Assembly (NCBI GenBank): GCA_016839365.1
Contig: JAEOUH010000070.1
Location: 68,166 to 132,165, forward strand
DNA: 64,000 nt
Origin: Candidatus Hermodarchaeota archaeon
GTDB lineage: Archaea > Asgardarchaeota > Hermodarchaeia > Hermodarchaeales > Hermodarchaeaceae
Direction of reading: 5' to 3'
Translations under genes and position numbers: made by a program
Part shown: positions 1-64,000 of the stretch, one piece after another
Layout of the letters: each line of letters begins with the position of its first letter
Numbering within the stretch: the first letter of the stretch is position 1
Notes under the pieces: model-generated
The model's database searches: none
Seen by the model: the letters and a program-made list of their open reading frames with translations, nothing else
What the model was told of the DNA's origin: nothing

Positions 1-3000
1 ACCTCTACATTAGATCCTTCAAATCTAGCTTTTTCTTTTGATATTAAATTCTCTAGCGATATTACCAAACAAGATTGGTTGTATGTAATTGTCAGCCTGG
101 AATATCAAGCTTCAGTGATTGGTAGCTGGCAGGAAACTACGGATAATTATAATCCCACTAGTTGGGACCACCATTCGCTAACAACGACTCCAGTCAACGG
201 AACGGTTACGCTACGAATCACTGTTAAGAAACAACTTGGCTCTAAATGGAGTGATGTTGACGGGCACATCTATTTTGATAACTTCAAGTATGTCATTGAT
301 TCACCGAGTAATCCTAGCGAAGTCGAACTTGCCCTAAATGGTGCTTCCGTTTCTGATACCGGCGCTCAAAGTGGCAATGTAATTATCTACGCTGATTCAA
401 GTAATCGCGAAGAGGCCCCTTTGATTAACTGTTGGACGACATCGCAATATTATCAATTCAGCTCTTCTTTCAATATCACTTTTCATTTTAATTATTCGAT
501 GTATGTTAAACATCAATCATCAGTGCAAGCAACGACCTCATTTTCTGCACCTGTTGATGCTGATCCGACTTGGGAAGTGAATTATTCAATTCCCATGGAC
601 GAGCCTCCTTCTGGTCATATTGGTTACTCATTTGGTTTGTACCTTGAATCTCTTTGGAGTTTAACTCAGGTGAAAAATGATACAGGACATATTATAATCG
701 ATTACAGTTATAACGCTTCAAGCCGCTTTGTGAAAATCGACGAAGGAATCGCACAAGCTGGAGACAATTTTTCGATTTATGCCACGAGCCTCAATTATCT
801 TTTACAAGTGTATCTCCAAAAAAGCTCAACAGGGCTTGGAGGTTGGACTAATGTCAGCACTAGTGACTATTTTATTGCTGGTGAATGGGTTCGTGTAAAA
901 GCCTCATTACGACCAATCGGGCCCCTCGGAAACTCAGCCAACATTTCACTTTTTTATCCAAATCAGACCATATGGCAGTCTGATACATCACCAACATTTC
1001 ATGACGACAATGAAACCTTGACAAGTACAGGTTGGCAAATTCCAAGTATCCAAGAAGCGGACGCAGGTAGTGCATGGGTTGCCACAATAGCTTATCACAA
1101 TTCCACCCAAAGTGGTATGCGCCAAATTGCATTCGCAGTCGTCATTCCTACTAGAGGAACTGAAATCTCCCCAGTTGACCATCAACGAGTAATTTGGGAT
1201 GACACGGTCCTTGTTAATGTAACTTGGCAAAACAATGAATCCCTACAATACCTTTCTGATGCATCTGCTCGTATTCGTTACGTTGATCGTAACCTTCAAG
1301 TCCAATATGAACCGTTAGTGGCAAATGGACTTGGGGCATACTCGATAAGTTTTGATACGGGTGACCTGAGCCCAAGTAAGAGCGCTAAAATCTATGTTGA
1401 ACTCTTTCGATACGGTTATGTGAATGCAACATATGCTGATGGCACCCACCTCACTATTACAATCAATCTAGTCAACGATTTAGACTATGTAATGATCAAG
1501 CCCACGCAGCTCACTGGACCTGATGAGTATACTGGTGAAACATCACGTGATCAAGGCTATACCTGTCAAATTCGATTCTATGACTCTTATCTTGCTGCCT
1601 ATTTACGCAACGATTCAGGAATTTGGAGGGATAATCTCCGAGTAAATTGCACATACTATGTAGATCCAGATGGAACAGGTTGGACTTTCATTGGCTATGG
1701 CAACTTTATCCCCGATGGCGTTGACCCAACAATCTTTACCAAGTATGATGCTTCATATGGTGATGTTGAAGCAGTAAAATATATGGTAACTATGCGCATG
1801 GTTGGCTCTTATGATTGGGAATATGAGTGGCAGAACTTCACAATTATAATTCGAATTGTCTCTTTTGCTACTAATCTAGATGCTGTGCGGACCCAGATAG
1901 ATTATCCTCCCACTGGCACAGGTGATGGTTGGTCACAATATGAAAATGATACAGACGTTTACATCGTTCATCTTTACTGGAACGATCTCTTCAATGTCAC
2001 TGTCCGATATATCAACGAAAGCACTTCGAATGGTATTACAGGGGCAACTGTGCAAATTCTAATCGACTCAACTTTTTCCCCTCTCACTGAAACCAGTAAT
2101 GGATATTACTACTATATTCTCAATTCCACAGCGTTGAACTTAGGACAAACAGATCTTTACGTAAATGCCACCCGAGCTGCTCATGCAGCCCAGACCATAA
2201 AGATTGTGGTGATCGTCGAGGCCAGAGCCACCCAATTGACAAAAGACTATCCTCGTTCGACCGTGGAAACTCCCTATGATGATGACTTTATAGTACGATT
2301 CAACTTCACAGATACTGTTACTGGTCTGCCAGCCTTTATCACAGATGCAACTGTGTCTGTCATTGGTTATGAAGCAGGAAAATTTACGATTCAAGACTTT
2401 GACAACGGAACGTATAGTATCACATTCTGGGGTAATATCACTGAAAATACATTTGATGTGACAGTCTTCTTTAGTCGTACCAATTACACAGCACAAAACC
2501 AGTATTTTGAAATCACGATCCGCCCAATCAACACATATTCATCAGGATTAGCAGTCTCAGGATCGGTTCCGTGGGGGGAGAATGTTACTATAATCCTCCA
2601 TTTCACCGATTCAGATCATAACAATGTCGGAATAGGTGGTGCTTTTATTGGCTTCAGTTGGCTCGATGATATTCTTGGCGTTGACTATTGGATTCTTGAC
2701 CATGGAAATGGAACATATACAATCACACTAAATACTAGCAAAGTTGTTGCTGGGTCCCAAAGTTTCACGATACCTTTTGGTTTTTCAAAAATCCATTATG
2801 AGTCATACCAAGTAACGATTTCTTTCCAGGTTCGCGACCGATTAACCGCATTGTATATTGTTTCAGTGAATCCGGGAACATCGGTTCCCTGGGGAGACAC
2901 GCTCATAATTACATTGACGTATAATGATACTGATGGTGGGTTCAGCGCCATTATTGGTGCTTCGTTTACTTGTGATTGGAATGAGTTCTATTGGAGCTAT

Positions 3001-6000
3001 GTCTATAATCCCACTAATGGTGCATATGTTCTTACGATACGGACGGAAAGCCGGTTAGAAGGCAGCTACACGCTACACATCTATGCCAGCAAGACTCACT
3101 ATCAGACTTTTATGAACCTTCAAAGTTTTGTTAGCCGAAATATCCAAACCAATTATCAGGCGAATCCCTTATTCATTCCTTCACAACCCTGGGGAGATAA
3201 TCAAACAATCCGCATTGACTACCTTGATCTAGATCATGGTGGCTACATTCCCTACGCTGAAGTCGATACAAATTGGAACGAAAGTTACTATACCATTTAC
3301 TGGTTTGGAAATGGAACCTACCTATTAGAAATCAACACTACCTGTCGTCCTATTGGACTCCATGTTATCCAAATTACACTCTCTCGAAATCATTATGTCT
3401 CACAAATCATCGAGATTGACTTGACTTTACGGAATATCCTGACTGACTTCAATATAGAACCACCCTACATCTATTCCCATCCATGGGGACATAACGCTAC
3501 TATTCGCATTGATTACTTGGACAAAGACCATAACAACTATGTCTTGAACGCGCTCATCACAGCTGATTGGAATGCCACCTACTACACCATCTATGACCTT
3601 GGAAATGGAACTTACCTTATTGAGCTTAACACAACCTGCCGCGTGCCTGGTACTTACAGTATTGAAATCATCCTGTATCAACTCCATTACGTCAACCAAA
3701 TTGTGAATGTCGATCTTAGGTTACGTAATATTCAAACGACACTCGAACTCGAGTTTGATAGTTTTGTTTACTGGAGTGATTTCCTCTATCTCAATGCCAC
3801 CTATCGTGACATTGACAACGACATCATATTATCTGGTGGATCAGTAACCCTGTGGCTCAGTTGGGCTTCATGGTCTATTGTTCAAATCTACCTGGATGGT
3901 ACATATTTACTTCAGATTAATAGTTCAGCAGAGGATGTCGGTTTAGCGAATTTCACAATCCGCTTCACCGCACCTTACCATGACACTTTGGAACAACGTG
4001 TACAATTCACCATTAATCCCCTACCACTTTATGTGGAAGTGTTATCAACCTCTCCTTGGACCACAGAATATCAAACCCAGGTTAATATTTCTGTTCGTGT
4101 TACCGACGAATACGGGCGCCTGATGAACAACACACAAGTTAGTTATTATTGGGCTGGACTTAGTCCAGTGAATCTTATTTTCGTAGGCAGTGGAACTTAC
4201 AATATTACATTCCTGGCAAATCAAAGCATTGGCACTTATATTATTACAATTGAAGCCAGCAACCTTCCCAATTATCAGACACACATCGGCATCATTCTAC
4301 TCAATATTCTGCCCATTGACTCAATTCTTACCGTTATGGGACCAGCATCCCCAGTCGTTGCAGGGGACTCCTTCCAGATTTCAGCTAATTTCAGTACCGT
4401 GTCTGGTGCCCCCTTACCTAGCGCAACTTTGTATTTCAGTTGGGCTGGAGGTACTGGCACCCTTACTTACATTAGTGGTTATACCTTCAGTGTATTAGTC
4501 AATTCATCAGGATTAGATGCAGGTCAATATACAATCTATATCACCGCAAGTCACCAAAACGTCATTGAACAACTTCGAACTGTTTCGGTTTCCCTGATCG
4601 TTATGCCTGCCTACCTTGGGTGTGATACACCAGTCATCCTTGTAGAATGGGGTGATAATTTCACTTTACTTGTAGAATTTTATGACCACAATTTGCTTCC
4701 AATTCTTGGAGCGAATATCCTGTACAGCTGGGGGAACCTCAATGGGTCTCTGCAACCTACAGGAATACCAGGATGGTATAATACCTCTCTTCCAAGTCAC
4801 ATATTTGCTGTCGGTGTATACCAATTAATTCTGACATGTGATCATGAAGGTTATCAATTCGCCATGACAACAATCGGATTAAACATCCAACCTCGTCAGA
4901 CCATATTGACTATTGATGGCATTTTCACAGAATTGGAAGATGCCGCCATCATCATTCCACTCAATGGAACGGCCTGGGATGTCCCACGTGGAGATATTTT
5001 ATGGGTTTATTTGAATTTCACAGATACCGCTGGCATCATTATCCAAAATGCAACGGGTTCCTATTCTTGGGAACTTGGTAGCGGGGTACTTCAATTCATC
5101 GATGGACTCTATGTGGCTCGAATAAATCTCACGGATATAACTCCTGGCCTCTATGGAATTACGATTTCAATTACCCGTCAGAACTTTGAAACCACCAACG
5201 CTCCATATTTTCAATTGAATGTGATTCCCGTACCAACTGAAATCACAGGACTCCCAGACTCAATTAGCATCTTCACTGGCGAAGCTTTCACTCTTGAGGT
5301 AACTTTCAGAGACACATATCATAACATTCTCCTCCCTGATGGGACACTCTATGTTACGATTCTCAGCCTAGGTATTGACAGGCGACCAATGTTTAACAAT
5401 GGGGATGGCACATATACCCTAGCTGGGCTATCAGCACTTATTGAAGGAGCATCTCAGATTATCATCGAGTCATCTGCTGCACCAAAATATGCACGGGCAC
5501 AAAGTTCTAGCACGCTTATCGTGAGTCTTAGTCCTATGGCAAGAACAGCGATTCAAGCAGGAGCAGTTACTGGAGTAGTATTAATTGTAGCACTCCTTAT
5601 TTGGTTGGCATACGCAAGGATTTACTCCATTCCGTGGATTGTTCGGAAGATGCGGAAGATGAGCAAATCAATTGACCGTGGGCACACCCCTTCTCTGTCT
5701 AAAAGTGATGTACAACGAATCCAAGACCGTGACGGTCAACTGGTCACGATCATGACCCCTTCCTATGACGCGTCTAGTTTAGCAATTCAACCATATGTGA
5801 TTCCTACAGGTGAACTCCCCGAAGAACGAAGGTCGGAAGATGACGCCATTTTAGTTGAACTTGCCCAACTTGAAGGTCTGGGTGAAAAACAAAAAGAACA
5901 ATTATTTGAGCAAATGAAAAAGATACCTGCAAAAGATAGAGTGTGGTTTATGGAAGACATGAAACGGCAAATGGCCGAAGGTCGATTTGATTATCTAAAA

Positions 6001-6309
6001 ACGGGGGACGCAAAAGTCGAGGAAGAGAGTATTGAGGAACAAGAACCTGAAAAACCCGGTTTGAGTCCTGTTGAACAAGCAACATTAGTTGCAGTACTTC
6101 GGGAAGGGCTTGAACAATTCTCTGTCATCAGTGATGCCGACAAAGATGCTCTTGTCCAACAATTGATTATCATGACACCAGAAGAACGGCAAGCGACAAT
6201 AAAGAAATTAATGGCTCGTATGAAAGGTATTCAACTCGAAGAACCTGAACCCAAACCAAAACTAGAAAAGCGTAAGAAGAAAGCTGACTTTGACAGCCAT
6301 AAGTCCTAA
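1..6309 (+). CDS. Giant repeat-rich cell-surface protein (5' end outside window) with a C-terminal TM anchor and a 227-aa charged cytoplasmic tail
   Basis: Frame 1 is open from nt 1, with no stop before the TTG at 79, so the ORF is 5'-truncated (more than 2100 codons). From about nt 2230 to 5540 the product is a chain of ~95-100-aa modules. They share PWG[DEH], D.D(H), (G)NGTY.I.LNT and RN[IL].T boundary motifs. There are dozens of N-x-S/T sequons. A hydrophobic helix AIQAGAVTGVVLIVALLIWLAYARIY (nt 5548-5625) is followed by a basic then E/K-rich tail. Confidence 0.85.
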   Translation, partial: TSTLDPSNLAFSFDIKFSSDITKQDWLYVIVSLEYQASVIGSWQETTDNYNPTSWDHHSLTTTPVNGTVTLRITVKKQLGSKWSDVDGHIYFDNFKYVIDSPSNPSEVELALNGASVSDTGAQSGNVIIYADSSNREEAPLINCWTTSQYYQFSSSFNITFHFNYSMYVKHQSSVQATTSFSAPVDADPTWEVNYSIPMDEPPSGHIGYSFGLYLESLWSLTQVKNDTGHIIIDYSYNASSRFVKIDEGIAQAGDNFSIYATSLNYLLQVYLQKSSTGLGGWTNVSTSDYFIAGEWVRVKASLRPIGPLGNSANISLFYPNQTIWQSDTSPTFHDDNETLTSTGWQIPSIQEADAGSAWVATIAYHNSTQSGMRQIAFAVVIPTRGTEISPVDHQRVIWDDTVLVNVTWQNNESLQYLSDASARIRYVDRNLQVQYEPLVANGLGAYSISFDTGDLSPSKSAKIYVELFRYGYVNATYADGTHLTITINLVNDLDYVMIKPTQLTGPDEYTGETSRDQGYTCQIRFYDSYLAAYLRNDSGIWRDNLRVNCTYYVDPDGTGWTFIGYGNFIPDGVDPTIFTKYDASYGDVEAVKYMVTMRMVGSYDWEYEWQNFTIIIRIVSFATNLDAVRTQIDYPPTGTGDGWSQYENDTDVYIVHLYWNDLFNVTVRYINESTSNGITGATVQILIDSTFSPLTETSNGYYYYILNSTALNLGQTDLYVNATRAAHAAQTIKIVVIVEARATQLTKDYPRSTVETPYDDDFIVRFNFTDTVTGLPAFITDATVSVIGYEAGKFTIQDFDNGTYSITFWGNITENTFDVTVFFSRTNYTAQNQYFEITIRPINTYSSGLAVSGSVPWGENVTIILHFTDSDHNNVGIGGAFIGFSWLDDILGVDYWILDHGNGTYTITLNTSKVVAGSQSFTIPFGFSKIHYESYQVTISFQVRDRLTALYIVSVNPGTSVPWGDTLIITLTYNDTDGGFSAIIGASFTCDWNEFYWSYVYNPTNGAYVLTIRTESRLEGSYTLHIYASKTHYQTFMNLQSFVSRNIQTNYQANPLFIPSQPWGDNQTIRIDYLDLDHGGYIPYAEVDTNWNESYYTIYWFGNGTYLLEINTTCRPIGLHVIQITLSRNHYVSQIIEIDLTLRNILTDFNIEPPYIYSHPWGHNATIRIDYLDKDHNNYVLNALITADWNATYYTIYDLGNGTYLIELNTTCRVPGTYSIEIILYQLHYVNQIVNVDLRLRNIQTTLELEFDSFVYWSDFLYLNATYRDIDNDIILSGGSVTLWLSWASWSIVQIYLDGTYLLQINSSAEDVGLANFTIRFTAPYHDTLEQRVQFTINPLPLYVEVLSTSPWTTEYQTQVNISVRVTDEYGRLMNNTQVSYYWAGLSPVNLIFVGSGTYNITFLANQSIGTYIITIEASNLPNYQTHIGIILLNILPIDSILTVMGPASPVVAGDSFQISANFSTVSGAPLPSATLYFSWAGGTGTLTYISGYTFSVLVNSSGLDAGQYTIYITASHQNVIEQLRTVSVSLIVMPAYLGCDTPVILVEWGDNFTLLVEFYDHNLLPILGANILYSWGNLNGSLQPTGIPGWYNTSLPSHIFAVGVYQLILTCDHEGYQFAMTTIGLNIQPRQTILTIDGIFTELEDAAIIIPLNGTAWDVPRGDILWVYLNFTDTAGIIIQNATGSYSWELGSGVLQFIDGLYVARINLTDITPGLYGITISITRQNFETTNAPYFQLNVIPVPTEITGLPDSISIFTGEAFTLEVTFRDTYHNILLPDGTLYVTILSLGIDRRPMFNNGDGTYTLAGLSALIEGASQIIIESSAAPKYARAQSSSTLIVSLSPMARTAIQAGAVTGVVLIVALLIWLAYARIYSIPWIVRKMRKMSKSIDRGHTPSLSKSDVQRIQDRDGQLVTIMTPSYDASSLAIQPYVIPTGELPEERRSEDDAILVELAQLEGLGEKQKEQLFEQMKKIPAKDRVWFMEDMKRQMAEGRFDYLKTGDAKVEEESIEEQEPEKPGLSPVEQATLVAVLREGLEQFSVISDADKDALVQQLIIMTPEERQATIKKLMARMKGIQLEEPEPKPKLEKRKKKADFDSHKS
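3136..3738 (+). repeat. Most recent tandem duplication of the ~98-aa surface-protein module (two adjacent copies)
   Basis: Copy 1 reads RNIQTNYQANPLFIPSQPWGDNQTIRIDYLDLDHGGY...GNGTYLLEINTTCRPIG...LTLRNILT. Copy 2 reads ...HPWGHNATIRIDYLDKDHNNY...GNGTYLIELNTTCRVPG...LRLRNIQT. The copies are clearly alignable at protein level and partly at DNA level. Confidence 0.8.
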
Positions 6310-6572
6310 TTTATAACCTAGGTTCAAAGATTTTGCAAAAATAGCTACATAACTATACTTCCAACCATCCAGTAACCACTTTATAATCATACTAACGACA
6401 AGTTCCTGTATTTAGCCGACCTTAATTCCTTATACATACTTCACTTTTTAATCGAAGAAGCTATATGTGCTCTTCGACAGAGTATCATCAAGCTTCTGAG
6501 AAGCCTGGGAAACGAAAGATGTGCATAGACACAAAACTCAACTTCCTCTAAGCCTATATGAGGTGATAAAAA

Positions 6573-9500
6573 ATGCCTCAAGATGAGGACACCACTTCAT
6601 CTAATCCTAAAACCCCTGAAGACATTCTAAGAAACATAGCAGAAAGATCGCCTGTTGGCATAGTTGTCATTCAAGACAATAAGATACTATTTGCCAACCA
6701 AGAACTCGCCAGACTGATTGGCACCCCTTTGAAAAACCTTGAAGCACTAAAACCCGACGAGTTCTTACAGTTTATGGCTGACGCAGATAAAGTCGAAGCA
6801 GGACAACGATTGAAATCGGCTCAAAGTGGTGAGGTAAAAACTAAATTCTACGATTTTCGAATTATTGACAAAAAAGGAAAAGAAAAGTGGATCCAAATCC
6901 TGCCACGTTCCATCTCAGTAAATGAAAAACCTGCATTTCTAGCTATGGTTGCAGAGGTGACTGAACAGAAGCGTATTGATCTTGCGTATCGAGAACTGGT
7001 CGACCACTCCTTACAAGGGCTTTGTATCATTCAGAATATGCATATCGTATTTGCCAATCAGGCCTTTTCTGAAATAAGCGGATATACTATCGACGAACTA
7101 TTGGAACTGACACCCAAACAAGTTCAAGCAAGTGTTCACCCAGACTATCAAGCACGAGTTTGGGGTCGGATGCGAGACCGACTTGAAGGAAAACCGGTTC
7201 CTTCTCATTATCAGTTCAAAATCATTAGAAAAGATGGGGAGGAACGTTGGCTTGAGATGTTTGTGACTCTTAGCGAGTTCGCCGGGAAACCAGCTATTCA
7301 AGCCACCTTTCTCGATATCACTGAACGCCAAGAAGCTGATGTCAAACTCAAAGAATCTGAAGCGAAGTATCGCGGACTATTCGATGATTTACCCATTGGA
7401 TTATATCGTACAACTGCTGAAGGGGATATTATCGATGCTAACCCAGCCTTGGTAAGACTTCTCGGAGCAGAGGACAAAGAAACGTTATTAAAAATGAATG
7501 CCTCTGATTTCTATGTTAATCGGCGGGAACGCCAGCGGTTTGAGGAATTGCTTGGGAAAGAGGGCATAGTCACTGGTCATGATGTGCAATTCAAAAGGCT
7601 GGATGGCAAACTCATTTGGGTACATGACACCTTTCGAGCGTTCAAGGATGAATTAGGCAACATTCAAAGCTATGAAGGCTCCTTAGAGGATATCACTGAC
7701 CGAGTAGAAGCGGAGCAAGCCCGCAAGGTTCGAGAAAGACGGTATCGAGCCCTTTTTGAACATACAAGTGATGCTATCTTCATTATCTCACTTGACATGA
7801 AGCATCTTGATGCAAATCCACGTGCAACTGAACTTCTTGGCTATACTCGAAATGAACTCATCGGCATGCCTGTTGAGAAAGCGGTGGCAAAAGGCGAATA
7901 TGAAGATAGCAAACGGGTACTACGGGCATTACTTGCAGGTGATTCTGTTCCAATCTATGAACGCATCTTTGTGAAAAAAACTGGCGAAGAATTTCCTGTT
8001 GAGATCAATGCTTCACTTGTTACAGATACCGAAGGCAATCCCCTTCATATTCAGAGTGCAGCAAGAGACATTACCGAAAGGAAACAGGCTGAATGGGCCC
8101 TCAAAGAAAGTGAAGAAAAATACCGAAAACTCATCGAAACCTCCCCCGATGCAATCACAGTCACTGATTTAGAGGGCAAAGTTACAATGGTCAACAAGCA
8201 AGCCCTCCAACTCTACGGAGTGAAAAAGGAAGCTGAACTAATTGGAGTTAACGCTTTCGAATTAATCTCCCCTGAAGATGTTCCCAAAGCGATTGAAAAT
8301 ATGCAAATAACCTTAACAGAAGGCACCTCAGGGGCCTTAGAATATACCCTTCTGAAACGAGATGGGACAGCCTACCCTGCTGAGCTTAATGCATCACTCC
8401 TTAAAGATGCTGATGGAAATCCGATGGCATTCATTGGTGTAATTCGAGACCTCAGCGACCGCAAAGAAGCTGAGGCCCGCTATCGGAACCTTTTCAACAG
8501 TGTTCCAGTTGGGTTATTCAGAACAACACCTGAAGGCACCATCCTCGATGCCAACCCCGCCTTAATTGAAATGCTAGGGTTCGATAGTAAAGAACCACTC
8601 CTCAAACGCAAAGCTTCAAGCTTCTATCTTAATCCTGAAGAACGACGGCACTGGGAAGCTGCCGTGGCCCGCGAAGATGTGGTAACAGGAATTCAATCCG
8701 CATTTAGACGGGAGGATGGACAAACCATCTGGGTCAACCTTTCCGCCCGTGCAATTCGAGACAAGAACCGCAACATCGAGTATTATGAAGGAACACTCGA
8801 TGATATCACGGATCGAAAACTAAGCGAGGACGCCGTGAAGGAATCGGAAGCTAAGTACCGTGCTTTAGTCGACCAGTCCCTTCAAGGCATTATCATCATT
8901 CAAGACAATCGTATCGTGTTTGCCAACCCTCAAATCAAAGAAGTTGTAGATGTCACTCGAGATGAGCTTTTAGATATGCCTCCCAATGCGTTTTGGGATC
9001 GGATTTATCCTGATGATATTCAGTGGATACAACAACGAATGCAGGATCGCTTTGCAGGAAAAAAGGTTCCAGACCGTTATCCAATCCGTGTGATATCACC
9101 AGAGGGGACTCTTCAGTGGGTTGAAATTTGGGTGAAAATGATCGAATATCAGGGAAAACCAGCAATCCAAGTAACACTTACCGATGTCACTGAACGGATG
9201 CGTAGTGAACAGGCAATCAAAGAATCCGAGGAGAAGTATCGCACCCTTGTCGAACAATCCCTTTTTGGGATAGTAATATCCAGAGGTCCACCACTCCGTT
9301 TCTTCTTTGTCAATGAAGCATTCGCAGATATGATAGGATATACAATCGAAGCAATATTGGCGATGACTCCGAAGAAAATCCAAGAACTCATTCATCCCTC
9401 AGACCGAGACCTAGTTATTCAACGGGCAGAGGATAGGCTGATGGGTAAAGAGGTCCCTAATCAGTATGAATACCGGATGGTGAAAAAAGATGGCTCAATT

Positions 9501-10010
9501 GTTTGGGTGGCAATTTTTGCTGACCGAATTGAATATGAGGGTGAACCTGCAGTTCAAGCAGCATACATGGATATAACTGAACGAAAGCAAGCAGAGGCTG
9601 CATTACAAGAATCAGAGGAACGGTTCCGAGCGCTGGTTGAAGACCTCTCAGATTGGGTTTGGGAGATGGATATTTCCGGTAAGTTTGTCTACACCAATAA
9701 TGCAGTCGAAGATATCATCGGATTTTCTGCAGGGCAAGTACTGGGACGAACTCCTTGTGATTTCTTGCGTCCTGAAGATGTCAAACCTGCACAAAATACC
9801 TGGGCTGAACTTATAGAACGACGAAAGCCCATTCGAACTATCGTCATCCAGATGGTCCACAGGGATGAATCAGACGTCATCCTTGAAGCCCGTGGACGCC
9901 CAATCTTCAATGAAGCCGGGGAACTCCTTGGGTTCAGGGGAATTTGTCGGGACATCACAGACCGACTCAAAATGATCGAACAACTTCGCGAATTAGGTGA
10001 ACGGCTCTAA
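6573..10010 (+). CDS. Multi-PAS sensor protein (about nine PAS/PAC modules) with no recognisable output domain
   Basis: Nine successive ~115-aa units each open with [YF]R.L[VFI][EDN]... and close with D[IV]T[ED]R + K(Q)AE/ESE(E/A)KYR linkers. No HisKA/HATPase, GGDEF, HTH or receiver motif was seen; the C-terminus is a short helix (MIEQLRELGERL). An RBS GAGGTGA lies 6 nt upstream of the ATG. Confidence 0.9.
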   Translation: MPQDEDTTSSNPKTPEDILRNIAERSPVGIVVIQDNKILFANQELARLIGTPLKNLEALKPDEFLQFMADADKVEAGQRLKSAQSGEVKTKFYDFRIIDKKGKEKWIQILPRSISVNEKPAFLAMVAEVTEQKRIDLAYRELVDHSLQGLCIIQNMHIVFANQAFSEISGYTIDELLELTPKQVQASVHPDYQARVWGRMRDRLEGKPVPSHYQFKIIRKDGEERWLEMFVTLSEFAGKPAIQATFLDITERQEADVKLKESEAKYRGLFDDLPIGLYRTTAEGDIIDANPALVRLLGAEDKETLLKMNASDFYVNRRERQRFEELLGKEGIVTGHDVQFKRLDGKLIWVHDTFRAFKDELGNIQSYEGSLEDITDRVEAEQARKVRERRYRALFEHTSDAIFIISLDMKHLDANPRATELLGYTRNELIGMPVEKAVAKGEYEDSKRVLRALLAGDSVPIYERIFVKKTGEEFPVEINASLVTDTEGNPLHIQSAARDITERKQAEWALKESEEKYRKLIETSPDAITVTDLEGKVTMVNKQALQLYGVKKEAELIGVNAFELISPEDVPKAIENMQITLTEGTSGALEYTLLKRDGTAYPAELNASLLKDADGNPMAFIGVIRDLSDRKEAEARYRNLFNSVPVGLFRTTPEGTILDANPALIEMLGFDSKEPLLKRKASSFYLNPEERRHWEAAVAREDVVTGIQSAFRREDGQTIWVNLSARAIRDKNRNIEYYEGTLDDITDRKLSEDAVKESEAKYRALVDQSLQGIIIIQDNRIVFANPQIKEVVDVTRDELLDMPPNAFWDRIYPDDIQWIQQRMQDRFAGKKVPDRYPIRVISPEGTLQWVEIWVKMIEYQGKPAIQVTLTDVTERMRSEQAIKESEEKYRTLVEQSLFGIVISRGPPLRFFFVNEAFADMIGYTIEAILAMTPKKIQELIHPSDRDLVIQRAEDRLMGKEVPNQYEYRMVKKDGSIVWVAIFADRIEYEGEPAVQAAYMDITERKQAEAALQESEERFRALVEDLSDWVWEMDISGKFVYTNNAVEDIIGFSAGQVLGRTPCDFLRPEDVKPAQNTWAELIERRKPIRTIVIQMVHRDESDVILEARGRPIFNEAGELLGFRGICRDITDRLKMIEQLRELGERL

Positions 10011-10106
10011 CCTCTTGGTAGTTGTACTAGAACCCTTAAAGGGACCACCAGGCATCCTATCTCCCACCGAAGGCATTAGTATCAATTACCTTCAAGAGTT
10101 CAATAA

Positions 10107-10574
10107 ATGGTGGAATCTCAATTCATGCTAAACTTCAGTTATATAATCCCTGGAGTCCTGGCGGGATCAAGTTTTCCACATGGACAAGAGGACCTCGAAC
10201 GACTTGTCAAAGAAGGCATCCAAGTCTTGGTCACCGCTATGGAGCATACTATCGACGAAGAACTTGTCAAAGTCTTAGGGCTCGAATACCACTATTTTCC
10301 CGTACTTCCATATGGAACTCCTTCACTAACAGATATCAACCAGTTTGTCGATCTTGTCAATAAGAGCCGTGAAAAACACCGACCTGTCGCAGTACATTGT
10401 TGGATGGGATGGGGACGTACAGGTACATTTCTTGCCGCCTACCTAATCAGTCAGGGGATGAGTGCAGATGAAGCCATATATCGAGTCCGCGAAAAGCGAC
10501 CGAACTCAATTGAGACCTTTGGACAGGAACAATTCCTCCATATTTATGAGCAGAGCCTAGTGCTTCGAAAATAA
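10107..10574 (+). CDS. Dual-specificity / protein-tyrosine phosphatase (Cys-X5-Arg)
   Basis: Active-site loop VAVHCWMGWGRTG (H-C-X5-R-T) at nt 10395-10421. The 155-aa size is typical of small DSP/PTPs. Confidence 0.8.
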   Translation: MVESQFMLNFSYIIPGVLAGSSFPHGQEDLERLVKEGIQVLVTAMEHTIDEELVKVLGLEYHYFPVLPYGTPSLTDINQFVDLVNKSREKHRPVAVHCWMGWGRTGTFLAAYLISQGMSADEAIYRVREKRPNSIETFGQEQFLHIYEQSLVLRK

Positions 10575-10590
10575 CTGGTCCTTAATCTTG

Positions 10591-11589
10591 CTAGTGTTCA
10601 TGGTCATGCTCGTGACCATTGGGAGACGGAACGAATGTGTTCATTTCCTCTTCTGTATCAAAGGCGTGGCATTCTACTTGGATAGTCGTATGTTGAATTC
10701 CATGTTTTTCACAAAGGAAATAGTTCACATTATCAATTAATTGCTGTGTTGCACTAACGGAGCAGTCCTCGCTGACAAGCAGGTGCATGGATATGCAATA
10801 CACACCAGATGTCAGCTCCCAGAGGTGCACATCATGAACGTGGTGGATTTCAGGGAAATTATCTATAATCTCCTTTTCGAGCTCATCAAGGTCGTATCCT
10901 GCCGGTGCAGACTGGAGGAGAATACGTGCAGTTGTTCGAATGAGTTGGACTCCCCATAGAAGGATAATAATTGCTATGAAAATGCTTACAAAAGGATCAA
11001 TGAATAACCATCCTGTGAATAAAATAACGACTGCTGCGATTATGACGCCAATTGACGAGAAGGTGTCACTAATTACATGTAAAAAAGCTCCTTTGACGTT
11101 GTGGTCTCCCTGGCTGCTCCCATGGAGGATAAGCATTGTTACAAGATTCACAATGAACCCAAGAACAGCGATTAGAAGGAGTTCAGGGACAAGAATTGGA
11201 ACGGGGATCAACAACCGCTGGACCGCCTCTATAAGGATGAAGATACTAATGATAAAAACGAAAATAGCATTAAACAATCCGCCAAGGATTTCAATCCGAT
11301 AATAACCGAACGTATATCGTCGTGGAGCCGAGCGCGTCGCGATTATAATCGCTGCTAATGCAATTGACAGAGCTAGAAAATGGGTGAGCATATGACCCGC
11401 ATCACTGACAAGGGCAAGACTACCAGTGAGGATGCCTCCAATTAACTCAACAACCATCATTGAACCAGTTAACAAGATTCCTAACAGGAGACGAGTTCGT
11501 GTCATCCTTCGATAGGTAGCAGAATCACCTTCTCGATGTTCAAAGTGATGCCCATGTCCTGGAGTAGGCCGCTCTTTGTCAGTACCCAT
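10591..11589 (-). CDS. Cation diffusion facilitator (Zn/Co/Cd efflux) transporter
   Basis: Six TM helices with HxxxD-type metal sites (GHMLTHFLAL, HVISDTFSS). A C-terminal cytoplasmic domain is present, with His-rich N- and C-termini (GHGHHFEH, HEHDHEH). Confidence 0.9.
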   Translation of the reverse strand: MGTDKERPTPGHGHHFEHREGDSATYRRMTRTRLLLGILLTGSMMVVELIGGILTGSLALVSDAGHMLTHFLALSIALAAIIIATRSAPRRYTFGYYRIEILGGLFNAIFVFIISIFILIEAVQRLLIPVPILVPELLLIAVLGFIVNLVTMLILHGSSQGDHNVKGAFLHVISDTFSSIGVIIAAVVILFTGWLFIDPFVSIFIAIIILLWGVQLIRTTARILLQSAPAGYDLDELEKEIIDNFPEIHHVHDVHLWELTSGVYCISMHLLVSEDCSVSATQQLIDNVNYFLCEKHGIQHTTIQVECHAFDTEEEMNTFVPSPNGHEHDHEH

Positions 11590-11701
11590 TCTAATCTACA
11601 ACGCCTTTCCATTTGAGATGCAAGACTTGGGTTTTTTAGCCTTACTGATAACCTGATTCGTTTTTAGTGAACGAATCTTGGAACCAGCAAAGACGGTACG
11701 T

Positions 11702-13114
11702 CTAATCTTTCTTCCACATTTCATCGCCGATATATTGACCAATGCCACTGGAGTCTTTGGGCCCCACTTTGACGGTCCACTTGCTGGCTTCTTCGGTTTC
11801 ACCGCTAAGGCGTGCAGCCATCCCAGGGCTAATGAGGATGCGATGATTCACCTTATCCTCAACACCAGATTCTTTGATCGCTTCAGCGATGATATCAGCA
11901 GTGAGTTTCCGTCCCGCAACAGCAGATTGGATGCTTAGCCCTTCAGTATCCACGACAACCAAATATGCATCAATCCCCGCTTGCTTAATGTCACTTTCAA
12001 CAGTGAAGTAAGTGAGGGCGAAATTTGAGGTGTACATGACCGGTGAATCTTGGTTGGGTGAACCGAATTCGCGGAGTCCAGGCTCGACGGCAACCGGTTT
12101 CACCGGATCCGTATAGATGTTGGTTCGAAGAAAAGTCAAGGGTAGTTGAACCCACATATCCAAACTGTGCAAAACCAGAATATCCGCATACCGAATAATC
12201 ATCGATGCACCGGCCAGCGTTTCTTGCCATCTGGCGAGTTCTTCAGCTTCTCCTTCCTTGTGATCACCCCATACTGAAATGGGAGTGGCAAGCAATGGAA
12301 AGCCAACTCCTTGATCTCTTTCTCGGGTTGCTGCTCGTCGCAGCATGCTGAAATCATCAACGGTTGTCCCGAGGGCAGCACCATACTCGTTGCCTGGGTC
12401 CAGGACAACATCAATGCCCATTTGGTCAAGAGTTGTAGCAAGGGATTTCAGTTTGGTTAAATCGCCAGGAGCATAGGCGACTAGCGGACACTGATATTTC
12501 AAGGCAACATCGGTCAGTTCTTGCCATGTGTCCGCTGTAGCTGCATATAATAGGGGGCGACGCCCCTGCAAAGCTTCAGCTCCTGCAGCTAAGACCTTGG
12601 GGTTCAAGGAACACAACATGATGGGCATGTTCGTCAATTCGCCTACGCGTTTCGCTGCTTCGGCAAACTTCTTCGGATCCCGAGAAACTGATCGCAGTGC
12701 AATTCCGTCTAATCGCAGGTTTATCCCGATGTAAAGATAGGTCCAGTCCTCGATTGCCTTGACACGTTTCTTTAATTCCTCCGCTGACGCTGTATCCGCT
12801 ATATCGATAAAAAAAGCCGTTGGATGCATGTATCGTAAGTCATGTCGATAGAGCACCAGCTCTCCACCAATCAAGACTTTTTTCTCCCCAGTTCCAACTT
12901 GAACCTCTTTAACGGGGGGTCGCATAAGTTCTTCAAGTTTGTCTCGTTTCTTTGCATACTCCCTCTCCCGATACAACGGAGTACACGCTTTGATGCCTAG
13001 CGTATATTCAGCCGCTTTTGTCGCAAAGGCCATGCAATTCGCTTCACCGCATTCCCCACAATTCGTCTGGGGGAGCAGAGGATAGATGTCCATCGGTCCT
13101 GCACGTTTTGCCAT
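11702..13114 (-). CDS. cdhE: Acetyl-CoA decarbonylase/synthase gamma subunit (corrinoid Fe-S protein large subunit, CdhE/AcsC)
   Basis: N-terminal 4Fe-4S motif NCGECGEANCMAF...C. Blocks RRPLLYAAT, NIYTDP, SPVMYTSNFALTYF and VVDTEGLS match CFeSP large subunits along the whole length (recalled AcsC alignment). Confidence 0.85.
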   Translation of the reverse strand: MAKRAGPMDIYPLLPQTNCGECGEANCMAFATKAAEYTLGIKACTPLYREREYAKKRDKLEELMRPPVKEVQVGTGEKKVLIGGELVLYRHDLRYMHPTAFFIDIADTASAEELKKRVKAIEDWTYLYIGINLRLDGIALRSVSRDPKKFAEAAKRVGELTNMPIMLCSLNPKVLAAGAEALQGRRPLLYAATADTWQELTDVALKYQCPLVAYAPGDLTKLKSLATTLDQMGIDVVLDPGNEYGAALGTTVDDFSMLRRAATRERDQGVGFPLLATPISVWGDHKEGEAEELARWQETLAGASMIIRYADILVLHSLDMWVQLPLTFLRTNIYTDPVKPVAVEPGLREFGSPNQDSPVMYTSNFALTYFTVESDIKQAGIDAYLVVVDTEGLSIQSAVAGRKLTADIIAEAIKESGVEDKVNHRILISPGMAARLSGETEEASKWTVKVGPKDSSGIGQYIGDEMWKKD

Positions 13115-13180
13115 GATAACGCCTCATTTGCACTGAATGGGCATCAGTATTGCCGGGTTTAGATAATTAGCTTTTGTGCT

Positions 13181-13191
13181 TATGATAAAAG
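13181..13191 (-). promoter_or_regulatory. TATA/BRE-like box (CTTTTATCATA on minus strand) about 70 bp upstream of the cdhE start
   Basis: Exact 11-mer TATGATAAAAG on the plus strand. The same 11-mer recurs at 54625-54635 and 62360-62370, always in this orientation and always intergenic. Confidence 0.4.
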
Positions 13192-13206
13192 AACCACGGA
13201 ACTCCT

Positions 13207-13974
13207 TCATTGGAGAAACTGCTCTTGGATTATGCGTTCTTCCAGAGAGTGTCCTTCATCGAATAAGACCTTGACAAATTGCGACCGGTCCTCCTGCACT
13301 TTGATATTGATGGGAAACTTGACTTCATCAAAATCAGCCGAGACAGAAACCGGTCGGTTCTCCGGATCAAGGATCTCAAAATCTACAATCGCGGTTTGGG
13401 GCAACAATGCGCCAGACCAACGACGGGGGCGGAAGGGATTGAGGGGTGTTAAAGCTAAGACATTAGCTCCAATAGGGATGATTGGACCTCGGGCTGAGAG
13501 ATTATACGCTGTGCTACCTGCAGGGGTGGCAACTAAGATGCCATCACAAATGAGGTTTTCTAAACGGACTTTGTTATTAATAGAGACGCGGATATTGGCA
13601 GACTGCTGGGCTTGCCGTATAATGGCGACCTCGTTAAATCCGATGGCAACATGCGTCTTACCATCCGCTGTTTGAGCCACCATCTTCAATGGATAAATGC
13701 GCTCCTCTTTTGCAGCTAAAATACGCTCTAGAAGCCCCTCTTCCTTGTATTTATTCATAAGAAAACCGATGGTTCCACGATTCATCCCATATACTTGTAC
13801 ATCTTGGTTAACAAATTGGTGGAAACAGCGGAGCATAAATCCATCACCACCTAGCGCTACTACCACTTCTGCTTCTTCGACGGGGATAAAATTAATTTGA
13901 CCGCTTAACACTTCGTATGCCTGGAGGGCAGGCGAAGTTTCCGAGTGAACACAAGCAATCCTTGAGGAGGGCAT
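13207..13974 (-). CDS. nadK: NAD kinase
   Basis: GGDGFML motif (VVALGGDGFMLR), TPAGSTAYNLSA motif, ~255 aa. Confidence 0.85.
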   Translation of the reverse strand: MPSSRIACVHSETSPALQAYEVLSGQINFIPVEEAEVVVALGGDGFMLRCFHQFVNQDVQVYGMNRGTIGFLMNKYKEEGLLERILAAKEERIYPLKMVAQTADGKTHVAIGFNEVAIIRQAQQSANIRVSINNKVRLENLICDGILVATPAGSTAYNLSARGPIIPIGANVLALTPLNPFRPRRWSGALLPQTAIVDFEILDPENRPVSVSADFDEVKFPINIKVQEDRSQFVKVLFDEGHSLEERIIQEQFLQ

Positions 13975-14070
13975 AGCAAATCACGCAACCCTATGATTTC
14001 TATATCTATTTAGTATGCTTATTCTTTGGTGTGAAGCTGTATAAATTAACTATTCACAGCTGGTGAATTC

Positions 14071-15225
14071 ATGGCTTTAGAAATTAGTCAAGAACAAGTG
14101 AATCGGTTTAGAATGGATAGGCACTATTTGAGTAAGCGAGCATTAAAGAGAGACTTAGCGGCTGTTGTCGAACGAGTGTGTGGTATTCAGGCGCAGATGC
14201 CTGCTGCAGCCAACCTTCAACTCTGGGCACGCATTCAAGATCTCGAACCTGAAGACATTACTACCAACCTCTGGACCACTAAAGCACTTCTCCGGACTTG
14301 GTCGATGCGAGGGACGGCGCATTACCATTCCACCTCCCAGTTTCAAGCTTATTTGAAAGCAATAATTGAACCCCGGATACCAAGACATAAAGAATGGCTA
14401 GCGAAGCGGGGGATGCGGGAATTCGGAGAAGTAGCCAAATTTGATCCATCTCAACATGACTTCGAAGCCATACTAGCTGCTGTCACCAAGGCATTAAAAG
14501 ATGGACCTGCAACCCGAGATGAAGTGGCTACCGTAGTGGCAAAGGAAGTCGGTCCTGAAGCCCGTCCTTGGGTTGATACAGGCTACTACATTGTTACCAA
14601 ACTATTGGCGTATGAGGGAAAGGTTTGTTTTGGCCCCGATTTGGAAGGGAAAGCCACACTCGTCCTGACTAATCAATGGCTCCCGAAACAGCCAAGGGTT
14701 AGTAAAGAAGCAGCAGAAGATACGGTTCTATCGCATTACCTCCAATGTTATGGACCAGCGACCCCTCAAGATTTCTCAGCATGGTCCGATCTTAAAATGC
14801 TAGCAGTGAAGCCAATTTGGGAGCGAAACAGCCCACATCTTGTCGAAGTAACTCTTAATGAGAAGCCTGTTTGGATTCTAGAGAAGGATCTTGATACGCT
14901 GCTGAATATACAACTAAAATCCCAGCCACTTCGCCTCCTCCCCCATTTCGATTCATTCTTACTCGGGCACAAAGAAAAAAGCCACATCGTTGAAGAAGCC
15001 CATTACAAACGAGTATTCAAAAAAGCCGCATGGATTGCCCCTATCCTACTCAAGGATGGAGTAGCCATCGGAATCTGGAAGCAGACACGTACATCAAAGA
15101 AAGTCACAGTCACAGCAGAACCGTTCGAGATATTCACAAAATCACAGCTTGAAGATTTAGAAGCTGAAACACAACGGTTAGGGGCCTTCTTCGATTTGGA
15201 TTCTGAAGTGAAGGTGATGAAATGA
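14071..15225 (+). CDS. HTH_42 winged-helix DNA glycosylase, AlkZ-like subtype (Q-hydrophobic-Q motif)
   Basis: YcaQ/AlkZ-family pattern (N-terminal RF...HYL, WTTKALLRTWSMRGT.H, C-terminal beta domain). The putative catalytic motif GIQAQ (Q-A-Q) sits at nt 14188-14196. RBS GGTGA lies upstream. Confidence 0.7.
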   Translation: MALEISQEQVNRFRMDRHYLSKRALKRDLAAVVERVCGIQAQMPAAANLQLWARIQDLEPEDITTNLWTTKALLRTWSMRGTAHYHSTSQFQAYLKAIIEPRIPRHKEWLAKRGMREFGEVAKFDPSQHDFEAILAAVTKALKDGPATRDEVATVVAKEVGPEARPWVDTGYYIVTKLLAYEGKVCFGPDLEGKATLVLTNQWLPKQPRVSKEAAEDTVLSHYLQCYGPATPQDFSAWSDLKMLAVKPIWERNSPHLVEVTLNEKPVWILEKDLDTLLNIQLKSQPLRLLPHFDSFLLGHKEKSHIVEEAHYKRVFKKAAWIAPILLKDGVAIGIWKQTRTSKKVTVTAEPFEIFTKSQLEDLEAETQRLGAFFDLDSEVKVMK

Positions 15226-16142
15226 TATTAGACAAGGAAGAAGCAGCTAGATTTTACAAACAAGTCGAAAAGCACTTCATTAAATGGGCAAATACTCAAG
15301 ATCACATTCGGGCTGCTATTGTGGTGGGCTCACAAGTACGCCCAAGTGCCCCAGCAGATGAATGGTCTGACCTGGATATCATTATCTTTTCAACAAATCC
15401 TAGCATCCTCATTGATTCAGAAGATTGGGTGGGTGAATTCGGGAATCCTGTGATCACCTTCATTGAACCCACAGCCAGCGGGGAAGGAGAAGAGCGCAGA
15501 GTACTTTATGATAATGGGTTAGATGTCGATTTTGCAGTTGACCCGATCCAATACATCCTTGAAACCAATAAGCACGGGATGACACCCAAATTAGCTCGTG
15601 AGCTGACTGATATTATTGGACGTGGTGTCGGAATTCTTGTTGACAAAGACAAGGTCATGGACAAGTTCATTACCGAGTTCAAACAGCATAAGCTTCCCCC
15701 ACCTAGTCAACCAACCGAATACAACTACCTTGAACGAGTGAATGATTTCTGGTATCACACAGTTTGGGCTGCTAAGAAAATTCGCCGAGGTGAATTGTGG
15801 GAAGGCAAAGCCTGTATAGACTCTTATATGAAGGGTCGCTGTTTATTGCCACTTATAGAATGGCATGCACGCCTAACTCAAGGAAAAGAGCATGACACCT
15901 GGTTCCGCGGCCGGTTCATGGAACGATGGGCGGATCCCCGAATCATTGCTGATCTTCGCAGTGCATTTGCCCATTACGACGAGGAGGATGTCTGGCAAGC
16001 GCTCGCTAACACAATGCAACTCTTCCGATGGATTGCCAGAGAAGTCGCAGAAAAGCTAGATTATACCTATCCCACGAATGCTGACCAGTTCGCTAGTCGG
16101 TGGGTAGATGCAGCATATTGGGATAAAGAGTCAAACGAGTAG
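15222..16142 (+). CDS. ANT(6)/AadK-like nucleotidyltransferase (aminoglycoside 6-adenylyltransferase family)
   Basis: NTase motif VGSQ...x...WSDLDIIIF. C-terminal blocks NDFWYHTVWAAKKIRRGELWEG and VWQALANTMQLFRWIAREVAEKLDYTYP parallel B. subtilis AadK (recalled). The start overlaps the upstream stop (ATGA at 15222-15225). Confidence 0.65.
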   Translation: MILDKEEAARFYKQVEKHFIKWANTQDHIRAAIVVGSQVRPSAPADEWSDLDIIIFSTNPSILIDSEDWVGEFGNPVITFIEPTASGEGEERRVLYDNGLDVDFAVDPIQYILETNKHGMTPKLARELTDIIGRGVGILVDKDKVMDKFITEFKQHKLPPPSQPTEYNYLERVNDFWYHTVWAAKKIRRGELWEGKACIDSYMKGRCLLPLIEWHARLTQGKEHDTWFRGRFMERWADPRIIADLRSAFAHYDEEDVWQALANTMQLFRWIAREVAEKLDYTYPTNADQFASRWVDAAYWDKESNE

Positions 16143-16150
16143 GCCACTAT

Positions 16151-16744
16151 ATGGAATTTAATAAGGTGAAACGCGCATTTGCTGATATGAGAATTCTTGT
16201 AGCCTATTACAGTGAAACTGGGAATACCAAACAAGTGGCTCAAGCGATGTATGAGGCCGCTTCCATAGATAATGAAGCGGAAATTAAAAGGATACAAGAT
16301 ATATTGGTTGATGAGCTCACGAAATATGATTTGTTAATTCTTGGGGCATGTTGTCACGATACGGACCTTGCCCGTCCCTTCAAACGCTTCTTAGATACTC
16401 TCCCCCCAAACCCCCATTTCAAACTCGCAGGATTCTTTACCCATGCAACCTTTACTCCTGAACATACGGCAAGAAGGAAGGAATTGTTCGCCCAATGGGC
16501 TGGTCGGTGTGAACCAACCTTTAAGCGAGTTTCTCAAGAAAAAGGGATTGACTTTCTTGGCTCTTTTCATTGCATGGGGGCCGCATCTGACCCAATTGAA
16601 AAATTTATTCACCAAGAAATCATCACCTCTGAAGAAGAATGGGACGAATATTATCCTGAACTCAAAAGGCATCCCAATTCCGATGATCTAGATAATGCCA
16701 AGAAGTTCGTCGTAAAAATACTCACAAAACTCTCTCCATCGTAG
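16151..16744 (+). CDS. Flavodoxin-like protein
   Basis: The FMN-loop-like N-terminus MRILVAYYSETGNTKQVA suggests the true start may be the ATG at 16187. The gene lies 8 nt after the NTase stop. Confidence 0.6.
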   Translation: MEFNKVKRAFADMRILVAYYSETGNTKQVAQAMYEAASIDNEAEIKRIQDILVDELTKYDLLILGACCHDTDLARPFKRFLDTLPPNPHFKLAGFFTHATFTPEHTARRKELFAQWAGRCEPTFKRVSQEKGIDFLGSFHCMGAASDPIEKFIHQEIITSEEEWDEYYPELKRHPNSDDLDNAKKFVVKILTKLSPS

Positions 16745-16951
16745 GAAGGCCTCATTCATAGTAAGGCATTAAACGCTTCAAATCTGGTTGATTTTTTCAA
16801 GCAAATCAACACACGATTTCTCCATGGTTGCGAGTCCGCCTGTTGGTCCACTCTCGTCGATGAAGGTAAAAACCGTTTCTTTATTCATAACTGGTTCCCT
16901 ACACGCTGATTTGCAAACTAATAGGGTGACTAGTGAGGTAAATGGTTTAGT

Positions 16952-17995
16952 TCAGAAACGGCGTCGTTTTTTCGGATAGACCTGGAAGGGTGTTCGAGGT
17001 TCCAAGCTAAACCAATCTGTTTCCTGGTCTAGACGCGTCAAGGATCGAAGCAGATCAAAGGTGACCCAGCGTGACACTTCTGGGTACCGTCGATATTCCC
17101 AGAGGCCGTAGGGACCTTGTAGCCCCTTGACGAATTTTACGTTTTCATCAACTCGGGGGTCCTCAAGGTTGGCTCCAATCCGCCATGACAAATCCAGCAT
17201 CTGTCCAACATCGTATCGCCGGAAATATGTAAATCCGCCACGAGGTGGCTCAGCTCCCACGATACGTGCCACTTCAAACCCCAGTGTATGGGCTTGGCGC
17301 TGCTCTTGGGCAAGCAACTTATCCAATCCTTTACGAGCAGGCTCACTTTTTCGTCGAGTGGGATGGAGGGCCAGTGCACTCACTGCTGCAGTAGTGTTGG
17401 TTCGACAGCCAAACTTTGAATGTGGGAGTCGACGATAACCTGCAGCAAAAATGAATTTTTCTTTATGGCGCCCTGATGGCCATCCGCCTTCAGGTAGTTC
17501 CTCATTGATTAGCCACTCATAAGCGGCTTCAGCGCGTTTATCCGTTGCATATCCCGCCCAGGCAAGTCCGATTAAAGGCAAAGCCGTCTGGACTGGCATG
17601 GCATGATACTTCACATCCTGCGATTTGCCACCATCCAGCAGAGCTCCCGGCGTAATCAACGGAAAGGCTCCATCCGATTGCTGTTGAGCAAAAAGGAATT
17701 CGGCCCCCTTTCTGATAGCAGAGTTCTTTGGGCCTAACCCGAAATACCCCAGGCCCATGAGGGCTTGGGCCGTCATGCGAATCTGTCCCAAAAAGGCACC
17801 CCCGCCTTCTCCGCTCCGAAAGGCTCCGTCTTGTTCCTGTAAGGCAAGGAACTTCTCAACTATTGGATCAGATTTTTGGAGCTTTTGGAGTTCTTGGATC
17901 TCTGAATCCGATTCAGGTCGGCTCAGAAGGTCGCGCAACACAAGAAGCCGGAGACTTGGCGATGGGTCAGCAAGAAGCAGTGGGGCCCAAGTCAT
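16952..17995 (-). CDS. Alpha/alpha-toroid (prenyltransferase / squalene-cyclase-like repeat) protein, function unknown
   Basis: Four spaced Q..DG.F / EGGW type repeats (QEQDGAF, QQSDGAFP, ELPEGGWPSG, LQGPYGLWEY). Its ATG (17993-17995) overlaps the TGA (17992-17994) of the upstream UvrA-like gene. Confidence 0.5.
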   Translation of the reverse strand: MTWAPLLLADPSPSLRLLVLRDLLSRPESDSEIQELQKLQKSDPIVEKFLALQEQDGAFRSGEGGGAFLGQIRMTAQALMGLGYFGLGPKNSAIRKGAEFLFAQQQSDGAFPLITPGALLDGGKSQDVKYHAMPVQTALPLIGLAWAGYATDKRAEAAYEWLINEELPEGGWPSGRHKEKFIFAAGYRRLPHSKFGCRTNTTAAVSALALHPTRRKSEPARKGLDKLLAQEQRQAHTLGFEVARIVGAEPPRGGFTYFRRYDVGQMLDLSWRIGANLEDPRVDENVKFVKGLQGPYGLWEYRRYPEVSRWVTFDLLRSLTRLDQETDWFSLEPRTPFQVYPKKRRRF

Positions 17996-20900
17996 GCTGT
18001 TCCCTCCAATACTTCATGAAGGTATGGTGCTGTTGGGGTATCCTCTTTCGCAATCTCTTCGGGGGTACCAAACGCGATGACTTTACCACCTTGAGGACCT
18101 CCTACTGGACCAAGCTCAATAATCCAATCACATGATGCTAAAAGATGGGGGTGATGCTCAACAACCACAACAGTATGACCTTCATCAACTAGCCTGTTTA
18201 AAACCGCAACAAGGCGGGCAACATCTTCCATGTGGAGTCCTACAGTGGGTTCATCAAGAATATACAAAGTGGGTTCATTCGCTTTTTTAAGGAGTTCTTT
18301 GGCGATCTTCAAACGCTGAACTTCTCCACCCGATAAAGTGTAACTTTGTTGCCGCCAAACAAGATACCCTAATCCCACTTCTCTGACGACTCGTAATGGG
18401 TTACCTATTTGGGGGTCCTCTTTGAAAAGTTCATAGATTCCATCAAGAGTCATCCTATTTAGATCAGGGAGTGTGATATCATGGACTCGAACCTGCCAGG
18501 CTTCAGGTCGGTATCCAGTTCCTCGACATGTCTCACATTCCACAAGCTCATTCGGCAGGAATCCCATATCTAAGCGTAGAAAGCCTTGACCCCGACAAGC
18601 AGAACAGTCCCGGGCGAGATCTTTTTCTCCCAAACCCAAAGCCATAGCATCATCACTCTGTAGAAAGATCTTTGCCATTGGTTGGACTAGATTCAGGAAA
18701 TTGGCAGGACTTCGAATACCCTGTCGCGACTGGTCAACAATGAAGGTTCGTTTGGGATTGCCGCTAATCGAGTCATGAACTCCTGGTTCTAAAGGTTCCC
18801 GGGCGAATGATGAAGTATGCTTTTGTTTGACTAGCGCCCGACCCACTGTATCAATGAGGAGCGTACTTTTTCCTGATCCCGAAACGCCACAAATCCCAGT
18901 CAGTGTACCAAGTGGTAGGTGGACATCTTCCCCTCGTAAGTTGTTTTCCCGTGCTCCTTTAACTACCATCCAGCCCTGAGGGGGCCGTCGTTTTGTAGTA
19001 TCCATCCACTTCTGGAGCCCAGCTTTCTTTTCAGAGATGGCTGTTCTATCTTTTACCAACCATCTACCAGTAATCGTATTTGCCTTGATGATATCCGCTG
19101 GTTCGCCTTCTGCAACAATTTCGCCACCAAGAGCCCCTCCCTGTGGACCCATATCAATTAAATGATCAGCCGCACGGATAATCAACAGATCATGTTCGAC
19201 CACAATAACCGTATTACCCTCATCACGCAACTCTTGTAACGCATCAAGCAAGGCTTCTAGTTCGGAGGGGTGCATTCCACGAGAAGGTTCATCCACCAGA
19301 ATTGTTAACGAAGTCAATCCGCTCCCAAGGAGACTAGCAAGCTGAATGCGTTGGGCTTCTCCCGCAGACAAAGTCCCAATAGGGCGATTCAAATGTAGGT
19401 ATCCAATACCAACTTGTCGTAAGAAGCGTAATCGTCGATGAATGATATCAAGACTAGTATCGACTAATGGGATTTCGGCTGGTGGCTGGGGAATCTGATT
19501 GATAAGGGTTTCGAGTTCTGTGATGGCAAGCTCACTCATCTCAAAGATGTTCTTCCCTCGTAACGTCACTGCTAAGAACTCAGGTTTGAGACCTGCGCCA
19601 TTACATTCAGGGCATACAACTTCCTTGGTATAGGTTCCATGAATGTCCCAACTAAATATCCAACTTTCGGGGCGAAAGAAGCCCTTCCATGTCCACTTGG
19701 TCTGGCGTTCTTTTCCTTTCATTCGACCCGTTGATTTGCTAATGTAAGTGAAGTGATAGGTTTCCCCATCGCCATTTAAGAACGCTTCTTGAGCCTCCTT
19801 GGACATCTCATTCCATGGGGTTTTGAAAGGGTCAAAATCATAGCGCTTACCCAGCGCATGTATAATCGGTTGATCCTTGCAAAGATAGGTTTTTGGCCAG
19901 TATCCAGGTGAGTACATCGCTCCAGCACAAAGAGGTTTATCAGGATTCACAATGAGTTTTTCAGGTTGGGGTATGCGCTGAATTCCTAGCCCATTACACT
20001 TTTTGCATGAACTTGTCCAATGCGCAGAGGAGAAATACTGCGGGTTCGCCAAAGGCGCAGAAGCATCGCATTTGGAACATCGCCATTCATCGCCACGCTG
20101 CATCGGAGCACCACATGCTAAACAAGTTCGTTCTCCTAATGACGTGAAGAGGTTGGCAAGGTGGGGGCTAATTTCCGTGAGTGCACCGACAGTATTCCGA
20201 CGAGTGAACTGCGGGATGTGGCTCCAAAGATGGGCTCGGTGAGTCGCGACAGTTAGTGTCACTCCCAATCCAGTAATTGAATCAACAGTTGCTTCAGCAC
20301 CTTCACGGATTCCTTGGCGCTCATACATCGACAGTGTTTCAAGATATCTGCGGCGAGCCTCGGCTTGCAAAACATTTTGCACTAAACTTGACTTCCCAGA
20401 ACCAGACACACCCGTAACAACGGTTAATGAGCCCTTTGGAATGTCGACGTTGATCCCCTTCAAGTTGTTCGCTCGAGCATTTCGCACGGCAATAACAGGT
20501 GATTCAACAGGCTCTGTTTTCTCAGGCATTCCACGTGGCTGAATATGAGTTTCGTTTCTCAAAGCCTCGCCTGTTAAAGAGCCTTTGACATCCAACAACT
20601 GTTTTGGCGAACCCTCGTAGAGAAGTTCACCACCTTGTGGTCCTGCACCTGGACCAAGATCGATAATCCAGTCAGCTGCCTGCATAAAGTCGGTGTTGTG
20701 CTCAACTACTACAATGGTTGCTCCGTACCGCACCAATCGATCTAAAACCACAAGTAGTCCATTAAGATCATTTGGATGGAGTCCAGTTGAAGGCTCATCA
20801 AGGATAATTAGCTGATTTGTTAACCGGCTTCGCCCCAAAAACTTGGTGAGTTTCACCCGTTGAGCTTCACCACCTGAGAGGGTTGGTGAGGGTTGTCCCA

Positions 20901-22920
20901 ACTCCAGATACCCCAGCCCCACATCAGTTAGCGCTTTGAGAATGCGTTGAGCGGCTTCGCGTTTCGATTCAGACAAGTGTGGAGATTTTGTCAACATTTC
21001 CTCGGTATCAGCAATCGGAAGGGCATAGAAATCAGCAATGGAGAGTTGTTCCCCATTAAAGTCCACCAGCGCTGACAATACTTCTCGGCTAAAGCGTTGC
21101 CCCTTACATTCCTCACAGGGAAGCCAGATGGATGGGAGATATTGCATTTTCACTTCAGAAGCCCCGATGCCTTTACAAAGGGGGCAAGCACCTTCGGGAC
21201 GATTGAAAGAGAAGTGTGACTTTGATAGCCCTGTAGCCTCGGCAAAGAGATCACGGATAATATCTGCGAGTTTCGTATAGGTTGCTGGATTGGAGCGTGG
21301 GTTACGCCCAATGGGACTTTGGTCCACTAACACAGGCTTAATCGTTGCCCTTTCAATCTCTTCACACCCTATGGGTTTCTTCTGAGCCAAGGAGGGTACA
21401 AGCACATGCTCCACCAGGGTGCTTTTCCCTGAACCCGATACACCAGATATTACGGTCAAGCGACCCAATGGGATTTTCACATCGATATTCTTCAGGTTAT
21501 GTTGGTGCGCCTTCTTGACTGTAATGAAACTTTCTGGTTGCGAACGGGATTCAGGAGTAACAACGCGATTTCGGAGACTGAAATACTGTCCCGTGACGGT
21601 ATCCGCTAGCCACAACTGTTTGGGTGAGCCTTCAAAGATTACTTCTCCACCGTTCTTTCCAGCCCCAGGACCTAAGTCAATTGCATAATCGGCTGATGCA
21701 GCTGCTACTCGTTCATGTTCGACAAAGATCACAGGTCCGGATAATTCACGGAAAGCGGGTAGAAACCGGGCTATATCTGCTGGGTGCTGACCAATGGTTG
21801 GTTCATCTAGTACATGTATAACGTCTTCCAGACGACTGGACAAAGAAATAGCCAGCCTCACCCGCTGCGATTCACCTCGTGATAAGGTTGGAGATGACCG
21901 GTCCAAGGATACATATCCGAGTCCCACTCGCTCCAAGGCATCGAGCCGTCGCTGAATCTCGTAAAGTAATCGATTCGCCGTCGAAGGTAATTTCACACGC
22001 TTGAACAGTTTATGAGCTCCATCAACAGAAAGCGTGAGCAGTTCTGGTATTCGCATACCTTCCCAGCGGACTGTTGCAGCTTGAGGATGCATCCCAGTTC
22101 TATCACAGCGCTCGCAGCCCGTACCTTTGCAATAGGGGCATGGTTGATTGAAATGCGTTGGACGCAGCTCTCGAAAGCCTGTTCCACACACAGTGCAATT
22201 CTGTGTCGTTGTCAGGGTTAGGCTAGATTTCCTAGATGTTGAGCGGATAGCTCCTGCGCCTAACGCAGTTGCCTGTTGTGTAAGTTGTCGAATTTTCTTT
22301 GTTGAGGTTTTAGCATCAATTTCTCCGAGATAGAGGTCGATGGAATGAGGCTCTATTGGAGATAATGCGTTTCCTTGCCATTCTTTTCCATCAACAAATA
22401 ATCGTTCTTTCTCAAATTCGTTGCTCAGAGTCGCAAGCAGGGTCCTATGACTTCCCTGGACGTCCTTTAAGAGCGGTGCGAAGAGTTTGTGGGACTCCTC
22501 CCTAGACAAGGCTGTTAATTGTTCGAACAGTTCATCTTCGGTCAACACTGACAACGGTTCGTTGCATTTCAGACAATGACGAACTCCATAGTTCGCAAAG
22601 AGTAATCGTAAAAACGGGTGCAACCCCGACGCAGTTGCAAGGGTCGATCCCGGGTTTCGATTCAACAGATTTTGACCCACAGCAATTGCAGGTCCCAAAC
22701 CTGTGATTTTCTCAACATTCGCCGGGGCCAATCGTTGACCACCCCGACCATATAAGAAGACATCCAAGAAGCGCCTATTTGCTTCATGGTACAAAGTATC
22801 AAACACCAAGGAGGTCTTGCCTGAACCCGAGACCCCAGTGACCACAGTAAGTCCATCACGGAATCGAACATCAATATTCTTGAGGTTGTGCTCACTGGCA
22901 CCCTTCACATGGATGTCCAT
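17992..22920 (-). CDS. Tandem-fused UvrA-like protein (two UvrA2-type units, four ABC ATPase modules)
   Basis: Four Walker A GVSGSGK[TS] motifs were verified in the DNA at 22813-22836, 21421-21444, 20389-20412 and 18865-18888. There are four signatures (LSRGESQR, LSGGEAQR, LSAGEAQR, LSGGEVQR), four Walker B motifs (VLDEPT, ILDEPS, LVDEPS, ILDEPT) and Cys4 zinc modules in each half. Residues ~808-860 restart a UvrA N-terminus. Confidence 0.9.
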   Translation of the reverse strand: MDIHVKGASEHNLKNIDVRFRDGLTVVTGVSGSGKTSLVFDTLYHEANRRFLDVFLYGRGGQRLAPANVEKITGLGPAIAVGQNLLNRNPGSTLATASGLHPFLRLLFANYGVRHCLKCNEPLSVLTEDELFEQLTALSREESHKLFAPLLKDVQGSHRTLLATLSNEFEKERLFVDGKEWQGNALSPIEPHSIDLYLGEIDAKTSTKKIRQLTQQATALGAGAIRSTSRKSSLTLTTTQNCTVCGTGFRELRPTHFNQPCPYCKGTGCERCDRTGMHPQAATVRWEGMRIPELLTLSVDGAHKLFKRVKLPSTANRLLYEIQRRLDALERVGLGYVSLDRSSPTLSRGESQRVRLAISLSSRLEDVIHVLDEPTIGQHPADIARFLPAFRELSGPVIFVEHERVAAASADYAIDLGPGAGKNGGEVIFEGSPKQLWLADTVTGQYFSLRNRVVTPESRSQPESFITVKKAHQHNLKNIDVKIPLGRLTVISGVSGSGKSTLVEHVLVPSLAQKKPIGCEEIERATIKPVLVDQSPIGRNPRSNPATYTKLADIIRDLFAEATGLSKSHFSFNRPEGACPLCKGIGASEVKMQYLPSIWLPCEECKGQRFSREVLSALVDFNGEQLSIADFYALPIADTEEMLTKSPHLSESKREAAQRILKALTDVGLGYLELGQPSPTLSGGEAQRVKLTKFLGRSRLTNQLIILDEPSTGLHPNDLNGLLVVLDRLVRYGATIVVVEHNTDFMQAADWIIDLGPGAGPQGGELLYEGSPKQLLDVKGSLTGEALRNETHIQPRGMPEKTEPVESPVIAVRNARANNLKGINVDIPKGSLTVVTGVSGSGKSSLVQNVLQAEARRRYLETLSMYERQGIREGAEATVDSITGLGVTLTVATHRAHLWSHIPQFTRRNTVGALTEISPHLANLFTSLGERTCLACGAPMQRGDEWRCSKCDASAPLANPQYFSSAHWTSSCKKCNGLGIQRIPQPEKLIVNPDKPLCAGAMYSPGYWPKTYLCKDQPIIHALGKRYDFDPFKTPWNEMSKEAQEAFLNGDGETYHFTYISKSTGRMKGKERQTKWTWKGFFRPESWIFSWDIHGTYTKEVVCPECNGAGLKPEFLAVTLRGKNIFEMSELAITELETLINQIPQPPAEIPLVDTSLDIIHRRLRFLRQVGIGYLHLNRPIGTLSAGEAQRIQLASLLGSGLTSLTILVDEPSRGMHPSELEALLDALQELRDEGNTVIVVEHDLLIIRAADHLIDMGPQGGALGGEIVAEGEPADIIKANTITGRWLVKDRTAISEKKAGLQKWMDTTKRRPPQGWMVVKGARENNLRGEDVHLPLGTLTGICGVSGSGKSTLLIDTVGRALVKQKHTSSFAREPLEPGVHDSISGNPKRTFIVDQSRQGIRSPANFLNLVQPMAKIFLQSDDAMALGLGEKDLARDCSACRGQGFLRLDMGFLPNELVECETCRGTGYRPEAWQVRVHDITLPDLNRMTLDGIYELFKEDPQIGNPLRVVREVGLGYLVWRQQSYTLSGGEVQRLKIAKELLKKANEPTLYILDEPTVGLHMEDVARLVAVLNRLVDEGHTVVVVEHHPHLLASCDWIIELGPVGGPQGGKVIAFGTPEEIAKEDTPTAPYLHEVLEGTA

Positions 22921-23068
22921 CTACATCGTCCCAACGTAAATCGAAATCTTCTATTAGTCTTTGCAAATTCACGAAAGTCTCCTTAAACGTATAAAACTCA
23001 ACAGAGACAATAATAAAAGTAATCGACCGATCTGATGAAAACTCAAACTCCATTAATGGTGACACAAT

Positions 23069-23584
23069 TTGGATGAAGTTGTACTTGGCAAAGGAAAAAA
23101 ACTCCTCCTCATGGGAAGCAAAGCATACACAGACTCTGAACTCCCCAAAGTAGTAAAACAGCTACTCAATGCAGCTATTAAGGAACAGATGCAAATCGTT
23201 GTCGGTGAAGCCTCGGGGGCCTGCCGCCTTTACCAAGATTACCTTCATAGCCAAGGTTACCATGATGTTATCGTCGGACATGCTCGCAGCCTCCGATACA
23301 ATGCTGGCGATTGGCCGGATATCAAATACGGAGATAATCTTGTTGAACGCGAGCGCAACATGATTGAGGCCTGTGATTCAGCGATTATCATTTGGGTTAA
23401 CCAAAGCAGTCAAATCGCCGCGAACATTGAACGGCTGAAATGGCTAAGAAAACCCACGTTTCTTTATGAATGCTCAAGTTACTCCGATAAAGAAAGGATT
23501 GGACCACTTGATCCAAACCGAGTCTATCAACCCTTCCTTTATCAAAAATTCAAAGCTAAATACGGAAAGCCTCCGATTGGCTAA
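23069..23584 (+). CDS. Hypothetical protein, weak SLOG/DUF2493-like Rossmann pattern
   Basis: KKLLLMGSK...IVVGEASGACRLYQDYL...ERERNMIEACDSAIIIW resembles the G-rich nucleotide-binding loops of SLOG/LOG-type folds. The start is TTG, 6 nt after GGTGA. Confidence 0.35.
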   Translation: MDEVVLGKGKKLLLMGSKAYTDSELPKVVKQLLNAAIKEQMQIVVGEASGACRLYQDYLHSQGYHDVIVGHARSLRYNAGDWPDIKYGDNLVERERNMIEACDSAIIIWVNQSSQIAANIERLKWLRKPTFLYECSSYSDKERIGPLDPNRVYQPFLYQKFKAKYGKPPIG

Positions 23585-23684
23585 ACTTGGTCATTAAGCG
23601 AAACTCAATACTAAAACTACCCAAAACTCTGTTTACTCACGTTTTAAATAGCATCATCGGTTCGTGCCCTTTGGGGATATCACA

Positions 23685-24131
23685 ATGTCCGAACATCACT
23701 ACATACCATTAGATCAACTAGATCCTGGATATGAGAAACTCATTCCAGCGGAGGCAAACGTCCTCTACACGACTCGCGCTGAAGTACTCAAACGAGGTAT
23801 GGGCGCACACAAGAAATCTGGTTCCGTCGCTATCACTGATCAAGGCATCGCTTTCTACGCAGCGAAGACAGGGCTCTTTGAAGTATCCTTTGTTTCCATG
23901 GCTGCTGGTGCACTCGCAGGATTCATTCCCTGGGCGAGTATCCAAAAATTCGGTAACTACAAAGACAAGATACAAGTCAAACACACTATTCCCGATGCTC
24001 CCAAGAAGCAGCTGGAATGGTTCTTCAAGTGTGAACAATGCAAGCAATACGGCGAAGAGAAGAAAGACTTCGAAAGCCGGAAGAAAGGCTTCGGACCTTT
24101 CATCGAAGCTCTCTACAAGCAGAACAAGTAA
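23685..24131 (+). CDS. Hypothetical protein with a PH/GRAM-like core
   Basis: The ORF opens at GTG 23664, and the first ATG is at 23685 (MSEHHY...). SGSVAITDQGIAFY fits the G.l.lT...i.F strand pattern of bacterial PH/GRAM-like domains. No other motif was seen. Confidence 0.45.
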   Translation: MSEHHYIPLDQLDPGYEKLIPAEANVLYTTRAEVLKRGMGAHKKSGSVAITDQGIAFYAAKTGLFEVSFVSMAAGALAGFIPWASIQKFGNYKDKIQVKHTIPDAPKKQLEWFFKCEQCKQYGEEKKDFESRKKGFGPFIEALYKQNK

Positions 24132-24153
24132 TTCGGCACTTCCAGGCAGAGGA

Positions 24154-24195
24154 CTAGAAGGCTTCCTTCTAGCCTCTAACTTTTGTTTTTTTTAA
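24154..24195 (+). terminator. Hairpin plus T-tract terminator candidate
   Basis: CTAGAAGG-ctt-CCTTCTAG (8-bp perfect stem, 24154-24172) is followed by TTTTGTTTTTTTT (24181-24193), about 25 nt after the stop at 24131. Confidence 0.55.
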
Positions 24196-24302
24196 TTCCA
24201 ACCGTATCCATATCCAACCATATCTATGGATTCTTCTCCTTTGGATGTTGGTTTGAGTAATCATAAAAACTACTAACATACTAAGGACTGTGAGGTGAGA
24301 GA

Positions 24303-25043
24303 ATGTTGCTAGAAAAAACTGAGACTCCTGATCTCTTCGGGTTGATACTCAAGAAACAACTCAAATCCGAAGAACCTGTTTACCATCTCATTGAACGGGA
24401 AGATGGCTATATCCAATGCACTAGCACGTTGAAATATTTCGCCAAGAAGGAAGACTGGCCAGAAAACGAACAAGCCCTTCTTGAGCAAGCTGAATCGCCC
24501 GTTCTCGACATAGGTTGTGGAGCTGGACGACATGCGCTCTTCCTGCAAGAAAGGGGACTGGATGTTGTTGGCTTTGACATTTCAGAAGGAGCCATTTATG
24601 TCTGCAAAAAGCGTGGATTGAAGAAAGTCGTATTGGGTTCAGCAGCTAACTTACCCTCATTTAAACAGCCTTTCAACACTTTCCTTTTGCTTTTTAACAA
24701 CTTCGGCATTCTAGGAAATCAACCCAACACCCTCAGAATGCTTAAAAACCTACATCAACTTGGAACTCCAGATGCAAATATCATACTCTCCTCTGCAAAT
24801 GTAGAACAAACCAATGATCCATTTCATCTTGCATATCAAAAGCAGACTCTAGCGGCAGGACGTCTCAAAGGGGAAATAATCATTCGGTTCCGGTTACTCG
24901 GGTATTTTGGATCTTGGTTCGGCCTCTGGCTCCCCACCCGTAACCAATTTCAAGAGGCGACACAACAAGCGGGCTGGACAATTAGTAAAGACTCAGACAG
25001 AGAAGGATTTCACCACGTCATGCTCACCAAAGCGGAGCCATAA
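24303..25043 (+). CDS. Class I SAM-dependent methyltransferase
   Basis: Motif I VLDIGCGAGRHALFL followed by VVGFDIS. RBS GAGGTGA lies upstream. Confidence 0.8.
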   Translation: MLLEKTETPDLFGLILKKQLKSEEPVYHLIEREDGYIQCTSTLKYFAKKEDWPENEQALLEQAESPVLDIGCGAGRHALFLQERGLDVVGFDISEGAIYVCKKRGLKKVVLGSAANLPSFKQPFNTFLLLFNNFGILGNQPNTLRMLKNLHQLGTPDANIILSSANVEQTNDPFHLAYQKQTLAAGRLKGEIIIRFRLLGYFGSWFGLWLPTRNQFQEATQQAGWTISKDSDREGFHHVMLTKAEP

Positions 25044-25046
25044 CTC

Positions 25047-26378
25047 ATGATCATCGATGGCTACTCACAATTTGGAGCGACTGAACATTTAGCCGGATCA
25101 CTCCGCAATATTCTAGACCACTACGGAGTACAGGCACCCCATTCGGGTGAACCTTTCACCGAAGCCCTCCTCATGGGTATTGGAGGCGGACTCGGTGCAG
25201 AATACAATGTCACGGATTATAGAGGTACTAACCCATCTCGTCAACCCTACAATCAACTCACCATTCGATTCCATCATCTGAAAAACTACATTGAAAAGCA
25301 AGAACAGACCTTCTTACCGAAAGCTGCAGAACGGATTGGAGTCCAACTTACAACAAAATATTCAACCAGTCGAAATGCCGCTCATCACTTTCTTACCGAG
25401 TCACTCCAAGCTGGCAAACCCATAATGGTCCTCCTTTCTATCTGGCAAGGAATCTACTCTCATCATGACATAAAAACTCAGTACGAACAAAATCCTAATT
25501 TTTTCCCACCACTCCTGTATGACGAGTTTGTTAATTTTCTCCCCTATTACTCACTCCCGTACCCCTGGATTGTTGGACATCTAGCCACCGTGTATGGCAT
25601 AGACGATGATGCAGACAAAGTATACATCTCCGATTTCAGCAACCAACCCTTGACCCTCAGTACTCAACAGCTAGCTGAGTCACGCGACATCGTTAAAACA
25701 TGGAAAAACCGCGCTTACACCGTTAATCCTCCCAAAACCAAACCTGATCTTGCCAAAGCCATTCGACTGGGAATCCAGGATTGCGTCGAAAGCCTGCTCA
25801 ATGAGAAAACTATCTTTGCTGGTGCAAATTATCGAACCGAAGCCTGGCATCTTATAGCAACAAAAATCCGCAACTTCGAAAGTAAACGTGGGTGGCTGTC
25901 TCTCTTCCATGAACCCTGGCAGCTCTTTGATACCCTCACGCGAATCCATGCACAAATCGCCTTCTACAACAGCGATGGCGGCGCGCTCCGCTCCTCATAT
26001 GCAGATTTCTTGGAAGAGGCTAGTGACATCCTAAAGAAACCTGAACTCAAACAGATCGCCCACCAGTTCTACGATATCGGAATCATGTGGGACGAAATCG
26101 GCACCACAGCCCTCAACGATGACATCCCTGAACTCCTACACGCTAGACAAACCGCCCTAAACTGGCAAAACACTTTCAAAGTCCATGGAAGTTTCCAATC
26201 CAACTCTCTTGATACCCTCAGCAAGGAACTTCAGGGGATTCGAACCGAATTCTCCGAAGAATCCCCACTCACTCAACGGGAACTTACCACCCTCTTTGAA
26301 GAATTAGGTGCTCGATTTCATGAAGTATATGAGGCTGAAAAAAAGGCACTTACAGCACTCCGACTAGCGATGAAGTGA
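25047..26378 (+). CDS. BtrH_N / DUF4872-like protein
   Basis: The N-terminus ...FGATEHLAGSLRNILDHYGV...EALLMGIGGGLG parallels the ...GGKHCETTAL.N.L...G...E.M.FGLGGG pattern recalled for this family. It starts 4 nt after the methyltransferase stop. Confidence 0.45.
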   Translation: MIIDGYSQFGATEHLAGSLRNILDHYGVQAPHSGEPFTEALLMGIGGGLGAEYNVTDYRGTNPSRQPYNQLTIRFHHLKNYIEKQEQTFLPKAAERIGVQLTTKYSTSRNAAHHFLTESLQAGKPIMVLLSIWQGIYSHHDIKTQYEQNPNFFPPLLYDEFVNFLPYYSLPYPWIVGHLATVYGIDDDADKVYISDFSNQPLTLSTQQLAESRDIVKTWKNRAYTVNPPKTKPDLAKAIRLGIQDCVESLLNEKTIFAGANYRTEAWHLIATKIRNFESKRGWLSLFHEPWQLFDTLTRIHAQIAFYNSDGGALRSSYADFLEEASDILKKPELKQIAHQFYDIGIMWDEIGTTALNDDIPELLHARQTALNWQNTFKVHGSFQSNSLDTLSKELQGIRTEFSEESPLTQRELTTLFEELGARFHEVYEAEKKALTALRLAMK

Positions 26379-26388
26379 AATAGCCAAG

Positions 26389-26754
26389 TTAGACAAGCGC
26401 GGGGCATCCAGGGCACTCGTATTTTTCGCGCATCGGGCACTCACTGCAATTGGATCCACAGGGGGGAGAAGCGAGTTTCTTTTCGGGAAGTCGAAGCACG
26501 AATTTTTCAGGATAAAAAATGTTCTCAATGATGACCACCTCGATCGTCTTAGCGCCCAGTAGTTCAGGATTTTCTGCGGGTCCTTCAAACCACCACCTGC
26601 GTGATTCCGGCACAATGAAGCTCATCGAGACGATGTTGCCCGAAGTCCCCGCAACCACCAGATGCGGACAGTTCTTCATCGCGGAAACGATCCCCTCAGC
26701 TTTTGCAGGGCTTTCATACTCTGTAGCAAAAATACCCAAGATGTCTTTAGTCAA
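26389..26754 (-). CDS. Hypothetical protein ending in a half DUF3795-type Cys cluster
   Basis: The C-terminus is CGSNCSECPMREKYECPGCPA. The start is TTG and uncertain. It lies 15 nt downstream of the DUF3795-fusion gene. Confidence 0.4.
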   Translation of the reverse strand: MTKDILGIFATEYESPAKAEGIVSAMKNCPHLVVAGTSGNIVSMSFIVPESRRWWFEGPAENPELLGAKTIEVVIIENIFYPEKFVLRLPEKKLASPPCGSNCSECPMREKYECPGCPALV

Positions 26755-26769
26755 GGGAATCTCACTTCA

Positions 26770-27882
26770 TTAATTTCCGACTAATATGTTCATATCAACG
26801 TCAGAAAAGTATCGGAATGCCCGTTTTCCGAACTTTTCCTCCAAGGCTTTTCCGTAATTTTGCAATGCCTTCAGAGTAGCTAATCCACCAATCTTCTTAG
26901 TGAAAATTAGTTTCATCTGCCAACCTCGTATCCGAAGATATCCTGTTGGTACTTTCCAATCATTAGCCAACCTAACAATCTCCGCTTCCATGCCTACCTT
27001 GGCAAGATTAGGGAAAATAACGTTTTCCAGAGTACTCACGGACATTAACGCGGTTTCACTTCCTCGGTTATCCCTATACGTTTCAGGATCAACAACAAGA
27101 GCCTTCCCGTTTTTCTCCTGCAACTTACCATGAACGGCTAAAATTAATAGAAATCGGAACAAGTATTTGACCCGATTTTGCAACCGTCCCTGTTGAATTG
27201 CTAAATCTGCATCTACATCTGCAAGAGTAGATTCTTTCACACTTTTCAACACCGAATGCAGCTGCTTGAAATCAGCTGCTTGAACACCAGATAATGAATC
27301 AGGAAACTCCACAACCTCCGCCTTCAAGAGTGGAACCGTCGGTGCTTCAACAATCTCATCAGAACTTAATTTCTTCCTAATCAGTTGTAAGCGAGCCACC
27401 GCCTCAAACGGCTCAATGTATTTGCTATACTCTTCATCAGTGATGGGCCTACCATGCCTGTTCTCATAGACCTCCCGGGTCCAAGTCCCTCCATGCCTTT
27501 GTTCAAAGTCACAAGGAAACCGAGAACAATAAGCACAGTTCTTAATGCCCATATTCGTCACGCATTTTCGCACCTGACATCCTTTTCGAAAACGGGCATG
27601 CCAGTGAGTCGCATCTTTTTTGTTGATTTTATCGTCCGGTGTCAAACACAATAAACAGGGCTTCTCAGTAGGAGAATACCCCAAGAGTGCTTTGGCTTCC
27701 TTTCGCATTTTGGGAAATTCTTCATCAGAAATGTGCTTCCGTGTGATGGGCGACCAGGGACATTTCGCACAATTCATCCCACATTTTGATACAACTTCAC
27801 TCATATCATACCACCTTAGAAAAAAAGGAATGACTCCCTGACCACTGCGAAGATCTTCTATATAATCAGGGAGTGTTATCAC
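26770..27882 (-). CDS. DUF3795-type Cys-rich domain fused to a ~200-aa C-terminal domain of unknown function
   Basis: CGMNCAKCPW...CLLC...CQVRKC...CAYCSRFPCDF matches the Cys spacing of the stand-alone DUF3795 protein at 61327-61776. Confidence 0.6.
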   Translation of the reverse strand: MITLPDYIEDLRSGQGVIPFFLRWYDMSEVVSKCGMNCAKCPWSPITRKHISDEEFPKMRKEAKALLGYSPTEKPCLLCLTPDDKINKKDATHWHARFRKGCQVRKCVTNMGIKNCAYCSRFPCDFEQRHGGTWTREVYENRHGRPITDEEYSKYIEPFEAVARLQLIRKKLSSDEIVEAPTVPLLKAEVVEFPDSLSGVQAADFKQLHSVLKSVKESTLADVDADLAIQQGRLQNRVKYLFRFLLILAVHGKLQEKNGKALVVDPETYRDNRGSETALMSVSTLENVIFPNLAKVGMEAEIVRLANDWKVPTGYLRIRGWQMKLIFTKKIGGLATLKALQNYGKALEEKFGKRAFRYFSDVDMNILVGN

Positions 27883-27894
27883 AAAGTGAATCTG

Positions 27895-28437
27895 TTAAAT
27901 CACGAAGCAATGGAAGAACGTCCGCCCACCACCAGAACCGAGCCCTGCCATATCCTTCTGGTAAATACGAAGTGTAAATCCTGCATGCGGTTCTTCCTGC
28001 TCACCGATCTTCCGATACCCTAGCTTCTCGTAGAAGTGATGATTCCGCGTATGCCACTCCGGCGTATCCAGAATCCACCGTTTCGCTGGAAACGCTCGAT
28101 GCACGTGATTCATGGCATAACTCCCAATACCTTGATTCTGAAACTCCGGATCAAGAAAAATTGTTCCTAATACATTCGAACCTTTTTCGGGATAATTCTC
28201 AAAGATCAAGAAAGCACCGATTACTCGATCGCCAAGCTGAATCTTCCAGCATTTCCCTTTTTTCATCCATTGTCGGAAGAATTGTCCATTGTTGTAGCCA
28301 TCGGGACCCCCTTCTGGTTCGCCACGGAACCGCTGAGAATCGTCATTAAAGCTTCGTGTCATCACTTCTGTCATCACTGGAATATCGCCTTCTGTCGCTT
28401 CTTGAAACAGTAGCTGTTTCAAATCGATTTTCGCCAT
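27895..28437 (-). CDS. GNAT family N-acetyltransferase
   Basis: The acetyl-CoA loop is FQNQGIGSYAM. The start was chosen at ATG 28437 (MAKIDL...), preceded by AAGGAG; the ORF extends to 28476. Confidence 0.75.
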   Translation of the reverse strand: MAKIDLKQLLFQEATEGDIPVMTEVMTRSFNDDSQRFRGEPEGGPDGYNNGQFFRQWMKKGKCWKIQLGDRVIGAFLIFENYPEKGSNVLGTIFLDPEFQNQGIGSYAMNHVHRAFPAKRWILDTPEWHTRNHHFYEKLGYRKIGEQEEPHAGFTLRIYQKDMAGLGSGGGRTFFHCFVI

Positions 28438-28485
28438 CCTAATTTCAACTCCTTTCAAACTTCCTTTTCTTTCCATTGAGGTCCT

Positions 28486-28974
28486 CTACTTTGCTATCGG
28501 GTAGTAAAAGTCCAGAACCATATCAGGTCCTGCATCCGGGTCATGAGGTTTCTCAAGGCCTGGATGGCCTCGATATTTGTACCCATGCGCCTTTGCCCAT
28601 TCTTCTAGGCGCCACCAGGATTCCAGGAATCCTCGTTCTCTAAAGAATTCTGATTCTAATTCTTCTTTCAACACACAAGTCGTTACGGCATACTCGCCGC
28701 CATCAACTTCCTTTACCTCAACCACGTCGTCTGATTCGATATCATCACCTACACGAATCCAGAACATGTAGCCATATTCGCGTTTGCCTGGTTGTGGAGG
28801 CGGTTCATTAAATCCAAAGATAGGGTGCTTATCTAAATTACCCAGCAAACCCTTTTCATCCGCCCAAGCTCTCATTCTTGCCCAAGCGTCCATTTCGGGT
28901 GTTTCGCTAATCACAACTACACTGGCTACACGCATTGGGGGAAGTGTTACTATCCGAATATCTTTTTCATCCAT
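28486..28974 (-). CDS. GyrI-like (effector-binding) domain protein, stand-alone paralog
   Basis: IRIVTLPPMRVASV...FGFNEPPPQPGKREYGYMFWIRV...GGEYAVT...LEKPHDPD aligns along its length with the C-terminal half of the adjacent 29009-29893 product. The start is set at ATG 28974, which avoids overlap with that gene. Confidence 0.7.
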   Translation of the reverse strand: MDEKDIRIVTLPPMRVASVVVISETPEMDAWARMRAWADEKGLLGNLDKHPIFGFNEPPPQPGKREYGYMFWIRVGDDIESDDVVEVKEVDGGEYAVTTCVLKEELESEFFRERGFLESWWRLEEWAKAHGYKYRGHPGLEKPHDPDAGPDMVLDFYYPIAK

Positions 28975-29008
28975 TTTTTTCACATTCCTTTTACATATAG
29001 GGAGAAGA

Positions 29009-29893
29009 CTACTGAATCTCCTTAATGGGCTGATACAGATCCAACACCAGCTGCTCAAAGGGGACATCCTGATCATGCGGTTTCTCAAGTTCTTGTCGCG
29101 AAGTATCCATCTCGTATTTCTCGCTCAGAATAACCCAGTCCACGAGTTTCTTCCAGGATTCCAGAAACCCATGCTTCTTGCCATAATCTGATTGCATTTC
29201 TTCCCAAGGCTTACACGTCGTAACAGCGAATAAGCCGCCCTCATAGTCTCTAGCTTCGATTTCCCCTTCACCCTTGAAAAGAGATCCCATCCGAATCCAG
29301 AACTCGTAACCGTACTCCTTCTGTCCTGGAGAGGGGTTCGGGTTGTTGAATCCGAAGACGGGGTATTTATTGTAATCGTCCAACAATCCTTGAGGCTGTG
29401 CCCATGCTCGCATTTTTTTCCAGGCATCAATCTCGGGTGATGCACTAAAGGCTCGAAAGCTCGCCACGCGCATGGGTTCAAGCTCCACTACTTGTACAAA
29501 CAAATCTTCAATCTCCTTCTCCTTACGTAGTGCATAGATCTTCTCGATATACCGCTTCGTCCTTGTCGATTGTAGCTGTTCGTATCGACTAGATTCCAGA
29601 TACGAAGAACTAATGACGGTGAGAAATGCCTGGCCATCGGGGGTTATTTCATATTGCCCTCGCCCAGTTTGCTTAATCACATCAGCCTTCACCAGTAATC
29701 CCAGATGATGGGATAATGCGGTTTTTCCTAATCCCGTGAGTGTCCGCAGATCGCCGAACAGTCGAGGACGAATCAGCAAGGCGGACAAAACTTGTAACCG
29801 CTTCTGGTTTGCGAGGGCTCCCAGCACAACGGCCAGGTCTTTTCCGAGTTTTCCAGTCACGTTCCATGCGGTTTCTGTATCAGTATCGTTCAT
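29009..29893 (-). CDS. ArsR-type wHTH fused to a GyrI-like effector-binding domain (putative ligand-responsive regulator)
   Basis: The N-terminus LGALANQKRLQVLSALLIRPRLFGDLRTLTGLGKTALSHHLGLLVKADVI has the ArsR/SmtB HTH pattern. The C-terminus VELEPMRVASFRA...FGFNNPNPSPGQKEYGYEFWIRM...LEKPHDQD has the GyrI-like pattern. Confidence 0.7.
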   Translation of the reverse strand: MNDTDTETAWNVTGKLGKDLAVVLGALANQKRLQVLSALLIRPRLFGDLRTLTGLGKTALSHHLGLLVKADVIKQTGRGQYEITPDGQAFLTVISSSYLESSRYEQLQSTRTKRYIEKIYALRKEKEIEDLFVQVVELEPMRVASFRAFSASPEIDAWKKMRAWAQPQGLLDDYNKYPVFGFNNPNPSPGQKEYGYEFWIRMGSLFKGEGEIEARDYEGGLFAVTTCKPWEEMQSDYGKKHGFLESWKKLVDWVILSEKYEMDTSRQELEKPHDQDVPFEQLVLDLYQPIKEIQ

Positions 29894-30060
29894 GAGAAGA
29901 TCCCAGCGAGTGGGGAAGGTGCTGAAGTCCTTTTTATTTGTTTCGGAAAAATTGAATATTAGTTCTAAAAATACTGAACATCTACTTCGAAGATTTCAGC
30001 ACACTGGCTTTTTTGTAGCAACTCCTGAAACCGATGCCATCCACTGCAATCACTAGTCAT

Positions 30061-30570
30061 CTACAATGATATTCGAATTACATACGTCTTCTCTATTTTG
30101 CCTTCGAATCCAGACATGTACATGTAACCACCTAATTTGTAGCCTCGTTTTCGACAGATGGCTAAAGCTGCTGGATTGTAAGCGTAATATGTGATTTCGG
30201 TTTGTTGTTTTCCTCGCATGAGCTCTTCGAAGTAAGCGAAGAATTGGGCACCATACCCTTTGCCCCGATGTTCTTTTTTGAGCCAAACTTCATGAAGCTC
30301 TATTATGTCCATCTTCCCACCAAATAACTCTCGCAACATTGCTCGATCAGCAGCATCTCGTGGGTTGCCTGGTTGATGTTCGTCGGTTGAACAATGATGC
30401 CAAATGGTATGCCCCACAATCTCATCATCCTCCCGCCAGATGATTAGCTGTTCGGGATTCTGTTTGAAATACATCAATCCATTTTCCCTGCCTTCCTCAT
30501 TCTCTAGGACCGACTCGTAATATCGGCAAAACTCGTTGTAATCACAGCCCAGCTCAAATACGATGGTCAA
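30061..30570 (-). CDS. GNAT family N-acetyltransferase
   Basis: VWLKKEHRGKGYGAQFFAYFEE contains the R/Q-x-x-G-x-G/A acetyl-CoA loop. Confidence 0.75.
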   Translation of the reverse strand: MTIVFELGCDYNEFCRYYESVLENEEGRENGLMYFKQNPEQLIIWREDDEIVGHTIWHHCSTDEHQPGNPRDAADRAMLRELFGGKMDIIELHEVWLKKEHRGKGYGAQFFAYFEELMRGKQQTEITYYAYNPAALAICRKRGYKLGGYMYMSGFEGKIEKTYVIRISL

Positions 30571-30699
30571 AATTAATCACCATCCCATTAGTCCTCCATA
30601 ATCTAGATGGGTCAAATCTCACAATAAAAATATCGTGGTGAAAGACCTCACGTACACACTCAACCTATGGACAAGAAATGAATCCTTTGTCGAGTGGAT

Positions 30700-31257
30700 T
30701 CAAAGCTTCTCTGCGAGCTCTTTACCCACCTGGCGAGCCTTTGCTAAGATGCTTGATGAGCTGCTCACCGCTGAGCGGTCATCTGACCCAGGCGCAAGAA
30801 CCGTGGCAAGGTGGTCCATATTCAAGTAACTGAACACATCCTCGAACATGGCCACAGTGTGCCTTGCATACCGTTCCGAGCCACCACCCATAGGAATCGC
30901 CAACACAACCTTCCTGTTTCGAAAGATTGCACGGCTAATGCTCACCCAACGATCAAGAAACGCTTTGAACTGGGCCGAGGGTCCCCACCAATAGATGGGT
31001 GTTCCCAACACCCACCCTAGGCTTTGCTGCATTGTTGCTGCCAGTTCATTCATGTCATCGTCTTGGATGCATTTTCCCACCTTGGAGCAGGCGAAGCACC
31101 CCTTACAGGGACGGATATCAAGGTCATGAAGGACTACTAGTGATGTTGAAGCACCAGCCTCATTCGCTCCAGCAAGTATCTCATTCACCAGGGTTTCCGT
31201 ATTGCCATTCGAGCGGGGGCTCCCGCTGATTCCAATCACTCGGTGTTCACGTCTCAT
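30700..31257 (-). CDS. NADPH-dependent FMN reductase / iron-sulfur flavoprotein family
   Basis: IGISGSPRSNGNTE, CKGCFAC and LGTPIYWWGPSAQFKAFLDR. Confidence 0.75.
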   Translation of the reverse strand: MRREHRVIGISGSPRSNGNTETLVNEILAGANEAGASTSLVVLHDLDIRPCKGCFACSKVGKCIQDDDMNELAATMQQSLGWVLGTPIYWWGPSAQFKAFLDRWVSISRAIFRNRKVVLAIPMGGGSERYARHTVAMFEDVFSYLNMDHLATVLAPGSDDRSAVSSSSSILAKARQVGKELAEKL

Positions 31258-31748
31258 ACCATATCGCCTCCTTCTACAAATTCTATTTTGCCTTTACAGC
31301 AGGGGTCACCGTCAAGAAGGCTGGCCATACGAATCAAACGCATCTTTGGATTGTACGCTTTCAAAAGGGCAAAGTCCACTTCACAGTATAGCCGACCAAT
31401 ATCCTCAACCCCACGCTCCATCCACGCTTCGGCATAACAACAGTAAATGGTCCCTTCATCACTGTATTCCCAACCACTTTTAGGTAAATCATTGAACTTG
31501 GAGAAATTCTCCATCGTTAACTCGAGACCCGCCTTTTTGACCCTTTCATGGATCGCTTTTCCCCTTTCCGTCCCATAACTTTCAACAGCCTTCTGAATTA
31601 ACTCTTTACCCTTTGCGTCACCAAGTTCATCGATCAAAGTCTTGGCAAAATGATAGAAGAGCAATCCAACTTGGTTTCCCACTTTTCGTACTTGCTGTGC
31701 ACAGTCCTGTTCTGAAATCATCGATGACATCAACCTTTCATCTATCAA
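31254..31748 (-). CDS. ATC-hydrolase-like (L-2-amino-thiazoline-4-carboxylate hydrolase family) protein
   Basis: The pattern ...ESYGTERGKAI...CYAEAWMERG...LYCEVDFALLKAYNP...GDPCC fits this family. There is a 4-nt overlap with the downstream flavoprotein gene. Confidence 0.5.
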   Translation of the reverse strand: MIDERLMSSMISEQDCAQQVRKVGNQVGLLFYHFAKTLIDELGDAKGKELIQKAVESYGTERGKAIHERVKKAGLELTMENFSKFNDLPKSGWEYSDEGTIYCCYAEAWMERGVEDIGRLYCEVDFALLKAYNPKMRLIRMASLLDGDPCCKGKIEFVEGGDMV

Positions 31749-32042
31749 AGAGTCTGTGTCTCGTTATATTGAATGGAGGTTCAGTTTTCTAGGCAGCTTA
31801 TAATACTTCTTCCCAACGGAAAGCTTTATATCATACTTCAAGAGCATGTTCTCACTCACTGAGAAAAATAAAGTCGTTCGATGCACCCACTTTAAGTGAC
31901 CTGAACCATCGAACACCAACGGGGGAAGAACCAAGCAGCACTCAATTAGTCACAATCGGTGACCTCATGAAGTGAGTCCCCCTTTAATAGGCTCAGGCAC
32001 CTGGGAACATCAGCGCACCAACACAACCGAACGTGGATAAAC

Positions 32043-33629
32043 ATGAGTATCCTGAGCCGAATGTTTGGATTCAAAGAGGATTCCCCCCAAGCTAACCGCA
32101 TCGCCCTAGTGGTGATGTCACTCGGCTCTGCATGGTCCATCGCATTTCAACTCTCAACCACCTTCTGGATGATCTCTATTGCTACGCTATTAGGAGGCGG
32201 TGACTTCCTTGTCGGTATGGCGATGGTCGGGCTCCTCGTAATCATCCGTATCGTGGTCCAAGTCGTGTTAGATTATCCCACCGGAGGTATTGGCGATTGG
32301 ATAGGCCAACGTTGGATCATCGCATCGGCCTTAATCTGCTATAGTATAGCCTTCTTTCTTACTGCCTACGCTGTCTCAGTGGTATTTGTACCGTTTTACA
32401 TCTTCGTCCTTATCTACGTCCTTATGGGCTTAGGGTCTTCACAAGAAAGCGGTGCTATGCCTGCTTGGTTCGATAATAACTATCGTGTTGCCATGCCAAA
32501 AGACAAAGATCGCAAACAATATGGTGTCTTCTGGGCCCGCGCAGGAACGGTGTTTCAATTCATCTCAACCCTTGTCTTGATCCCAGGTAGCATCCTTGCT
32601 TTCATCTTCGGTCGGGGATGGGTGTTCCAAGTCCAAGGCGTCGTTTTCATCTTACTTGCCATTATGGCTTTCATCTTTATTCGTGATCTCCCCGGTGCCC
32701 GAAAACAGGCAGAGCAGCGATCTGGATTCCGTGAATACGGTCGCCTCCTTAAAGATGGCATCCAGTTCATGGGATCTTCAAAATTCGTAACTTTCACCAT
32801 GGCAGGTGAAATGCTCATGTGGGCCATTGGTATCGTATGGTGGGAAATCCTGCTGTTCCCCCTCTATTTCTCCTATTTACTTAGTGATATTGCTGTGTCC
32901 GCATTCCGCACCTCGATGTTTGCACCAATGATCGTCGCACAGGAGAGGTCAGGTGTTGTTTCGCAGCGGATGGATCCGGTGAAGTGGATTCCTAGGCTTC
33001 GGTTTATTCAGTTTATGGGAGTTGCCTTTTGTTTTGGGCTCGTATTGATAACCGCAGTTTTTCCACCACCATTTGCTGTGACTGAATTCATTACGGTCTT
33101 CATTCCGTTTACTGCCATTCCCTTCATGACCTTACCGTTCGTATCGATTCTTCCAGTGATTCTGATTTGGGTGCTTTTCGTTTCTGCTGACTTTATCGGT
33201 CGAATGACTGAAGTGCTGAGCGGGCGTGTAATGTTGGATGTTTTTCCCAACCGCATTCGCAATTGTATGTATAGCCTTCGCCCGACTATCGCATTTCTAC
33301 TCTCAATCCCTCTAATCTTCATAATTAGTCAGCTCTTACCGTTCGTTGGATTTCCTGGAGTATTTGCGATTGCTGCTGCCGTAGCTTTAATTGGGGCTTT
33401 TCTCATTCACAGAGGATTCAAACACCCGATTCCCAAGGATGAATCCATCGACGAGCTTCTTGGAGAAGTTACTGATGAGGTTCCGGAAATCCCTGAGGCT
33501 CCAGTGGTAGGCATTCCTGAATTACCTCTCCCCGCTGAGGCTCCTGCCCAAGCCTACAAGGAACTTGACAAACGAGCGATGGCAACCGAAGCATATCAGA
33601 AAACAGAAGAAGTCTATAAGCCCAAATGA
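32043..33629 (+). CDS. MFS-like polytopic transporter with a Pro/Glu-rich C-terminal tail
   Basis: About 12 hydrophobic segments. The loop 2-3 motif DYPTGGIGDWIGQRW is a degenerate MFS D-R-x-G-R-R. The tail is EVPEIPEAPVVGIPELPLPAEAP. Confidence 0.55.
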   Translation: MSILSRMFGFKEDSPQANRIALVVMSLGSAWSIAFQLSTTFWMISIATLLGGGDFLVGMAMVGLLVIIRIVVQVVLDYPTGGIGDWIGQRWIIASALICYSIAFFLTAYAVSVVFVPFYIFVLIYVLMGLGSSQESGAMPAWFDNNYRVAMPKDKDRKQYGVFWARAGTVFQFISTLVLIPGSILAFIFGRGWVFQVQGVVFILLAIMAFIFIRDLPGARKQAEQRSGFREYGRLLKDGIQFMGSSKFVTFTMAGEMLMWAIGIVWWEILLFPLYFSYLLSDIAVSAFRTSMFAPMIVAQERSGVVSQRMDPVKWIPRLRFIQFMGVAFCFGLVLITAVFPPPFAVTEFITVFIPFTAIPFMTLPFVSILPVILIWVLFVSADFIGRMTEVLSGRVMLDVFPNRIRNCMYSLRPTIAFLLSIPLIFIISQLLPFVGFPGVFAIAAAVALIGAFLIHRGFKHPIPKDESIDELLGEVTDEVPEIPEAPVVGIPELPLPAEAPAQAYKELDKRAMATEAYQKTEEVYKPK

Positions 33630-33983
33630 ACCAGTTTAATTTCTGTGAAGTGACAATTCTTTCCTGAAATATTGGGTTGGGGTGGTAGTTCCAGGCTTTT
33701 GTATACGTGACAAAACCAACCCGTGTCTTTATAAGAAGTAATTCTATTTAATCTATATATTCTATAAATATACTATTAAACGCTTGCGCCCCTGCCAATA
33801 CTGTCACCACACCGAGCGTCTCCTGTGCAGTGAACACAAAATCAACAAGGGCTCGGAGTGTTGTTGCCACTGTGACCGGGCTGGGTTTGAAACCAAATCT
33901 AAAGCCATCAAAAACAGATGTTCGCAAATGCTGTTCTCTTTCGCCTTTAGTCTTTATTGACCTGTTGTAATGCTCTTCCATTA

Positions 33984-34544
33984 CTACTTATCTGAGGTAG
34001 TGGGCTGTGGGCGCCATGGTGTGGATCGAGGAATCCATCGCGGAACATTCAACTTGTATTCTCGATACTCGTTCCCGAATCGTTTCTCCAGATTTGGTTC
34101 TTCCCATCGGATAAACCAGATATGATTCAAAACCCAGAAAATTAAGAACATGACAAAGATAAGCGCGGCCCCAAAAATAAGCGCTTCGCCAAGAAGCGTT
34201 AACAATACACCCCAAATCATCGGATTGCGAACATAGCAGTAGAGTCCAACGACGACAAAACGTTGGGTGGGTGCCCATGGCGCGAGGGTGCCTTTTCCGG
34301 TATAGGCGAAGGCTCGGATAGTCTTGTACAAAGTTAGAAAGCCAATGGCAATGATAATGGCACCTAGTATGAGAGTTAAAGGATTCAGGGGATAGAGGAA
34401 TAACCAGGGATAGCCTGACCACATTGATAAGAACATGAGGAGAATGGGAATGATTACGATGACCATAAAAGGGAGGGCAAGAATGGCAAATAGGTGCTGT
34501 CTAGCGGACATTGGGGATATCGCCTGAACCCTTTTGGGTTTCAA
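33984..34544 (-). CDS. ICMT/PEMT-family membrane methyltransferase
   Basis: RFVVVGLYCYVRNPMIWGVLLTLLGEAL is the V.G.Y..VRNP.Y motif. There are 4-5 TM helices. Confidence 0.7.
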   Translation of the reverse strand: MKPKRVQAISPMSARQHLFAILALPFMVIVIIPILLMFLSMWSGYPWLFLYPLNPLTLILGAIIIAIGFLTLYKTIRAFAYTGKGTLAPWAPTQRFVVVGLYCYVRNPMIWGVLLTLLGEALIFGAALIFVMFLIFWVLNHIWFIRWEEPNLEKRFGNEYREYKLNVPRWIPRSTPWRPQPTTSDK

Positions 34545-34582
34545 GATTTATAAGACTTCAAATTTCATAGCTTCTTCCAGGG

Positions 34583-35104
34583 ATGCATATGCCAACGCTT
34601 GAAGAAACGGAGTTCAAAGGTAAAATTGCCTTTAGTCTCGGTCGCCAATTCCGAGCTATGTGGGCGATGACTCGGAATGCCATTGAACAAATCCCAGATA
34701 AGAAATGGGCTGTAGGTATCAAGACCGATAATGAATGGTTCTATTCACTCCGTGTGTATCATATGGTTGAAACGGCTGAATTCTATTCTCGGGATGCTCC
34801 TAATGGGATGCAATGGGGTGCTAGGCTTGGAACAATCAACTGGTGGGAAACGCTTACTCATGAGGAAGCTGCTAAAAAAGTGATCAAAGGAGATACTCTC
34901 ATTTACCTAAACGAGATAGCCCAATACTTGGAGCGTAAATTGAAAGGTATGACTGATGAAGAATTGCTGGCCAACGATGGGTTCCACTGGTTTACCTCAA
35001 TACTCGAGAAATACCAATACCTTATCCGGCACAATACCTTTCATCTGGGTGAATTGACCATGCAACTTCGAGCCATGAGCCATGAACGAATAAAATGGAC
35101 ATAA
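34583..35104 (+). CDS. DinB-like four-helix-bundle protein
   Basis: Spaced His residues (YHMVETAEFY, IRHNTFHLGEL) and the size are typical of the DinB/DinB_2 family. Confidence 0.5.
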   Translation: MHMPTLEETEFKGKIAFSLGRQFRAMWAMTRNAIEQIPDKKWAVGIKTDNEWFYSLRVYHMVETAEFYSRDAPNGMQWGARLGTINWWETLTHEEAAKKVIKGDTLIYLNEIAQYLERKLKGMTDEELLANDGFHWFTSILEKYQYLIRHNTFHLGELTMQLRAMSHERIKWT

Positions 35105-35323
35105 GCACTTAATGATGAATTTAGATGGGTCTCAACCAGCAAATAAATCAAAATCTACTCCATTTAACACTGAATCGTCCGGATTATGCCAATCATCTTG
35201 CGCCCAACAAAATCGCTAGAAAACCACCTGCAAATCCTTAGCAGGGCCATTGGAAACATAAAGTAATTAACCTCCTCTTCTGTCACTCAAATCACATTAT
35301 GTGACTCAAGGGTTGGTTAGTTC

Positions 35324-36133
35324 ATGGATGAATACTATGAAGCGAATAAGCGCCGATGGAATGAACTTGTTGCAATTCACGCGAAGTCTGAAGAATATGA
35401 TCTAGAAGGCTTTCTGGCTGGAAAAACAAGTCTACATCAGGTTGAATTGGATGCACTTGGTATTGTATCTGGGAAGAGTTTATTGCATTTGCAGTGTCAT
35501 TTTGGTCTTGACACCATCAGTTGGTCTCGTTTAGGTGCAAAAGCAACCGGTGTAGACTTTAGTGAAAAAGCTATCGAGTTTGCTCGCGAACTTGCACAAC
35601 GGGTAGGGGCAGATACCCGTTTCATTTGTAGTAATATTTACGATCTCCCCAAAGTCCATCAAAGCGAATATGACATTGTTTTTACTAGTTTTGGGGTCCT
35701 TTGCTGGCTTGCAGACATCAAATCATGGGGTCAGATAATTGCACACTATTTGAAACCAGGTGGAACCTTCTTTATCGCGGATAGTCACCCGTTTTTCTGG
35801 ATCTTTGATATTGATCATCCTAGCGAGCTTAAGATCAAATACTCATATTGGTATTCAGACGAGCCACTTAGTTATGATGCGGACGGGACCTATGTTGATA
35901 CGGACATAAAGTTGACCAATACGAGGGGTTATGAATGGGCTCATACTGTAAGTGATGTTCTCAATGCCTTGATCCAGGCAGGTCTCTTAATCACCGAAGT
36001 CAAAGAATTTCCAAATTTACCATGGAAACCAGTTCAATTTGCAGAAAGGAATCAAGATGGAGAATGGCATATAGAAGGAGATCTCTTACCACTATGTTGG
36101 AGTGTTAAAGCTACTAAGCCCTTAACGTCGTAA
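35324..36133 (+). CDS. Class I SAM-dependent methyltransferase
   Basis: SLLHLQCHFGLDTISWSRLGAKATGVDFSEKAIEFAR and YDIVFTSFGVLCWL. Confidence 0.75.
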   Translation: MDEYYEANKRRWNELVAIHAKSEEYDLEGFLAGKTSLHQVELDALGIVSGKSLLHLQCHFGLDTISWSRLGAKATGVDFSEKAIEFARELAQRVGADTRFICSNIYDLPKVHQSEYDIVFTSFGVLCWLADIKSWGQIIAHYLKPGGTFFIADSHPFFWIFDIDHPSELKIKYSYWYSDEPLSYDADGTYVDTDIKLTNTRGYEWAHTVSDVLNALIQAGLLITEVKEFPNLPWKPVQFAERNQDGEWHIEGDLLPLCWSVKATKPLTS

Positions 36134-36195
36134 CACAGTGTGAGAAAAAGAATGAAATGGCTCCTCTGATTGATGAGCTTCCTTGCGAAGAAAAC

Positions 36196-36858
36196 CTATT
36201 CAGGCATTTCTTTTTTCGCGCTTTCAATCCAAAGTTTAACTTTATCTTTGGTGATTTTGTAGCCCTTGGGAACTTGAACTCGACCAAATTTTTCAGCAGT
36301 TGAAACCTTATTGTATAGGTCTTCAATATCTGCTACAGCCAACTCTTCGATGCTGGTGATATTGGCACCCAGAACGATGCATTCCGCATCTTCGTTGGAC
36401 ACATCATTCAGCCAGGTCAAACGGGCCATCGCAATCCACTTCTGCGCAGTCTTGTTGTTGACACCAGTTAACTCCGATACAGTTTCTGGTTTTGATAGAG
36501 CAAGATCTTCAACCCACTTGATGTTACCCTTTTCAAGTTCGTCTTGATACTTCTTGCCGATTCCTTCAACGGTGCTGACGGGGAGCTGTTTCTTACCTGG
36601 TTGTGGGAGCAGGACTTCGGGAATAAATTCCTCGGGACCTGCAGTAACTTCTACCTTCTTCGGTGCCTTGCGTCCACCGGATGTGATGGCAATCACAATT
36701 CCGCCGATGAGAACCATTATCCCAATAGCGATTATGCCAAGCCCAAGGTTGAATGCTGTGGGCTGTGGTAAATTGTTCCAAGCCCAAGCGCCGATGAATA
36801 GTAGGATGACACCAAGGATGATAGCAATCACTGCTACTGTTTGATCTTTCAGATCCAT
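36196..36858 (-). CDS. Membrane-anchored DUF4332 (helix-hairpin-helix) protein
   Basis: Two N-terminal TM helices, then VEGIGKKYQDELEKGNIKWVEDLA...LTGVNNKTAQKWIAMARL...LGANITSIEELA. The ATG at 36858 is preferred over the GTG at 36867. Confidence 0.55.
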   Translation of the reverse strand: MDLKDQTVAVIAIILGVILLFIGAWAWNNLPQPTAFNLGLGIIAIGIMVLIGGIVIAITSGGRKAPKKVEVTAGPEEFIPEVLLPQPGKKQLPVSTVEGIGKKYQDELEKGNIKWVEDLALSKPETVSELTGVNNKTAQKWIAMARLTWLNDVSNEDAECIVLGANITSIEELAVADIEDLYNKVSTAEKFGRVQVPKGYKITKDKVKLWIESAKKEMPE

Positions 36859-36991
36859 AGTAAACACCTTTGTATGATCGGTCGAACCTATTTTTTGAAA
36901 CTCATATAAATGAGGTAGGTCTTGCGAGCTCCCCCGATATCCATAAGATTAAAATTACGAATCATGTGGGTTAATGCTAAAGTGACTACTC

Positions 36992-38116
36992 TTGCCACCA
37001 TCCGCAGATTCACGTATTCTCATAGGAAAGGTTGGAATTATTGTCATTATCATTTGGTTCATTTCAACCGGAATTAGTATTGATTCAACAAAAAGTATCA
37101 ATTTGATGAACTCCAACCTAGCCCCTCCCATCGGTGATTCATGTACAATTTTTACTACCACAATTGGCAATCGTGTTTTCTTTGGGAATAATGAAGATTA
37201 TCGGCTCTGGGGAATCTATGCTTGGTTCATACCCGCTCAGGTGATCTGGACACCATCGGGAAGCCATACTACCTATGGTGCTATCTTTTTTGGATTTGAT
37301 GACAATGGTGATCCGGCTGATGGGTATCCTCAAGGTGGAATGAATGACCAAGGATTATGTATCGATGGTAATGCCCTCAGCGAGTATTCAATACATGATC
37401 ATCCTGAAAGGGATACGCCTTACTGTGCGATGATGGCTCAGGTGCTTTGGGAATGTGCTACTGTCGAGGAAGTTGTATCCTGGTATCAAACTCACCGTAT
37501 CGGAACGTCAATGCCCTATCAATTACACTTTGCTGATGCGACGGGTGATGCAGTCGTCGTCGGTCCCGGTGATGACAATGAAATTGCCTTTACACGCATT
37601 CAGACCAACACCTGCCTGGTATCAACCAATATCAATGTCGCCGATCCAACTCGTGATGTCTTTGATTGCTGGCGATACAGCACTGCCATGCTCATGCTTA
37701 CGGCCATTTCGTCAGAATCCGCTCTCACAATGGAGGCGTGCAGGGACGTCCTTGATGCAGTTCACCAAAACGGGCTTTATGCAACTAAGTATAGTAACGT
37801 ATTCGACTGTGTTAGTCGAGACATCTATCTGTGGTATGATCGTGACTATACAATGGCTGTAACGATGAACCTTGATGTTGAATTAGCTGCCGTACAACCG
37901 GGAGCTCCCGGATACACTGAATCACTCACTCTCTATCATGCAGTCGCTGAAGATGGTAATCTTCGCTACAGAAAACTCGCCCTTACGGACTTTTTTGCAC
38001 CACCTCCTCCAGTAACTCTCTATCTAGTAATAGCGATTGGGGGCACTATCGCCACAATTGTCATTTTGTCGTCTGTCTTACTCCTGCGACGAAAACACAA
38101 AGCTAAGATAGCTTGA
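36992..38116 (+). CDS. Exported Ntn-hydrolase (choloylglycine hydrolase/C59- or C45-like) with a C-terminal TM anchor
   Basis: An N-terminal hydrophobic segment is followed by DSCTIFTTTIGNRVFFGNNEDY (nucleophile-Cys context C-T-x-F ... G-x-N-x-D). The C-terminus is PPPPVTLYLVIAIGGTIATIVILSSVLLLRRKHK. The start is TTG and uncertain. Confidence 0.5.
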   Translation: MPPSADSRILIGKVGIIVIIIWFISTGISIDSTKSINLMNSNLAPPIGDSCTIFTTTIGNRVFFGNNEDYRLWGIYAWFIPAQVIWTPSGSHTTYGAIFFGFDDNGDPADGYPQGGMNDQGLCIDGNALSEYSIHDHPERDTPYCAMMAQVLWECATVEEVVSWYQTHRIGTSMPYQLHFADATGDAVVVGPGDDNEIAFTRIQTNTCLVSTNINVADPTRDVFDCWRYSTAMLMLTAISSESALTMEACRDVLDAVHQNGLYATKYSNVFDCVSRDIYLWYDRDYTMAVTMNLDVELAAVQPGAPGYTESLTLYHAVAEDGNLRYRKLALTDFFAPPPPVTLYLVIAIGGTIATIVILSSVLLLRRKHKAKIA

Positions 38117-38123
38117 TATCAAA

Positions 38124-38852
38124 TCAGAATTCGATGACCCGAGGAAGCTCACCGGCAATCTTTACAGAATTTGTCGCCTCTTTTGGAAGAGGGGCAATTC
38201 CATCAAACCCGGTCTTTTCTACAAACTCAATTAGCATCAACCGAAGCCCTTCTGGATCCCATTTTGCCATTTTCTCTAAAGTGTCCACACCAGCATCGTA
38301 GTATAACCGTGCACGTATCCCTTTAACGCCGGGTAGTCTGGCTAAGTCGGATAGTTTCACCAATTCGAGGATTGCTTCTTCGGGGATGTCAAGCTCGCTA
38401 GCGAGCTGCACTCTTTGTGAGGGAGTTGCTCCCCTAGTCCGCATCTGTTGCACATCACGGATTCCTGCGGCTTCGAGTTTTGCCACATACCCGACGTTGA
38501 CACCTCTGAAATCTCGTAATCGAAACTCTTTTCGCGTCTTTTGGGTTAGGGTTTTCCTGAGCTCTGCAACTCGGTTCGCCATTATCTTATTACCTATGTA
38601 TCGGTAGTAATAGTGGATCGCCCACAGCTGACCCTTCGCCGCGGTTTCTTGGTCTTCTTCGAACCAAGTAACATAGGTTGAAATATCCTCAGGGGCTGCG
38701 TCGTCAAGGGTTTTCCCATCGGCATACTTGTGCAAGTACGCCTCATAGCTGTGGACTAGCCTGAGAATGCGCTCCACCACATGAGGCTTGCGACCCCCCC
38801 TTTTCAGAAACTGGCGAAATGCTTCTTCGTCCACGCCCTGAACACCATCCAC
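38124..38852 (-). CDS. DUF4332 (HhH) protein with an N-terminal four-helix, integrase core-binding-like region
   Basis: GVNVGYVAKLEAAGIRDVQQM...LVKLSDLARLPGVKGIRARLYYDAGVDTLEKMA. No tyrosine-recombinase catalytic domain is present. The start is GTG. Confidence 0.55.
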   Translation of the reverse strand: MDGVQGVDEEAFRQFLKRGGRKPHVVERILRLVHSYEAYLHKYADGKTLDDAAPEDISTYVTWFEEDQETAAKGQLWAIHYYYRYIGNKIMANRVAELRKTLTQKTRKEFRLRDFRGVNVGYVAKLEAAGIRDVQQMRTRGATPSQRVQLASELDIPEEAILELVKLSDLARLPGVKGIRARLYYDAGVDTLEKMAKWDPEGLRLMLIEFVEKTGFDGIAPLPKEATNSVKIAGELPRVIEF

Positions 38853-38965
38853 TGCGATGTTATGCGTAGTTATGGTTTTTATTTCTTGACCTGAGATTGG
38901 TTATAATTCTCTGAATGGTTGGGTTGTGTGAGGGATTTTTATTGGGTAGATGAGGAGCTAGATTC

Positions 38966-39325
38966 ATGTCTTTCTCAACAAACCTATTCCAACAGATAAT
39001 CGAGGTGACGGGCTGTGACCAAGAGCAATTAATGGACTGCTCATTTGTTGAGACTCTAATTCGAGACGTAGCAGAATTAAGCGAAATGGAAATTCTACAC
39101 GGTCCAGTCATCGTTGAGGGAAGACCACACAATCCAGGGCTAACTGGATTTGCAATTATCGATTATTCCCATATCGCGGTACACACCTTTCCCAGTGACC
39201 GTGAATTATTCCTCGATTTATGTTCGTGCAAAGTGTTTGATGCAAAAAAGATTGAAGACTACATGCAACAGAGGTTGAACGTAAATCCATCTCATGTGAA
39301 GAGCACCCGACTCAACTTTGATTGA
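38966..39325 (+). CDS. Pyruvoyl-dependent decarboxylase of the archaeal SpeH/AdoMetDC family (variant cleavage site)
   Basis: GLTGFAIIDYSHIAVHTFPSDRELFLDLCSC aligns with the SpeH consensus GVSGVVLLSESHISIHTWPE...VDVFTC. The site is Y-S instead of E-S. Confidence 0.6.
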   Translation: MSFSTNLFQQIIEVTGCDQEQLMDCSFVETLIRDVAELSEMEILHGPVIVEGRPHNPGLTGFAIIDYSHIAVHTFPSDRELFLDLCSCKVFDAKKIEDYMQQRLNVNPSHVKSTRLNFD

Positions 39326-39438
39326 GTTTTATTACTTGTTCGAATGACGTTTCTACTCAGGTCGGACCGTCTTCCAAAATAGTTATACAGGTAGTGATAG
39401 GACACACGGCGAAGTATATCCCTTCATGAGGGCCGCCT

Positions 39439-40605
39439 ATGTTCGCAGAGCAAGGATTACCGAAAAAGCAAGTACTCGAACTCCTGTCAAAAACACTGAA
39501 TCTGGATTCAACATATGATAGTGGATATCCTGTTTCCTCGATGTCCTCAACTCCACATAAGTTAGGTATTGAAATCTATTCGGATACTATGGATCGAAAT
39601 GCTGGTCGCTATTACACCTTCCAAGGCTCCGAACAAATCGAACATGAAACCCTCAACATGATTGGAGATCTATTCCAAATTAACCATCCTTATGGAACTA
39701 GTACCTCAGGAGGGACTGAATCGAATATCCTGGCGATGCTAGCCGCACGCGAAACTAGCTCTAGTAGCATTCAACGCCCCACCATTATTGCCCCCGAGAC
39801 AATCCATTCTTCCGTGGAAAAAGCAGCCTGGATTCTTGGACTCAACTTGTTTAAAACTAAAATCGATGATCAGTATCGAGCCATCCCTGAAGAAATTGAG
39901 CAAGCCATCACCTCAGATACCATTGGGATCTTTTGTACTGCTGGAACCACGTACTTAGGGCAAGTCGACCCGATTCCTGAAATCGCTTCCATTGCAGACA
40001 CGCATCAACTCCCTTTACACGTTGATGCCGCCTTTGGTGGATTTGTTCTGCCCTTCCTCAAGGCACTTGGCTATCCCAGTCCTTCCTTTGATTTCCAAAA
40101 TCCGGGTGTGACGAGTATTAGTATGGATCCACACAAAATGGGCCTTGCACCCATTCCTGCAAGTTTTCTCCTCTTTCGAAATCAAGAACCATTACAAAAG
40201 ATTACGATGAATGTCCCCTACCTACTTGGATCAAGCGCAAACCAACGCTCTCTTCTTGGAACAAGACCAGCGGGACCAATTCTCGCGACTTGGGGGATTA
40301 TGAAACACCTAGGTCGCAAGGGGTATCGGAATATTATCGAAATATGCATGAATAATACAATGTTAGCGATGAACCGAATCGCCGAGCATCCAAAACTAGG
40401 GGTACCAATTCAACCAATCATGAATCTGCTAGGCATTCAAATTGAAGGAAAGCCCTTACAACAAATCGCTGGTGCCATGGAGCACAAGGGTTGGCGAATG
40501 GCGCTCTCCCCAATACCACCGACGATTAGAATGGTGGTCATGCCTCATTTAGAACCGGATGCTATTAATGCCTTCTTTGATCAGCTCATTCAAGAACTTG
40601 ACTAA
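39439..40605 (+). CDS. mfnA: Group II PLP-dependent decarboxylase, MfnA-like (tyrosine/aspartate decarboxylase)
   Basis: GGTESNILAM, HVDAAFGG and SMDPHKMGLAP (PLP lysine). The ~388-aa size is typical of archaeal MfnA. Confidence 0.7.
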   Translation: MFAEQGLPKKQVLELLSKTLNLDSTYDSGYPVSSMSSTPHKLGIEIYSDTMDRNAGRYYTFQGSEQIEHETLNMIGDLFQINHPYGTSTSGGTESNILAMLAARETSSSSIQRPTIIAPETIHSSVEKAAWILGLNLFKTKIDDQYRAIPEEIEQAITSDTIGIFCTAGTTYLGQVDPIPEIASIADTHQLPLHVDAAFGGFVLPFLKALGYPSPSFDFQNPGVTSISMDPHKMGLAPIPASFLLFRNQEPLQKITMNVPYLLGSSANQRSLLGTRPAGPILATWGIMKHLGRKGYRNIIEICMNNTMLAMNRIAEHPKLGVPIQPIMNLLGIQIEGKPLQQIAGAMEHKGWRMALSPIPPTIRMVVMPHLEPDAINAFFDQLIQELD

Positions 40606-40641
40606 TCATCTTTGATCGACAACCGCATCACGTACCCTTGG

Positions 40642-41301
40642 TTACTTGCTCTCCCTGTATTTTCTCATTTCTTTCTCATTTGTAATAACACTTGTCAACA
40701 GAGTGTTTGAAATCTCAGACCAAGCCTTCTCCGTTTCAGACCGATCCATCCCAAAGAGCTCGTAACCTTGCAATCCATCCTGTAATGCAATTAAACCGAG
40801 AGCTAAATTGTGGGTGTTGACATCGCGCCGAATGATTCCTTTTTCTTTTTGGTCTTCAAAAAAAGTTGTCAAGTACTTGAGGGCATCATCATACATTCTT
40901 TGAAGGGAATTAGCTAGTTTAGGTTTCCGTGACGCTTCGGAGACAATTTCAAACATGAGACTAGGCGGCCAGCTAGGCTCAGAGAAAAACAATGGTGTAC
41001 TCCAGAGCTTATCGTAGAAGCTGTTCGAGGAAATGTCCAATAGATTCCCCGATTCTAAGAGTTCAGCAAGTGGTTCTTCTTCGATCTTTTCGAAGGGAAT
41101 TTGGACCACAGCTTCAAATAGGTCTTCTTTGCTCTTGAAATATTGATACAAGGTGCCCTTACTCACCCCGACTTCTTTGGCGATGTCGGTCATCTTCGCC
41201 CGGTGGTAGCCCTTCTTGGCAAAGACCGTAATCGCCGCTTCAATGATCCGTTTCTTGGCACGGATTTTATAATCTTGGAGCACGCGTGGCATCATTTTCA
41301 C
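40642..41301 (-). CDS. TetR family transcriptional regulator
   Basis: IIEAAITVFAKKGYHRAKMTDIAKEVGVSKGTLYQYFKSKEDLF. Confidence 0.9.
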   Translation of the reverse strand: MKMMPRVLQDYKIRAKKRIIEAAITVFAKKGYHRAKMTDIAKEVGVSKGTLYQYFKSKEDLFEAVVQIPFEKIEEEPLAELLESGNLLDISSNSFYDKLWSTPLFFSEPSWPPSLMFEIVSEASRKPKLANSLQRMYDDALKYLTTFFEDQKEKGIIRRDVNTHNLALGLIALQDGLQGYELFGMDRSETEKAWSEISNTLLTSVITNEKEMRKYRESK

Positions 41302-41363
41302 CGTATGGCTCTCTTAAAATATACTTCTCGTATAAAAAGGTAACTGACCAGTCAGTCAATAAA

Positions 41364-42032
41364 ATGACCAATAGGTATAAAGAGGAATGGATCTCCCTGA
41401 ACTATTCAAGGTTAGAAACAATGAACGGTCATCTGCTCTTCCTTGTCTTCTTTTTGGTTATCTTCATCGTTGGTATGATTGTTCGTGGGTACTATGGCCG
41501 TCAATCTCCGGATCGGGAAAAACCTTTACGTGATCGTTTGAGAGCGGCTGTTGAACATGAAGGTCAACTCAGCTTTGCTATACTGATGCTGCAAGCTGTG
41601 TTCATGATTGCGGCAGTCGTTCTCTACATCTTTTTCACACCACAATTTTCATGGTTGAGCCTTCCGTTTCCTGAATGGCTTCGATGGATTGGCGTAATCT
41701 TAGGGCTTTTTTCCCTGCCTTTCTTATGGTGGGTTCAATCGACGCTAGGGCGGTCCTTTTCTCCTTCGTCAACCATTCAGGAAGGCCATTTACTGGTAAC
41801 CGACGGTCCCTATCGGCGTGTCCGACATCCTGGGTACTTAGGTCAGCTCCTTTTCTATCTTGGTACACCGCTCTTGCTTGGTTCTTGGTGGGCGTTCTTC
41901 TTAGGGATCTTAATGGCCATTGTATTCGTGTATCGAACTGCAAAGGAAGACCAAGCACTGCAAACTGAACTCAGAGATTACAAAGCCTATACTGAGCAGG
42001 TAAGGACCCGGTTAGTTCCGGGTATCCGGTAG
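41364..42032 (+). CDS. ICMT-family membrane methyltransferase
   Basis: LLVTDGPYRRVRHPGYLGQLLFYLGTPLLLGSWW. The start is set at ATG 41364; the ORF opens at 41286 and would overlap the tetR start. It is divergent from the TetR gene. Confidence 0.7.
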   Translation: MTNRYKEEWISLNYSRLETMNGHLLFLVFFLVIFIVGMIVRGYYGRQSPDREKPLRDRLRAAVEHEGQLSFAILMLQAVFMIAAVVLYIFFTPQFSWLSLPFPEWLRWIGVILGLFSLPFLWWVQSTLGRSFSPSSTIQEGHLLVTDGPYRRVRHPGYLGQLLFYLGTPLLLGSWWAFFLGILMAIVFVYRTAKEDQALQTELRDYKAYTEQVRTRLVPGIR

Positions 42033-42037
42033 CCTGA

Positions 42038-43681
42038 TTAGGATGCGAGCTTTTGATCGAATACTTTTCTCAGGAAAGTAATAGGTAGATTGCCATTGTG
42101 GGTGATGGTGTCATGAAAGAATTTGTCTGTATACGAGTCACCCATTTTTTGCCTGATTTCATCACGGAGCTGGAGAATCAGATGCTTCCCTAATAGATAG
42201 GACAAAGGGTAACCAGCTGAGAGAGTATACCAGTTTACTTCCGCAATGGCTCCTTCCTTTGTCATACCAGTTTCCTTTACGAGCATATCCACAGCTTCAT
42301 CTAAACCCATTTCGCCGCGAGCCAGCTTAATGTCTACAATAATTCTGACTGCCCGCCAAATTACTCCAGTGAGCATGACCATTTTGGACTCAAGGCTGGT
42401 CACAAACCCTTTCTCCATCATCATTTGTTCACAGTAGTGCGCCCATCCTTCTACTGTTTCAGTTCCTAGTTGAGCTGCCATCAAACCAATGAGAGGAACA
42501 AGGGATCCTCTATTCGAAGCGGAAAGTTGTAAAAAGTGCCCAGGGTATCCTTCATGGACAGCGACGTTCCGGGTGTTTGGGTTATTCAGTTGCTTCCCAA
42601 GGTTTGTAATATCCTTAGGTCGAGTAACAACATATACTCCGATTTTCTTATCATCAAACCGAGAGGGAGGCATCAAGGCTGCGAATGGAATTAAAGGCGC
42701 CATGAAGGGGGGCGTCTCCTGAACGTAGAGCACATCTTCTTCATAGATAGTAGCCAATTCATGGGCAAGAATGAATTTTTTTGCCTCTTGCACAGCAGTT
42801 CGCGTCGCGGCTAAAACATCTTCGAAGGTATCTGGGACATCTTTCTCAATAGTAGCCATAATCTCTTCTACACTTTTATTCTCATCAATTTGAGCAGCTG
42901 TTTTTCGCCTTTCATCTTTAAGGTCTTTGAGAGCTTCGATACCATATTGTAGAATCTCATCTGTGGTCAAACCAAGTCCACGATATTGAATTAAACGGTC
43001 AAACTTTTCTCTGCCCATCGCCCATTCTTCTGTAGTGTTCGATAGTAGCTGATTAAGCCAGACCATATGTTCTTTTAGTGGTTCGTCTAATGTGATCACA
43101 GTTTCTTCCAAACTTGCCTGAAGTTCATCAGAAATTTGCCCTTTTCCAAGGATCGTGATGAACTGAAAGAGGCCTGGAATCCCTTGGGCGGATTCTATGG
43201 CGATTTCTGTCCAGAGCTTAACGGGTTTGGAGTTCGCAAAACGTGTATGAAATTCCTTCAGGAAGCGTGGAATTTCCTTCATACGTGAAATAACTGCCTT
43301 CATCCTTTCCTCAAGAGGGGCATAATCTCTGGAAATCAAAAGAAACAAAGCCATTCCAATAAGATCAAAGGCATCAGGATTCAACGTGTTTACTTCAAGT
43401 TCGTGGAGATTGAATTTCCAAATATCCAAAGTCCTCTCAAGGATTTGCCAATCAATCTTGTTTGCATCATTAAGTGTTTCAAAATCGACGATGCTCTTCA
43501 TTCGCTTGACAGCTTCTTCAAGCAGCTTCTCAATTTCGAGATCTCGGCTCAGATCCCCTTTTGATAGGAGATGATCATAGGGATCATGCAGCCCCAACAT
43601 GCTTGCTACCTCTGGTAGCAAATCGTAAAATCGTTCAAACATTTCATCTTTCAGTGCCTCAAAATCAGCATCAGAACTCAT
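42038..43681 (-). CDS. DUF885 family protein (putative metallopeptidase fold)
   Basis: HEGYPGHFLQ motif, ~550 aa, helical N-terminal region. Confidence 0.65.
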   Translation of the reverse strand: MSSDADFEALKDEMFERFYDLLPEVASMLGLHDPYDHLLSKGDLSRDLEIEKLLEEAVKRMKSIVDFETLNDANKIDWQILERTLDIWKFNLHELEVNTLNPDAFDLIGMALFLLISRDYAPLEERMKAVISRMKEIPRFLKEFHTRFANSKPVKLWTEIAIESAQGIPGLFQFITILGKGQISDELQASLEETVITLDEPLKEHMVWLNQLLSNTTEEWAMGREKFDRLIQYRGLGLTTDEILQYGIEALKDLKDERRKTAAQIDENKSVEEIMATIEKDVPDTFEDVLAATRTAVQEAKKFILAHELATIYEEDVLYVQETPPFMAPLIPFAALMPPSRFDDKKIGVYVVTRPKDITNLGKQLNNPNTRNVAVHEGYPGHFLQLSASNRGSLVPLIGLMAAQLGTETVEGWAHYCEQMMMEKGFVTSLESKMVMLTGVIWRAVRIIVDIKLARGEMGLDEAVDMLVKETGMTKEGAIAEVNWYTLSAGYPLSYLLGKHLILQLRDEIRQKMGDSYTDKFFHDTITHNGNLPITFLRKVFDQKLAS

Positions 43682-43831
43682 TATACCTGCACCTTTTAGA
43701 AAACTTCAAAACAAAACTTGCCTAAATTCTTTTACACACCAGCAAATCTTGCTCAGTTTTTTTTCATTTTGAATCATTTTATGAGGAGGCAATCACAGAA
43801 AAAACAGCGATTTTGTATTCAGGCACAAAAT

Positions 43832-44557
43832 TTAGGGGTTGTGTTTCACTTCGCGGGCGATTCGGAGCTCACGCACAAACCGGTAAATTTCACCAGTTTT
43901 CATCCGATATATTATGACATAGAATATGCCGAAAAAGATTATGATGAAGATTGGAGCCCAAATACCCGCGGGATTCAACAACCATGTAGTGAGGAGTAGG
44001 CTGATGAGGATGCCAAAGACCCAAATGATGGGAAAACCAAAGACCCATTTGCGGCGACTTGGGGTCGTGCGTAGGTAACTGGTGTATTCGATTTTCAATC
44101 CCAGTTCTCCCGGTGAATATCGGTACATTCCATCGAATTTGACTCGAGCCATGACTCCACCCAGGTAGCGACCCATAGGGTATGCACCATAAGCAATACA
44201 AATACAGATCAGAATGAGGCTGATGTTCAAGATGATTTGGACAAAAAGTGGAGGTAAAATGATGAATAACGCAAGTGTTGATTCCAGAAAAAGCAGGACC
44301 CAGATATAGCCGAGGAAAGACAATAGAAAAACCATAAAGTAAACGACCACTCCTTTTCCGACGCTTATTACAATGTCTTGTTTGAATAGGCGGTTTCGAA
44401 TCGCAGTCGCTTTCTCAACGACTTCATCGTCAACCACAGCCGAGTCCATTCGTTTGATTTTCCCTACGATGCGCCAGAAGGCTTTTCGTACCTGTGTTGT
44501 GTCACCTTCTTGGTCGAGTTGTTGTTCGATTTGCTGAAGTTCTGTTATGATTGTCAT
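43832..44557 (-). CDS. Hypothetical membrane protein (soluble helical N-terminus plus ~5 TM helices)
   Basis: A long ORF with hydrophobic segments and no recognisable motif. Confidence 0.5.
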   Translation of the reverse strand: MTIITELQQIEQQLDQEGDTTQVRKAFWRIVGKIKRMDSAVVDDEVVEKATAIRNRLFKQDIVISVGKGVVVYFMVFLLSFLGYIWVLLFLESTLALFIILPPLFVQIILNISLILICICIAYGAYPMGRYLGGVMARVKFDGMYRYSPGELGLKIEYTSYLRTTPSRRKWVFGFPIIWVFGILISLLLTTWLLNPAGIWAPIFIIIFFGIFYVIIYRMKTGEIYRFVRELRIAREVKHNP

Positions 44558-44577
44558 CTTCGTGGCTTCCTGCTTGT

Positions 44578-45930
44578 TTAGACGCTAAAAGACTGCTCAG
44601 CCTCATTTGGCAGCTGCTCTACCTCTAGATTTTCAGTTACCTTTTCTTTTGCAATTGAAAGTCTATCAGAGTCTTTACGGATGCGATAGGTGACATAAAT
44701 GATTGGGAGGACTACAAACACGATTAGCGCCAGGAATGCTGATAGCGCAGAACCAATCATGCCAAAGTATTCAACGCCGAACCCAATTGCATAGTCCGGT
44801 ATGATTACCCAGAAGAGGACAAATACCACAGTTCCAACCATTATGGCGAATAATCCAAAGGGATTAGGTGATACGTTTCGCTGAATCTTTGCTGCCCCCA
44901 ATAACACCAAAACAAAGGTTAGAATCAACAAAAGGATTTGAAAAATGCCATCATTTGGGAGGGGTGAGATGAACCCGGTTTCAGGGAGGAACGACCAGTT
45001 GATGAAATATTGGATGACTCTAAACCGATAATAGTACACCAAGGCTGGATAGAGCAGCCCAAAACTGGCCACCGCAATACTTACACTGGGGAATCGCCGC
45101 CATAACACAATGGTAGCAACGATTATCACTACCGGGGATATCAGAAGCAAGTAAACAAGGAATTCTCCAGGGGCAAAGCTAAGGAGCCAAAGAACGAAGT
45201 CGGGGAGGGGTATGCTTGGTGGATTATCACCCGGTCGAAAGCCATTCACCATGAATGTAAATATCAACGGAAACCAGACGAAAATGAGGATTGGGATAAG
45301 AATGAGAAGTGGTAACAGAGTAAGTCCATATTTCCATTTAGGTGGGTGATTTGCGGGAATCCCTGTATATTCAGCAAGCCATTTTGTGCTCTTGACAAGG
45401 GTATAGCCTAGTAGAATGACCTGAAGAAAGATGATGATTATCCACGACCATGTGAAGATGGTGAAAAAGAGTCCATTAGGGCCAAACATGATATTCATGG
45501 CATTCGGAAAGCGAATGAGTAAAGGTGGGAGAAGAAGGATGAAGAATAAGGCACTACTCACAATCACTAGTGGAGAAATAGCGTGTCGGAATCGGGATTG
45601 GAATAGCAGTTGTTGGCCTTTCCCAAAGACTGCTAGAAAACCTAAAAGGAGAAATCCGATGAATGCTCCACAGCCAGCGAACACCATAACCCTCACAGAA
45701 TTCACTACCCCTGGATGTACTCCAGTTATGGGATCCCACAGGATGAACCGCAGAGGTCGTTGTACTAACGCAAGGATGAGGAACAAACTCAAAGTGATGA
45801 TGAAAGTAATGCTATGACTCCAATTTTCTCGATTGAAGAACAGCCGTAATCCAGCAAAGTAGTCTTTTATTGCTTGCCAAGCCGCTGAGGGTAACTGTCG
45901 AAGACTATCAACTATACCCATCCAAATCAC
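44578..45930 (-). CDS. Hypothetical polytopic membrane protein (about 12 TM helices)
   Basis: A long ORF with repeated hydrophobic segments, 20 nt upstream of the 43832-44557 gene. The start is either GTG 45930 or ATG 45921. Confidence 0.5.
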   Translation of the reverse strand: MIWMGIVDSLRQLPSAAWQAIKDYFAGLRLFFNRENWSHSITFIITLSLFLILALVQRPLRFILWDPITGVHPGVVNSVRVMVFAGCGAFIGFLLLGFLAVFGKGQQLLFQSRFRHAISPLVIVSSALFFILLLPPLLIRFPNAMNIMFGPNGLFFTIFTWSWIIIIFLQVILLGYTLVKSTKWLAEYTGIPANHPPKWKYGLTLLPLLILIPILIFVWFPLIFTFMVNGFRPGDNPPSIPLPDFVLWLLSFAPGEFLVYLLLISPVVIIVATIVLWRRFPSVSIAVASFGLLYPALVYYYRFRVIQYFINWSFLPETGFISPLPNDGIFQILLLILTFVLVLLGAAKIQRNVSPNPFGLFAIMVGTVVFVLFWVIIPDYAIGFGVEYFGMIGSALSAFLALIVFVVLPIIYVTYRIRKDSDRLSIAKEKVTENLEVEQLPNEAEQSFSV

Positions 45931-46073
45931 CCATATCAGATTTAGTGGAGATTCAACAGGAATCCATCAGATGATGATAATGGTAAATATTAACTCAGGA
46001 ATAGTCGTGTCATGAAATATAAAGGGTTTAAGTCACAATTAAGAAATATCTGAACATCCTATGAGAACATGAA

Positions 46074-46757
46074 ATGAGTAATGCTTTCTTCTTCTTTTTG
46101 TCAATGGGATTATATAACACGACATTTTGGGTAATAATCATTCTAACGACTATTCTTGGTATTATCGCGGTTCTCTTCGCTCTAAAGAAGTCTTCTTATT
46201 CAGATCAACTCATTTCAGGCATTCTTGCATGTCTCTGGCTTTGGGTCGGGATTGTGTATGGTTTTCTTTGGTGCGGATTCTGGATCCTGATAACCTTTAT
46301 GCCCACGGCTGGTTCCATTCCGGGATTTGGTTATTTCTACGGGGTGATCTTCACTCTCCAAGGCGTCTTGTTCTTGTATTATGGTGTGTATCATAAATCC
46401 CTGCATTTTAAGTTCGAACCAAACCTCTTAGGCATTACTGGATTACTTCTCATCATATTCGCAATCGGCTTTTATTGGTATGTAGGTTTTGTAACTGGTT
46501 ACCCCTTTCCATTATATCCTGTCTTTGGAACTGCACCCGCTCCAGTTGTTATCTTCACAGTAGGTCTCTTTCTATGGGCTGATAGACGAATCCTACCTAT
46601 TTTGCTTCTCATACCAACAATACAGGGATTTTTTGGCTTCATGCCGTCTCTTGGATTTGGCATCTATGCTGATATTGTGATGTTCCTCTCAGCGTTCATT
46701 TGCATATATTTGATTCATAAACACTGGATACCACTGAATGAAATAATGCAGCCGTGA
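46074..46757 (+). CDS. Hypothetical polytopic membrane protein
   Basis: Seven or so hydrophobic segments with no soluble domain. Confidence 0.5.
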   Translation: MSNAFFFFLSMGLYNTTFWVIIILTTILGIIAVLFALKKSSYSDQLISGILACLWLWVGIVYGFLWCGFWILITFMPTAGSIPGFGYFYGVIFTLQGVLFLYYGVYHKSLHFKFEPNLLGITGLLLIIFAIGFYWYVGFVTGYPFPLYPVFGTAPAPVVIFTVGLFLWADRRILPILLLIPTIQGFFGFMPSLGFGIYADIVMFLSAFICIYLIHKHWIPLNEIMQP

Positions 46758-46771
46758 AAAGAAAAAGAGGG

Positions 46772-46808
46772 AGACAATTGTCCAATATGCTCTTCAGACA
46801 ATTGTCCA
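46772..46808. repeat. Two copies of AGACAATTGTCCA (each containing the 10-bp palindrome GACAATTGTC), 24 bp apart
   Basis: Read directly: gAGACAATTGTCCAatatgctcttcAGACAATTGTCCAgag. The palindromes are at 46773-46782 and 46797-46806. The element lies in the 69-bp gap between two convergent genes. Confidence 0.6.
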
Positions 46809-46826
46809 GAGTCGATATCCGTCTTC

Positions 46827-48059
46827 TTATTCTTCTTTGGGTTTCTTGATGAGGTACCAGCTAGCGATTAGCGCTAAGATGAAGAAGAGGATAGTGATTT
46901 GCAGACCGAGAATGTAGTTTCCGCCAAAGACGTAGATGGCCATGAAGGCGATGATGATCGCGCCAATTCCGAGTTGCCCGATGTTGGATAGGCTGTTGTA
47001 CAGATTCATCATTGTACCGCCGAGGATGCTGGGAGAATTGTCCATGCCAATTCGCATGTATGTCGCTTCATATCCTCCATTGGCGAGTCCGACCAGGAAG
47101 AAGAAGCCTGCTGCGATAGTCATAGTGAATAAGTAAGGGGCAAGGATAAGTGCTGAGATGACTGAGATAATGTACAGGGCTGTTGCAACTGGTAGCATGG
47201 TTCGAAGTGAAACTGTGTCGCCTAATACTCCGATGATGATGGCTCCGAGGAACCAGCCAATGGCGAAGATCATGAATATGATTCCGACAGTGATGAGATC
47301 GAAGCCTAAGCCTTGTTCAAGAAGGGTTTGAAGAATTGGGACAATCGCGATTGCAATGCCGGCCAAAACTTGGAAGAGGAGACATATTTGGACATTTCGA
47401 GTTGAGAAGACTTCTTTGTAGGTTGAAAAGGGCACTGCAGAGAAGTCTGGGGGAAGCGGATTTTCCTTGATGATGAGTGTCAGGAACGTGAAGAGTGCGA
47501 GGAGTACCCCCGGTATCAGAAAAACCCAAGCCCATAGATCGGCAAATGATAGTAATCCCATACCAACCGCAGCAAGTCCAAGTCCCAGACCTCGAAAGCC
47601 CCAGGATACACCTTGTATACTACCGCGTTTGCGTGGGGGCGTGACATCAACGGCCATGGCATCGATGACAGCATCACTCATAGCTGCGCCGGTTGAAGCT
47701 AAAAGGCCTACGATAACGAGAAGTATTCCGAATCCAAAGGTTGCACCAATGAAGGGAATGCTTAGCCACCCGATTAGTCCAAAGGCGGCGGCGATGAAGA
47801 TGTAGGGTTTGCGGCGCCCCCAGCTCTTTAAGGGTAAATTGTCTGATAGGATACCGAAGATGATTTTTAGATACCATGGGAGTAATATGATGGATTGCCA
47901 AAGGATACTATCGAAGTCACTGAGTCCAAGATACCGTAAGTACGCTGGGAGAAAGACCAGTGCGCCAAAGGCGATTCCTTGGGCGAGGTAGAAAAGTCCG
48001 ACCCACCCGAGGTTACTGTTTCGCCATACAGCTTCATAATCTGGTTCTTTGAGGGACAT
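46827..48059 (-). CDS. MFS transporter, folate-biopterin transporter (BT1)-like
   Basis: LPWYLKIIFGILSDNLPLKSWGRRKPYIF matches the BT1 signature PW..K...G..SD......RR.PY. There are 12 TM helices. Confidence 0.6.
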   Translation of the reverse strand: MSLKEPDYEAVWRNSNLGWVGLFYLAQGIAFGALVFLPAYLRYLGLSDFDSILWQSIILLPWYLKIIFGILSDNLPLKSWGRRKPYIFIAAAFGLIGWLSIPFIGATFGFGILLVIVGLLASTGAAMSDAVIDAMAVDVTPPRKRGSIQGVSWGFRGLGLGLAAVGMGLLSFADLWAWVFLIPGVLLALFTFLTLIIKENPLPPDFSAVPFSTYKEVFSTRNVQICLLFQVLAGIAIAIVPILQTLLEQGLGFDLITVGIIFMIFAIGWFLGAIIIGVLGDTVSLRTMLPVATALYIISVISALILAPYLFTMTIAAGFFFLVGLANGGYEATYMRIGMDNSPSILGGTMMNLYNSLSNIGQLGIGAIIIAFMAIYVFGGNYILGLQITILFFILALIASWYLIKKPKEE

Positions 48060-48177
48060 AGCCTACCCATCTGCTAGTAGGATGCTTAAATAATTTCAAT
48101 TCGATAAAATCCATTGATTAAAAGAAAGCGGAGTGGGGGTGAAATCCATTGTATTCACCCCCAAGTTGGGATAGTAC

Positions 48178-50427
48178 TTATCCTGTGCGGTTGAAAACTC
48201 GTCGTTTCCAGATGAGGTAGCCAACCAGGGTCCCGACTATGAGCATGATGACAGCAACGCCGATAAAGGCCCCGATCATCAAGGGAGACAATGGTGCTTC
48301 TGCTACACCAATGATGACATTGACGGTGCCCTCACCAACAAGGGCAAAGCTGACACGGCCTGTATATCGGGCTGTGAAGGTATCCTGGTAGATCATGCTG
48401 AACGGAAGTGAGGTGCTAACTCCGATGATGCTACTGAAGAGATGACCGATGATAAACGGATTGTCTCCGGTGGTGGTCATGAAATAACCATACACCGTGT
48501 TGCCACCAGGAATCAGTTCCATAGTAAGCACATAGGTGTTACCTGCAACGACATTGAAGGAGTACGTAGCAAACTCTTCAAGTTCCAGGGCTGCTGTAGT
48601 TACTGTGCCAAGGGCATAAGGCGTGACCGGTGTTATGGTGAGACTGACATTTGCACTTGTCATATCCCCACCAACCATTCCAGGCCCTAAAACCCACATG
48701 TAATTGATGCTATCACGGACGGCAACATAAGTCAAGCTGGCGGTATCATTGGTATTTAATGAGTATCCCGAGCCTGATGGTGGATCGGCAAAGCCGAGTG
48801 GTAATCCGATTATGCTGAAGTATTGCCAGTCACGGTATGACTCAGACTGTAGATAATCTTCGATACCAATATTGCCACTTGTAGTGTATTCATCTGGAGT
48901 GGCACTAACCGAGTAGATGGCTCCACTGGCTTGTGGTAGAGTGAAGCAATGATAGAAGGGTCCAACAGTGGTATTGAAGTCAACATTGAGTCCAAGACCA
49001 GTCAACTCTGGGAAGGGAGTTAAATCGAGATGCGCTACAATACTGAAAGTCTCGCTGTGTGGGTCACCAATTGAATTCGCTTGCACATGCATATAGAAGG
49101 TGTTAAATCGGCTGTAAATTCCTGGTCCAAGTGGAGGTATAGCCCCGGTAATTGATCCATTAGTATAGGAAGTATATGTGGCCGTACACACCCACATTTC
49201 CAGATACGAATTACCCATCACTGAAGGTGAGGGGAATCCCATCCCTTGAGCGGTAGCGTATCCACGTTCAAGATTGTCCTGTAGGGTATAATTCGTACTA
49301 GGCTCTTCGTAGATTTCAAAGGAAGGTCCAGTATAACCACCCGACCATGCATCGAAGGTATTTATGGTCCAATTGATACCCGAAGGATTACTAAAGTATG
49401 CGTTGAAATAATGCCCTTCAGGGATGGTCACTGCGACATAGGTATCAAGATCATTCGGGGTTGTATTGAAATTGAGTGGTAAGGGGGTTCCTGGAACGAG
49501 TGGTGTGGTGGGTATTGGAACTACATTCAAGGTGAAGGCTGTCATAGAGTCATTTAGGAACTCAAAATTGTCACTTAGTGCGAGTAAATAATAAGTTCCA
49601 CCAACTAGCACTTCATACTCGAGATCTGGTCCCCAGACTGTGTCATTTTCATCAGGTCCTGCTGGGACATTATAGATGGGATGCCAAGAGTTGTAGGGGT
49701 AGTATTCACCATAATTGAGGTCAATGAGTACTACTCCATCTAAGGGATAGAAGGTAGCATCACCGCCCCATCCAGAGGTTGTACTCCAGTTGAGACTGCC
49801 ATATGCTGTAAAGTTGTAGAAGTTGTTTCCTGGCAGGTTTAATCGGAATCCTTGCCAGGTGTGATCGGTTGTCCATTCAAGAGTAGTATTCTGACCCAAC
49901 GGCATTGCATCAGGCAAAGCCCCGAAGCTAAGCAGCTGGTCCACGGTTAAATTTCCAGTGACCCAATCACCAGTTGAAAATGATGTTAGCTCGTAGTAAA
50001 TTAGAAGATAACCAGGACGAACACAGATAATGTCTGTGTCATAGTATCCCGTTTCATTTTCCAATCGATTATTCCAATCGACTGAGGTGATATGATCTAG
50101 AGAGCGAAAGTAGGTGCCAATTCCTGGCCAAAAAGTGTCCATCGTTTGATACCAGTCGGTATCAATATCTACTCCTGGTGGAGTAGCATTATTCACGTAG
50201 TAGGTGAGGTTAAACCGGTAAACACCAGGATCTAAAATTTGCACCGTAAAACTGTCTGAAGGATCTGTATCATTGACTAAAATCGATGCCATACCATTAA
50301 TCGGAACAGAAACGGCAGCCACTGTAGATGAGGGTGTTTCTTTGAAGCTCATAGGTTGGAGGATGCCAGACTGAAACAGAAGTAAACTGAGCACTAGAAG
50401 GCTTATTTTCCAAATATTTCGATTCAT
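48178..50427 (-). CDS. Secreted, C-terminally anchored surface (glyco)protein
   Basis: Signal peptide MNRNIWKISLLVLSLLLFQSG. At least 15 N-x-S/T sequons were counted by eye. The C-terminal TM is LMIGAFIGVAVIMLIVGTLVGYLIW, followed by KRRVFNRTG. Confidence 0.75.
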   Translation of the reverse strand: MNRNIWKISLLVLSLLLFQSGILQPMSFKETPSSTVAAVSVPINGMASILVNDTDPSDSFTVQILDPGVYRFNLTYYVNNATPPGVDIDTDWYQTMDTFWPGIGTYFRSLDHITSVDWNNRLENETGYYDTDIICVRPGYLLIYYELTSFSTGDWVTGNLTVDQLLSFGALPDAMPLGQNTTLEWTTDHTWQGFRLNLPGNNFYNFTAYGSLNWSTTSGWGGDATFYPLDGVVLIDLNYGEYYPYNSWHPIYNVPAGPDENDTVWGPDLEYEVLVGGTYYLLALSDNFEFLNDSMTAFTLNVVPIPTTPLVPGTPLPLNFNTTPNDLDTYVAVTIPEGHYFNAYFSNPSGINWTINTFDAWSGGYTGPSFEIYEEPSTNYTLQDNLERGYATAQGMGFPSPSVMGNSYLEMWVCTATYTSYTNGSITGAIPPLGPGIYSRFNTFYMHVQANSIGDPHSETFSIVAHLDLTPFPELTGLGLNVDFNTTVGPFYHCFTLPQASGAIYSVSATPDEYTTSGNIGIEDYLQSESYRDWQYFSIIGLPLGFADPPSGSGYSLNTNDTASLTYVAVRDSINYMWVLGPGMVGGDMTSANVSLTITPVTPYALGTVTTAALELEEFATYSFNVVAGNTYVLTMELIPGGNTVYGYFMTTTGDNPFIIGHLFSSIIGVSTSLPFSMIYQDTFTARYTGRVSFALVGEGTVNVIIGVAEAPLSPLMIGAFIGVAVIMLIVGTLVGYLIWKRRVFNRTG

Positions 50428-50636
50428 TTTTTAAAATCTCACTACTGATTGATTTTACTGAAGCAATGGATCGTGCGATTCCCGCTGGAAGATTAGAATC
50501 GCCGACTGCTTATCGGTGATTAAAGAATCCACTATAAAAAATTGTATCGGAATGTTTATTCGAATTCAGTTTTTTTGCAGTATTCAAGAAAGCAGGTTAT
50601 CTGCTAGTTTCAGATTTAGAGTCACTGTAATCTGTT

Positions 50637-51485
50637 CTAAAAGAGTTTATTTCCACAATTTGGGCAGAATTTACCTGGAAACATGAAGAGGGGTAATTCG
50701 GCATCACATTTCGAACAGTGCACAATGAGCTTTTTCCCACAATTTGAGCAGTGCTCACTGATGGGTACTGTGTTTTTACAATGGGGACATTGTGCTTGTG
50801 GCATTGCGGGCATGGTCCCAGATGTAAATGCAGGGCCAGTATTGGGAGTTGAAATAGGTGGTGGATCTGAGGAAGGTGTCCTCACAGGGGCACCACAATG
50901 GGGACAATGTGTTTTGCCTGAGGGAACGTGAGTCCCACAAAATGGGCATTTGCTTTTCACCTTGGAGGATTCGATATGAGCTTCGATGACTGCAAACATT
51001 TGGGGCTTCTTTGCTTCAAATTCGATGTCCTCACCACTACTGAGTGTTATTACGAGTTTATTTCCTGGACTGTCAATGTTATCAATAATCATCAACGGAA
51101 CGGCAATGGACTCTGCGACCCCTCCCTGTCCACGGGCAACCATCTGGTTCGTTGAAAGTGTATTGATCATGATTGCTGTTGCCGTAGCATGTGATGCGGT
51201 GCGGATACCTCGACCAACAGCACGACCAAAAATGCCTCCGTGGCGTTGGGCTGCTCCTGCAGCCACAGAGCCAGCTACGCCAACAGCAAATGCTTTGGCA
51301 AAGCCTCCAAACATTCCACCGCCCTTGGGCTTCTCCATCTTATACCAGACTAGGCGAACATCTGAAACAGCGAGACGACCAGTATTCTTTTCAAATCGCA
51401 CATCATCAATGGTAGAAGCGATTTTCTCATATCCCAATGGAACGAGTTGTCCGTTCTGGACTGAGACGTTGAGAAATTCTGTCAT
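50637..51485 (-). CDS. PH/GRAM-like N-terminal domain, Gly/Ala-rich middle and three C-terminal zinc ribbons
   Basis: GRLAVSDVRLVWY is the GRAM/GLUE-like strand. The ribbons are CPFCG..x..CPHCG, CPHC..x..CSNCG and CSKC..x..CPNCG (nt 50637-50954). Confidence 0.6.
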   Translation of the reverse strand: MTEFLNVSVQNGQLVPLGYEKIASTIDDVRFEKNTGRLAVSDVRLVWYKMEKPKGGGMFGGFAKAFAVGVAGSVAAGAAQRHGGIFGRAVGRGIRTASHATATAIMINTLSTNQMVARGQGGVAESIAVPLMIIDNIDSPGNKLVITLSSGEDIEFEAKKPQMFAVIEAHIESSKVKSKCPFCGTHVPSGKTHCPHCGAPVRTPSSDPPPISTPNTGPAFTSGTMPAMPQAQCPHCKNTVPISEHCSNCGKKLIVHCSKCDAELPLFMFPGKFCPNCGNKLF

Positions 51486-51590
51486 ACTTAACCCCTCTCA
51501 TTTCCTTTCTAAAACCTTTGTACTCACGAAAAAACAATCACTCATTCTTCAACTTGTCTCAACTTAGAAAACCGGTTAATGCTGCAAAAC

Positions 51591-53198
51591 CTACCACCCG
51601 ATGGCAGTTCCATCCGCTCTTGGGCTAGATCCTCCACAGAGCACTCCGGATGCTGGGTTTCGAGTAATTATTTGCCCTCGACCAAACATCATCCGACTGG
51701 CTCCCGACACTGTTGTGATGTTGTGACCGTATTCCCTAAGTGTGGTTACAGTCAATTCTGGGATTTCATCTTCAAGAAAGACTTCACTAGCGCTCCTTCC
51801 ACCTCGAATAGTGAATCGTGGGGCATCCAAAGCCTCTTGCGGGTTCATGCCAAAATCAATCAGGTTGATGAGAACTTGGACATGTCCTTGTGGTTGGTTA
51901 AAGCCTCCCATTACTCCAAAACTAGCGTATAGTTCGTTGTTTTGGAGAGCCATTCCTGGAATTATTGTGTGATAAGGTCGCTTATTCGGCGCAAGTACGT
52001 TGGGATGGTTTGGACGAAGAGAAAAGTTCGCACCCCGATTTTGTAATGTAAACCCACACCCTTTGGGAATCAGTCCCGTGCCAAACCCCATGTAATTTGA
52101 GTTAATGAAACTGCACGCGTTAGCTTCAGCATCGACGACAGAAAAGTAGACAGTATCGGATTCGCTCCTTGGGATTCCTCGGCTGTAAGAAAGATTCGTA
52201 TGTTTTAAAGAAATTTCTTTCCGGCGTTTAGAAGCATATTCCTTTGAAATTAGTTCTTGAATCGGCACATCTACTACTGTCGGGTCTGCCACATACCATT
52301 GAGTATCGGCAAAGGCCAGACGTAGAGCTTCTATCATTAAGTGGAGATGTTCAACTGTAGAATGCCCAAGTTTTGAGAAATCATACTCTTCAAGGATATT
52401 CAAAGCAGTAAGGGCGGTTATCCCTTGGCCATTCGGGGGAATCTCAAACACATCTATTCCTTTGTAGTTTACAGATATTGGTTCATCGAATGTGCTTTGA
52501 TGGTTCTTCAAATCCTCCTCTGTCATCACTCCCCCCAATGATTGAATCAACTTCACAATTGCTTCAGCAATATATCCCTCATAGAATCCTTGTTTCCCAT
52601 TATCGGCTACTTCTCGGAACGTTCGTGCTAAGTTGGGTAGCTTCATGATTTCTCCGGCTTTGGGAGCCCTGCCATTAATTAACATTTCATCAGCATTCGG
52701 ACCTTGTTTCAACTGTTTCACTCCTCGTTGCCAAGCAGCGGCAGTTAATGGCGCAACAGGAAAACCTTCTTCAGCTAGAGCAATGGCGGGGGCAAGGACT
52801 TCCTTGATTGTTAACGAGCCAAATTTCGTTACTGTATCAACCCAACCTGCTGCTGCCCCGGGTACGGTTATTGTATGAACACTTAGGGGTGGAAGGGTCC
52901 CTTTGATACCCGTCTCTGCTAGTTTTGTCAATGTTAATTTTCCTGGGGCTCTTCCGCTTCCATTCAGTCCTTTCACAGTTTTCGTGGAATTATTAAAGAA
53001 TAAACAGAAACAATCTCCACCGATGCCTGTCGAACAGGGCTCAGTGACATTTAATGCAGCAGCAGTGGCTACTGCAGCATCAGCAGCGTTTCCTCCACTT
53101 TGTAATACTCTCAGACCAATTTCTGAGGCTAATGGCTGACTTGATGCCACCATACCATGTTTAGCATAGACGGGGGATCGGTATGAACTGAATTTCAT
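51591..53198 (-). CDS. ggt: Gamma-glutamyltranspeptidase
   Basis: GGNAADAAVATAAALNVTEPCSTGIGGDCF. The autoprocessing Thr context is SDTVYFSVVD. The start is set at ATG 53198 (MKFSSYRSPVYAKHGMVAS), because the longest ORF would overlap the upstream MFS gene by 86 nt. Confidence 0.85.
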   Translation of the reverse strand: MKFSSYRSPVYAKHGMVASSQPLASEIGLRVLQSGGNAADAAVATAAALNVTEPCSTGIGGDCFCLFFNNSTKTVKGLNGSGRAPGKLTLTKLAETGIKGTLPPLSVHTITVPGAAAGWVDTVTKFGSLTIKEVLAPAIALAEEGFPVAPLTAAAWQRGVKQLKQGPNADEMLINGRAPKAGEIMKLPNLARTFREVADNGKQGFYEGYIAEAIVKLIQSLGGVMTEEDLKNHQSTFDEPISVNYKGIDVFEIPPNGQGITALTALNILEEYDFSKLGHSTVEHLHLMIEALRLAFADTQWYVADPTVVDVPIQELISKEYASKRRKEISLKHTNLSYSRGIPRSESDTVYFSVVDAEANACSFINSNYMGFGTGLIPKGCGFTLQNRGANFSLRPNHPNVLAPNKRPYHTIIPGMALQNNELYASFGVMGGFNQPQGHVQVLINLIDFGMNPQEALDAPRFTIRGGRSASEVFLEDEIPELTVTTLREYGHNITTVSGASRMMFGRGQIITRNPASGVLCGGSSPRADGTAIGW

Positions 53199-53241
53199 GT
53201 GGAGTAATTTGTTGTTCGTACAATAAATCCTATGGGTGCTA

Positions 53242-54558
53242 TTAGGCTCCCGAGTTGGAATCACTTTCTGGTTGATCTTGTACCTCATCTTTCCCAATTT
53301 CATGTTTTTCGAGTTTCTCTTCGACATGGCGGAGGCCTGTAAATACCCATGTGAGAAGCAAGAAGCTAATCATGATACTCCCAAAGAATAGAAAGATGAG
53401 TGGAATTGAAAATATCTCCGCGAGTATACCAGCGGCCAGAAACGCAAAGGGTCCCGTGAACTGTGCGATCGTTAAACGGACTGAAAAAACTCGACCCATT
53501 TTTTCCGGAGGTACAACCTTTTGCCATATCGTTTGACTAGAGACATTGGCTACAGGCAAGGTGAATCCAACAAGGACGATGCCAAGTGCAGCCACCCAAA
53601 ACAGGCCAACTGGGGTCAAAGCAAGAATGACCATCCCAAGGGCACCAAGGAATAATCCGAGGACAACGCCGATAACATTACGTTTGAAACCTCCGGAAAC
53701 CATCATGATAGCAGATGCAATCATCATGCTTGCGCTCTGCAACGACATCAGGATGCCTAGGTACACGACAGCTAGATCGAGGTTCAGAAAGGCAAGATTG
53801 ATGGTGGTGTAAAGGGGAAGCAGGACGAAAATGGGTGGAAGAAAGAAGTTGGCCAGAGTGAATACCGAAAGCAAGGTCAGTAGTCCAGATCGTGACCTTA
53901 TGAATGTGAGACCTTCAGCGAATTCCTCTCTAAAGGACGGTTTATCTTCTTGGACTTTCTTCTGAATTGCTGGTATGGTCACAAGGATTGCAGGAAAAAT
54001 CGCGATCAGATAGGTTCCAATATCTATAAAGAGAATCCTAGCCATGTCTCCAAGAAAGATAAGAAACACCAAGGCGCCGATTGCGGGTCCAATAGTCTGA
54101 ACAAACGCTGTGGCAAAATAGTTCAGACTATTCATACGAGTTAGGTGCTTTCTGGGCACCATGATTGGAATAATGGCTTGAACGGCTGTAGCGTGGAACG
54201 CGCCGACCATTCCACCTACTAATTGGATTAGGAGCACATGAGTGATATTAGTTATCCCTAGGAAGAATAGGATGACGAGAATCAGACTCAACATTGCAAG
54301 GATGCTATCTGCAACAATAATGACTTTCTTGCGCGACCAGCGGTCAACTAAGACGCCAGCGATGGGTGTAATGAGGATGAAACTTCCGAATGCGAAGAAT
54401 GCCGAGATACCCAAGAAAAAGGCACTGCCAGTTTGAATGGTTATCCACCAAACCAGACTAAAGTTGACAATGTTGGTGCCGGCTAATGATGCAAGTTGGC
54501 CACCCCAAAAAATGAGGTAATGGCGAAAAGTGCGTTTATCTGGTTCCAGCTGGTTCAT
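53242..54558 (-). CDS. MFS transporter (EntS/macrolide-efflux-like)
   Basis: HYLIFWGGQLASLAGTNIVNFSLVWW...GVLVDRWSRKKV. There are 12 TM helices. Confidence 0.75.
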   Translation of the reverse strand: MNQLEPDKRTFRHYLIFWGGQLASLAGTNIVNFSLVWWITIQTGSAFFLGISAFFAFGSFILITPIAGVLVDRWSRKKVIIVADSILAMLSLILVILFFLGITNITHVLLIQLVGGMVGAFHATAVQAIIPIMVPRKHLTRMNSLNYFATAFVQTIGPAIGALVFLIFLGDMARILFIDIGTYLIAIFPAILVTIPAIQKKVQEDKPSFREEFAEGLTFIRSRSGLLTLLSVFTLANFFLPPIFVLLPLYTTINLAFLNLDLAVVYLGILMSLQSASMMIASAIMMVSGGFKRNVIGVVLGLFLGALGMVILALTPVGLFWVAALGIVLVGFTLPVANVSSQTIWQKVVPPEKMGRVFSVRLTIAQFTGPFAFLAAGILAEIFSIPLIFLFFGSIMISFLLLTWVFTGLRHVEEKLEKHEIGKDEVQDQPESDSNSGA

Positions 54559-54624
54559 GGTATATCAGATCCTCAAACGTGGGCTTGAGTAATATTCTCA
54601 TTATGCGAGAATACGCTCTTGTAC

Positions 54625-54635
54625 TATGATAAAAG
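54625..54635 (-). promoter_or_regulatory. TATA/BRE-like box (AAGCTTTTATCATA on the minus strand) about 70 bp upstream of the MFS start
   Basis: The same 11-mer TATGATAAAAG as at 13181 and 62360. Confidence 0.4.
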
Positions 54636-54939
54636 CTTTTGTTATGGGGGGCAAGAGACGGCAAAAGCCATACTTGAACCTGTTATTGTGTTGAAATGGG
54701 TGTGAATCTCTGTACCCCAGTGAATTTCTCGGGGCGTTGTGTAAAGGCTTGAACATAGTTGACGACGAAGTTGTGGTTAATGGCGGGGAACTGGATGATG
54801 TTGGGGGGATGGAAGCCGAGGACTTCCTAGTCTTTATCTGGCCGTTCAGAAATCAGAGTACCCATGGAAACATCTTGTCATTGGTCAATTGATTAGAGTC
54901 CAAGGAGCGCCTAGATGTTCTTGTTCGTCCAATCCTCTC

Positions 54940-55197
54940 CTATGGGAGAGTGGACGATTTGACATTTCCTATGACGTTGTAGTTAAACTGGCTCTTGATC
55001 AATTCCTGGAGATCGTCAACGTATTTGGGGGTGAGGGTGAAATAGTCCTCCAGTTTGATTAGTTCAGAAAAGTCGACAAAGTAGAGGGTGAAATCGCCTT
55101 CAGGACCAGGTTTCAGAGCATCAAATAGGACTTTCCAGATGAGGACCAAGATATCACCGGGTCCCTTTAGGCTGTTAGCTCGTATAAGCGTTGACAC
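54940..55197 (-). CDS. Small hypothetical protein (doubtful)
   Basis: An 85-codon ORF 15 nt downstream of the MBL gene. It starts with GTG, has no internal Met and shows no motif. Confidence 0.3.
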   Translation of the reverse strand: MSTLIRANSLKGPGDILVLIWKVLFDALKPGPEGDFTLYFVDFSELIKLEDYFTLTPKYVDDLQELIKSQFNYNVIGNVKSSTLP

Positions 55198-55212
55198 ACA
55201 TTGAAGGTGTGC

Positions 55213-56046
55213 TTAAGAGGGTGCGAAACTGGCCAGTTGCCAGTAGGCGAGGCTGACGATCTGGCACATAGTACACTGGGAGGCGTAGGTGGTGAGCCAT
55301 TCGATGTTGGCTCCTTCAGCGTAGTGAATGGGTACAAAATAGCGGGGTTGGATGACTTCAAGGGCATCGACAACTTCTTCGTTGAACATAGTTTGACATC
55401 CTGGGCCCAAGGGAAGCATTGCAACATCAATTGTGCCTGTTATTTCACTGTATTCGGGGATATTCTTGGAATCACCGGCATGGAAGAAGGTGACGCCACC
55501 GAATTCGATAATATAGCTAGTATATTCTGCTTCTAGTGGATGACTAGCTTGGCCCCCCTCGACATCAAAGGTGTACATGAAGAACGCTGTAATGGTAACT
55601 TGCTCATACACTAATTCATCTCGAGGTACAACACCAATTCCACCATGAACCACGATCTCTGCAGACATGTTGGCAGGAAACACATTAATTGTTCCTTCTT
55701 TTTGGATTAATCCAATGGAAGAAGGTTGATAATGGTCGCCATGTGGATGCGTAACGAGCACCACATCAGCAGGTAGTGCTTCATAATTAGCTGGCAGATT
55801 GATGGGATCCACATAGATGCGATAGCCGTTGAATTCGAGCATTACGCCTGCGTTATCTAGGAGTTGGAAACGTACGCCAACGGGTGGCATAAGGGAAAAC
55901 CCGATGAGTGGTACTGCAACAGCCACTGTTGCCACAATTACAACACTGATGATGATCTTCGCATTCTTTGTTAATGGCATAACTGCTGCTTCTCTATTCT
56001 GTAATATAATTTCACGGAATCTGTTCGGTTCGGATTTCCGCATCAA
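55213..56046 (-). CDS. MBL-fold metallo-hydrolase with an N-terminal TM anchor
   Basis: VVLVTHPHGDHY (H-x-H-x-D-H) with downstream FFHAGD. An alternative start is ATG 55980. Confidence 0.75.
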   Translation of the reverse strand: MMRKSEPNRFREIILQNREAAVMPLTKNAKIIISVVIVATVAVAVPLIGFSLMPPVGVRFQLLDNAGVMLEFNGYRIYVDPINLPANYEALPADVVLVTHPHGDHYQPSSIGLIQKEGTINVFPANMSAEIVVHGGIGVVPRDELVYEQVTITAFFMYTFDVEGGQASHPLEAEYTSYIIEFGGVTFFHAGDSKNIPEYSEITGTIDVAMLPLGPGCQTMFNEEVVDALEVIQPRYFVPIHYAEGANIEWLTTYASQCTMCQIVSLAYWQLASFAPS

Positions 56047-56114
56047 GAAAAGGATTGTTGGAGCAGATACGAACCTCGTGGTTCGGGATGATGCAGTTTC
56101 CTTCTGATCCAGAT

Positions 56115-56342
56115 TTAGTGAGCAAGTTTGACCAGCCAGATTATCAACAAGATGACTAAAACTGTAATAGCCGTGGTAAATCCTACTGTACTTGGAGATG
56201 TACCCCTATTGAAGTCATCACATTCCAAGTAGCAATACTTGCAGAAATGCAATTGGTCGGGTATTCTACTAGACCATTTGTATTTAAGGCGATTAACGGC
56301 CTTACCGACGATTTCTTCACCACAGTTAGAGCATTGCACCAT
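56115..56342 (-). CDS. Tail-anchored zinc-ribbon protein
   Basis: MVQCSNCGEE...FCKYCYLEC followed by the TM TTAITVLVILLIIWLV. The ORF opens at TTG 56426, but the ATG at 56342 is preferred. Confidence 0.5.
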   Translation of the reverse strand: MVQCSNCGEEIVGKAVNRLKYKWSSRIPDQLHFCKYCYLECDDFNRGTSPSTVGFTTAITVLVILLIIWLVKLAH

Positions 56343-56488
56343 TCTATTTAACCACAAATTCCTTCTTACAGAGTTGTAGGCAACTAAGGAAAGTAATGTA
56401 AATCCTAGAATATAATCCTCTGGCAATGAGAGTATGAGGAGAAATACTCAGAGTTACCTAAAATCAACAAAATTCTGAAGGCTCTGGT

Positions 56489-57442
56489 TCAGATTGGGTG
56501 CTTGGGTATTTTTGGAAGAAATCTTATCGTACTCCTCTGAGGAAATAGGCGGTAGACAAACTCTTTGTTTTGAATGGTTGGCGGAATGGTAAATCCTTTA
56601 TTACTTAGGGTGGAATTCTCTTGAACAGTTTCCCAAGCAATCTCTTGTAAGAAGATAGCATCCACCGCTGAAACATTAAAGAAATAGGAAGGAAGTGGTG
56701 GGGAAGTGGGGCGGTAAGAAAGTCCAACAGGGTTTTCATTAAAAATCGTGGCATAAATTACAAGTGCAGCAAGATACGTTCCATTCATACTTGAATGCAT
56801 TACATCCGAATATATGTAATAACCTGGGCGAGTATCATTTACTTTCTTGAATGCAAGGCCGACTGGAGCTACCAATATATCATACTTCTCTGCAAGGTCA
56901 TAATGAGCTTGAGCCATCACTGAAAGAGGAAGGGGTTGTAAATCAGGTTTCCACCAAGGAGCGCCGAGAGCTTCCCATGCCATAAATAAAACTGGTTCAG
57001 CTCCTACTTCTCTACTTGCTTCAATAAGGAGACTCGCATGAGTTTTGAAACTTTCAATACCTGCAAGATACGGTGTTCCCTGCACAATTACATAGTCATA
57101 TTGACCAGCAGAAATCATTTCCAGAGCTGATGAGGAAAGCAGGGCTAAATGTGCCATGGATGCAGTATTATCATCAGCTTCGATTCTATGAGATGGAGAC
57201 GCAGAGGATCCTAATTGCTCTACGTGGTAATCAACCCCTCCATAATTATAGGTTAAACTGTTGCCGATAAAAAGCATTTTGACTGAATAATCCTGATACC
57301 CTTGGTTTATCCTCAGATACAATGTAAAGGCCACACATACAGAAACCACAATCAACGAGGTTAGAATTAAAACCTTATACTTCGGCCTAATTTTACTAAG
57401 TTTTCGAAGAATATTCTTAACCACGACACCATCTCGATTCAA
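56489..57442 (-). CDS. SGNH/GDSL-like hydrolase with an N-terminal TM anchor
   Basis: MLFIGNSLTYNYGG is block I (G-N-S-L-T). The start is TTG. Confidence 0.5.
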   Translation of the reverse strand: MNRDGVVVKNILRKLSKIRPKYKVLILTSLIVVSVCVAFTLYLRINQGYQDYSVKMLFIGNSLTYNYGGVDYHVEQLGSSASPSHRIEADDNTASMAHLALLSSSALEMISAGQYDYVIVQGTPYLAGIESFKTHASLLIEASREVGAEPVLFMAWEALGAPWWKPDLQPLPLSVMAQAHYDLAEKYDILVAPVGLAFKKVNDTRPGYYIYSDVMHSSMNGTYLAALVIYATIFNENPVGLSYRPTSPPLPSYFFNVSAVDAIFLQEIAWETVQENSTLSNKGFTIPPTIQNKEFVYRLFPQRSTIRFLPKIPKHPI

Positions 57443-57455
57443 ACTGAAGTCAGAA

Positions 57456-57615
57456 TTTGCATATCAATCAAATTACAAATATGAAAGCAAAAAAAAGCAA
57501 AAACCATGTAAAAATGGATTAACTTTGCAGTTTCATTTGCAAAATTATAAACTTCGTAACATTATTTTTTAATATACCCGTGTCTAAATTTGCAACAATT
57601 GTTGGGAATTTGACA
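57456..57615. promoter_or_regulatory. Cluster of TTTGCA boxes plus a T/A-rich box upstream of the fused Lrp-like regulator
   Basis: Exact TTTGCA at 57456, 57524, 57536 and 57589, plus TTTGACA at 57609. A TTTTTTAATATA box is at 57565-57576. The palindrome CAACAATTGTTG is at 57593-57604. Confidence 0.4.
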
Positions 57616-57658
57616 TCATTTAGTTGAATATAATTCAATGATTCCCTAAATCTCCATA

Positions 57659-58627
57659 ATGGTGGAAGAGTTGGATTGGCTGGATAAGGCACTCATTTTC
57701 GAATTATATTCTAATGCACGAATTCCAATCCAGGTACTTTGCAAAAAGTATGATGTGGCTTTTAATACCATCAAAAATCGAATAAAAAAATTAGAAAAAA
57801 AGGGTGTAATTCTCGAATATTGTGTCGAATTAAGTATGGAAATGCTCGGGGCTGAATGGCTTTATGTGGAAATTACCACAAATGGTACAGAAGATATAGA
57901 AGAGTTTGTTAATCAAATTGGTAATCATCCGTTGGTTCGATTTTCTAATCAAATTAGTACTCAAAAATATCAAGCTCGGGCCATCGTTACAGGCGCAAAT
58001 GAAATTTTCGAATTAAAGCATTTTATTAAATCAATTAGTTCAGTCATTGAATTTCAAATGCACCCTTTCGTGTGGATTGCTCCTACGGCCTTACCTTCTA
58101 GTAAAGCACGAACAAAGGGGCATAGGATTGTCTTCACCAAGAATCAATTACAAATACTGCATTGTTTAGCCAATGATGTTCGAATGCCTGTAACAGAAAT
58201 CTCTAAACGAACCAATATTCCAATCCGTAAAGTGAATAAGATATTAGAAGAACTACATGAAGGGGGAGGAGTGCATTTTACGATTCGAATGATGATGGCG
58301 GATCCAGTTGAATTAATTATATTCCTCAGATATGACGATAAAAAAATAGACATCAATCATATTGTTGAATGGTTTCAAAAACGTTATCCATTAGAATTCT
58401 GGGGTGGGGCTTGCTGGTTAAATGAACCAGTCTTTGAGGTGATAATTGTACCTGGGAAGATTACAGTATTTAGTGACATCATCCGACAAGTACGAGCAGC
58501 ACCTTTTACTATTTCAGTACAGACACATCTTTTTTCATCTGATTCATTACTGCGTGGACAGTATAGAGGACCCAGTCATACCCGTTTAGAAGAAATGTTC
58601 CGAAAGGCAGGTCTTGTAGAAACATGA
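57659..58627 (+). CDS. Tandem-fused Lrp/AsnC-type regulator (two wHTH + RAM-like units in one chain)
   Basis: Unit 1 is LDKALIFELYSNARIPIQVLCKKYDVAFNTIKNRIKKLEKKGVI. Unit 2 is LQILHCLANDVRMPVTEISKRTNIPIRKVNKILEELHEGGGV. Each is followed by a ~80-aa alpha/beta segment. Confidence 0.6.
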   Translation: MVEELDWLDKALIFELYSNARIPIQVLCKKYDVAFNTIKNRIKKLEKKGVILEYCVELSMEMLGAEWLYVEITTNGTEDIEEFVNQIGNHPLVRFSNQISTQKYQARAIVTGANEIFELKHFIKSISSVIEFQMHPFVWIAPTALPSSKARTKGHRIVFTKNQLQILHCLANDVRMPVTEISKRTNIPIRKVNKILEELHEGGGVHFTIRMMMADPVELIIFLRYDDKKIDINHIVEWFQKRYPLEFWGGACWLNEPVFEVIIVPGKITVFSDIIRQVRAAPFTISVQTHLFSSDSLLRGQYRGPSHTRLEEMFRKAGLVET

Positions 58628-58739
58628 ACCCTTCGAAATTTCGAACCTAATTGAATAAATTGAAATGTTAACACTGGTTTGGTATCGCCGGAACTCAAGA
58701 ATTAACTAATGACATGTTCAGGTTCAATAGATTCGATAC

Positions 58740-59354
58740 TCAGGATTTCTTGATTGGTTGACGAATCACTGTTCGCAACTTCTCTGGCACTGTTCGACGT
58801 GGATCACTAAGATAGATTTCATGGTGTTTTCCACGGAGCTCATAACCCTGATTAAAGGCATACTGGTGCATAGCTTCAATCACAGGGCCTTCTTCCGAGA
58901 AGGGGCCAATGTGCATTACTTGAACCGATACGCCCTCCTTATAGGTTTCCAACCGCATCTTGGGTAAGGCAACGGGGGCGTTCTTTTTCTGCACTGCCTC
59001 AATGGCTTCTTTATAGTATTCTTGTGTCACTTCAGGAGGCTGCATGATCATGGAAGTCCAGAGCCATTCATCCTTTCGAGTATCGATAATGAAGACCGTC
59101 ATATCCTTTGCCCACCACAAACCTTCGAGGGGCATCACCGTATAATCAATGATTCTGGCTTTCTTCAAGGCAAACTTCAACGTATAGGATACGGGGTAGA
59201 GGGCTTCCATCGCCTGTGTGTATTCAATTGAGGTTCCTGGGTAGCCCTTCCCGTCAATCATGAGGTACTGCATGGGCGGTACATCAACGATAACCGGTTT
59301 TCGGCCTGGCTTGTAGATTTCTTTGAATATTTTTTTATGATCTATTTTTTCCAT
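58740..59354 (-). CDS. GyrI-like domain protein (second subfamily)
   Basis: IYKPGRKPVIVDVPPMQYLMIDGKGYP ... MHIGPFSEEGP ... HHEIYLSDPRR matches the recalled ~200-aa GyrI-like pattern. Confidence 0.65.
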   Translation of the reverse strand: MEKIDHKKIFKEIYKPGRKPVIVDVPPMQYLMIDGKGYPGTSIEYTQAMEALYPVSYTLKFALKKARIIDYTVMPLEGLWWAKDMTVFIIDTRKDEWLWTSMIMQPPEVTQEYYKEAIEAVQKKNAPVALPKMRLETYKEGVSVQVMHIGPFSEEGPVIEAMHQYAFNQGYELRGKHHEIYLSDPRRTVPEKLRTVIRQPIKKS

Positions 59355-59473
59355 TTTACAACCTTCCTAGTTAGTCATGTCTTGGAGGAGTTCGATTCTT
59401 TCCTTCTCAACTTGGTAGAGCTGGAATATCCTCTTTTGGACGATGGGTGGAAACTTCGATGGCTGGGCCACCA

Positions 59474-60358
59474 TCATGGCAGGTGAGGTATTATCAAAAA
59501 AAGGATTAGAAGAAAACATAAGATGATGCTTATGATACAAGCAACCGCTATATTTCTAATTTGTGTATTCCATCTCCTCCGTTGATAAGTACCCACCATG
59601 ATAAAGGTTAGAAACGATAGAGGGAGGGCCATTATAAGGCCAGGGATGATTAAGGGCCATCCATAGAGGTACATCAATCCCCGTGTTACAAGGAACCATA
59701 CCCCAACAGCAATTCCTGCGACAATCTTAGGGAGCCCATGCGTGATTGTCTGGTCTCTTTTGATTTGCTGTCGTATGGGCTCGATATCTTGACGATAGAC
59801 TCGAAATCGTAGATAGGCTTGAAGAATACGGACTAATCGGATTTCTTTCTTACCACCGGTAAGATAGATATTCGTGTAGTAGCAAAGATTCGTTCTCGTT
59901 TTACGCCCCCCATGTTCTATAACAAGATCAACTACCTCTATTCCCTTGACATCGAAAGTAATTCGACTGATTGAAGGCCATTGAATGTTGTGATTATTGC
60001 CAAAAACGCGTGGCAGTGAAATCCCATCTATTGAAATGACCATGTACTTCCTCCGAAGGAAAATGGACCACACAACAAAGACAATCCCCAGGATTAAGAA
60101 AAAACATGCAAACAAATCACCGATGCCCCAGATAAATATGGTGCCATAAATCCAGAGAGTCGCCCACGTGATGACTCCCCAACTAAAGAACAGAGCAGCA
60201 CTCCCGAGGACAACGAAAATCCATATTCCCCAGGGAAAGAAATGTGCCTCATAGCCTTGGATTCGGCTGACCATCATCATTTCATCATCATAGGGTTTGA
60301 TGATCTTTCGGTCGAGTTTGAACCGTTCATATGCATATTCTAAATCCCTTTGCCCCAT
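59474..60358 (-). CDS. Hypothetical membrane protein with a central soluble insert
   Basis: TM helices flank a ~90-aa beta-rich segment (MVISIDGISLP...ITFDVKGIEVV). Confidence 0.5.
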   Translation of the reverse strand: MGQRDLEYAYERFKLDRKIIKPYDDEMMMVSRIQGYEAHFFPWGIWIFVVLGSAALFFSWGVITWATLWIYGTIFIWGIGDLFACFFLILGIVFVVWSIFLRRKYMVISIDGISLPRVFGNNHNIQWPSISRITFDVKGIEVVDLVIEHGGRKTRTNLCYYTNIYLTGGKKEIRLVRILQAYLRFRVYRQDIEPIRQQIKRDQTITHGLPKIVAGIAVGVWFLVTRGLMYLYGWPLIIPGLIMALPLSFLTFIMVGTYQRRRWNTQIRNIAVACIISIILCFLLILFLIIPHLP

Positions 60359-60450
60359 ACGAAACCACAGATTATTTACTCCTAATATTAAATAAAAGGT
60401 GGGGGTCCTTGACAGATCAGAATCGAGTATGAGCGTGTGGTGAATGTTGT

Positions 60451-61260
60451 ATGGTGTCAGATGATGGTATCATTGCTAAGACAAAACAGACTTTAATAGA
60501 GATTAGCCAAAAGGCGCATCGGCATCCCGAAGTTATTGCTCAAGCTGAAAAGGTGGACTGGTATGAGGATTTCTCAGCAGGATATAAGGGTCTTTACTAC
60601 TTCGTGCCCGTTTCACTCTCTTCCCGTTATAAACGCCACTTACGAGTAGCAGCCTTGAATGTGCCCATGGTTCGAAAAGTGAGTGGGAACCTCTTTCAAG
60701 AACTCCGACTAGAAGGTCTGCGAGACGTGGACACCATCTTAGCGTATTGTAATGCCTTGTTAAGGCAATGGAGTTGGGAATATCGCACTATCGCCTTCGA
60801 CTGGTCCTATCGAGTTCGCAAAGACTTTGAACCCCGTCATTTTCCAATCTTCGAGGGTTGGACCAGACTTTACCTATCCACTTGGGGTGGTGTTGATGAT
60901 TTTTGCACCCATACCATGGGCTACTTTTTCGACACATTTTCTCAGTTTGTTCCGAAGGTGCTTGGCTGGGCGACTTCGGAGAATCCGTGGATTCTGCGAG
61001 CTGCAGCTGTATCACTCATCTTTGGGTTGCGTCGTGGTCGACATGTAGAATACATTTTTGATGTCGCCGATGCTATGTTATTAGACCCACGGAAGTACGT
61101 ACAAACCGGGTATGGCTGGATGCTTAAAGAGGCAACGAAACACTTCCAGGATCAGGTCTTTGATTACGTGATGGAAAAGAAGGACAAGATGCCCAGACGA
61201 GCCCTCCGTTATGCTATTGAAAAAATGCCCAAGACGCTCAAAGCCCAAGCCATGGACTAG
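60451..61260 (+). CDS. DNA alkylation repair (AlkD-like HEAT-repeat) protein
   Basis: WATSENPWILRAAAVSLI...LLDPRKYVQTGYGWMLKEATKHF...PRRALRYAIEKMP fits the recalled W..S.N.W.rR.A...D....VqKg.GW.LRE...lRYA.EK pattern. Confidence 0.6.
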   Translation: MVSDDGIIAKTKQTLIEISQKAHRHPEVIAQAEKVDWYEDFSAGYKGLYYFVPVSLSSRYKRHLRVAALNVPMVRKVSGNLFQELRLEGLRDVDTILAYCNALLRQWSWEYRTIAFDWSYRVRKDFEPRHFPIFEGWTRLYLSTWGGVDDFCTHTMGYFFDTFSQFVPKVLGWATSENPWILRAAAVSLIFGLRRGRHVEYIFDVADAMLLDPRKYVQTGYGWMLKEATKHFQDQVFDYVMEKKDKMPRRALRYAIEKMPKTLKAQAMD

Positions 61261-61326
61261 ATTTAACACTTTCCCCTAACGTTATGCTCTTAATGGGATT
61301 AGACACAATATGACGTTGTGGTTCAC

Positions 61327-61776
61327 ATGACTGAAATGCATGGTTATTGTGGGTATCGGTGCCATTTGTGTGCCGCCCAATCTCCAGATGAAAAAACCCG
61401 GCAAAAGCTAGTTGATGGGTGGCGCAAGTACTTTGGGCACCAGAATTATACTGCCCAAAATGTGCAGTGTGATGGATGCAAGGCTGACGGAAAACTCGCA
61501 GACAAGGAATGCCAAGCGCGACCTTGTGCCAAAGAGCGGGGGGTCGATTATTGCATGACTTGCGATGACTTCCCCTGTGATAAGGTGAAGAAACTAATGG
61601 GCAGTCGAAATGGGATGCTCCTTTATAGTCTCCCCCGAACATATGATATTACTGAAGATGAATACAATCTGTGCATGACTCAATTCGATTCAATGCCTTT
61701 CATTCTCAGGATCCTCACTGAGCATCAGAAAGTTCCCCGATGGTGGAAAGTACCAAATAAATCACAGAAGAAATGA
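61327..61776 (+). CDS. DUF3795 Cys-rich protein
   Basis: GYCGYRCHLCAAQ...CDGCKADGK...CQARPCAKERGVDYCMTCDDFPCDK. The ORF opens at GTG 61318. Confidence 0.65.
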   Translation: MTEMHGYCGYRCHLCAAQSPDEKTRQKLVDGWRKYFGHQNYTAQNVQCDGCKADGKLADKECQARPCAKERGVDYCMTCDDFPCDKVKKLMGSRNGMLLYSLPRTYDITEDEYNLCMTQFDSMPFILRILTEHQKVPRWWKVPNKSQKK

Positions 61777-61881
61777 ATATCAGTTCATCGAAGTCAATGC
61801 AGCTGAATACCTCAGAAGTCTCAACTCATTTGTGGAGAAAAAAGAAAAAGTGGAACATAGTTTGTGTTAAACGATGTTCCT

Positions 61882-62160
61882 TTAGGCTCCACCTTTTCCA
61901 CTGGGCAGAATTGCGCCAGCGACCAGAGTTAAAATGCCAGGCACGACACCAGTGAAGATGAGTGCGAGAATGCCAGTAACGATGGCTCCGGTCTTATGCT
62001 CCACGGGGTTATCCCGCCAGGAGAGCCAGAGGGCGCCAAAAACGATTCCAACGATTGCCAATGGAATGGTAATAACACCGAAGATTAAAAAAACCGAAAT
62101 GATAATCTGCAGGATTCCGGCAACGAGGAGTAACGTGCTTGCGGTTTCTTCATCGCTCAT
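61882..62160 (-). CDS. Small two/three-TM membrane protein
   Basis: MSDEETAS... followed by hydrophobic helices. A TTTATATT box lies about 45 bp upstream. Confidence 0.45.
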   Translation of the reverse strand: MSDEETASTLLLVAGILQIIISVFLIFGVITIPLAIVGIVFGALWLSWRDNPVEHKTGAIVTGILALIFTGVVPGILTLVAGAILPSGKGGA

Positions 62161-62398
62161 GTTGTAACCTCTCAAAGAAGGTTATGTTGTCTTACTGGTT
62201 GAAATATAAATTCTTTAGTATCCATGGACGCCCTGCTATCCGTAGATGGTTGAAGTATGAATTTCTATGATGTAGTTTCAACCAACTGAACTGTGTGGTT
62301 CTGACCTTCTATTGTATGAAAGAAAAATCAGTTTACCTCTTGTAAAAAACATTACAACATATGATAAAAGAAATTCACTACACCTTTTTCTTATACAT

Positions 62399-63640
62399 CT
62401 AGCTAGTAAGTGCGTTCTTCAGCTTGGCAGGTTTTGCCCTTTCAATACGAATCTGATCAAGGTTGTGAAAGTCTTTGAAGCGCTGCAATTCCTCTCCGAT
62501 GGCTTCGATTGCATCGTTTAATTGATTCCGTGGAAGAGTGACTTCTACGTTGCGGAGGATAAGTGTCTTGTTTGCCCGATCCGCTTTTGGGTCGATTCGC
62601 CCAATCAGGTTGTGTTTCCACAAAATAGGTGTGATATAGTAGCCAAATTGCCTTTTCGCTGGAGGAACATAGGCTTCGAGTTTAATCTCCATATCAAACA
62701 ACTCTCTTACTCGTTGGCGGTCCCAGACCAGATTATCGAAGGGATTAAGGAACCAAGCACGCGAGGAAGAGTAGCGCCGATCTTGAATTTGATGTAGAAA
62801 CGGTAATCGACGAGTAAGTATGTAATATTGCTGCGTTGATTGGGATACATCAATTCGCATCACTACATCTTCTTGTTCCAACTGGGCCAGGAGTTGTTCC
62901 ATAATTTTAGTTCGATTTTTCGGTCGTTGTTCAGCGCCATAATCTAAGGCGTAATTCCTCAAACTAATGTATTCTAAAAGTTGCCTTGGCGTACTTGTAA
63001 CCAAGCACTCAAGGCTACGTTCCAAGAAAAATCGCCATACTTGGTCTCGGTCCACCTCTTGGTTCAGGTATTTACTGGGAATGGCGCGTTCGGTGAGGTC
63101 ATAGAGACGTTGAAAGTTCTTACGCTCCACAACAGCAATACGCCCTCTTGTCCATAGGAGATCTAGTGCCACCTTTGCAGGTTTCCAGTCCCAGAAGCCC
63201 CCGCGCTTCTTTCCACTGGGATCTTCGAAATCCCTGCTACTTAACGGCCCTTCGTTTCGGATTCGGGCTTCGACAACATCCATCAAATCCCTATGCTCAT
63301 TGTAGAGCTTTTGATACCATGAATTATACGTTGTTGGGTCACGTTGCATGTGATGCCAATAGTATGGGTACTCTTCGATAGGAACAACAGAACAGGCATG
63401 TGCCCAGGTTTCGAATACCTGACGCTCACGAAGTGCTTTCCACACATGGCCCGGCTCGTAATCTTTTACACGGTTTCGTAGTGTGAGGTGATGGCTGCGG
63501 GCAACTACAGAAACTGTGTCAATTTGAACAGCTGCAATTTCTTGGACGGCTTGTTTAACCGAGGTCCATGATGGGGCATCATCTAATCCTTGTCGGATGG
63601 TAAACGCTGCTCGGAGGGTTGGGATGTCACTGAATACCAC
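62399..63640 (-). CDS. HTH_42 winged-helix DNA glycosylase, YcaQ-like subtype (Q-hydrophobic-D motif)
   Basis: The putative catalytic motif AVQIDTV (Q-I-D) was verified in the DNA at 63518-63526. Family blocks are VFETWAHACSVVP and GYYITPILW. The start is GTG. Confidence 0.75.
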   Translation of the reverse strand: MVFSDIPTLRAAFTIRQGLDDAPSWTSVKQAVQEIAAVQIDTVSVVARSHHLTLRNRVKDYEPGHVWKALRERQVFETWAHACSVVPIEEYPYYWHHMQRDPTTYNSWYQKLYNEHRDLMDVVEARIRNEGPLSSRDFEDPSGKKRGGFWDWKPAKVALDLLWTRGRIAVVERKNFQRLYDLTERAIPSKYLNQEVDRDQVWRFFLERSLECLVTSTPRQLLEYISLRNYALDYGAEQRPKNRTKIMEQLLAQLEQEDVVMRIDVSQSTQQYYILTRRLPFLHQIQDRRYSSSRAWFLNPFDNLVWDRQRVRELFDMEIKLEAYVPPAKRQFGYYITPILWKHNLIGRIDPKADRANKTLILRNVEVTLPRNQLNDAIEAIGEELQRFKDFHNLDQIRIERAKPAKLKNALTS

Positions 63641-63674
63641 AGAATCACAACAACATGAATCATTTCTGGATTAG

Positions 63675-64000
63675 TTAATATTTTGCGAAACCTAGCATTC
63701 GGGGAACGAACTCCTCCAGCAAAGGCTCGAGAGTTGGACCATTGGGATTACGCGTTTCATAATATGGGATTTCTAATTGCTGTGCAAGTGTCCGAGCCCT
63801 CTTTCGAGTGATTTTCCTACGTCCAGAGGGATCGGGCTTATGGCCAACCAAGGCAATCGGAACCTCCCCGTTGATGTCTTTGACCAAGTCATGAAGGGAA
63901 GGCACCATTTCCAATCCGTCTTTGTTGCGAACGTCAAAAACGAAGATGGTTCCATGGGCGCCCCGGTAATGGGTGAGAAAATAGGGGATATGCGGTGGAA
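63675..64000 (-). CDS. Ras/Rab-like small GTPase (N-terminus outside window)
   Basis: The frame is open to the window edge: ...YFLTHYRGAHGTIFVFDVRNKDGLEMVPSLHDLVKDINGEVPIALVGHKPD...YYETRN. The Y(Y)RGA.G..hVhDV block and a G4-like HKPD are visible. Confidence 0.7.
   Translation of the reverse strand, partial: PPHIPYFLTHYRGAHGTIFVFDVRNKDGLEMVPSLHDLVKDINGEVPIALVGHKPDPSGRRKITRKRARTLAQQLEIPYYETRNPNGPTLEPLLEEFVPRMLGFAKY

Follow-up and report, generated by a model that had tools for sequence, protein, structure and literature searches.

Our preferred reading, to which we give about an even chance, is that the 49.6-kb block at positions 14071-63640 of the window (the whole 64-kb stretch of DNA that was analysed) is a vertically inherited, lineage-specific aggregation of independent defence and DNA-adduct-repair modules in the chromosome of a Hermodarchaeota (Asgard) archaeon that is an apparent non-producer of genotoxins. 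A chemical-defence island is plausible but unproven: which substrates are involved, that the toxins are exogenous and why selection might favour the clustering are all inferred.

The accumulation of defence-type families had been an impression in the earlier note, and it holds up as a count; nearly all of the families named there were also recovered with Pfam, at the coordinates given. The block makes up 2.2% of its genome (2.225 Mb in 93 contigs, 83.7% complete) and contains 17 of the 67 genomic members of eleven named families, where 1.5 would be expected (binomial p ~1e-13, on a family list picked after the window was inspected and with neighbouring paralogues that are non-independent counts). 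None of 20,000 random placements gave 17 members in any window of the block's size, and the densest window off the block's contig has 4. Rare families have nine of their ten genomic members inside the block. Both AlkZ-like genes of the genome are there, as are all three GyrI-like genes, both DUF3795 genes, the single AlkD-like, TetR and ANT(6) genes, one of two UvrA-type genes, three of about 20 MFS genes and two of about 25 GNAT genes; with assembly at this level of completeness, further family copies and biosynthetic genes may be unassembled.

The first of two tight sub-clusters (14.1-22.9 kb) consists of two operons lying tail to tail. One of them begins with an AlkZ-like (AZL-type) HTH_42 DNA glycosylase (14071..15225, + strand; PF06224, 199.7 bits), continues with an ANT(6)-like nucleotidyltransferase whose gene has a 4-bp overlap with the AZL stop codon (15222..16142, +; PF04439, 159 bits) and ends with a Flavodoxin_3/5-type flavodoxin (16151..16744, +; PF12641, 48 bits). 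Orthologues of the AZL protein were found in genus g1 only. The ANT(6)-like protein does not qualify as a genuine aminoglycoside enzyme, because it scores 138 bits against a cut-off of 450 bits for the NCBIfam AadS equivalog. ANT(6)-like and Flavodoxin_3 genes are also close together in one Theionarchaea MAG, and at the loci examined in other lineages no AlkZ neighbour of ANT(6)-like genes was found.

The opposing operon encodes a UvrA-type ATPase of 1642 aa that carries four nucleotide-binding domains (NBDs) on a single chain (17992..22920, −; PDB UvrA match, E 7e-193); residues 29, 493, 837 and 1345 mark its Walker A motifs. The protein had been described as a double UvrA2-type protein, but a different layout emerges when it is aligned with the canonical UvrA of contig C45: a UvrB-binding-like domain (PF17760, 21.3 bits) is in the N half only, which lacks the insertion domain, while the insertion (DNA-binding) domain (PF17755, 32.5 bits) is in the C half only, which lacks the UvrB-binding domain and is class-II-like. 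Translationally coupled to it is the gene for a 347-aa protein (16952..17995, −) with a weak squalene-cyclase-C-like match (PF13243, E 5.6e-7) and a poor AlphaFold model (pLDDT 37). The four-NBD family spans several bacterial and archaeal phyla at 60-72% identity, and UvrA followed by the partner with a 4-bp overlap recurs on Bathyarchaeota, Chloroflexota and Anaerolineae contigs; in Bathyarchaeota and Chloroflexota the pair has unrelated gene surroundings. A unit divergent from the UvrA gene holds a SAM methyltransferase (24303-25043, +; Pfam) and a BtrH_N/DUF4872 protein (25047-26378, +; Pfam and a weak DarH-like acyltransferase match), and the BtrH/DUF4872 gene of the sister genus directly adjoins the YcaQ-like gene.

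The second tight sub-cluster (58.7-63.6 kb) brings together a putative hydrolase, an AlkD-like protein, a DUF3795 protein and a YcaQ-like glycosylase. The first is a Lin2189/YtkR7-type GyrI-like protein (58740..59354, −), about 50% identical to Lin2189 (3B49, E 3.6e-48). Set against the published residues of the yatakemycin hydrolases (PMC5684135), it keeps all catalytic and cage positions: E155 and E179 equal E157 and E185, and F152, Y181, W80, W97, Y45, Y53 and Y57 equal the cage residues. This makes it a candidate cyclopropanoid cyclopropyl hydrolase. On its 5′ side and on the same strand is a gene, conserved in the genus, for a 294-aa hydrophobic, probable membrane protein (59474..60358, −; an ORF with weak EbsA and STM3941 matches only), through which the hydrolase unit shares a 92-bp divergent intergenic/promoter region with the AlkD-like unit. 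The AlkD-like HEAT-repeat DNA glycosylase (60451..61260, +; PF08713, 131 bits) matches B. cereus AlkD (E 1e-9), with W145, D149 and W223 at the positions of the catalytic W109, D113 and W187 (PMC8626424). A Cys-rich DUF3795 protein is encoded 57 bp 3′ of it on the same strand (61318..61776, +; PF12675, 55 bits), and the pair is kept in G007, G010, G012 and G013. In other Asgard genomes the genes for the hydrolase, the AlkD-like and the DUF3795 proteins are scattered, and in one closed genome (G039) they are spread over more than 1 Mb.

The YcaQ-like (YQL-type) HTH_42 DNA glycosylase (62399..63640, −; PF06224, 187.4 bits) completes the sub-cluster. Its separation from the AlkZ-like protein, already proposed in the earlier note, agrees with the motifs that define the two types, (Q/H)ΦQ for AlkZ-like and QΦD for YcaQ-like enzymes (PMC9040887): the AZL protein has Q40-A41-Q42, with CGVQAQ aligned to CGIQAQ of S. 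sahachiroi AlkZ (5UUJ, E 5e-32), and the YQL protein has Q39-I40-D41, with IQID aligned to VQID of PDB 9ZD6 (E 9e-40). All three glycosylases (AlkZ-like, YcaQ-like and AlkD-like) retain their published catalytic residues and look catalytically competent.

Between the sub-clusters, a five-gene same-strand unit is headed by a fusion of an ArsR-type wHTH to a GyrI/Cass2 effector-binding domain (29009..29893, −; HTH_5 + Cass2/GyrI-like). The fusion is a candidate small-molecule-sensing regulator, and its orthologues stand at 71-84% within the genus but at only 47-48% in its sister genus. A free-standing GyrI/Cass2-type ligand-binding protein (28486..28974, −; PF14526, 49.7 bits) is a paralogue of its effector domain (phmmer E 1e-47) and lacks the region bearing the catalytic Glu pair; the gene is present in G000, G005 and G010 and absent from G007, G014 and G006. 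In the same operon is a Cys-rich DUF3795 protein with an unassigned C-terminal half (26770..27882, −; PF12675, 35.8 bits), and a gene of this type adjoins the YcaQ-like gene on two sister-genus contigs (L017 and L021). Two GNAT acetyltransferases (27895..28476, −, PF00583, 44 bits; 30061..30570, −, PF00583, 35 bits) are also encoded here, with an FMN reductase-type flavoprotein (30700-31257, −; PF03358, 92 bits) and an ATC_hydrolase-like protein (31254-31748, −; PF14196, 79 bits), whose genes overlap by 4 bp. The claim of a DinB-like protein has to be weakened: a tentative DinB/YfiT-like protein (34583..35104, +) matches PF05163 and PF12867 under the cut-off (E ~0.05, ~14 bits), but the match spans the full profile and the H60 + H150-x3-H154 pattern is present.

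Three MFS transporters were found, and no fourth (three or four had been claimed). The first, a 528-aa MFS-type transporter (32043..33629, +; PF07690, 32.8 bits against a cut-off of 33.4), has orthologues at 68-89% across the genus; the others are at 46827..48059 (−; PF07690, 94 bits) and 53242..54558 (−; PF07690, 123 bits). A 27-bp operator-like element, CAAGAGCATGTTCTCACTCACTGAGAA, lies 5′ of the first gene and 3′ of a TATA-like box (31839..31865, +), with a second copy 5′ of the third (54595..54621, −). The 2.2-Mb genome has no further copy, the two genes are 22 kb apart, and the element, a candidate operator common to both, is kept at the orthologous site in G007, G014, G005, G010 and G006. 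A perfect palindrome, ACTGACCAGTCAGT (41343..41356), separates a TetR-family regulator (40642..41301, −; PF00440, 73.9 bits) from a divergent ICMT/PEMT-type membrane methyltransferase (41364..42032, +; PF04140, 55 bits), whose start was reassigned from 41286 to an ATG at 41364, an inferred position that clears the palindrome. The palindrome is unique in the genome, is kept in that intergenic region of the same five genomes and is a candidate, purely local TetR operator. A search for a regulatory motif that the DNA-repair units, or the block as a whole, have in common found none; only local elements were seen. Because its units are separately transcribed and apparently separately regulated, the block resembles a defence island, in which neighbouring genes share a theme, rather than one operon or regulon.

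The block is old and vertically inherited, with no sign of recent horizontal acquisition, because each of the 14 other species genomes in the genus keeps it collinear, all block genes tested are under purifying selection (dN/dS 0.05-0.18; for most genes, between-species comparisons have saturated synonymous sites) and its composition is normal. Its GC content is 45.0%, against 45.9% for the genome, and its tetranucleotide distance is average. Synteny inside one genus may reflect inheritance alone. The sister genus has a different gene order, but its YQL gene still lies some 5 kb away from this UvrA gene. The theme goes on in the 14 kb past the window, with genes for ArsR, a MacB-type ABC exporter, PadR, FMN_red, Flavin_Reduct, MBL, GNAT, a DrrA-like ABC-2 exporter and an Fpg/Nei glycosylase.

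If the predicted functions are right, these modules could act at successive levels. The ArsR-GyrI regulator and, in some species, the free copy of its ligand-binding domain would sense or sequester toxins. The Lin2189/YtkR7-type cyclopropane hydrolase, the GNATs, the ANT(6)-like enzyme, the methyltransferases and the flavoproteins would destroy or modify them, and three MFS pumps, two under one common operator, would export them. For damage that still occurs, the AlkD-like enzyme may excise bulky alkylpurines from the minor groove, its AlkZ-like and YcaQ-like counterparts may remove N7-alkylguanine adducts and unhook interstrand crosslinks, and the four-NBD UvrA with its conserved partner may recognise or clear distorting adducts. 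The UvrB-binding-like domain of this UvrA suggests a hand-off to UvrB, whose gene adjoins the canonical UvrA elsewhere in the genome.

A more neutral origin is possible, though we find it somewhat unlikely: an accessory-rich stretch in which old, often transferred genes piled up in the ancestor of the genus without benefit and descent has preserved their order, so that the coherence is partly in the reader's eye. Most block genes are singletons in the genome irrespective of function, about half of the 47 are unrelated to the defence theme or of unknown role (e.g. interspersed GGT, DUF885, PLP decarboxylase and DUF4332 proteins), and the lack of a block-wide motif points the same way. The defence modules occur independently, separate from one another, in other lineages examined, and an unrelated 600-kb metagenome contig has a comparable mix of PadR, methyltransferase, DUF6064, MFS and ANT(6)-like genes. 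However, neutral clustering does not easily account for complementary mechanisms placed side by side (hydrolase, AlkD-like and YQL inside 5 kb; AZL tail to tail with the UvrA operon), for a UvrA/HTH_42 proximity that outlasts rearrangement between two genera, or for the enrichment of common families as well (8/57, p ~4e-5).

We consider it unlikely that the block is housekeeping, that is, repair of endogenous or abiotic alkylation (e.g. SAM-derived methylation, or reactive metabolites that arise when hydrocarbons are metabolised anaerobically) rather than of damage by neighbours' natural products, with the small-molecule genes serving general stress metabolism. YcaQ-like enzymes are always outside biosynthetic clusters and are assigned general genome protection with broad N7-alkylguanine specificity, which favours such a role, but AZL-type enzymes are toxin-specific wherever studied (PMC9040887). 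AlkD-like genes occur in 31 of 41 Asgard genomes, and the block itself is vertical and stable. Against this, the repair genes are accompanied by ligand-sensing regulators and exporters, and the Lin2189-type hydrolase keeps its full set of residues; we know of no endogenous substrate for its subfamily.

Self-resistance of a producer, with biosynthetic genes of an unrecognised type or on the unassembled part of the genome, appears very improbable. The mean distance between Streptomyces AZL genes and a biosynthetic cluster is 2.3 kb (PMC9040887), the region has tailoring-type enzymes (the BtrH_N/DarH-like acyltransferase, a C45-type acyltransferase or hydrolase, methyltransferases, a PLP decarboxylase), a radical-SAM gene is just past the window and the genome is incomplete. 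However, neither an NRPS condensation domain nor a PKS-type ketosynthase was found in the 83.7%-complete assembly (only thiolase-like ketosynthase matches), which extends to the whole assembly the earlier statement that the window has no such genes, and no core biosynthetic gene was recognised in the 64-kb window and 21 kb downstream. A non-producer fits better than a producer. Least probable of all, with hardly any weight, is a binning contaminant or recent bacterial island: several families are typically bacterial (AlkZ-like matches among 14 control genomes are in bacteria only) and the UvrA shares 60-67% identity with Chloroflexota proteins, but the same block with its flanking NAD kinase and neighbours is found at 84-94% aa identity in Hermodarchaeota MAGs that different studies assembled independently, its composition is typical of the genome, and no tRNA gene was found in the window, nor any Pfam family of integrase type in those of its genes that were scanned.

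The resistome of a non-producer, as the earlier note had it, is partly supported, by the accumulation, the intact catalytic residues, the purifying selection and the failure to find NRPS/PKS genes; no sign of recent horizontal acquisition and no block-wide motif was found. The 58740-59354 protein has every residue required to open the spirocyclopropyl warhead of yatakemycin or CC-1065. Vertically inherited defence and repair modules that have gathered in one lineage remain our preferred reading.

The 47 open reading frames between 14071 and 63640 were scanned against Pfam, and genome-wide counts were made by searching each Pfam model, and each protein of the window by phmmer, against all six-frame ORFs of the assembly (2.225 Mb in 93 contigs, 83.7% complete; contig C46, to which the window belongs, is the longest at 153.5 kb). 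An earlier note had claimed that families for self-protection against genotoxins and xenobiotics accumulate here, and comparison with the rest of the genome bears this out: 17 of the 67 members of all named families fall within 49.6 kb (2.2% of the genome), where 1.5 would be expected (binomial p ~1e-13, with a family list fixed after the window was seen and with neighbouring paralogues that are not independent). In none of 20,000 random placements did any window of equal size reach 17, and the best such window off contig C46 holds 4 members. The enrichment is still far from chance when the genes are collapsed to four or five loci. The rare families include both AlkZ-like genes of the genome, all three GyrI-like, the single AlkD-like, TetR and ANT(6)-like genes, both DUF3795 genes and one of two UvrA-type genes; the common ones are MFS (3 of ~20), GNAT (2 of ~25) and FMN_red (1 of 6).

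Nearly all of the families that the earlier note had named were recovered in place by Pfam, with reservations over the DinB-like protein, a fourth MFS transporter and a tandem class-II UvrA. The DinB-like candidate (34583-35104) stays below its cut-off (14 bits against 23-25 bits, E ~0.05), with an alignment over the full profile and with H60 and H150-x3-H154 present. Where three or four MFS transporters had been counted there are three genes, and for one of these the Pfam score misses the cut-off by 0.6 bits. The ANT(6)-like protein scores 138 bits against an NCBIfam cut-off of 450 (AadS) and 89 against 420 (ANT_6), below equivalog level in both cases; by these scores it belongs to the broad PF04439 family only, and the name of aminoglycoside resistance enzyme is not warranted. 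An ANT(6)-like gene also occurs on an unrelated 600-kb JGI metagenome contig (Ga0374083_0284408, locus L068) amid PadR, a TehB-like methyltransferase, PNPOx, DUF6064, a luciferase-like protein and MFS, a mix that overlaps the middle part of the window.

At 14.1-22.9 kb, a plus-strand operon, in which the AlkZ-like gene overlaps the ANT(6)-like gene by 4 bp and a flavodoxin gene follows, converges on a minus-strand operon of a UvrA-type gene and its partner; divergent from the UvrA gene lie two unknown genes, a methyltransferase and a BtrH_N/DUF4872 protein. On the minus strand, a unit of five genes opens with an ArsR-GyrI fusion (29009-29893), which is followed by a free GyrI/Cass2 paralogue (28486-28974), a GNAT, a DUF3795 protein and a 121-aa protein, and after it come a second GNAT, a pair of FMN_red and ATC_hydrolase genes, and an MFS gene. 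The free GyrI/Cass2 protein has ~48% identity to the effector part of the ArsR-GyrI regulator beside it; this genome (G000) and two others of the genus (G005, G010) have it, a further three (G007, G014, G006) do not, and it is reminiscent, by analogy, of sensor-domain-only drug-sequestering proteins. The mixed middle at 34-58 kb holds the DinB-like gene, methyltransferases, DUF4332 proteins, a C45-type hydrolase and a PLP decarboxylase, then a TetR gene divergent from an ICMT-type methyltransferase, DUF885, DUF6064, two MFS genes, GGT and an MBL-fold protein. Ahead of the block, positions 1-10010 encode two proteins with several paralogues each on other contigs, one of more than 2102 aa that is cut by the edge of the window and, after it, one of 1145 aa with internal repeats. 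In the 21 kb of contig past the window the xenobiotic and repair theme goes on and no biosynthesis is revealed: C46:134497-146596, reaching 14 kb past the window, carries ArsR, PadR, a MacB-type ABC exporter, a DrrA-like ABC-2 exporter, an Fpg/Nei DNA glycosylase, an α/β hydrolase, FMN_red, Flavin_Reduct, MBL-fold and GNAT.

Function is signalled most strongly by two tight sub-clusters and by intact catalytic residues. In the sub-cluster at 58.7-63.6 kb, a GyrI-like hydrolase gene (58740-59354) stands behind a membrane protein; divergent from it are an AlkD-like gene (60451-61260) and a DUF3795 gene, and then comes the YcaQ-like gene. The hydrolase and AlkD units have a 92-bp intergenic region in common, and the two genes are ~1.1 kb apart. 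Yatakemycin self-resistance in Streptomyces sp. TP-A0356 employs YtkR2, an AlkD-type glycosylase, and YtkR7, a GyrI-like cyclopropane hydrolase, with homologues in the non-producers B. cereus (AlkD), Listeria (Lin2189) and Methanosarcina (MA1133) (PMC5684135, PMC8626424); archaeal members of the hydrolase subfamily are already known and assayed, MA1133 being the case (PMC5684135). Yuan et al. found that an acidic pair and cage residues are required to hydrolyse the cyclopropane warhead of yatakemycin and CC-1065 (PMC5684135). The protein at 58740-59354 matches Listeria Lin2189 with E 3.6e-48. Its E155 and E179 correspond to the acidic pair E157/E185 of the subfamily and are kept, and the aromatic cage (Y46, W85, W99, F154 and Y187, with Y54 and Y58, in the published numbering) is conserved throughout, residues that make it a candidate member of the cyclopropanoid cyclopropyl hydrolases of the YtkR7/Lin2189 type. 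The AlkD-like protein (PF08713, 131 bits) falls within the AlkD/YtkR2 family, and in alignment with B. cereus AlkD its W145, D149 and W223 match the catalytic residues Trp109, Asp113 and Trp187 (PMC8626424). The other two GyrI/Cass2 domains are without the region bearing catalytic residues and would be better read as ligand binders; among the proteins examined, the hydrolase is the most informative as to likely function. Both of the genome's Cys-rich DUF3795 genes lie inside the region. One (61318-61776) follows the AlkD-like gene, and this pair is kept in four relatives; a gene of the other's type (26770-27882) directly adjoins the YcaQ-like gene in the sister genus (loci L017, L021). A general linkage of DUF3795 to glycosylases in Asgard genomes was considered and dropped, the adjacency being found only within this Asgard family.

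The HTH_42 glycosylases include AlkZ (azinomycin B self-resistance) and E. coli YcaQ, and divide into AlkZ-like (AZL) and YcaQ-like (YQL) subfamilies (PMC7367128, PMC9040887), which are defined by the motifs (Q/H)ΦQ and QΦD, respectively (PMC9040887). That the region encodes one of each, as had been proposed, is borne out by the QΦQ motif in the first protein and QΦD in the second. The first (14071-15225) has a full-length PF06224 match of 199.7 bits, well above the Pfam cut-off, and Q40-A41-Q42 aligned to QAQ of AlkZ (5UUJ, E 5e-32), the AZL signature; the second (62399-63640) has a full-length match of 187.4 bits, above the cut-off, and Q39-I40-D41, the YQL signature. It is the only YQL-type copy in the genome and lies outside any biosynthetic cluster. 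In the closest relative (G007:C41, ~1792-2400) the YcaQ-like gene is missing from the syntenic site and both flanking genes are kept. At 63675-64000 (continuing to C46:132649), 34 bp upstream of the YcaQ-like gene and on the same strand, lies a gene for a zinc-ribbon plus an Asgard-type Ras-family small GTPase. Only 12 archaeal HTH_42 proteins had been counted by 2022 (PMC9040887). That census is out of date, since AlkZ-like genes are common in Asgard genomes and have homologues in other archaea; HTH_42 matches occur in 18 of 18 other genomes searched of the same Asgard family, one to five in each. Outside Hermodarchaeota, the nearest organism-named AZL homologues are in Thermoplasmata MAGs (37-41% identity), followed by Methanobacteriota and Acidobacteria. 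A locus search with the AZL alignment, which used very specific peptide patterns and had little phylogenetic reach, returned 12 loci, including a Bacillota match with 32% identity and zero neighbours in common.

What defines class IIa UvrA proteins of the DrrC and Ecm16 type is that they have lost the UvrB-binding domain (PMC9328131), and the protein at 17992-22920 on the minus strand (1642 aa) had been described as a double UvrA2-type protein. The description does not hold, the halves being unequal in domain content: the chain has four Walker A motifs, and hence four nucleotide-binding domains (NBDs), and its N half, compared with the genome's canonical UvrA, keeps a segment of the UvrB-binding type (PF17760, 21.3 bits against a cut-off of 23.3) and is without the insertion domain. 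In the C half it is the insertion/DNA-binding domain (PF17755, 32.5 bits) that is present and the UvrB-binding domain that is absent. The class II definition (no UvrB-binding domain, two NBDs per chain) fits this C half only, and the whole protein falls outside the class. Canonical uvrB and uvrA are found together on contig C45. Proteins of this large family (~1630-1650 aa, 60-72% identity) are widespread in uncultured anaerobes, among them Bathyarchaeota, Chloroflexota/Anaerolineae/Dehalococcoidia, Desulfatiglandales and Acidobacteria. On three such contigs (L071, L072, L073) a gene for a ~347-aa partner lies 3' of the UvrA gene with a 4-bp overlap, as does the squalene-cyclase-C-like gene here (16952-17995, minus strand), and the other neighbours are unrelated. 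The two genes thus recur together in changing surroundings, and UvrA with its squalene-cyclase-C-like partner is therefore a mobile two-gene module. An AlphaFold model of the partner (7-sequence alignment) had a pLDDT of 37, too poor for use.

Horizontal acquisition of the region had been put forward for checking, and neither composition nor synteny speaks for it: GC is 45.0% in the region and 45.9% in the genome, tetranucleotide composition is ordinary, and nucleotide searches find all of 14-64 kb collinear, at 65-87% identity, in the genomes of all 14 further species of the genus (for example G007:C41:1792-63594 and G014:C6:54.8-96.2 kb). The relatives that share it bear the names Candidatus Hermodarchaeum yapensis, Hermodarchaeota archaeon and Promethearchaeota archaeon. 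Protein maps uphold the gene order, and the flanks, with NAD kinase and the genes next to it, are kept as well (84-94% identity). For most genes, saturation of synonymous sites is avoided only against the closest relative, and in that comparison dN/dS is 0.05-0.18 for all block genes tested. Genus-wide collinearity together with ordinary composition shows that the region is old and vertical within the genus, neither a recent island nor a contaminant; the window also has zero tRNA genes or Rfam matches, its scanned genes include no integrase-type Pfam family, and on these observations a recently acquired island is rejected. In the sister genus there are orthologues (47-62% identity) of the UvrA partner, BtrH/DUF4872, the YcaQ-like protein, the hydrolase, the AlkD-like protein, TetR and ArsR-GyrI; for the ANT(6)-like gene and the AZL gene with its QΦQ motif there is none. 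The YcaQ-like gene there lies between BtrH/DUF4872 and DUF3795, ~5 kb from UvrA, so the proximity of UvrA and an HTH_42 gene outlasts a rearrangement. Around AlkD-like or weak GyrI matches on two further sister-genus contigs (G015:C161, G018:C10) no block genes were found, on contigs mostly too short to judge clustering. At a locus in another Asgard family (L015, G033:C122:4201-10065), AlkD-like and AlkZ-like genes are 4 kb apart, separated by a BglII-type endonuclease, DUF1028 and unknowns.

Proximity to a biosynthetic cluster is a typical, non-obligatory AZL trait, and no NRPS or PKS core was found in the window, in the 21 kb downstream or in the assembly (83.7% complete), which extends the earlier statement that the window has none. 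The assembly contains no NRPS condensation domain, and a ketosynthase search of it gave thiolase-like partial matches only. A producer's self-resistance locus is accordingly very unlikely, no core biosynthetic genes having been found in locus or genome at this completeness.

A single regulon or operon is not supported: the genes form many units on both strands, two MFS genes alone share an element, and the candidate TetR operator is unique. The shared element is a 27-bp palindrome, CAAGAGC[AG]T[GA]TTCTC-N7-GAGAA, with only two copies in the genome (31839-31865 and 54595-54621), upstream of the MFS genes at 32043-33629 and 53242-54558 and each directly past a TATA-like box. Five relatives keep it ahead of the first MFS gene, and three keep it ahead of the third. 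These two conserved copies are good evidence for a common regulator of two exporters that lie 22 kb from each other. Between the TetR and ICMT genes, a perfect palindrome, ACTGACCAGTCAGT, occurs once in the genome and is conserved in five relatives, and it is a candidate TetR operator. An ICMT-type gene starting from GTG 41286 would overlap the TetR start and cover this palindrome; its conservation across the 41286 call indicates that the start is probably ATG 41364. No motif common to the DNA-repair units was found among 14-mers (<=2 mismatches) in 33 intergenic regions, where the MFS element was the only match.

The reading that fits best is a neighbourhood, specific to this lineage, in which independent modules for small-molecule defence and adduct repair lie together in a non-producer, and its organisation is like a defence island, not a regulon. 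Some of these modules would sense, inactivate and export toxic small molecules, and the repair modules of the same neighbourhood would act on bulky or crosslinking DNA adducts. The earlier proposal of a non-producer "resistome" survives in part: the accumulation is real and no NRPS/PKS core genes were found in the 83.7%-complete assembly, and signs of recent transfer or a motif joining the repair units are missing. Its main rival is that accessory genes accumulated neutrally and were held together by descent. This is favoured by the fact that the same modules live apart in other lineages; in Asgard genomes elsewhere, AlkD-like, hydrolase, AlkZ-like and DUF3795 genes are common yet dispersed. 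Housekeeping repair of endogenous alkylation is a smaller rival.

A stronger version of the neighbourhood reading, that this is a true chemical-defence island in Hermodarchaeota, selected as a neighbourhood in the manner of anti-phage islands, is drawn by analogy and seems rather unlikely. If it were true, conserved uncharacterised members would by guilt by association be new genotoxin-resistance factors: the squalene-cyclase-like partner of UvrA, the DUF3795 proteins beside the AlkD-like and YcaQ-like genes, BtrH/DUF4872, the membrane protein upstream of the hydrolase, and the ANT(6)-like/flavodoxin pair coupled to the AZL gene. Selection on Asgard archaea in sediments, the prokaryotes most closely related to eukaryotes, would then be driven in large part by DNA-alkylating natural products. 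Such resistance and repair proteins have so far been studied almost only in bacterial producer clusters, or singly in non-producers, and a conserved archaeal block that unites four of these systems where no producer locus exists would point to heavy investment by Asgard archaea against alkylating and crosslinking toxins. If the clustering is neutral, the region is a useful catalogue and holds no new principle. It offers a set of intact archaeal enzymes: AlkZ-like, YcaQ-like and AlkD-like proteins, a yatakemycin-type hydrolase and a four-NBD UvrA. The component families are all known; what is new is the combination of these five in a conserved, producer-independent archaeal block.

Several known systems resemble parts of this region. 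Both the W/D/W triad of an AlkD-like protein and the Lin2189-like glutamate pair and cage are present here as in the yatakemycin set; the differences are the lack of a biosynthetic cluster, the archaeal host and the extra membrane protein and DUF3795 gene, and activity here is predicted from sequence. Like DrrC, Ecm16 and D. radiodurans UvrA2 (PMC9328131), the C half of the UvrA protein is without a UvrB-binding domain, whereas here it belongs to a single four-NBD chain with a UvrB-binding-like N half and a coupled squalene-cyclase-like partner. The AZL protein is like AlkZ-type members in its catalytic motif but lies away from any biosynthetic cluster. Anti-phage defence islands set mechanistically independent, separately regulated protective modules side by side, against a viral threat and with hypervariable content. 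Independent modules adjoin in this region too, and by analogy its theme may predict the function of unknown neighbours; in contrast to those islands, the threat here is presumed to be chemical, and the block is syntenic and stable across the genus.
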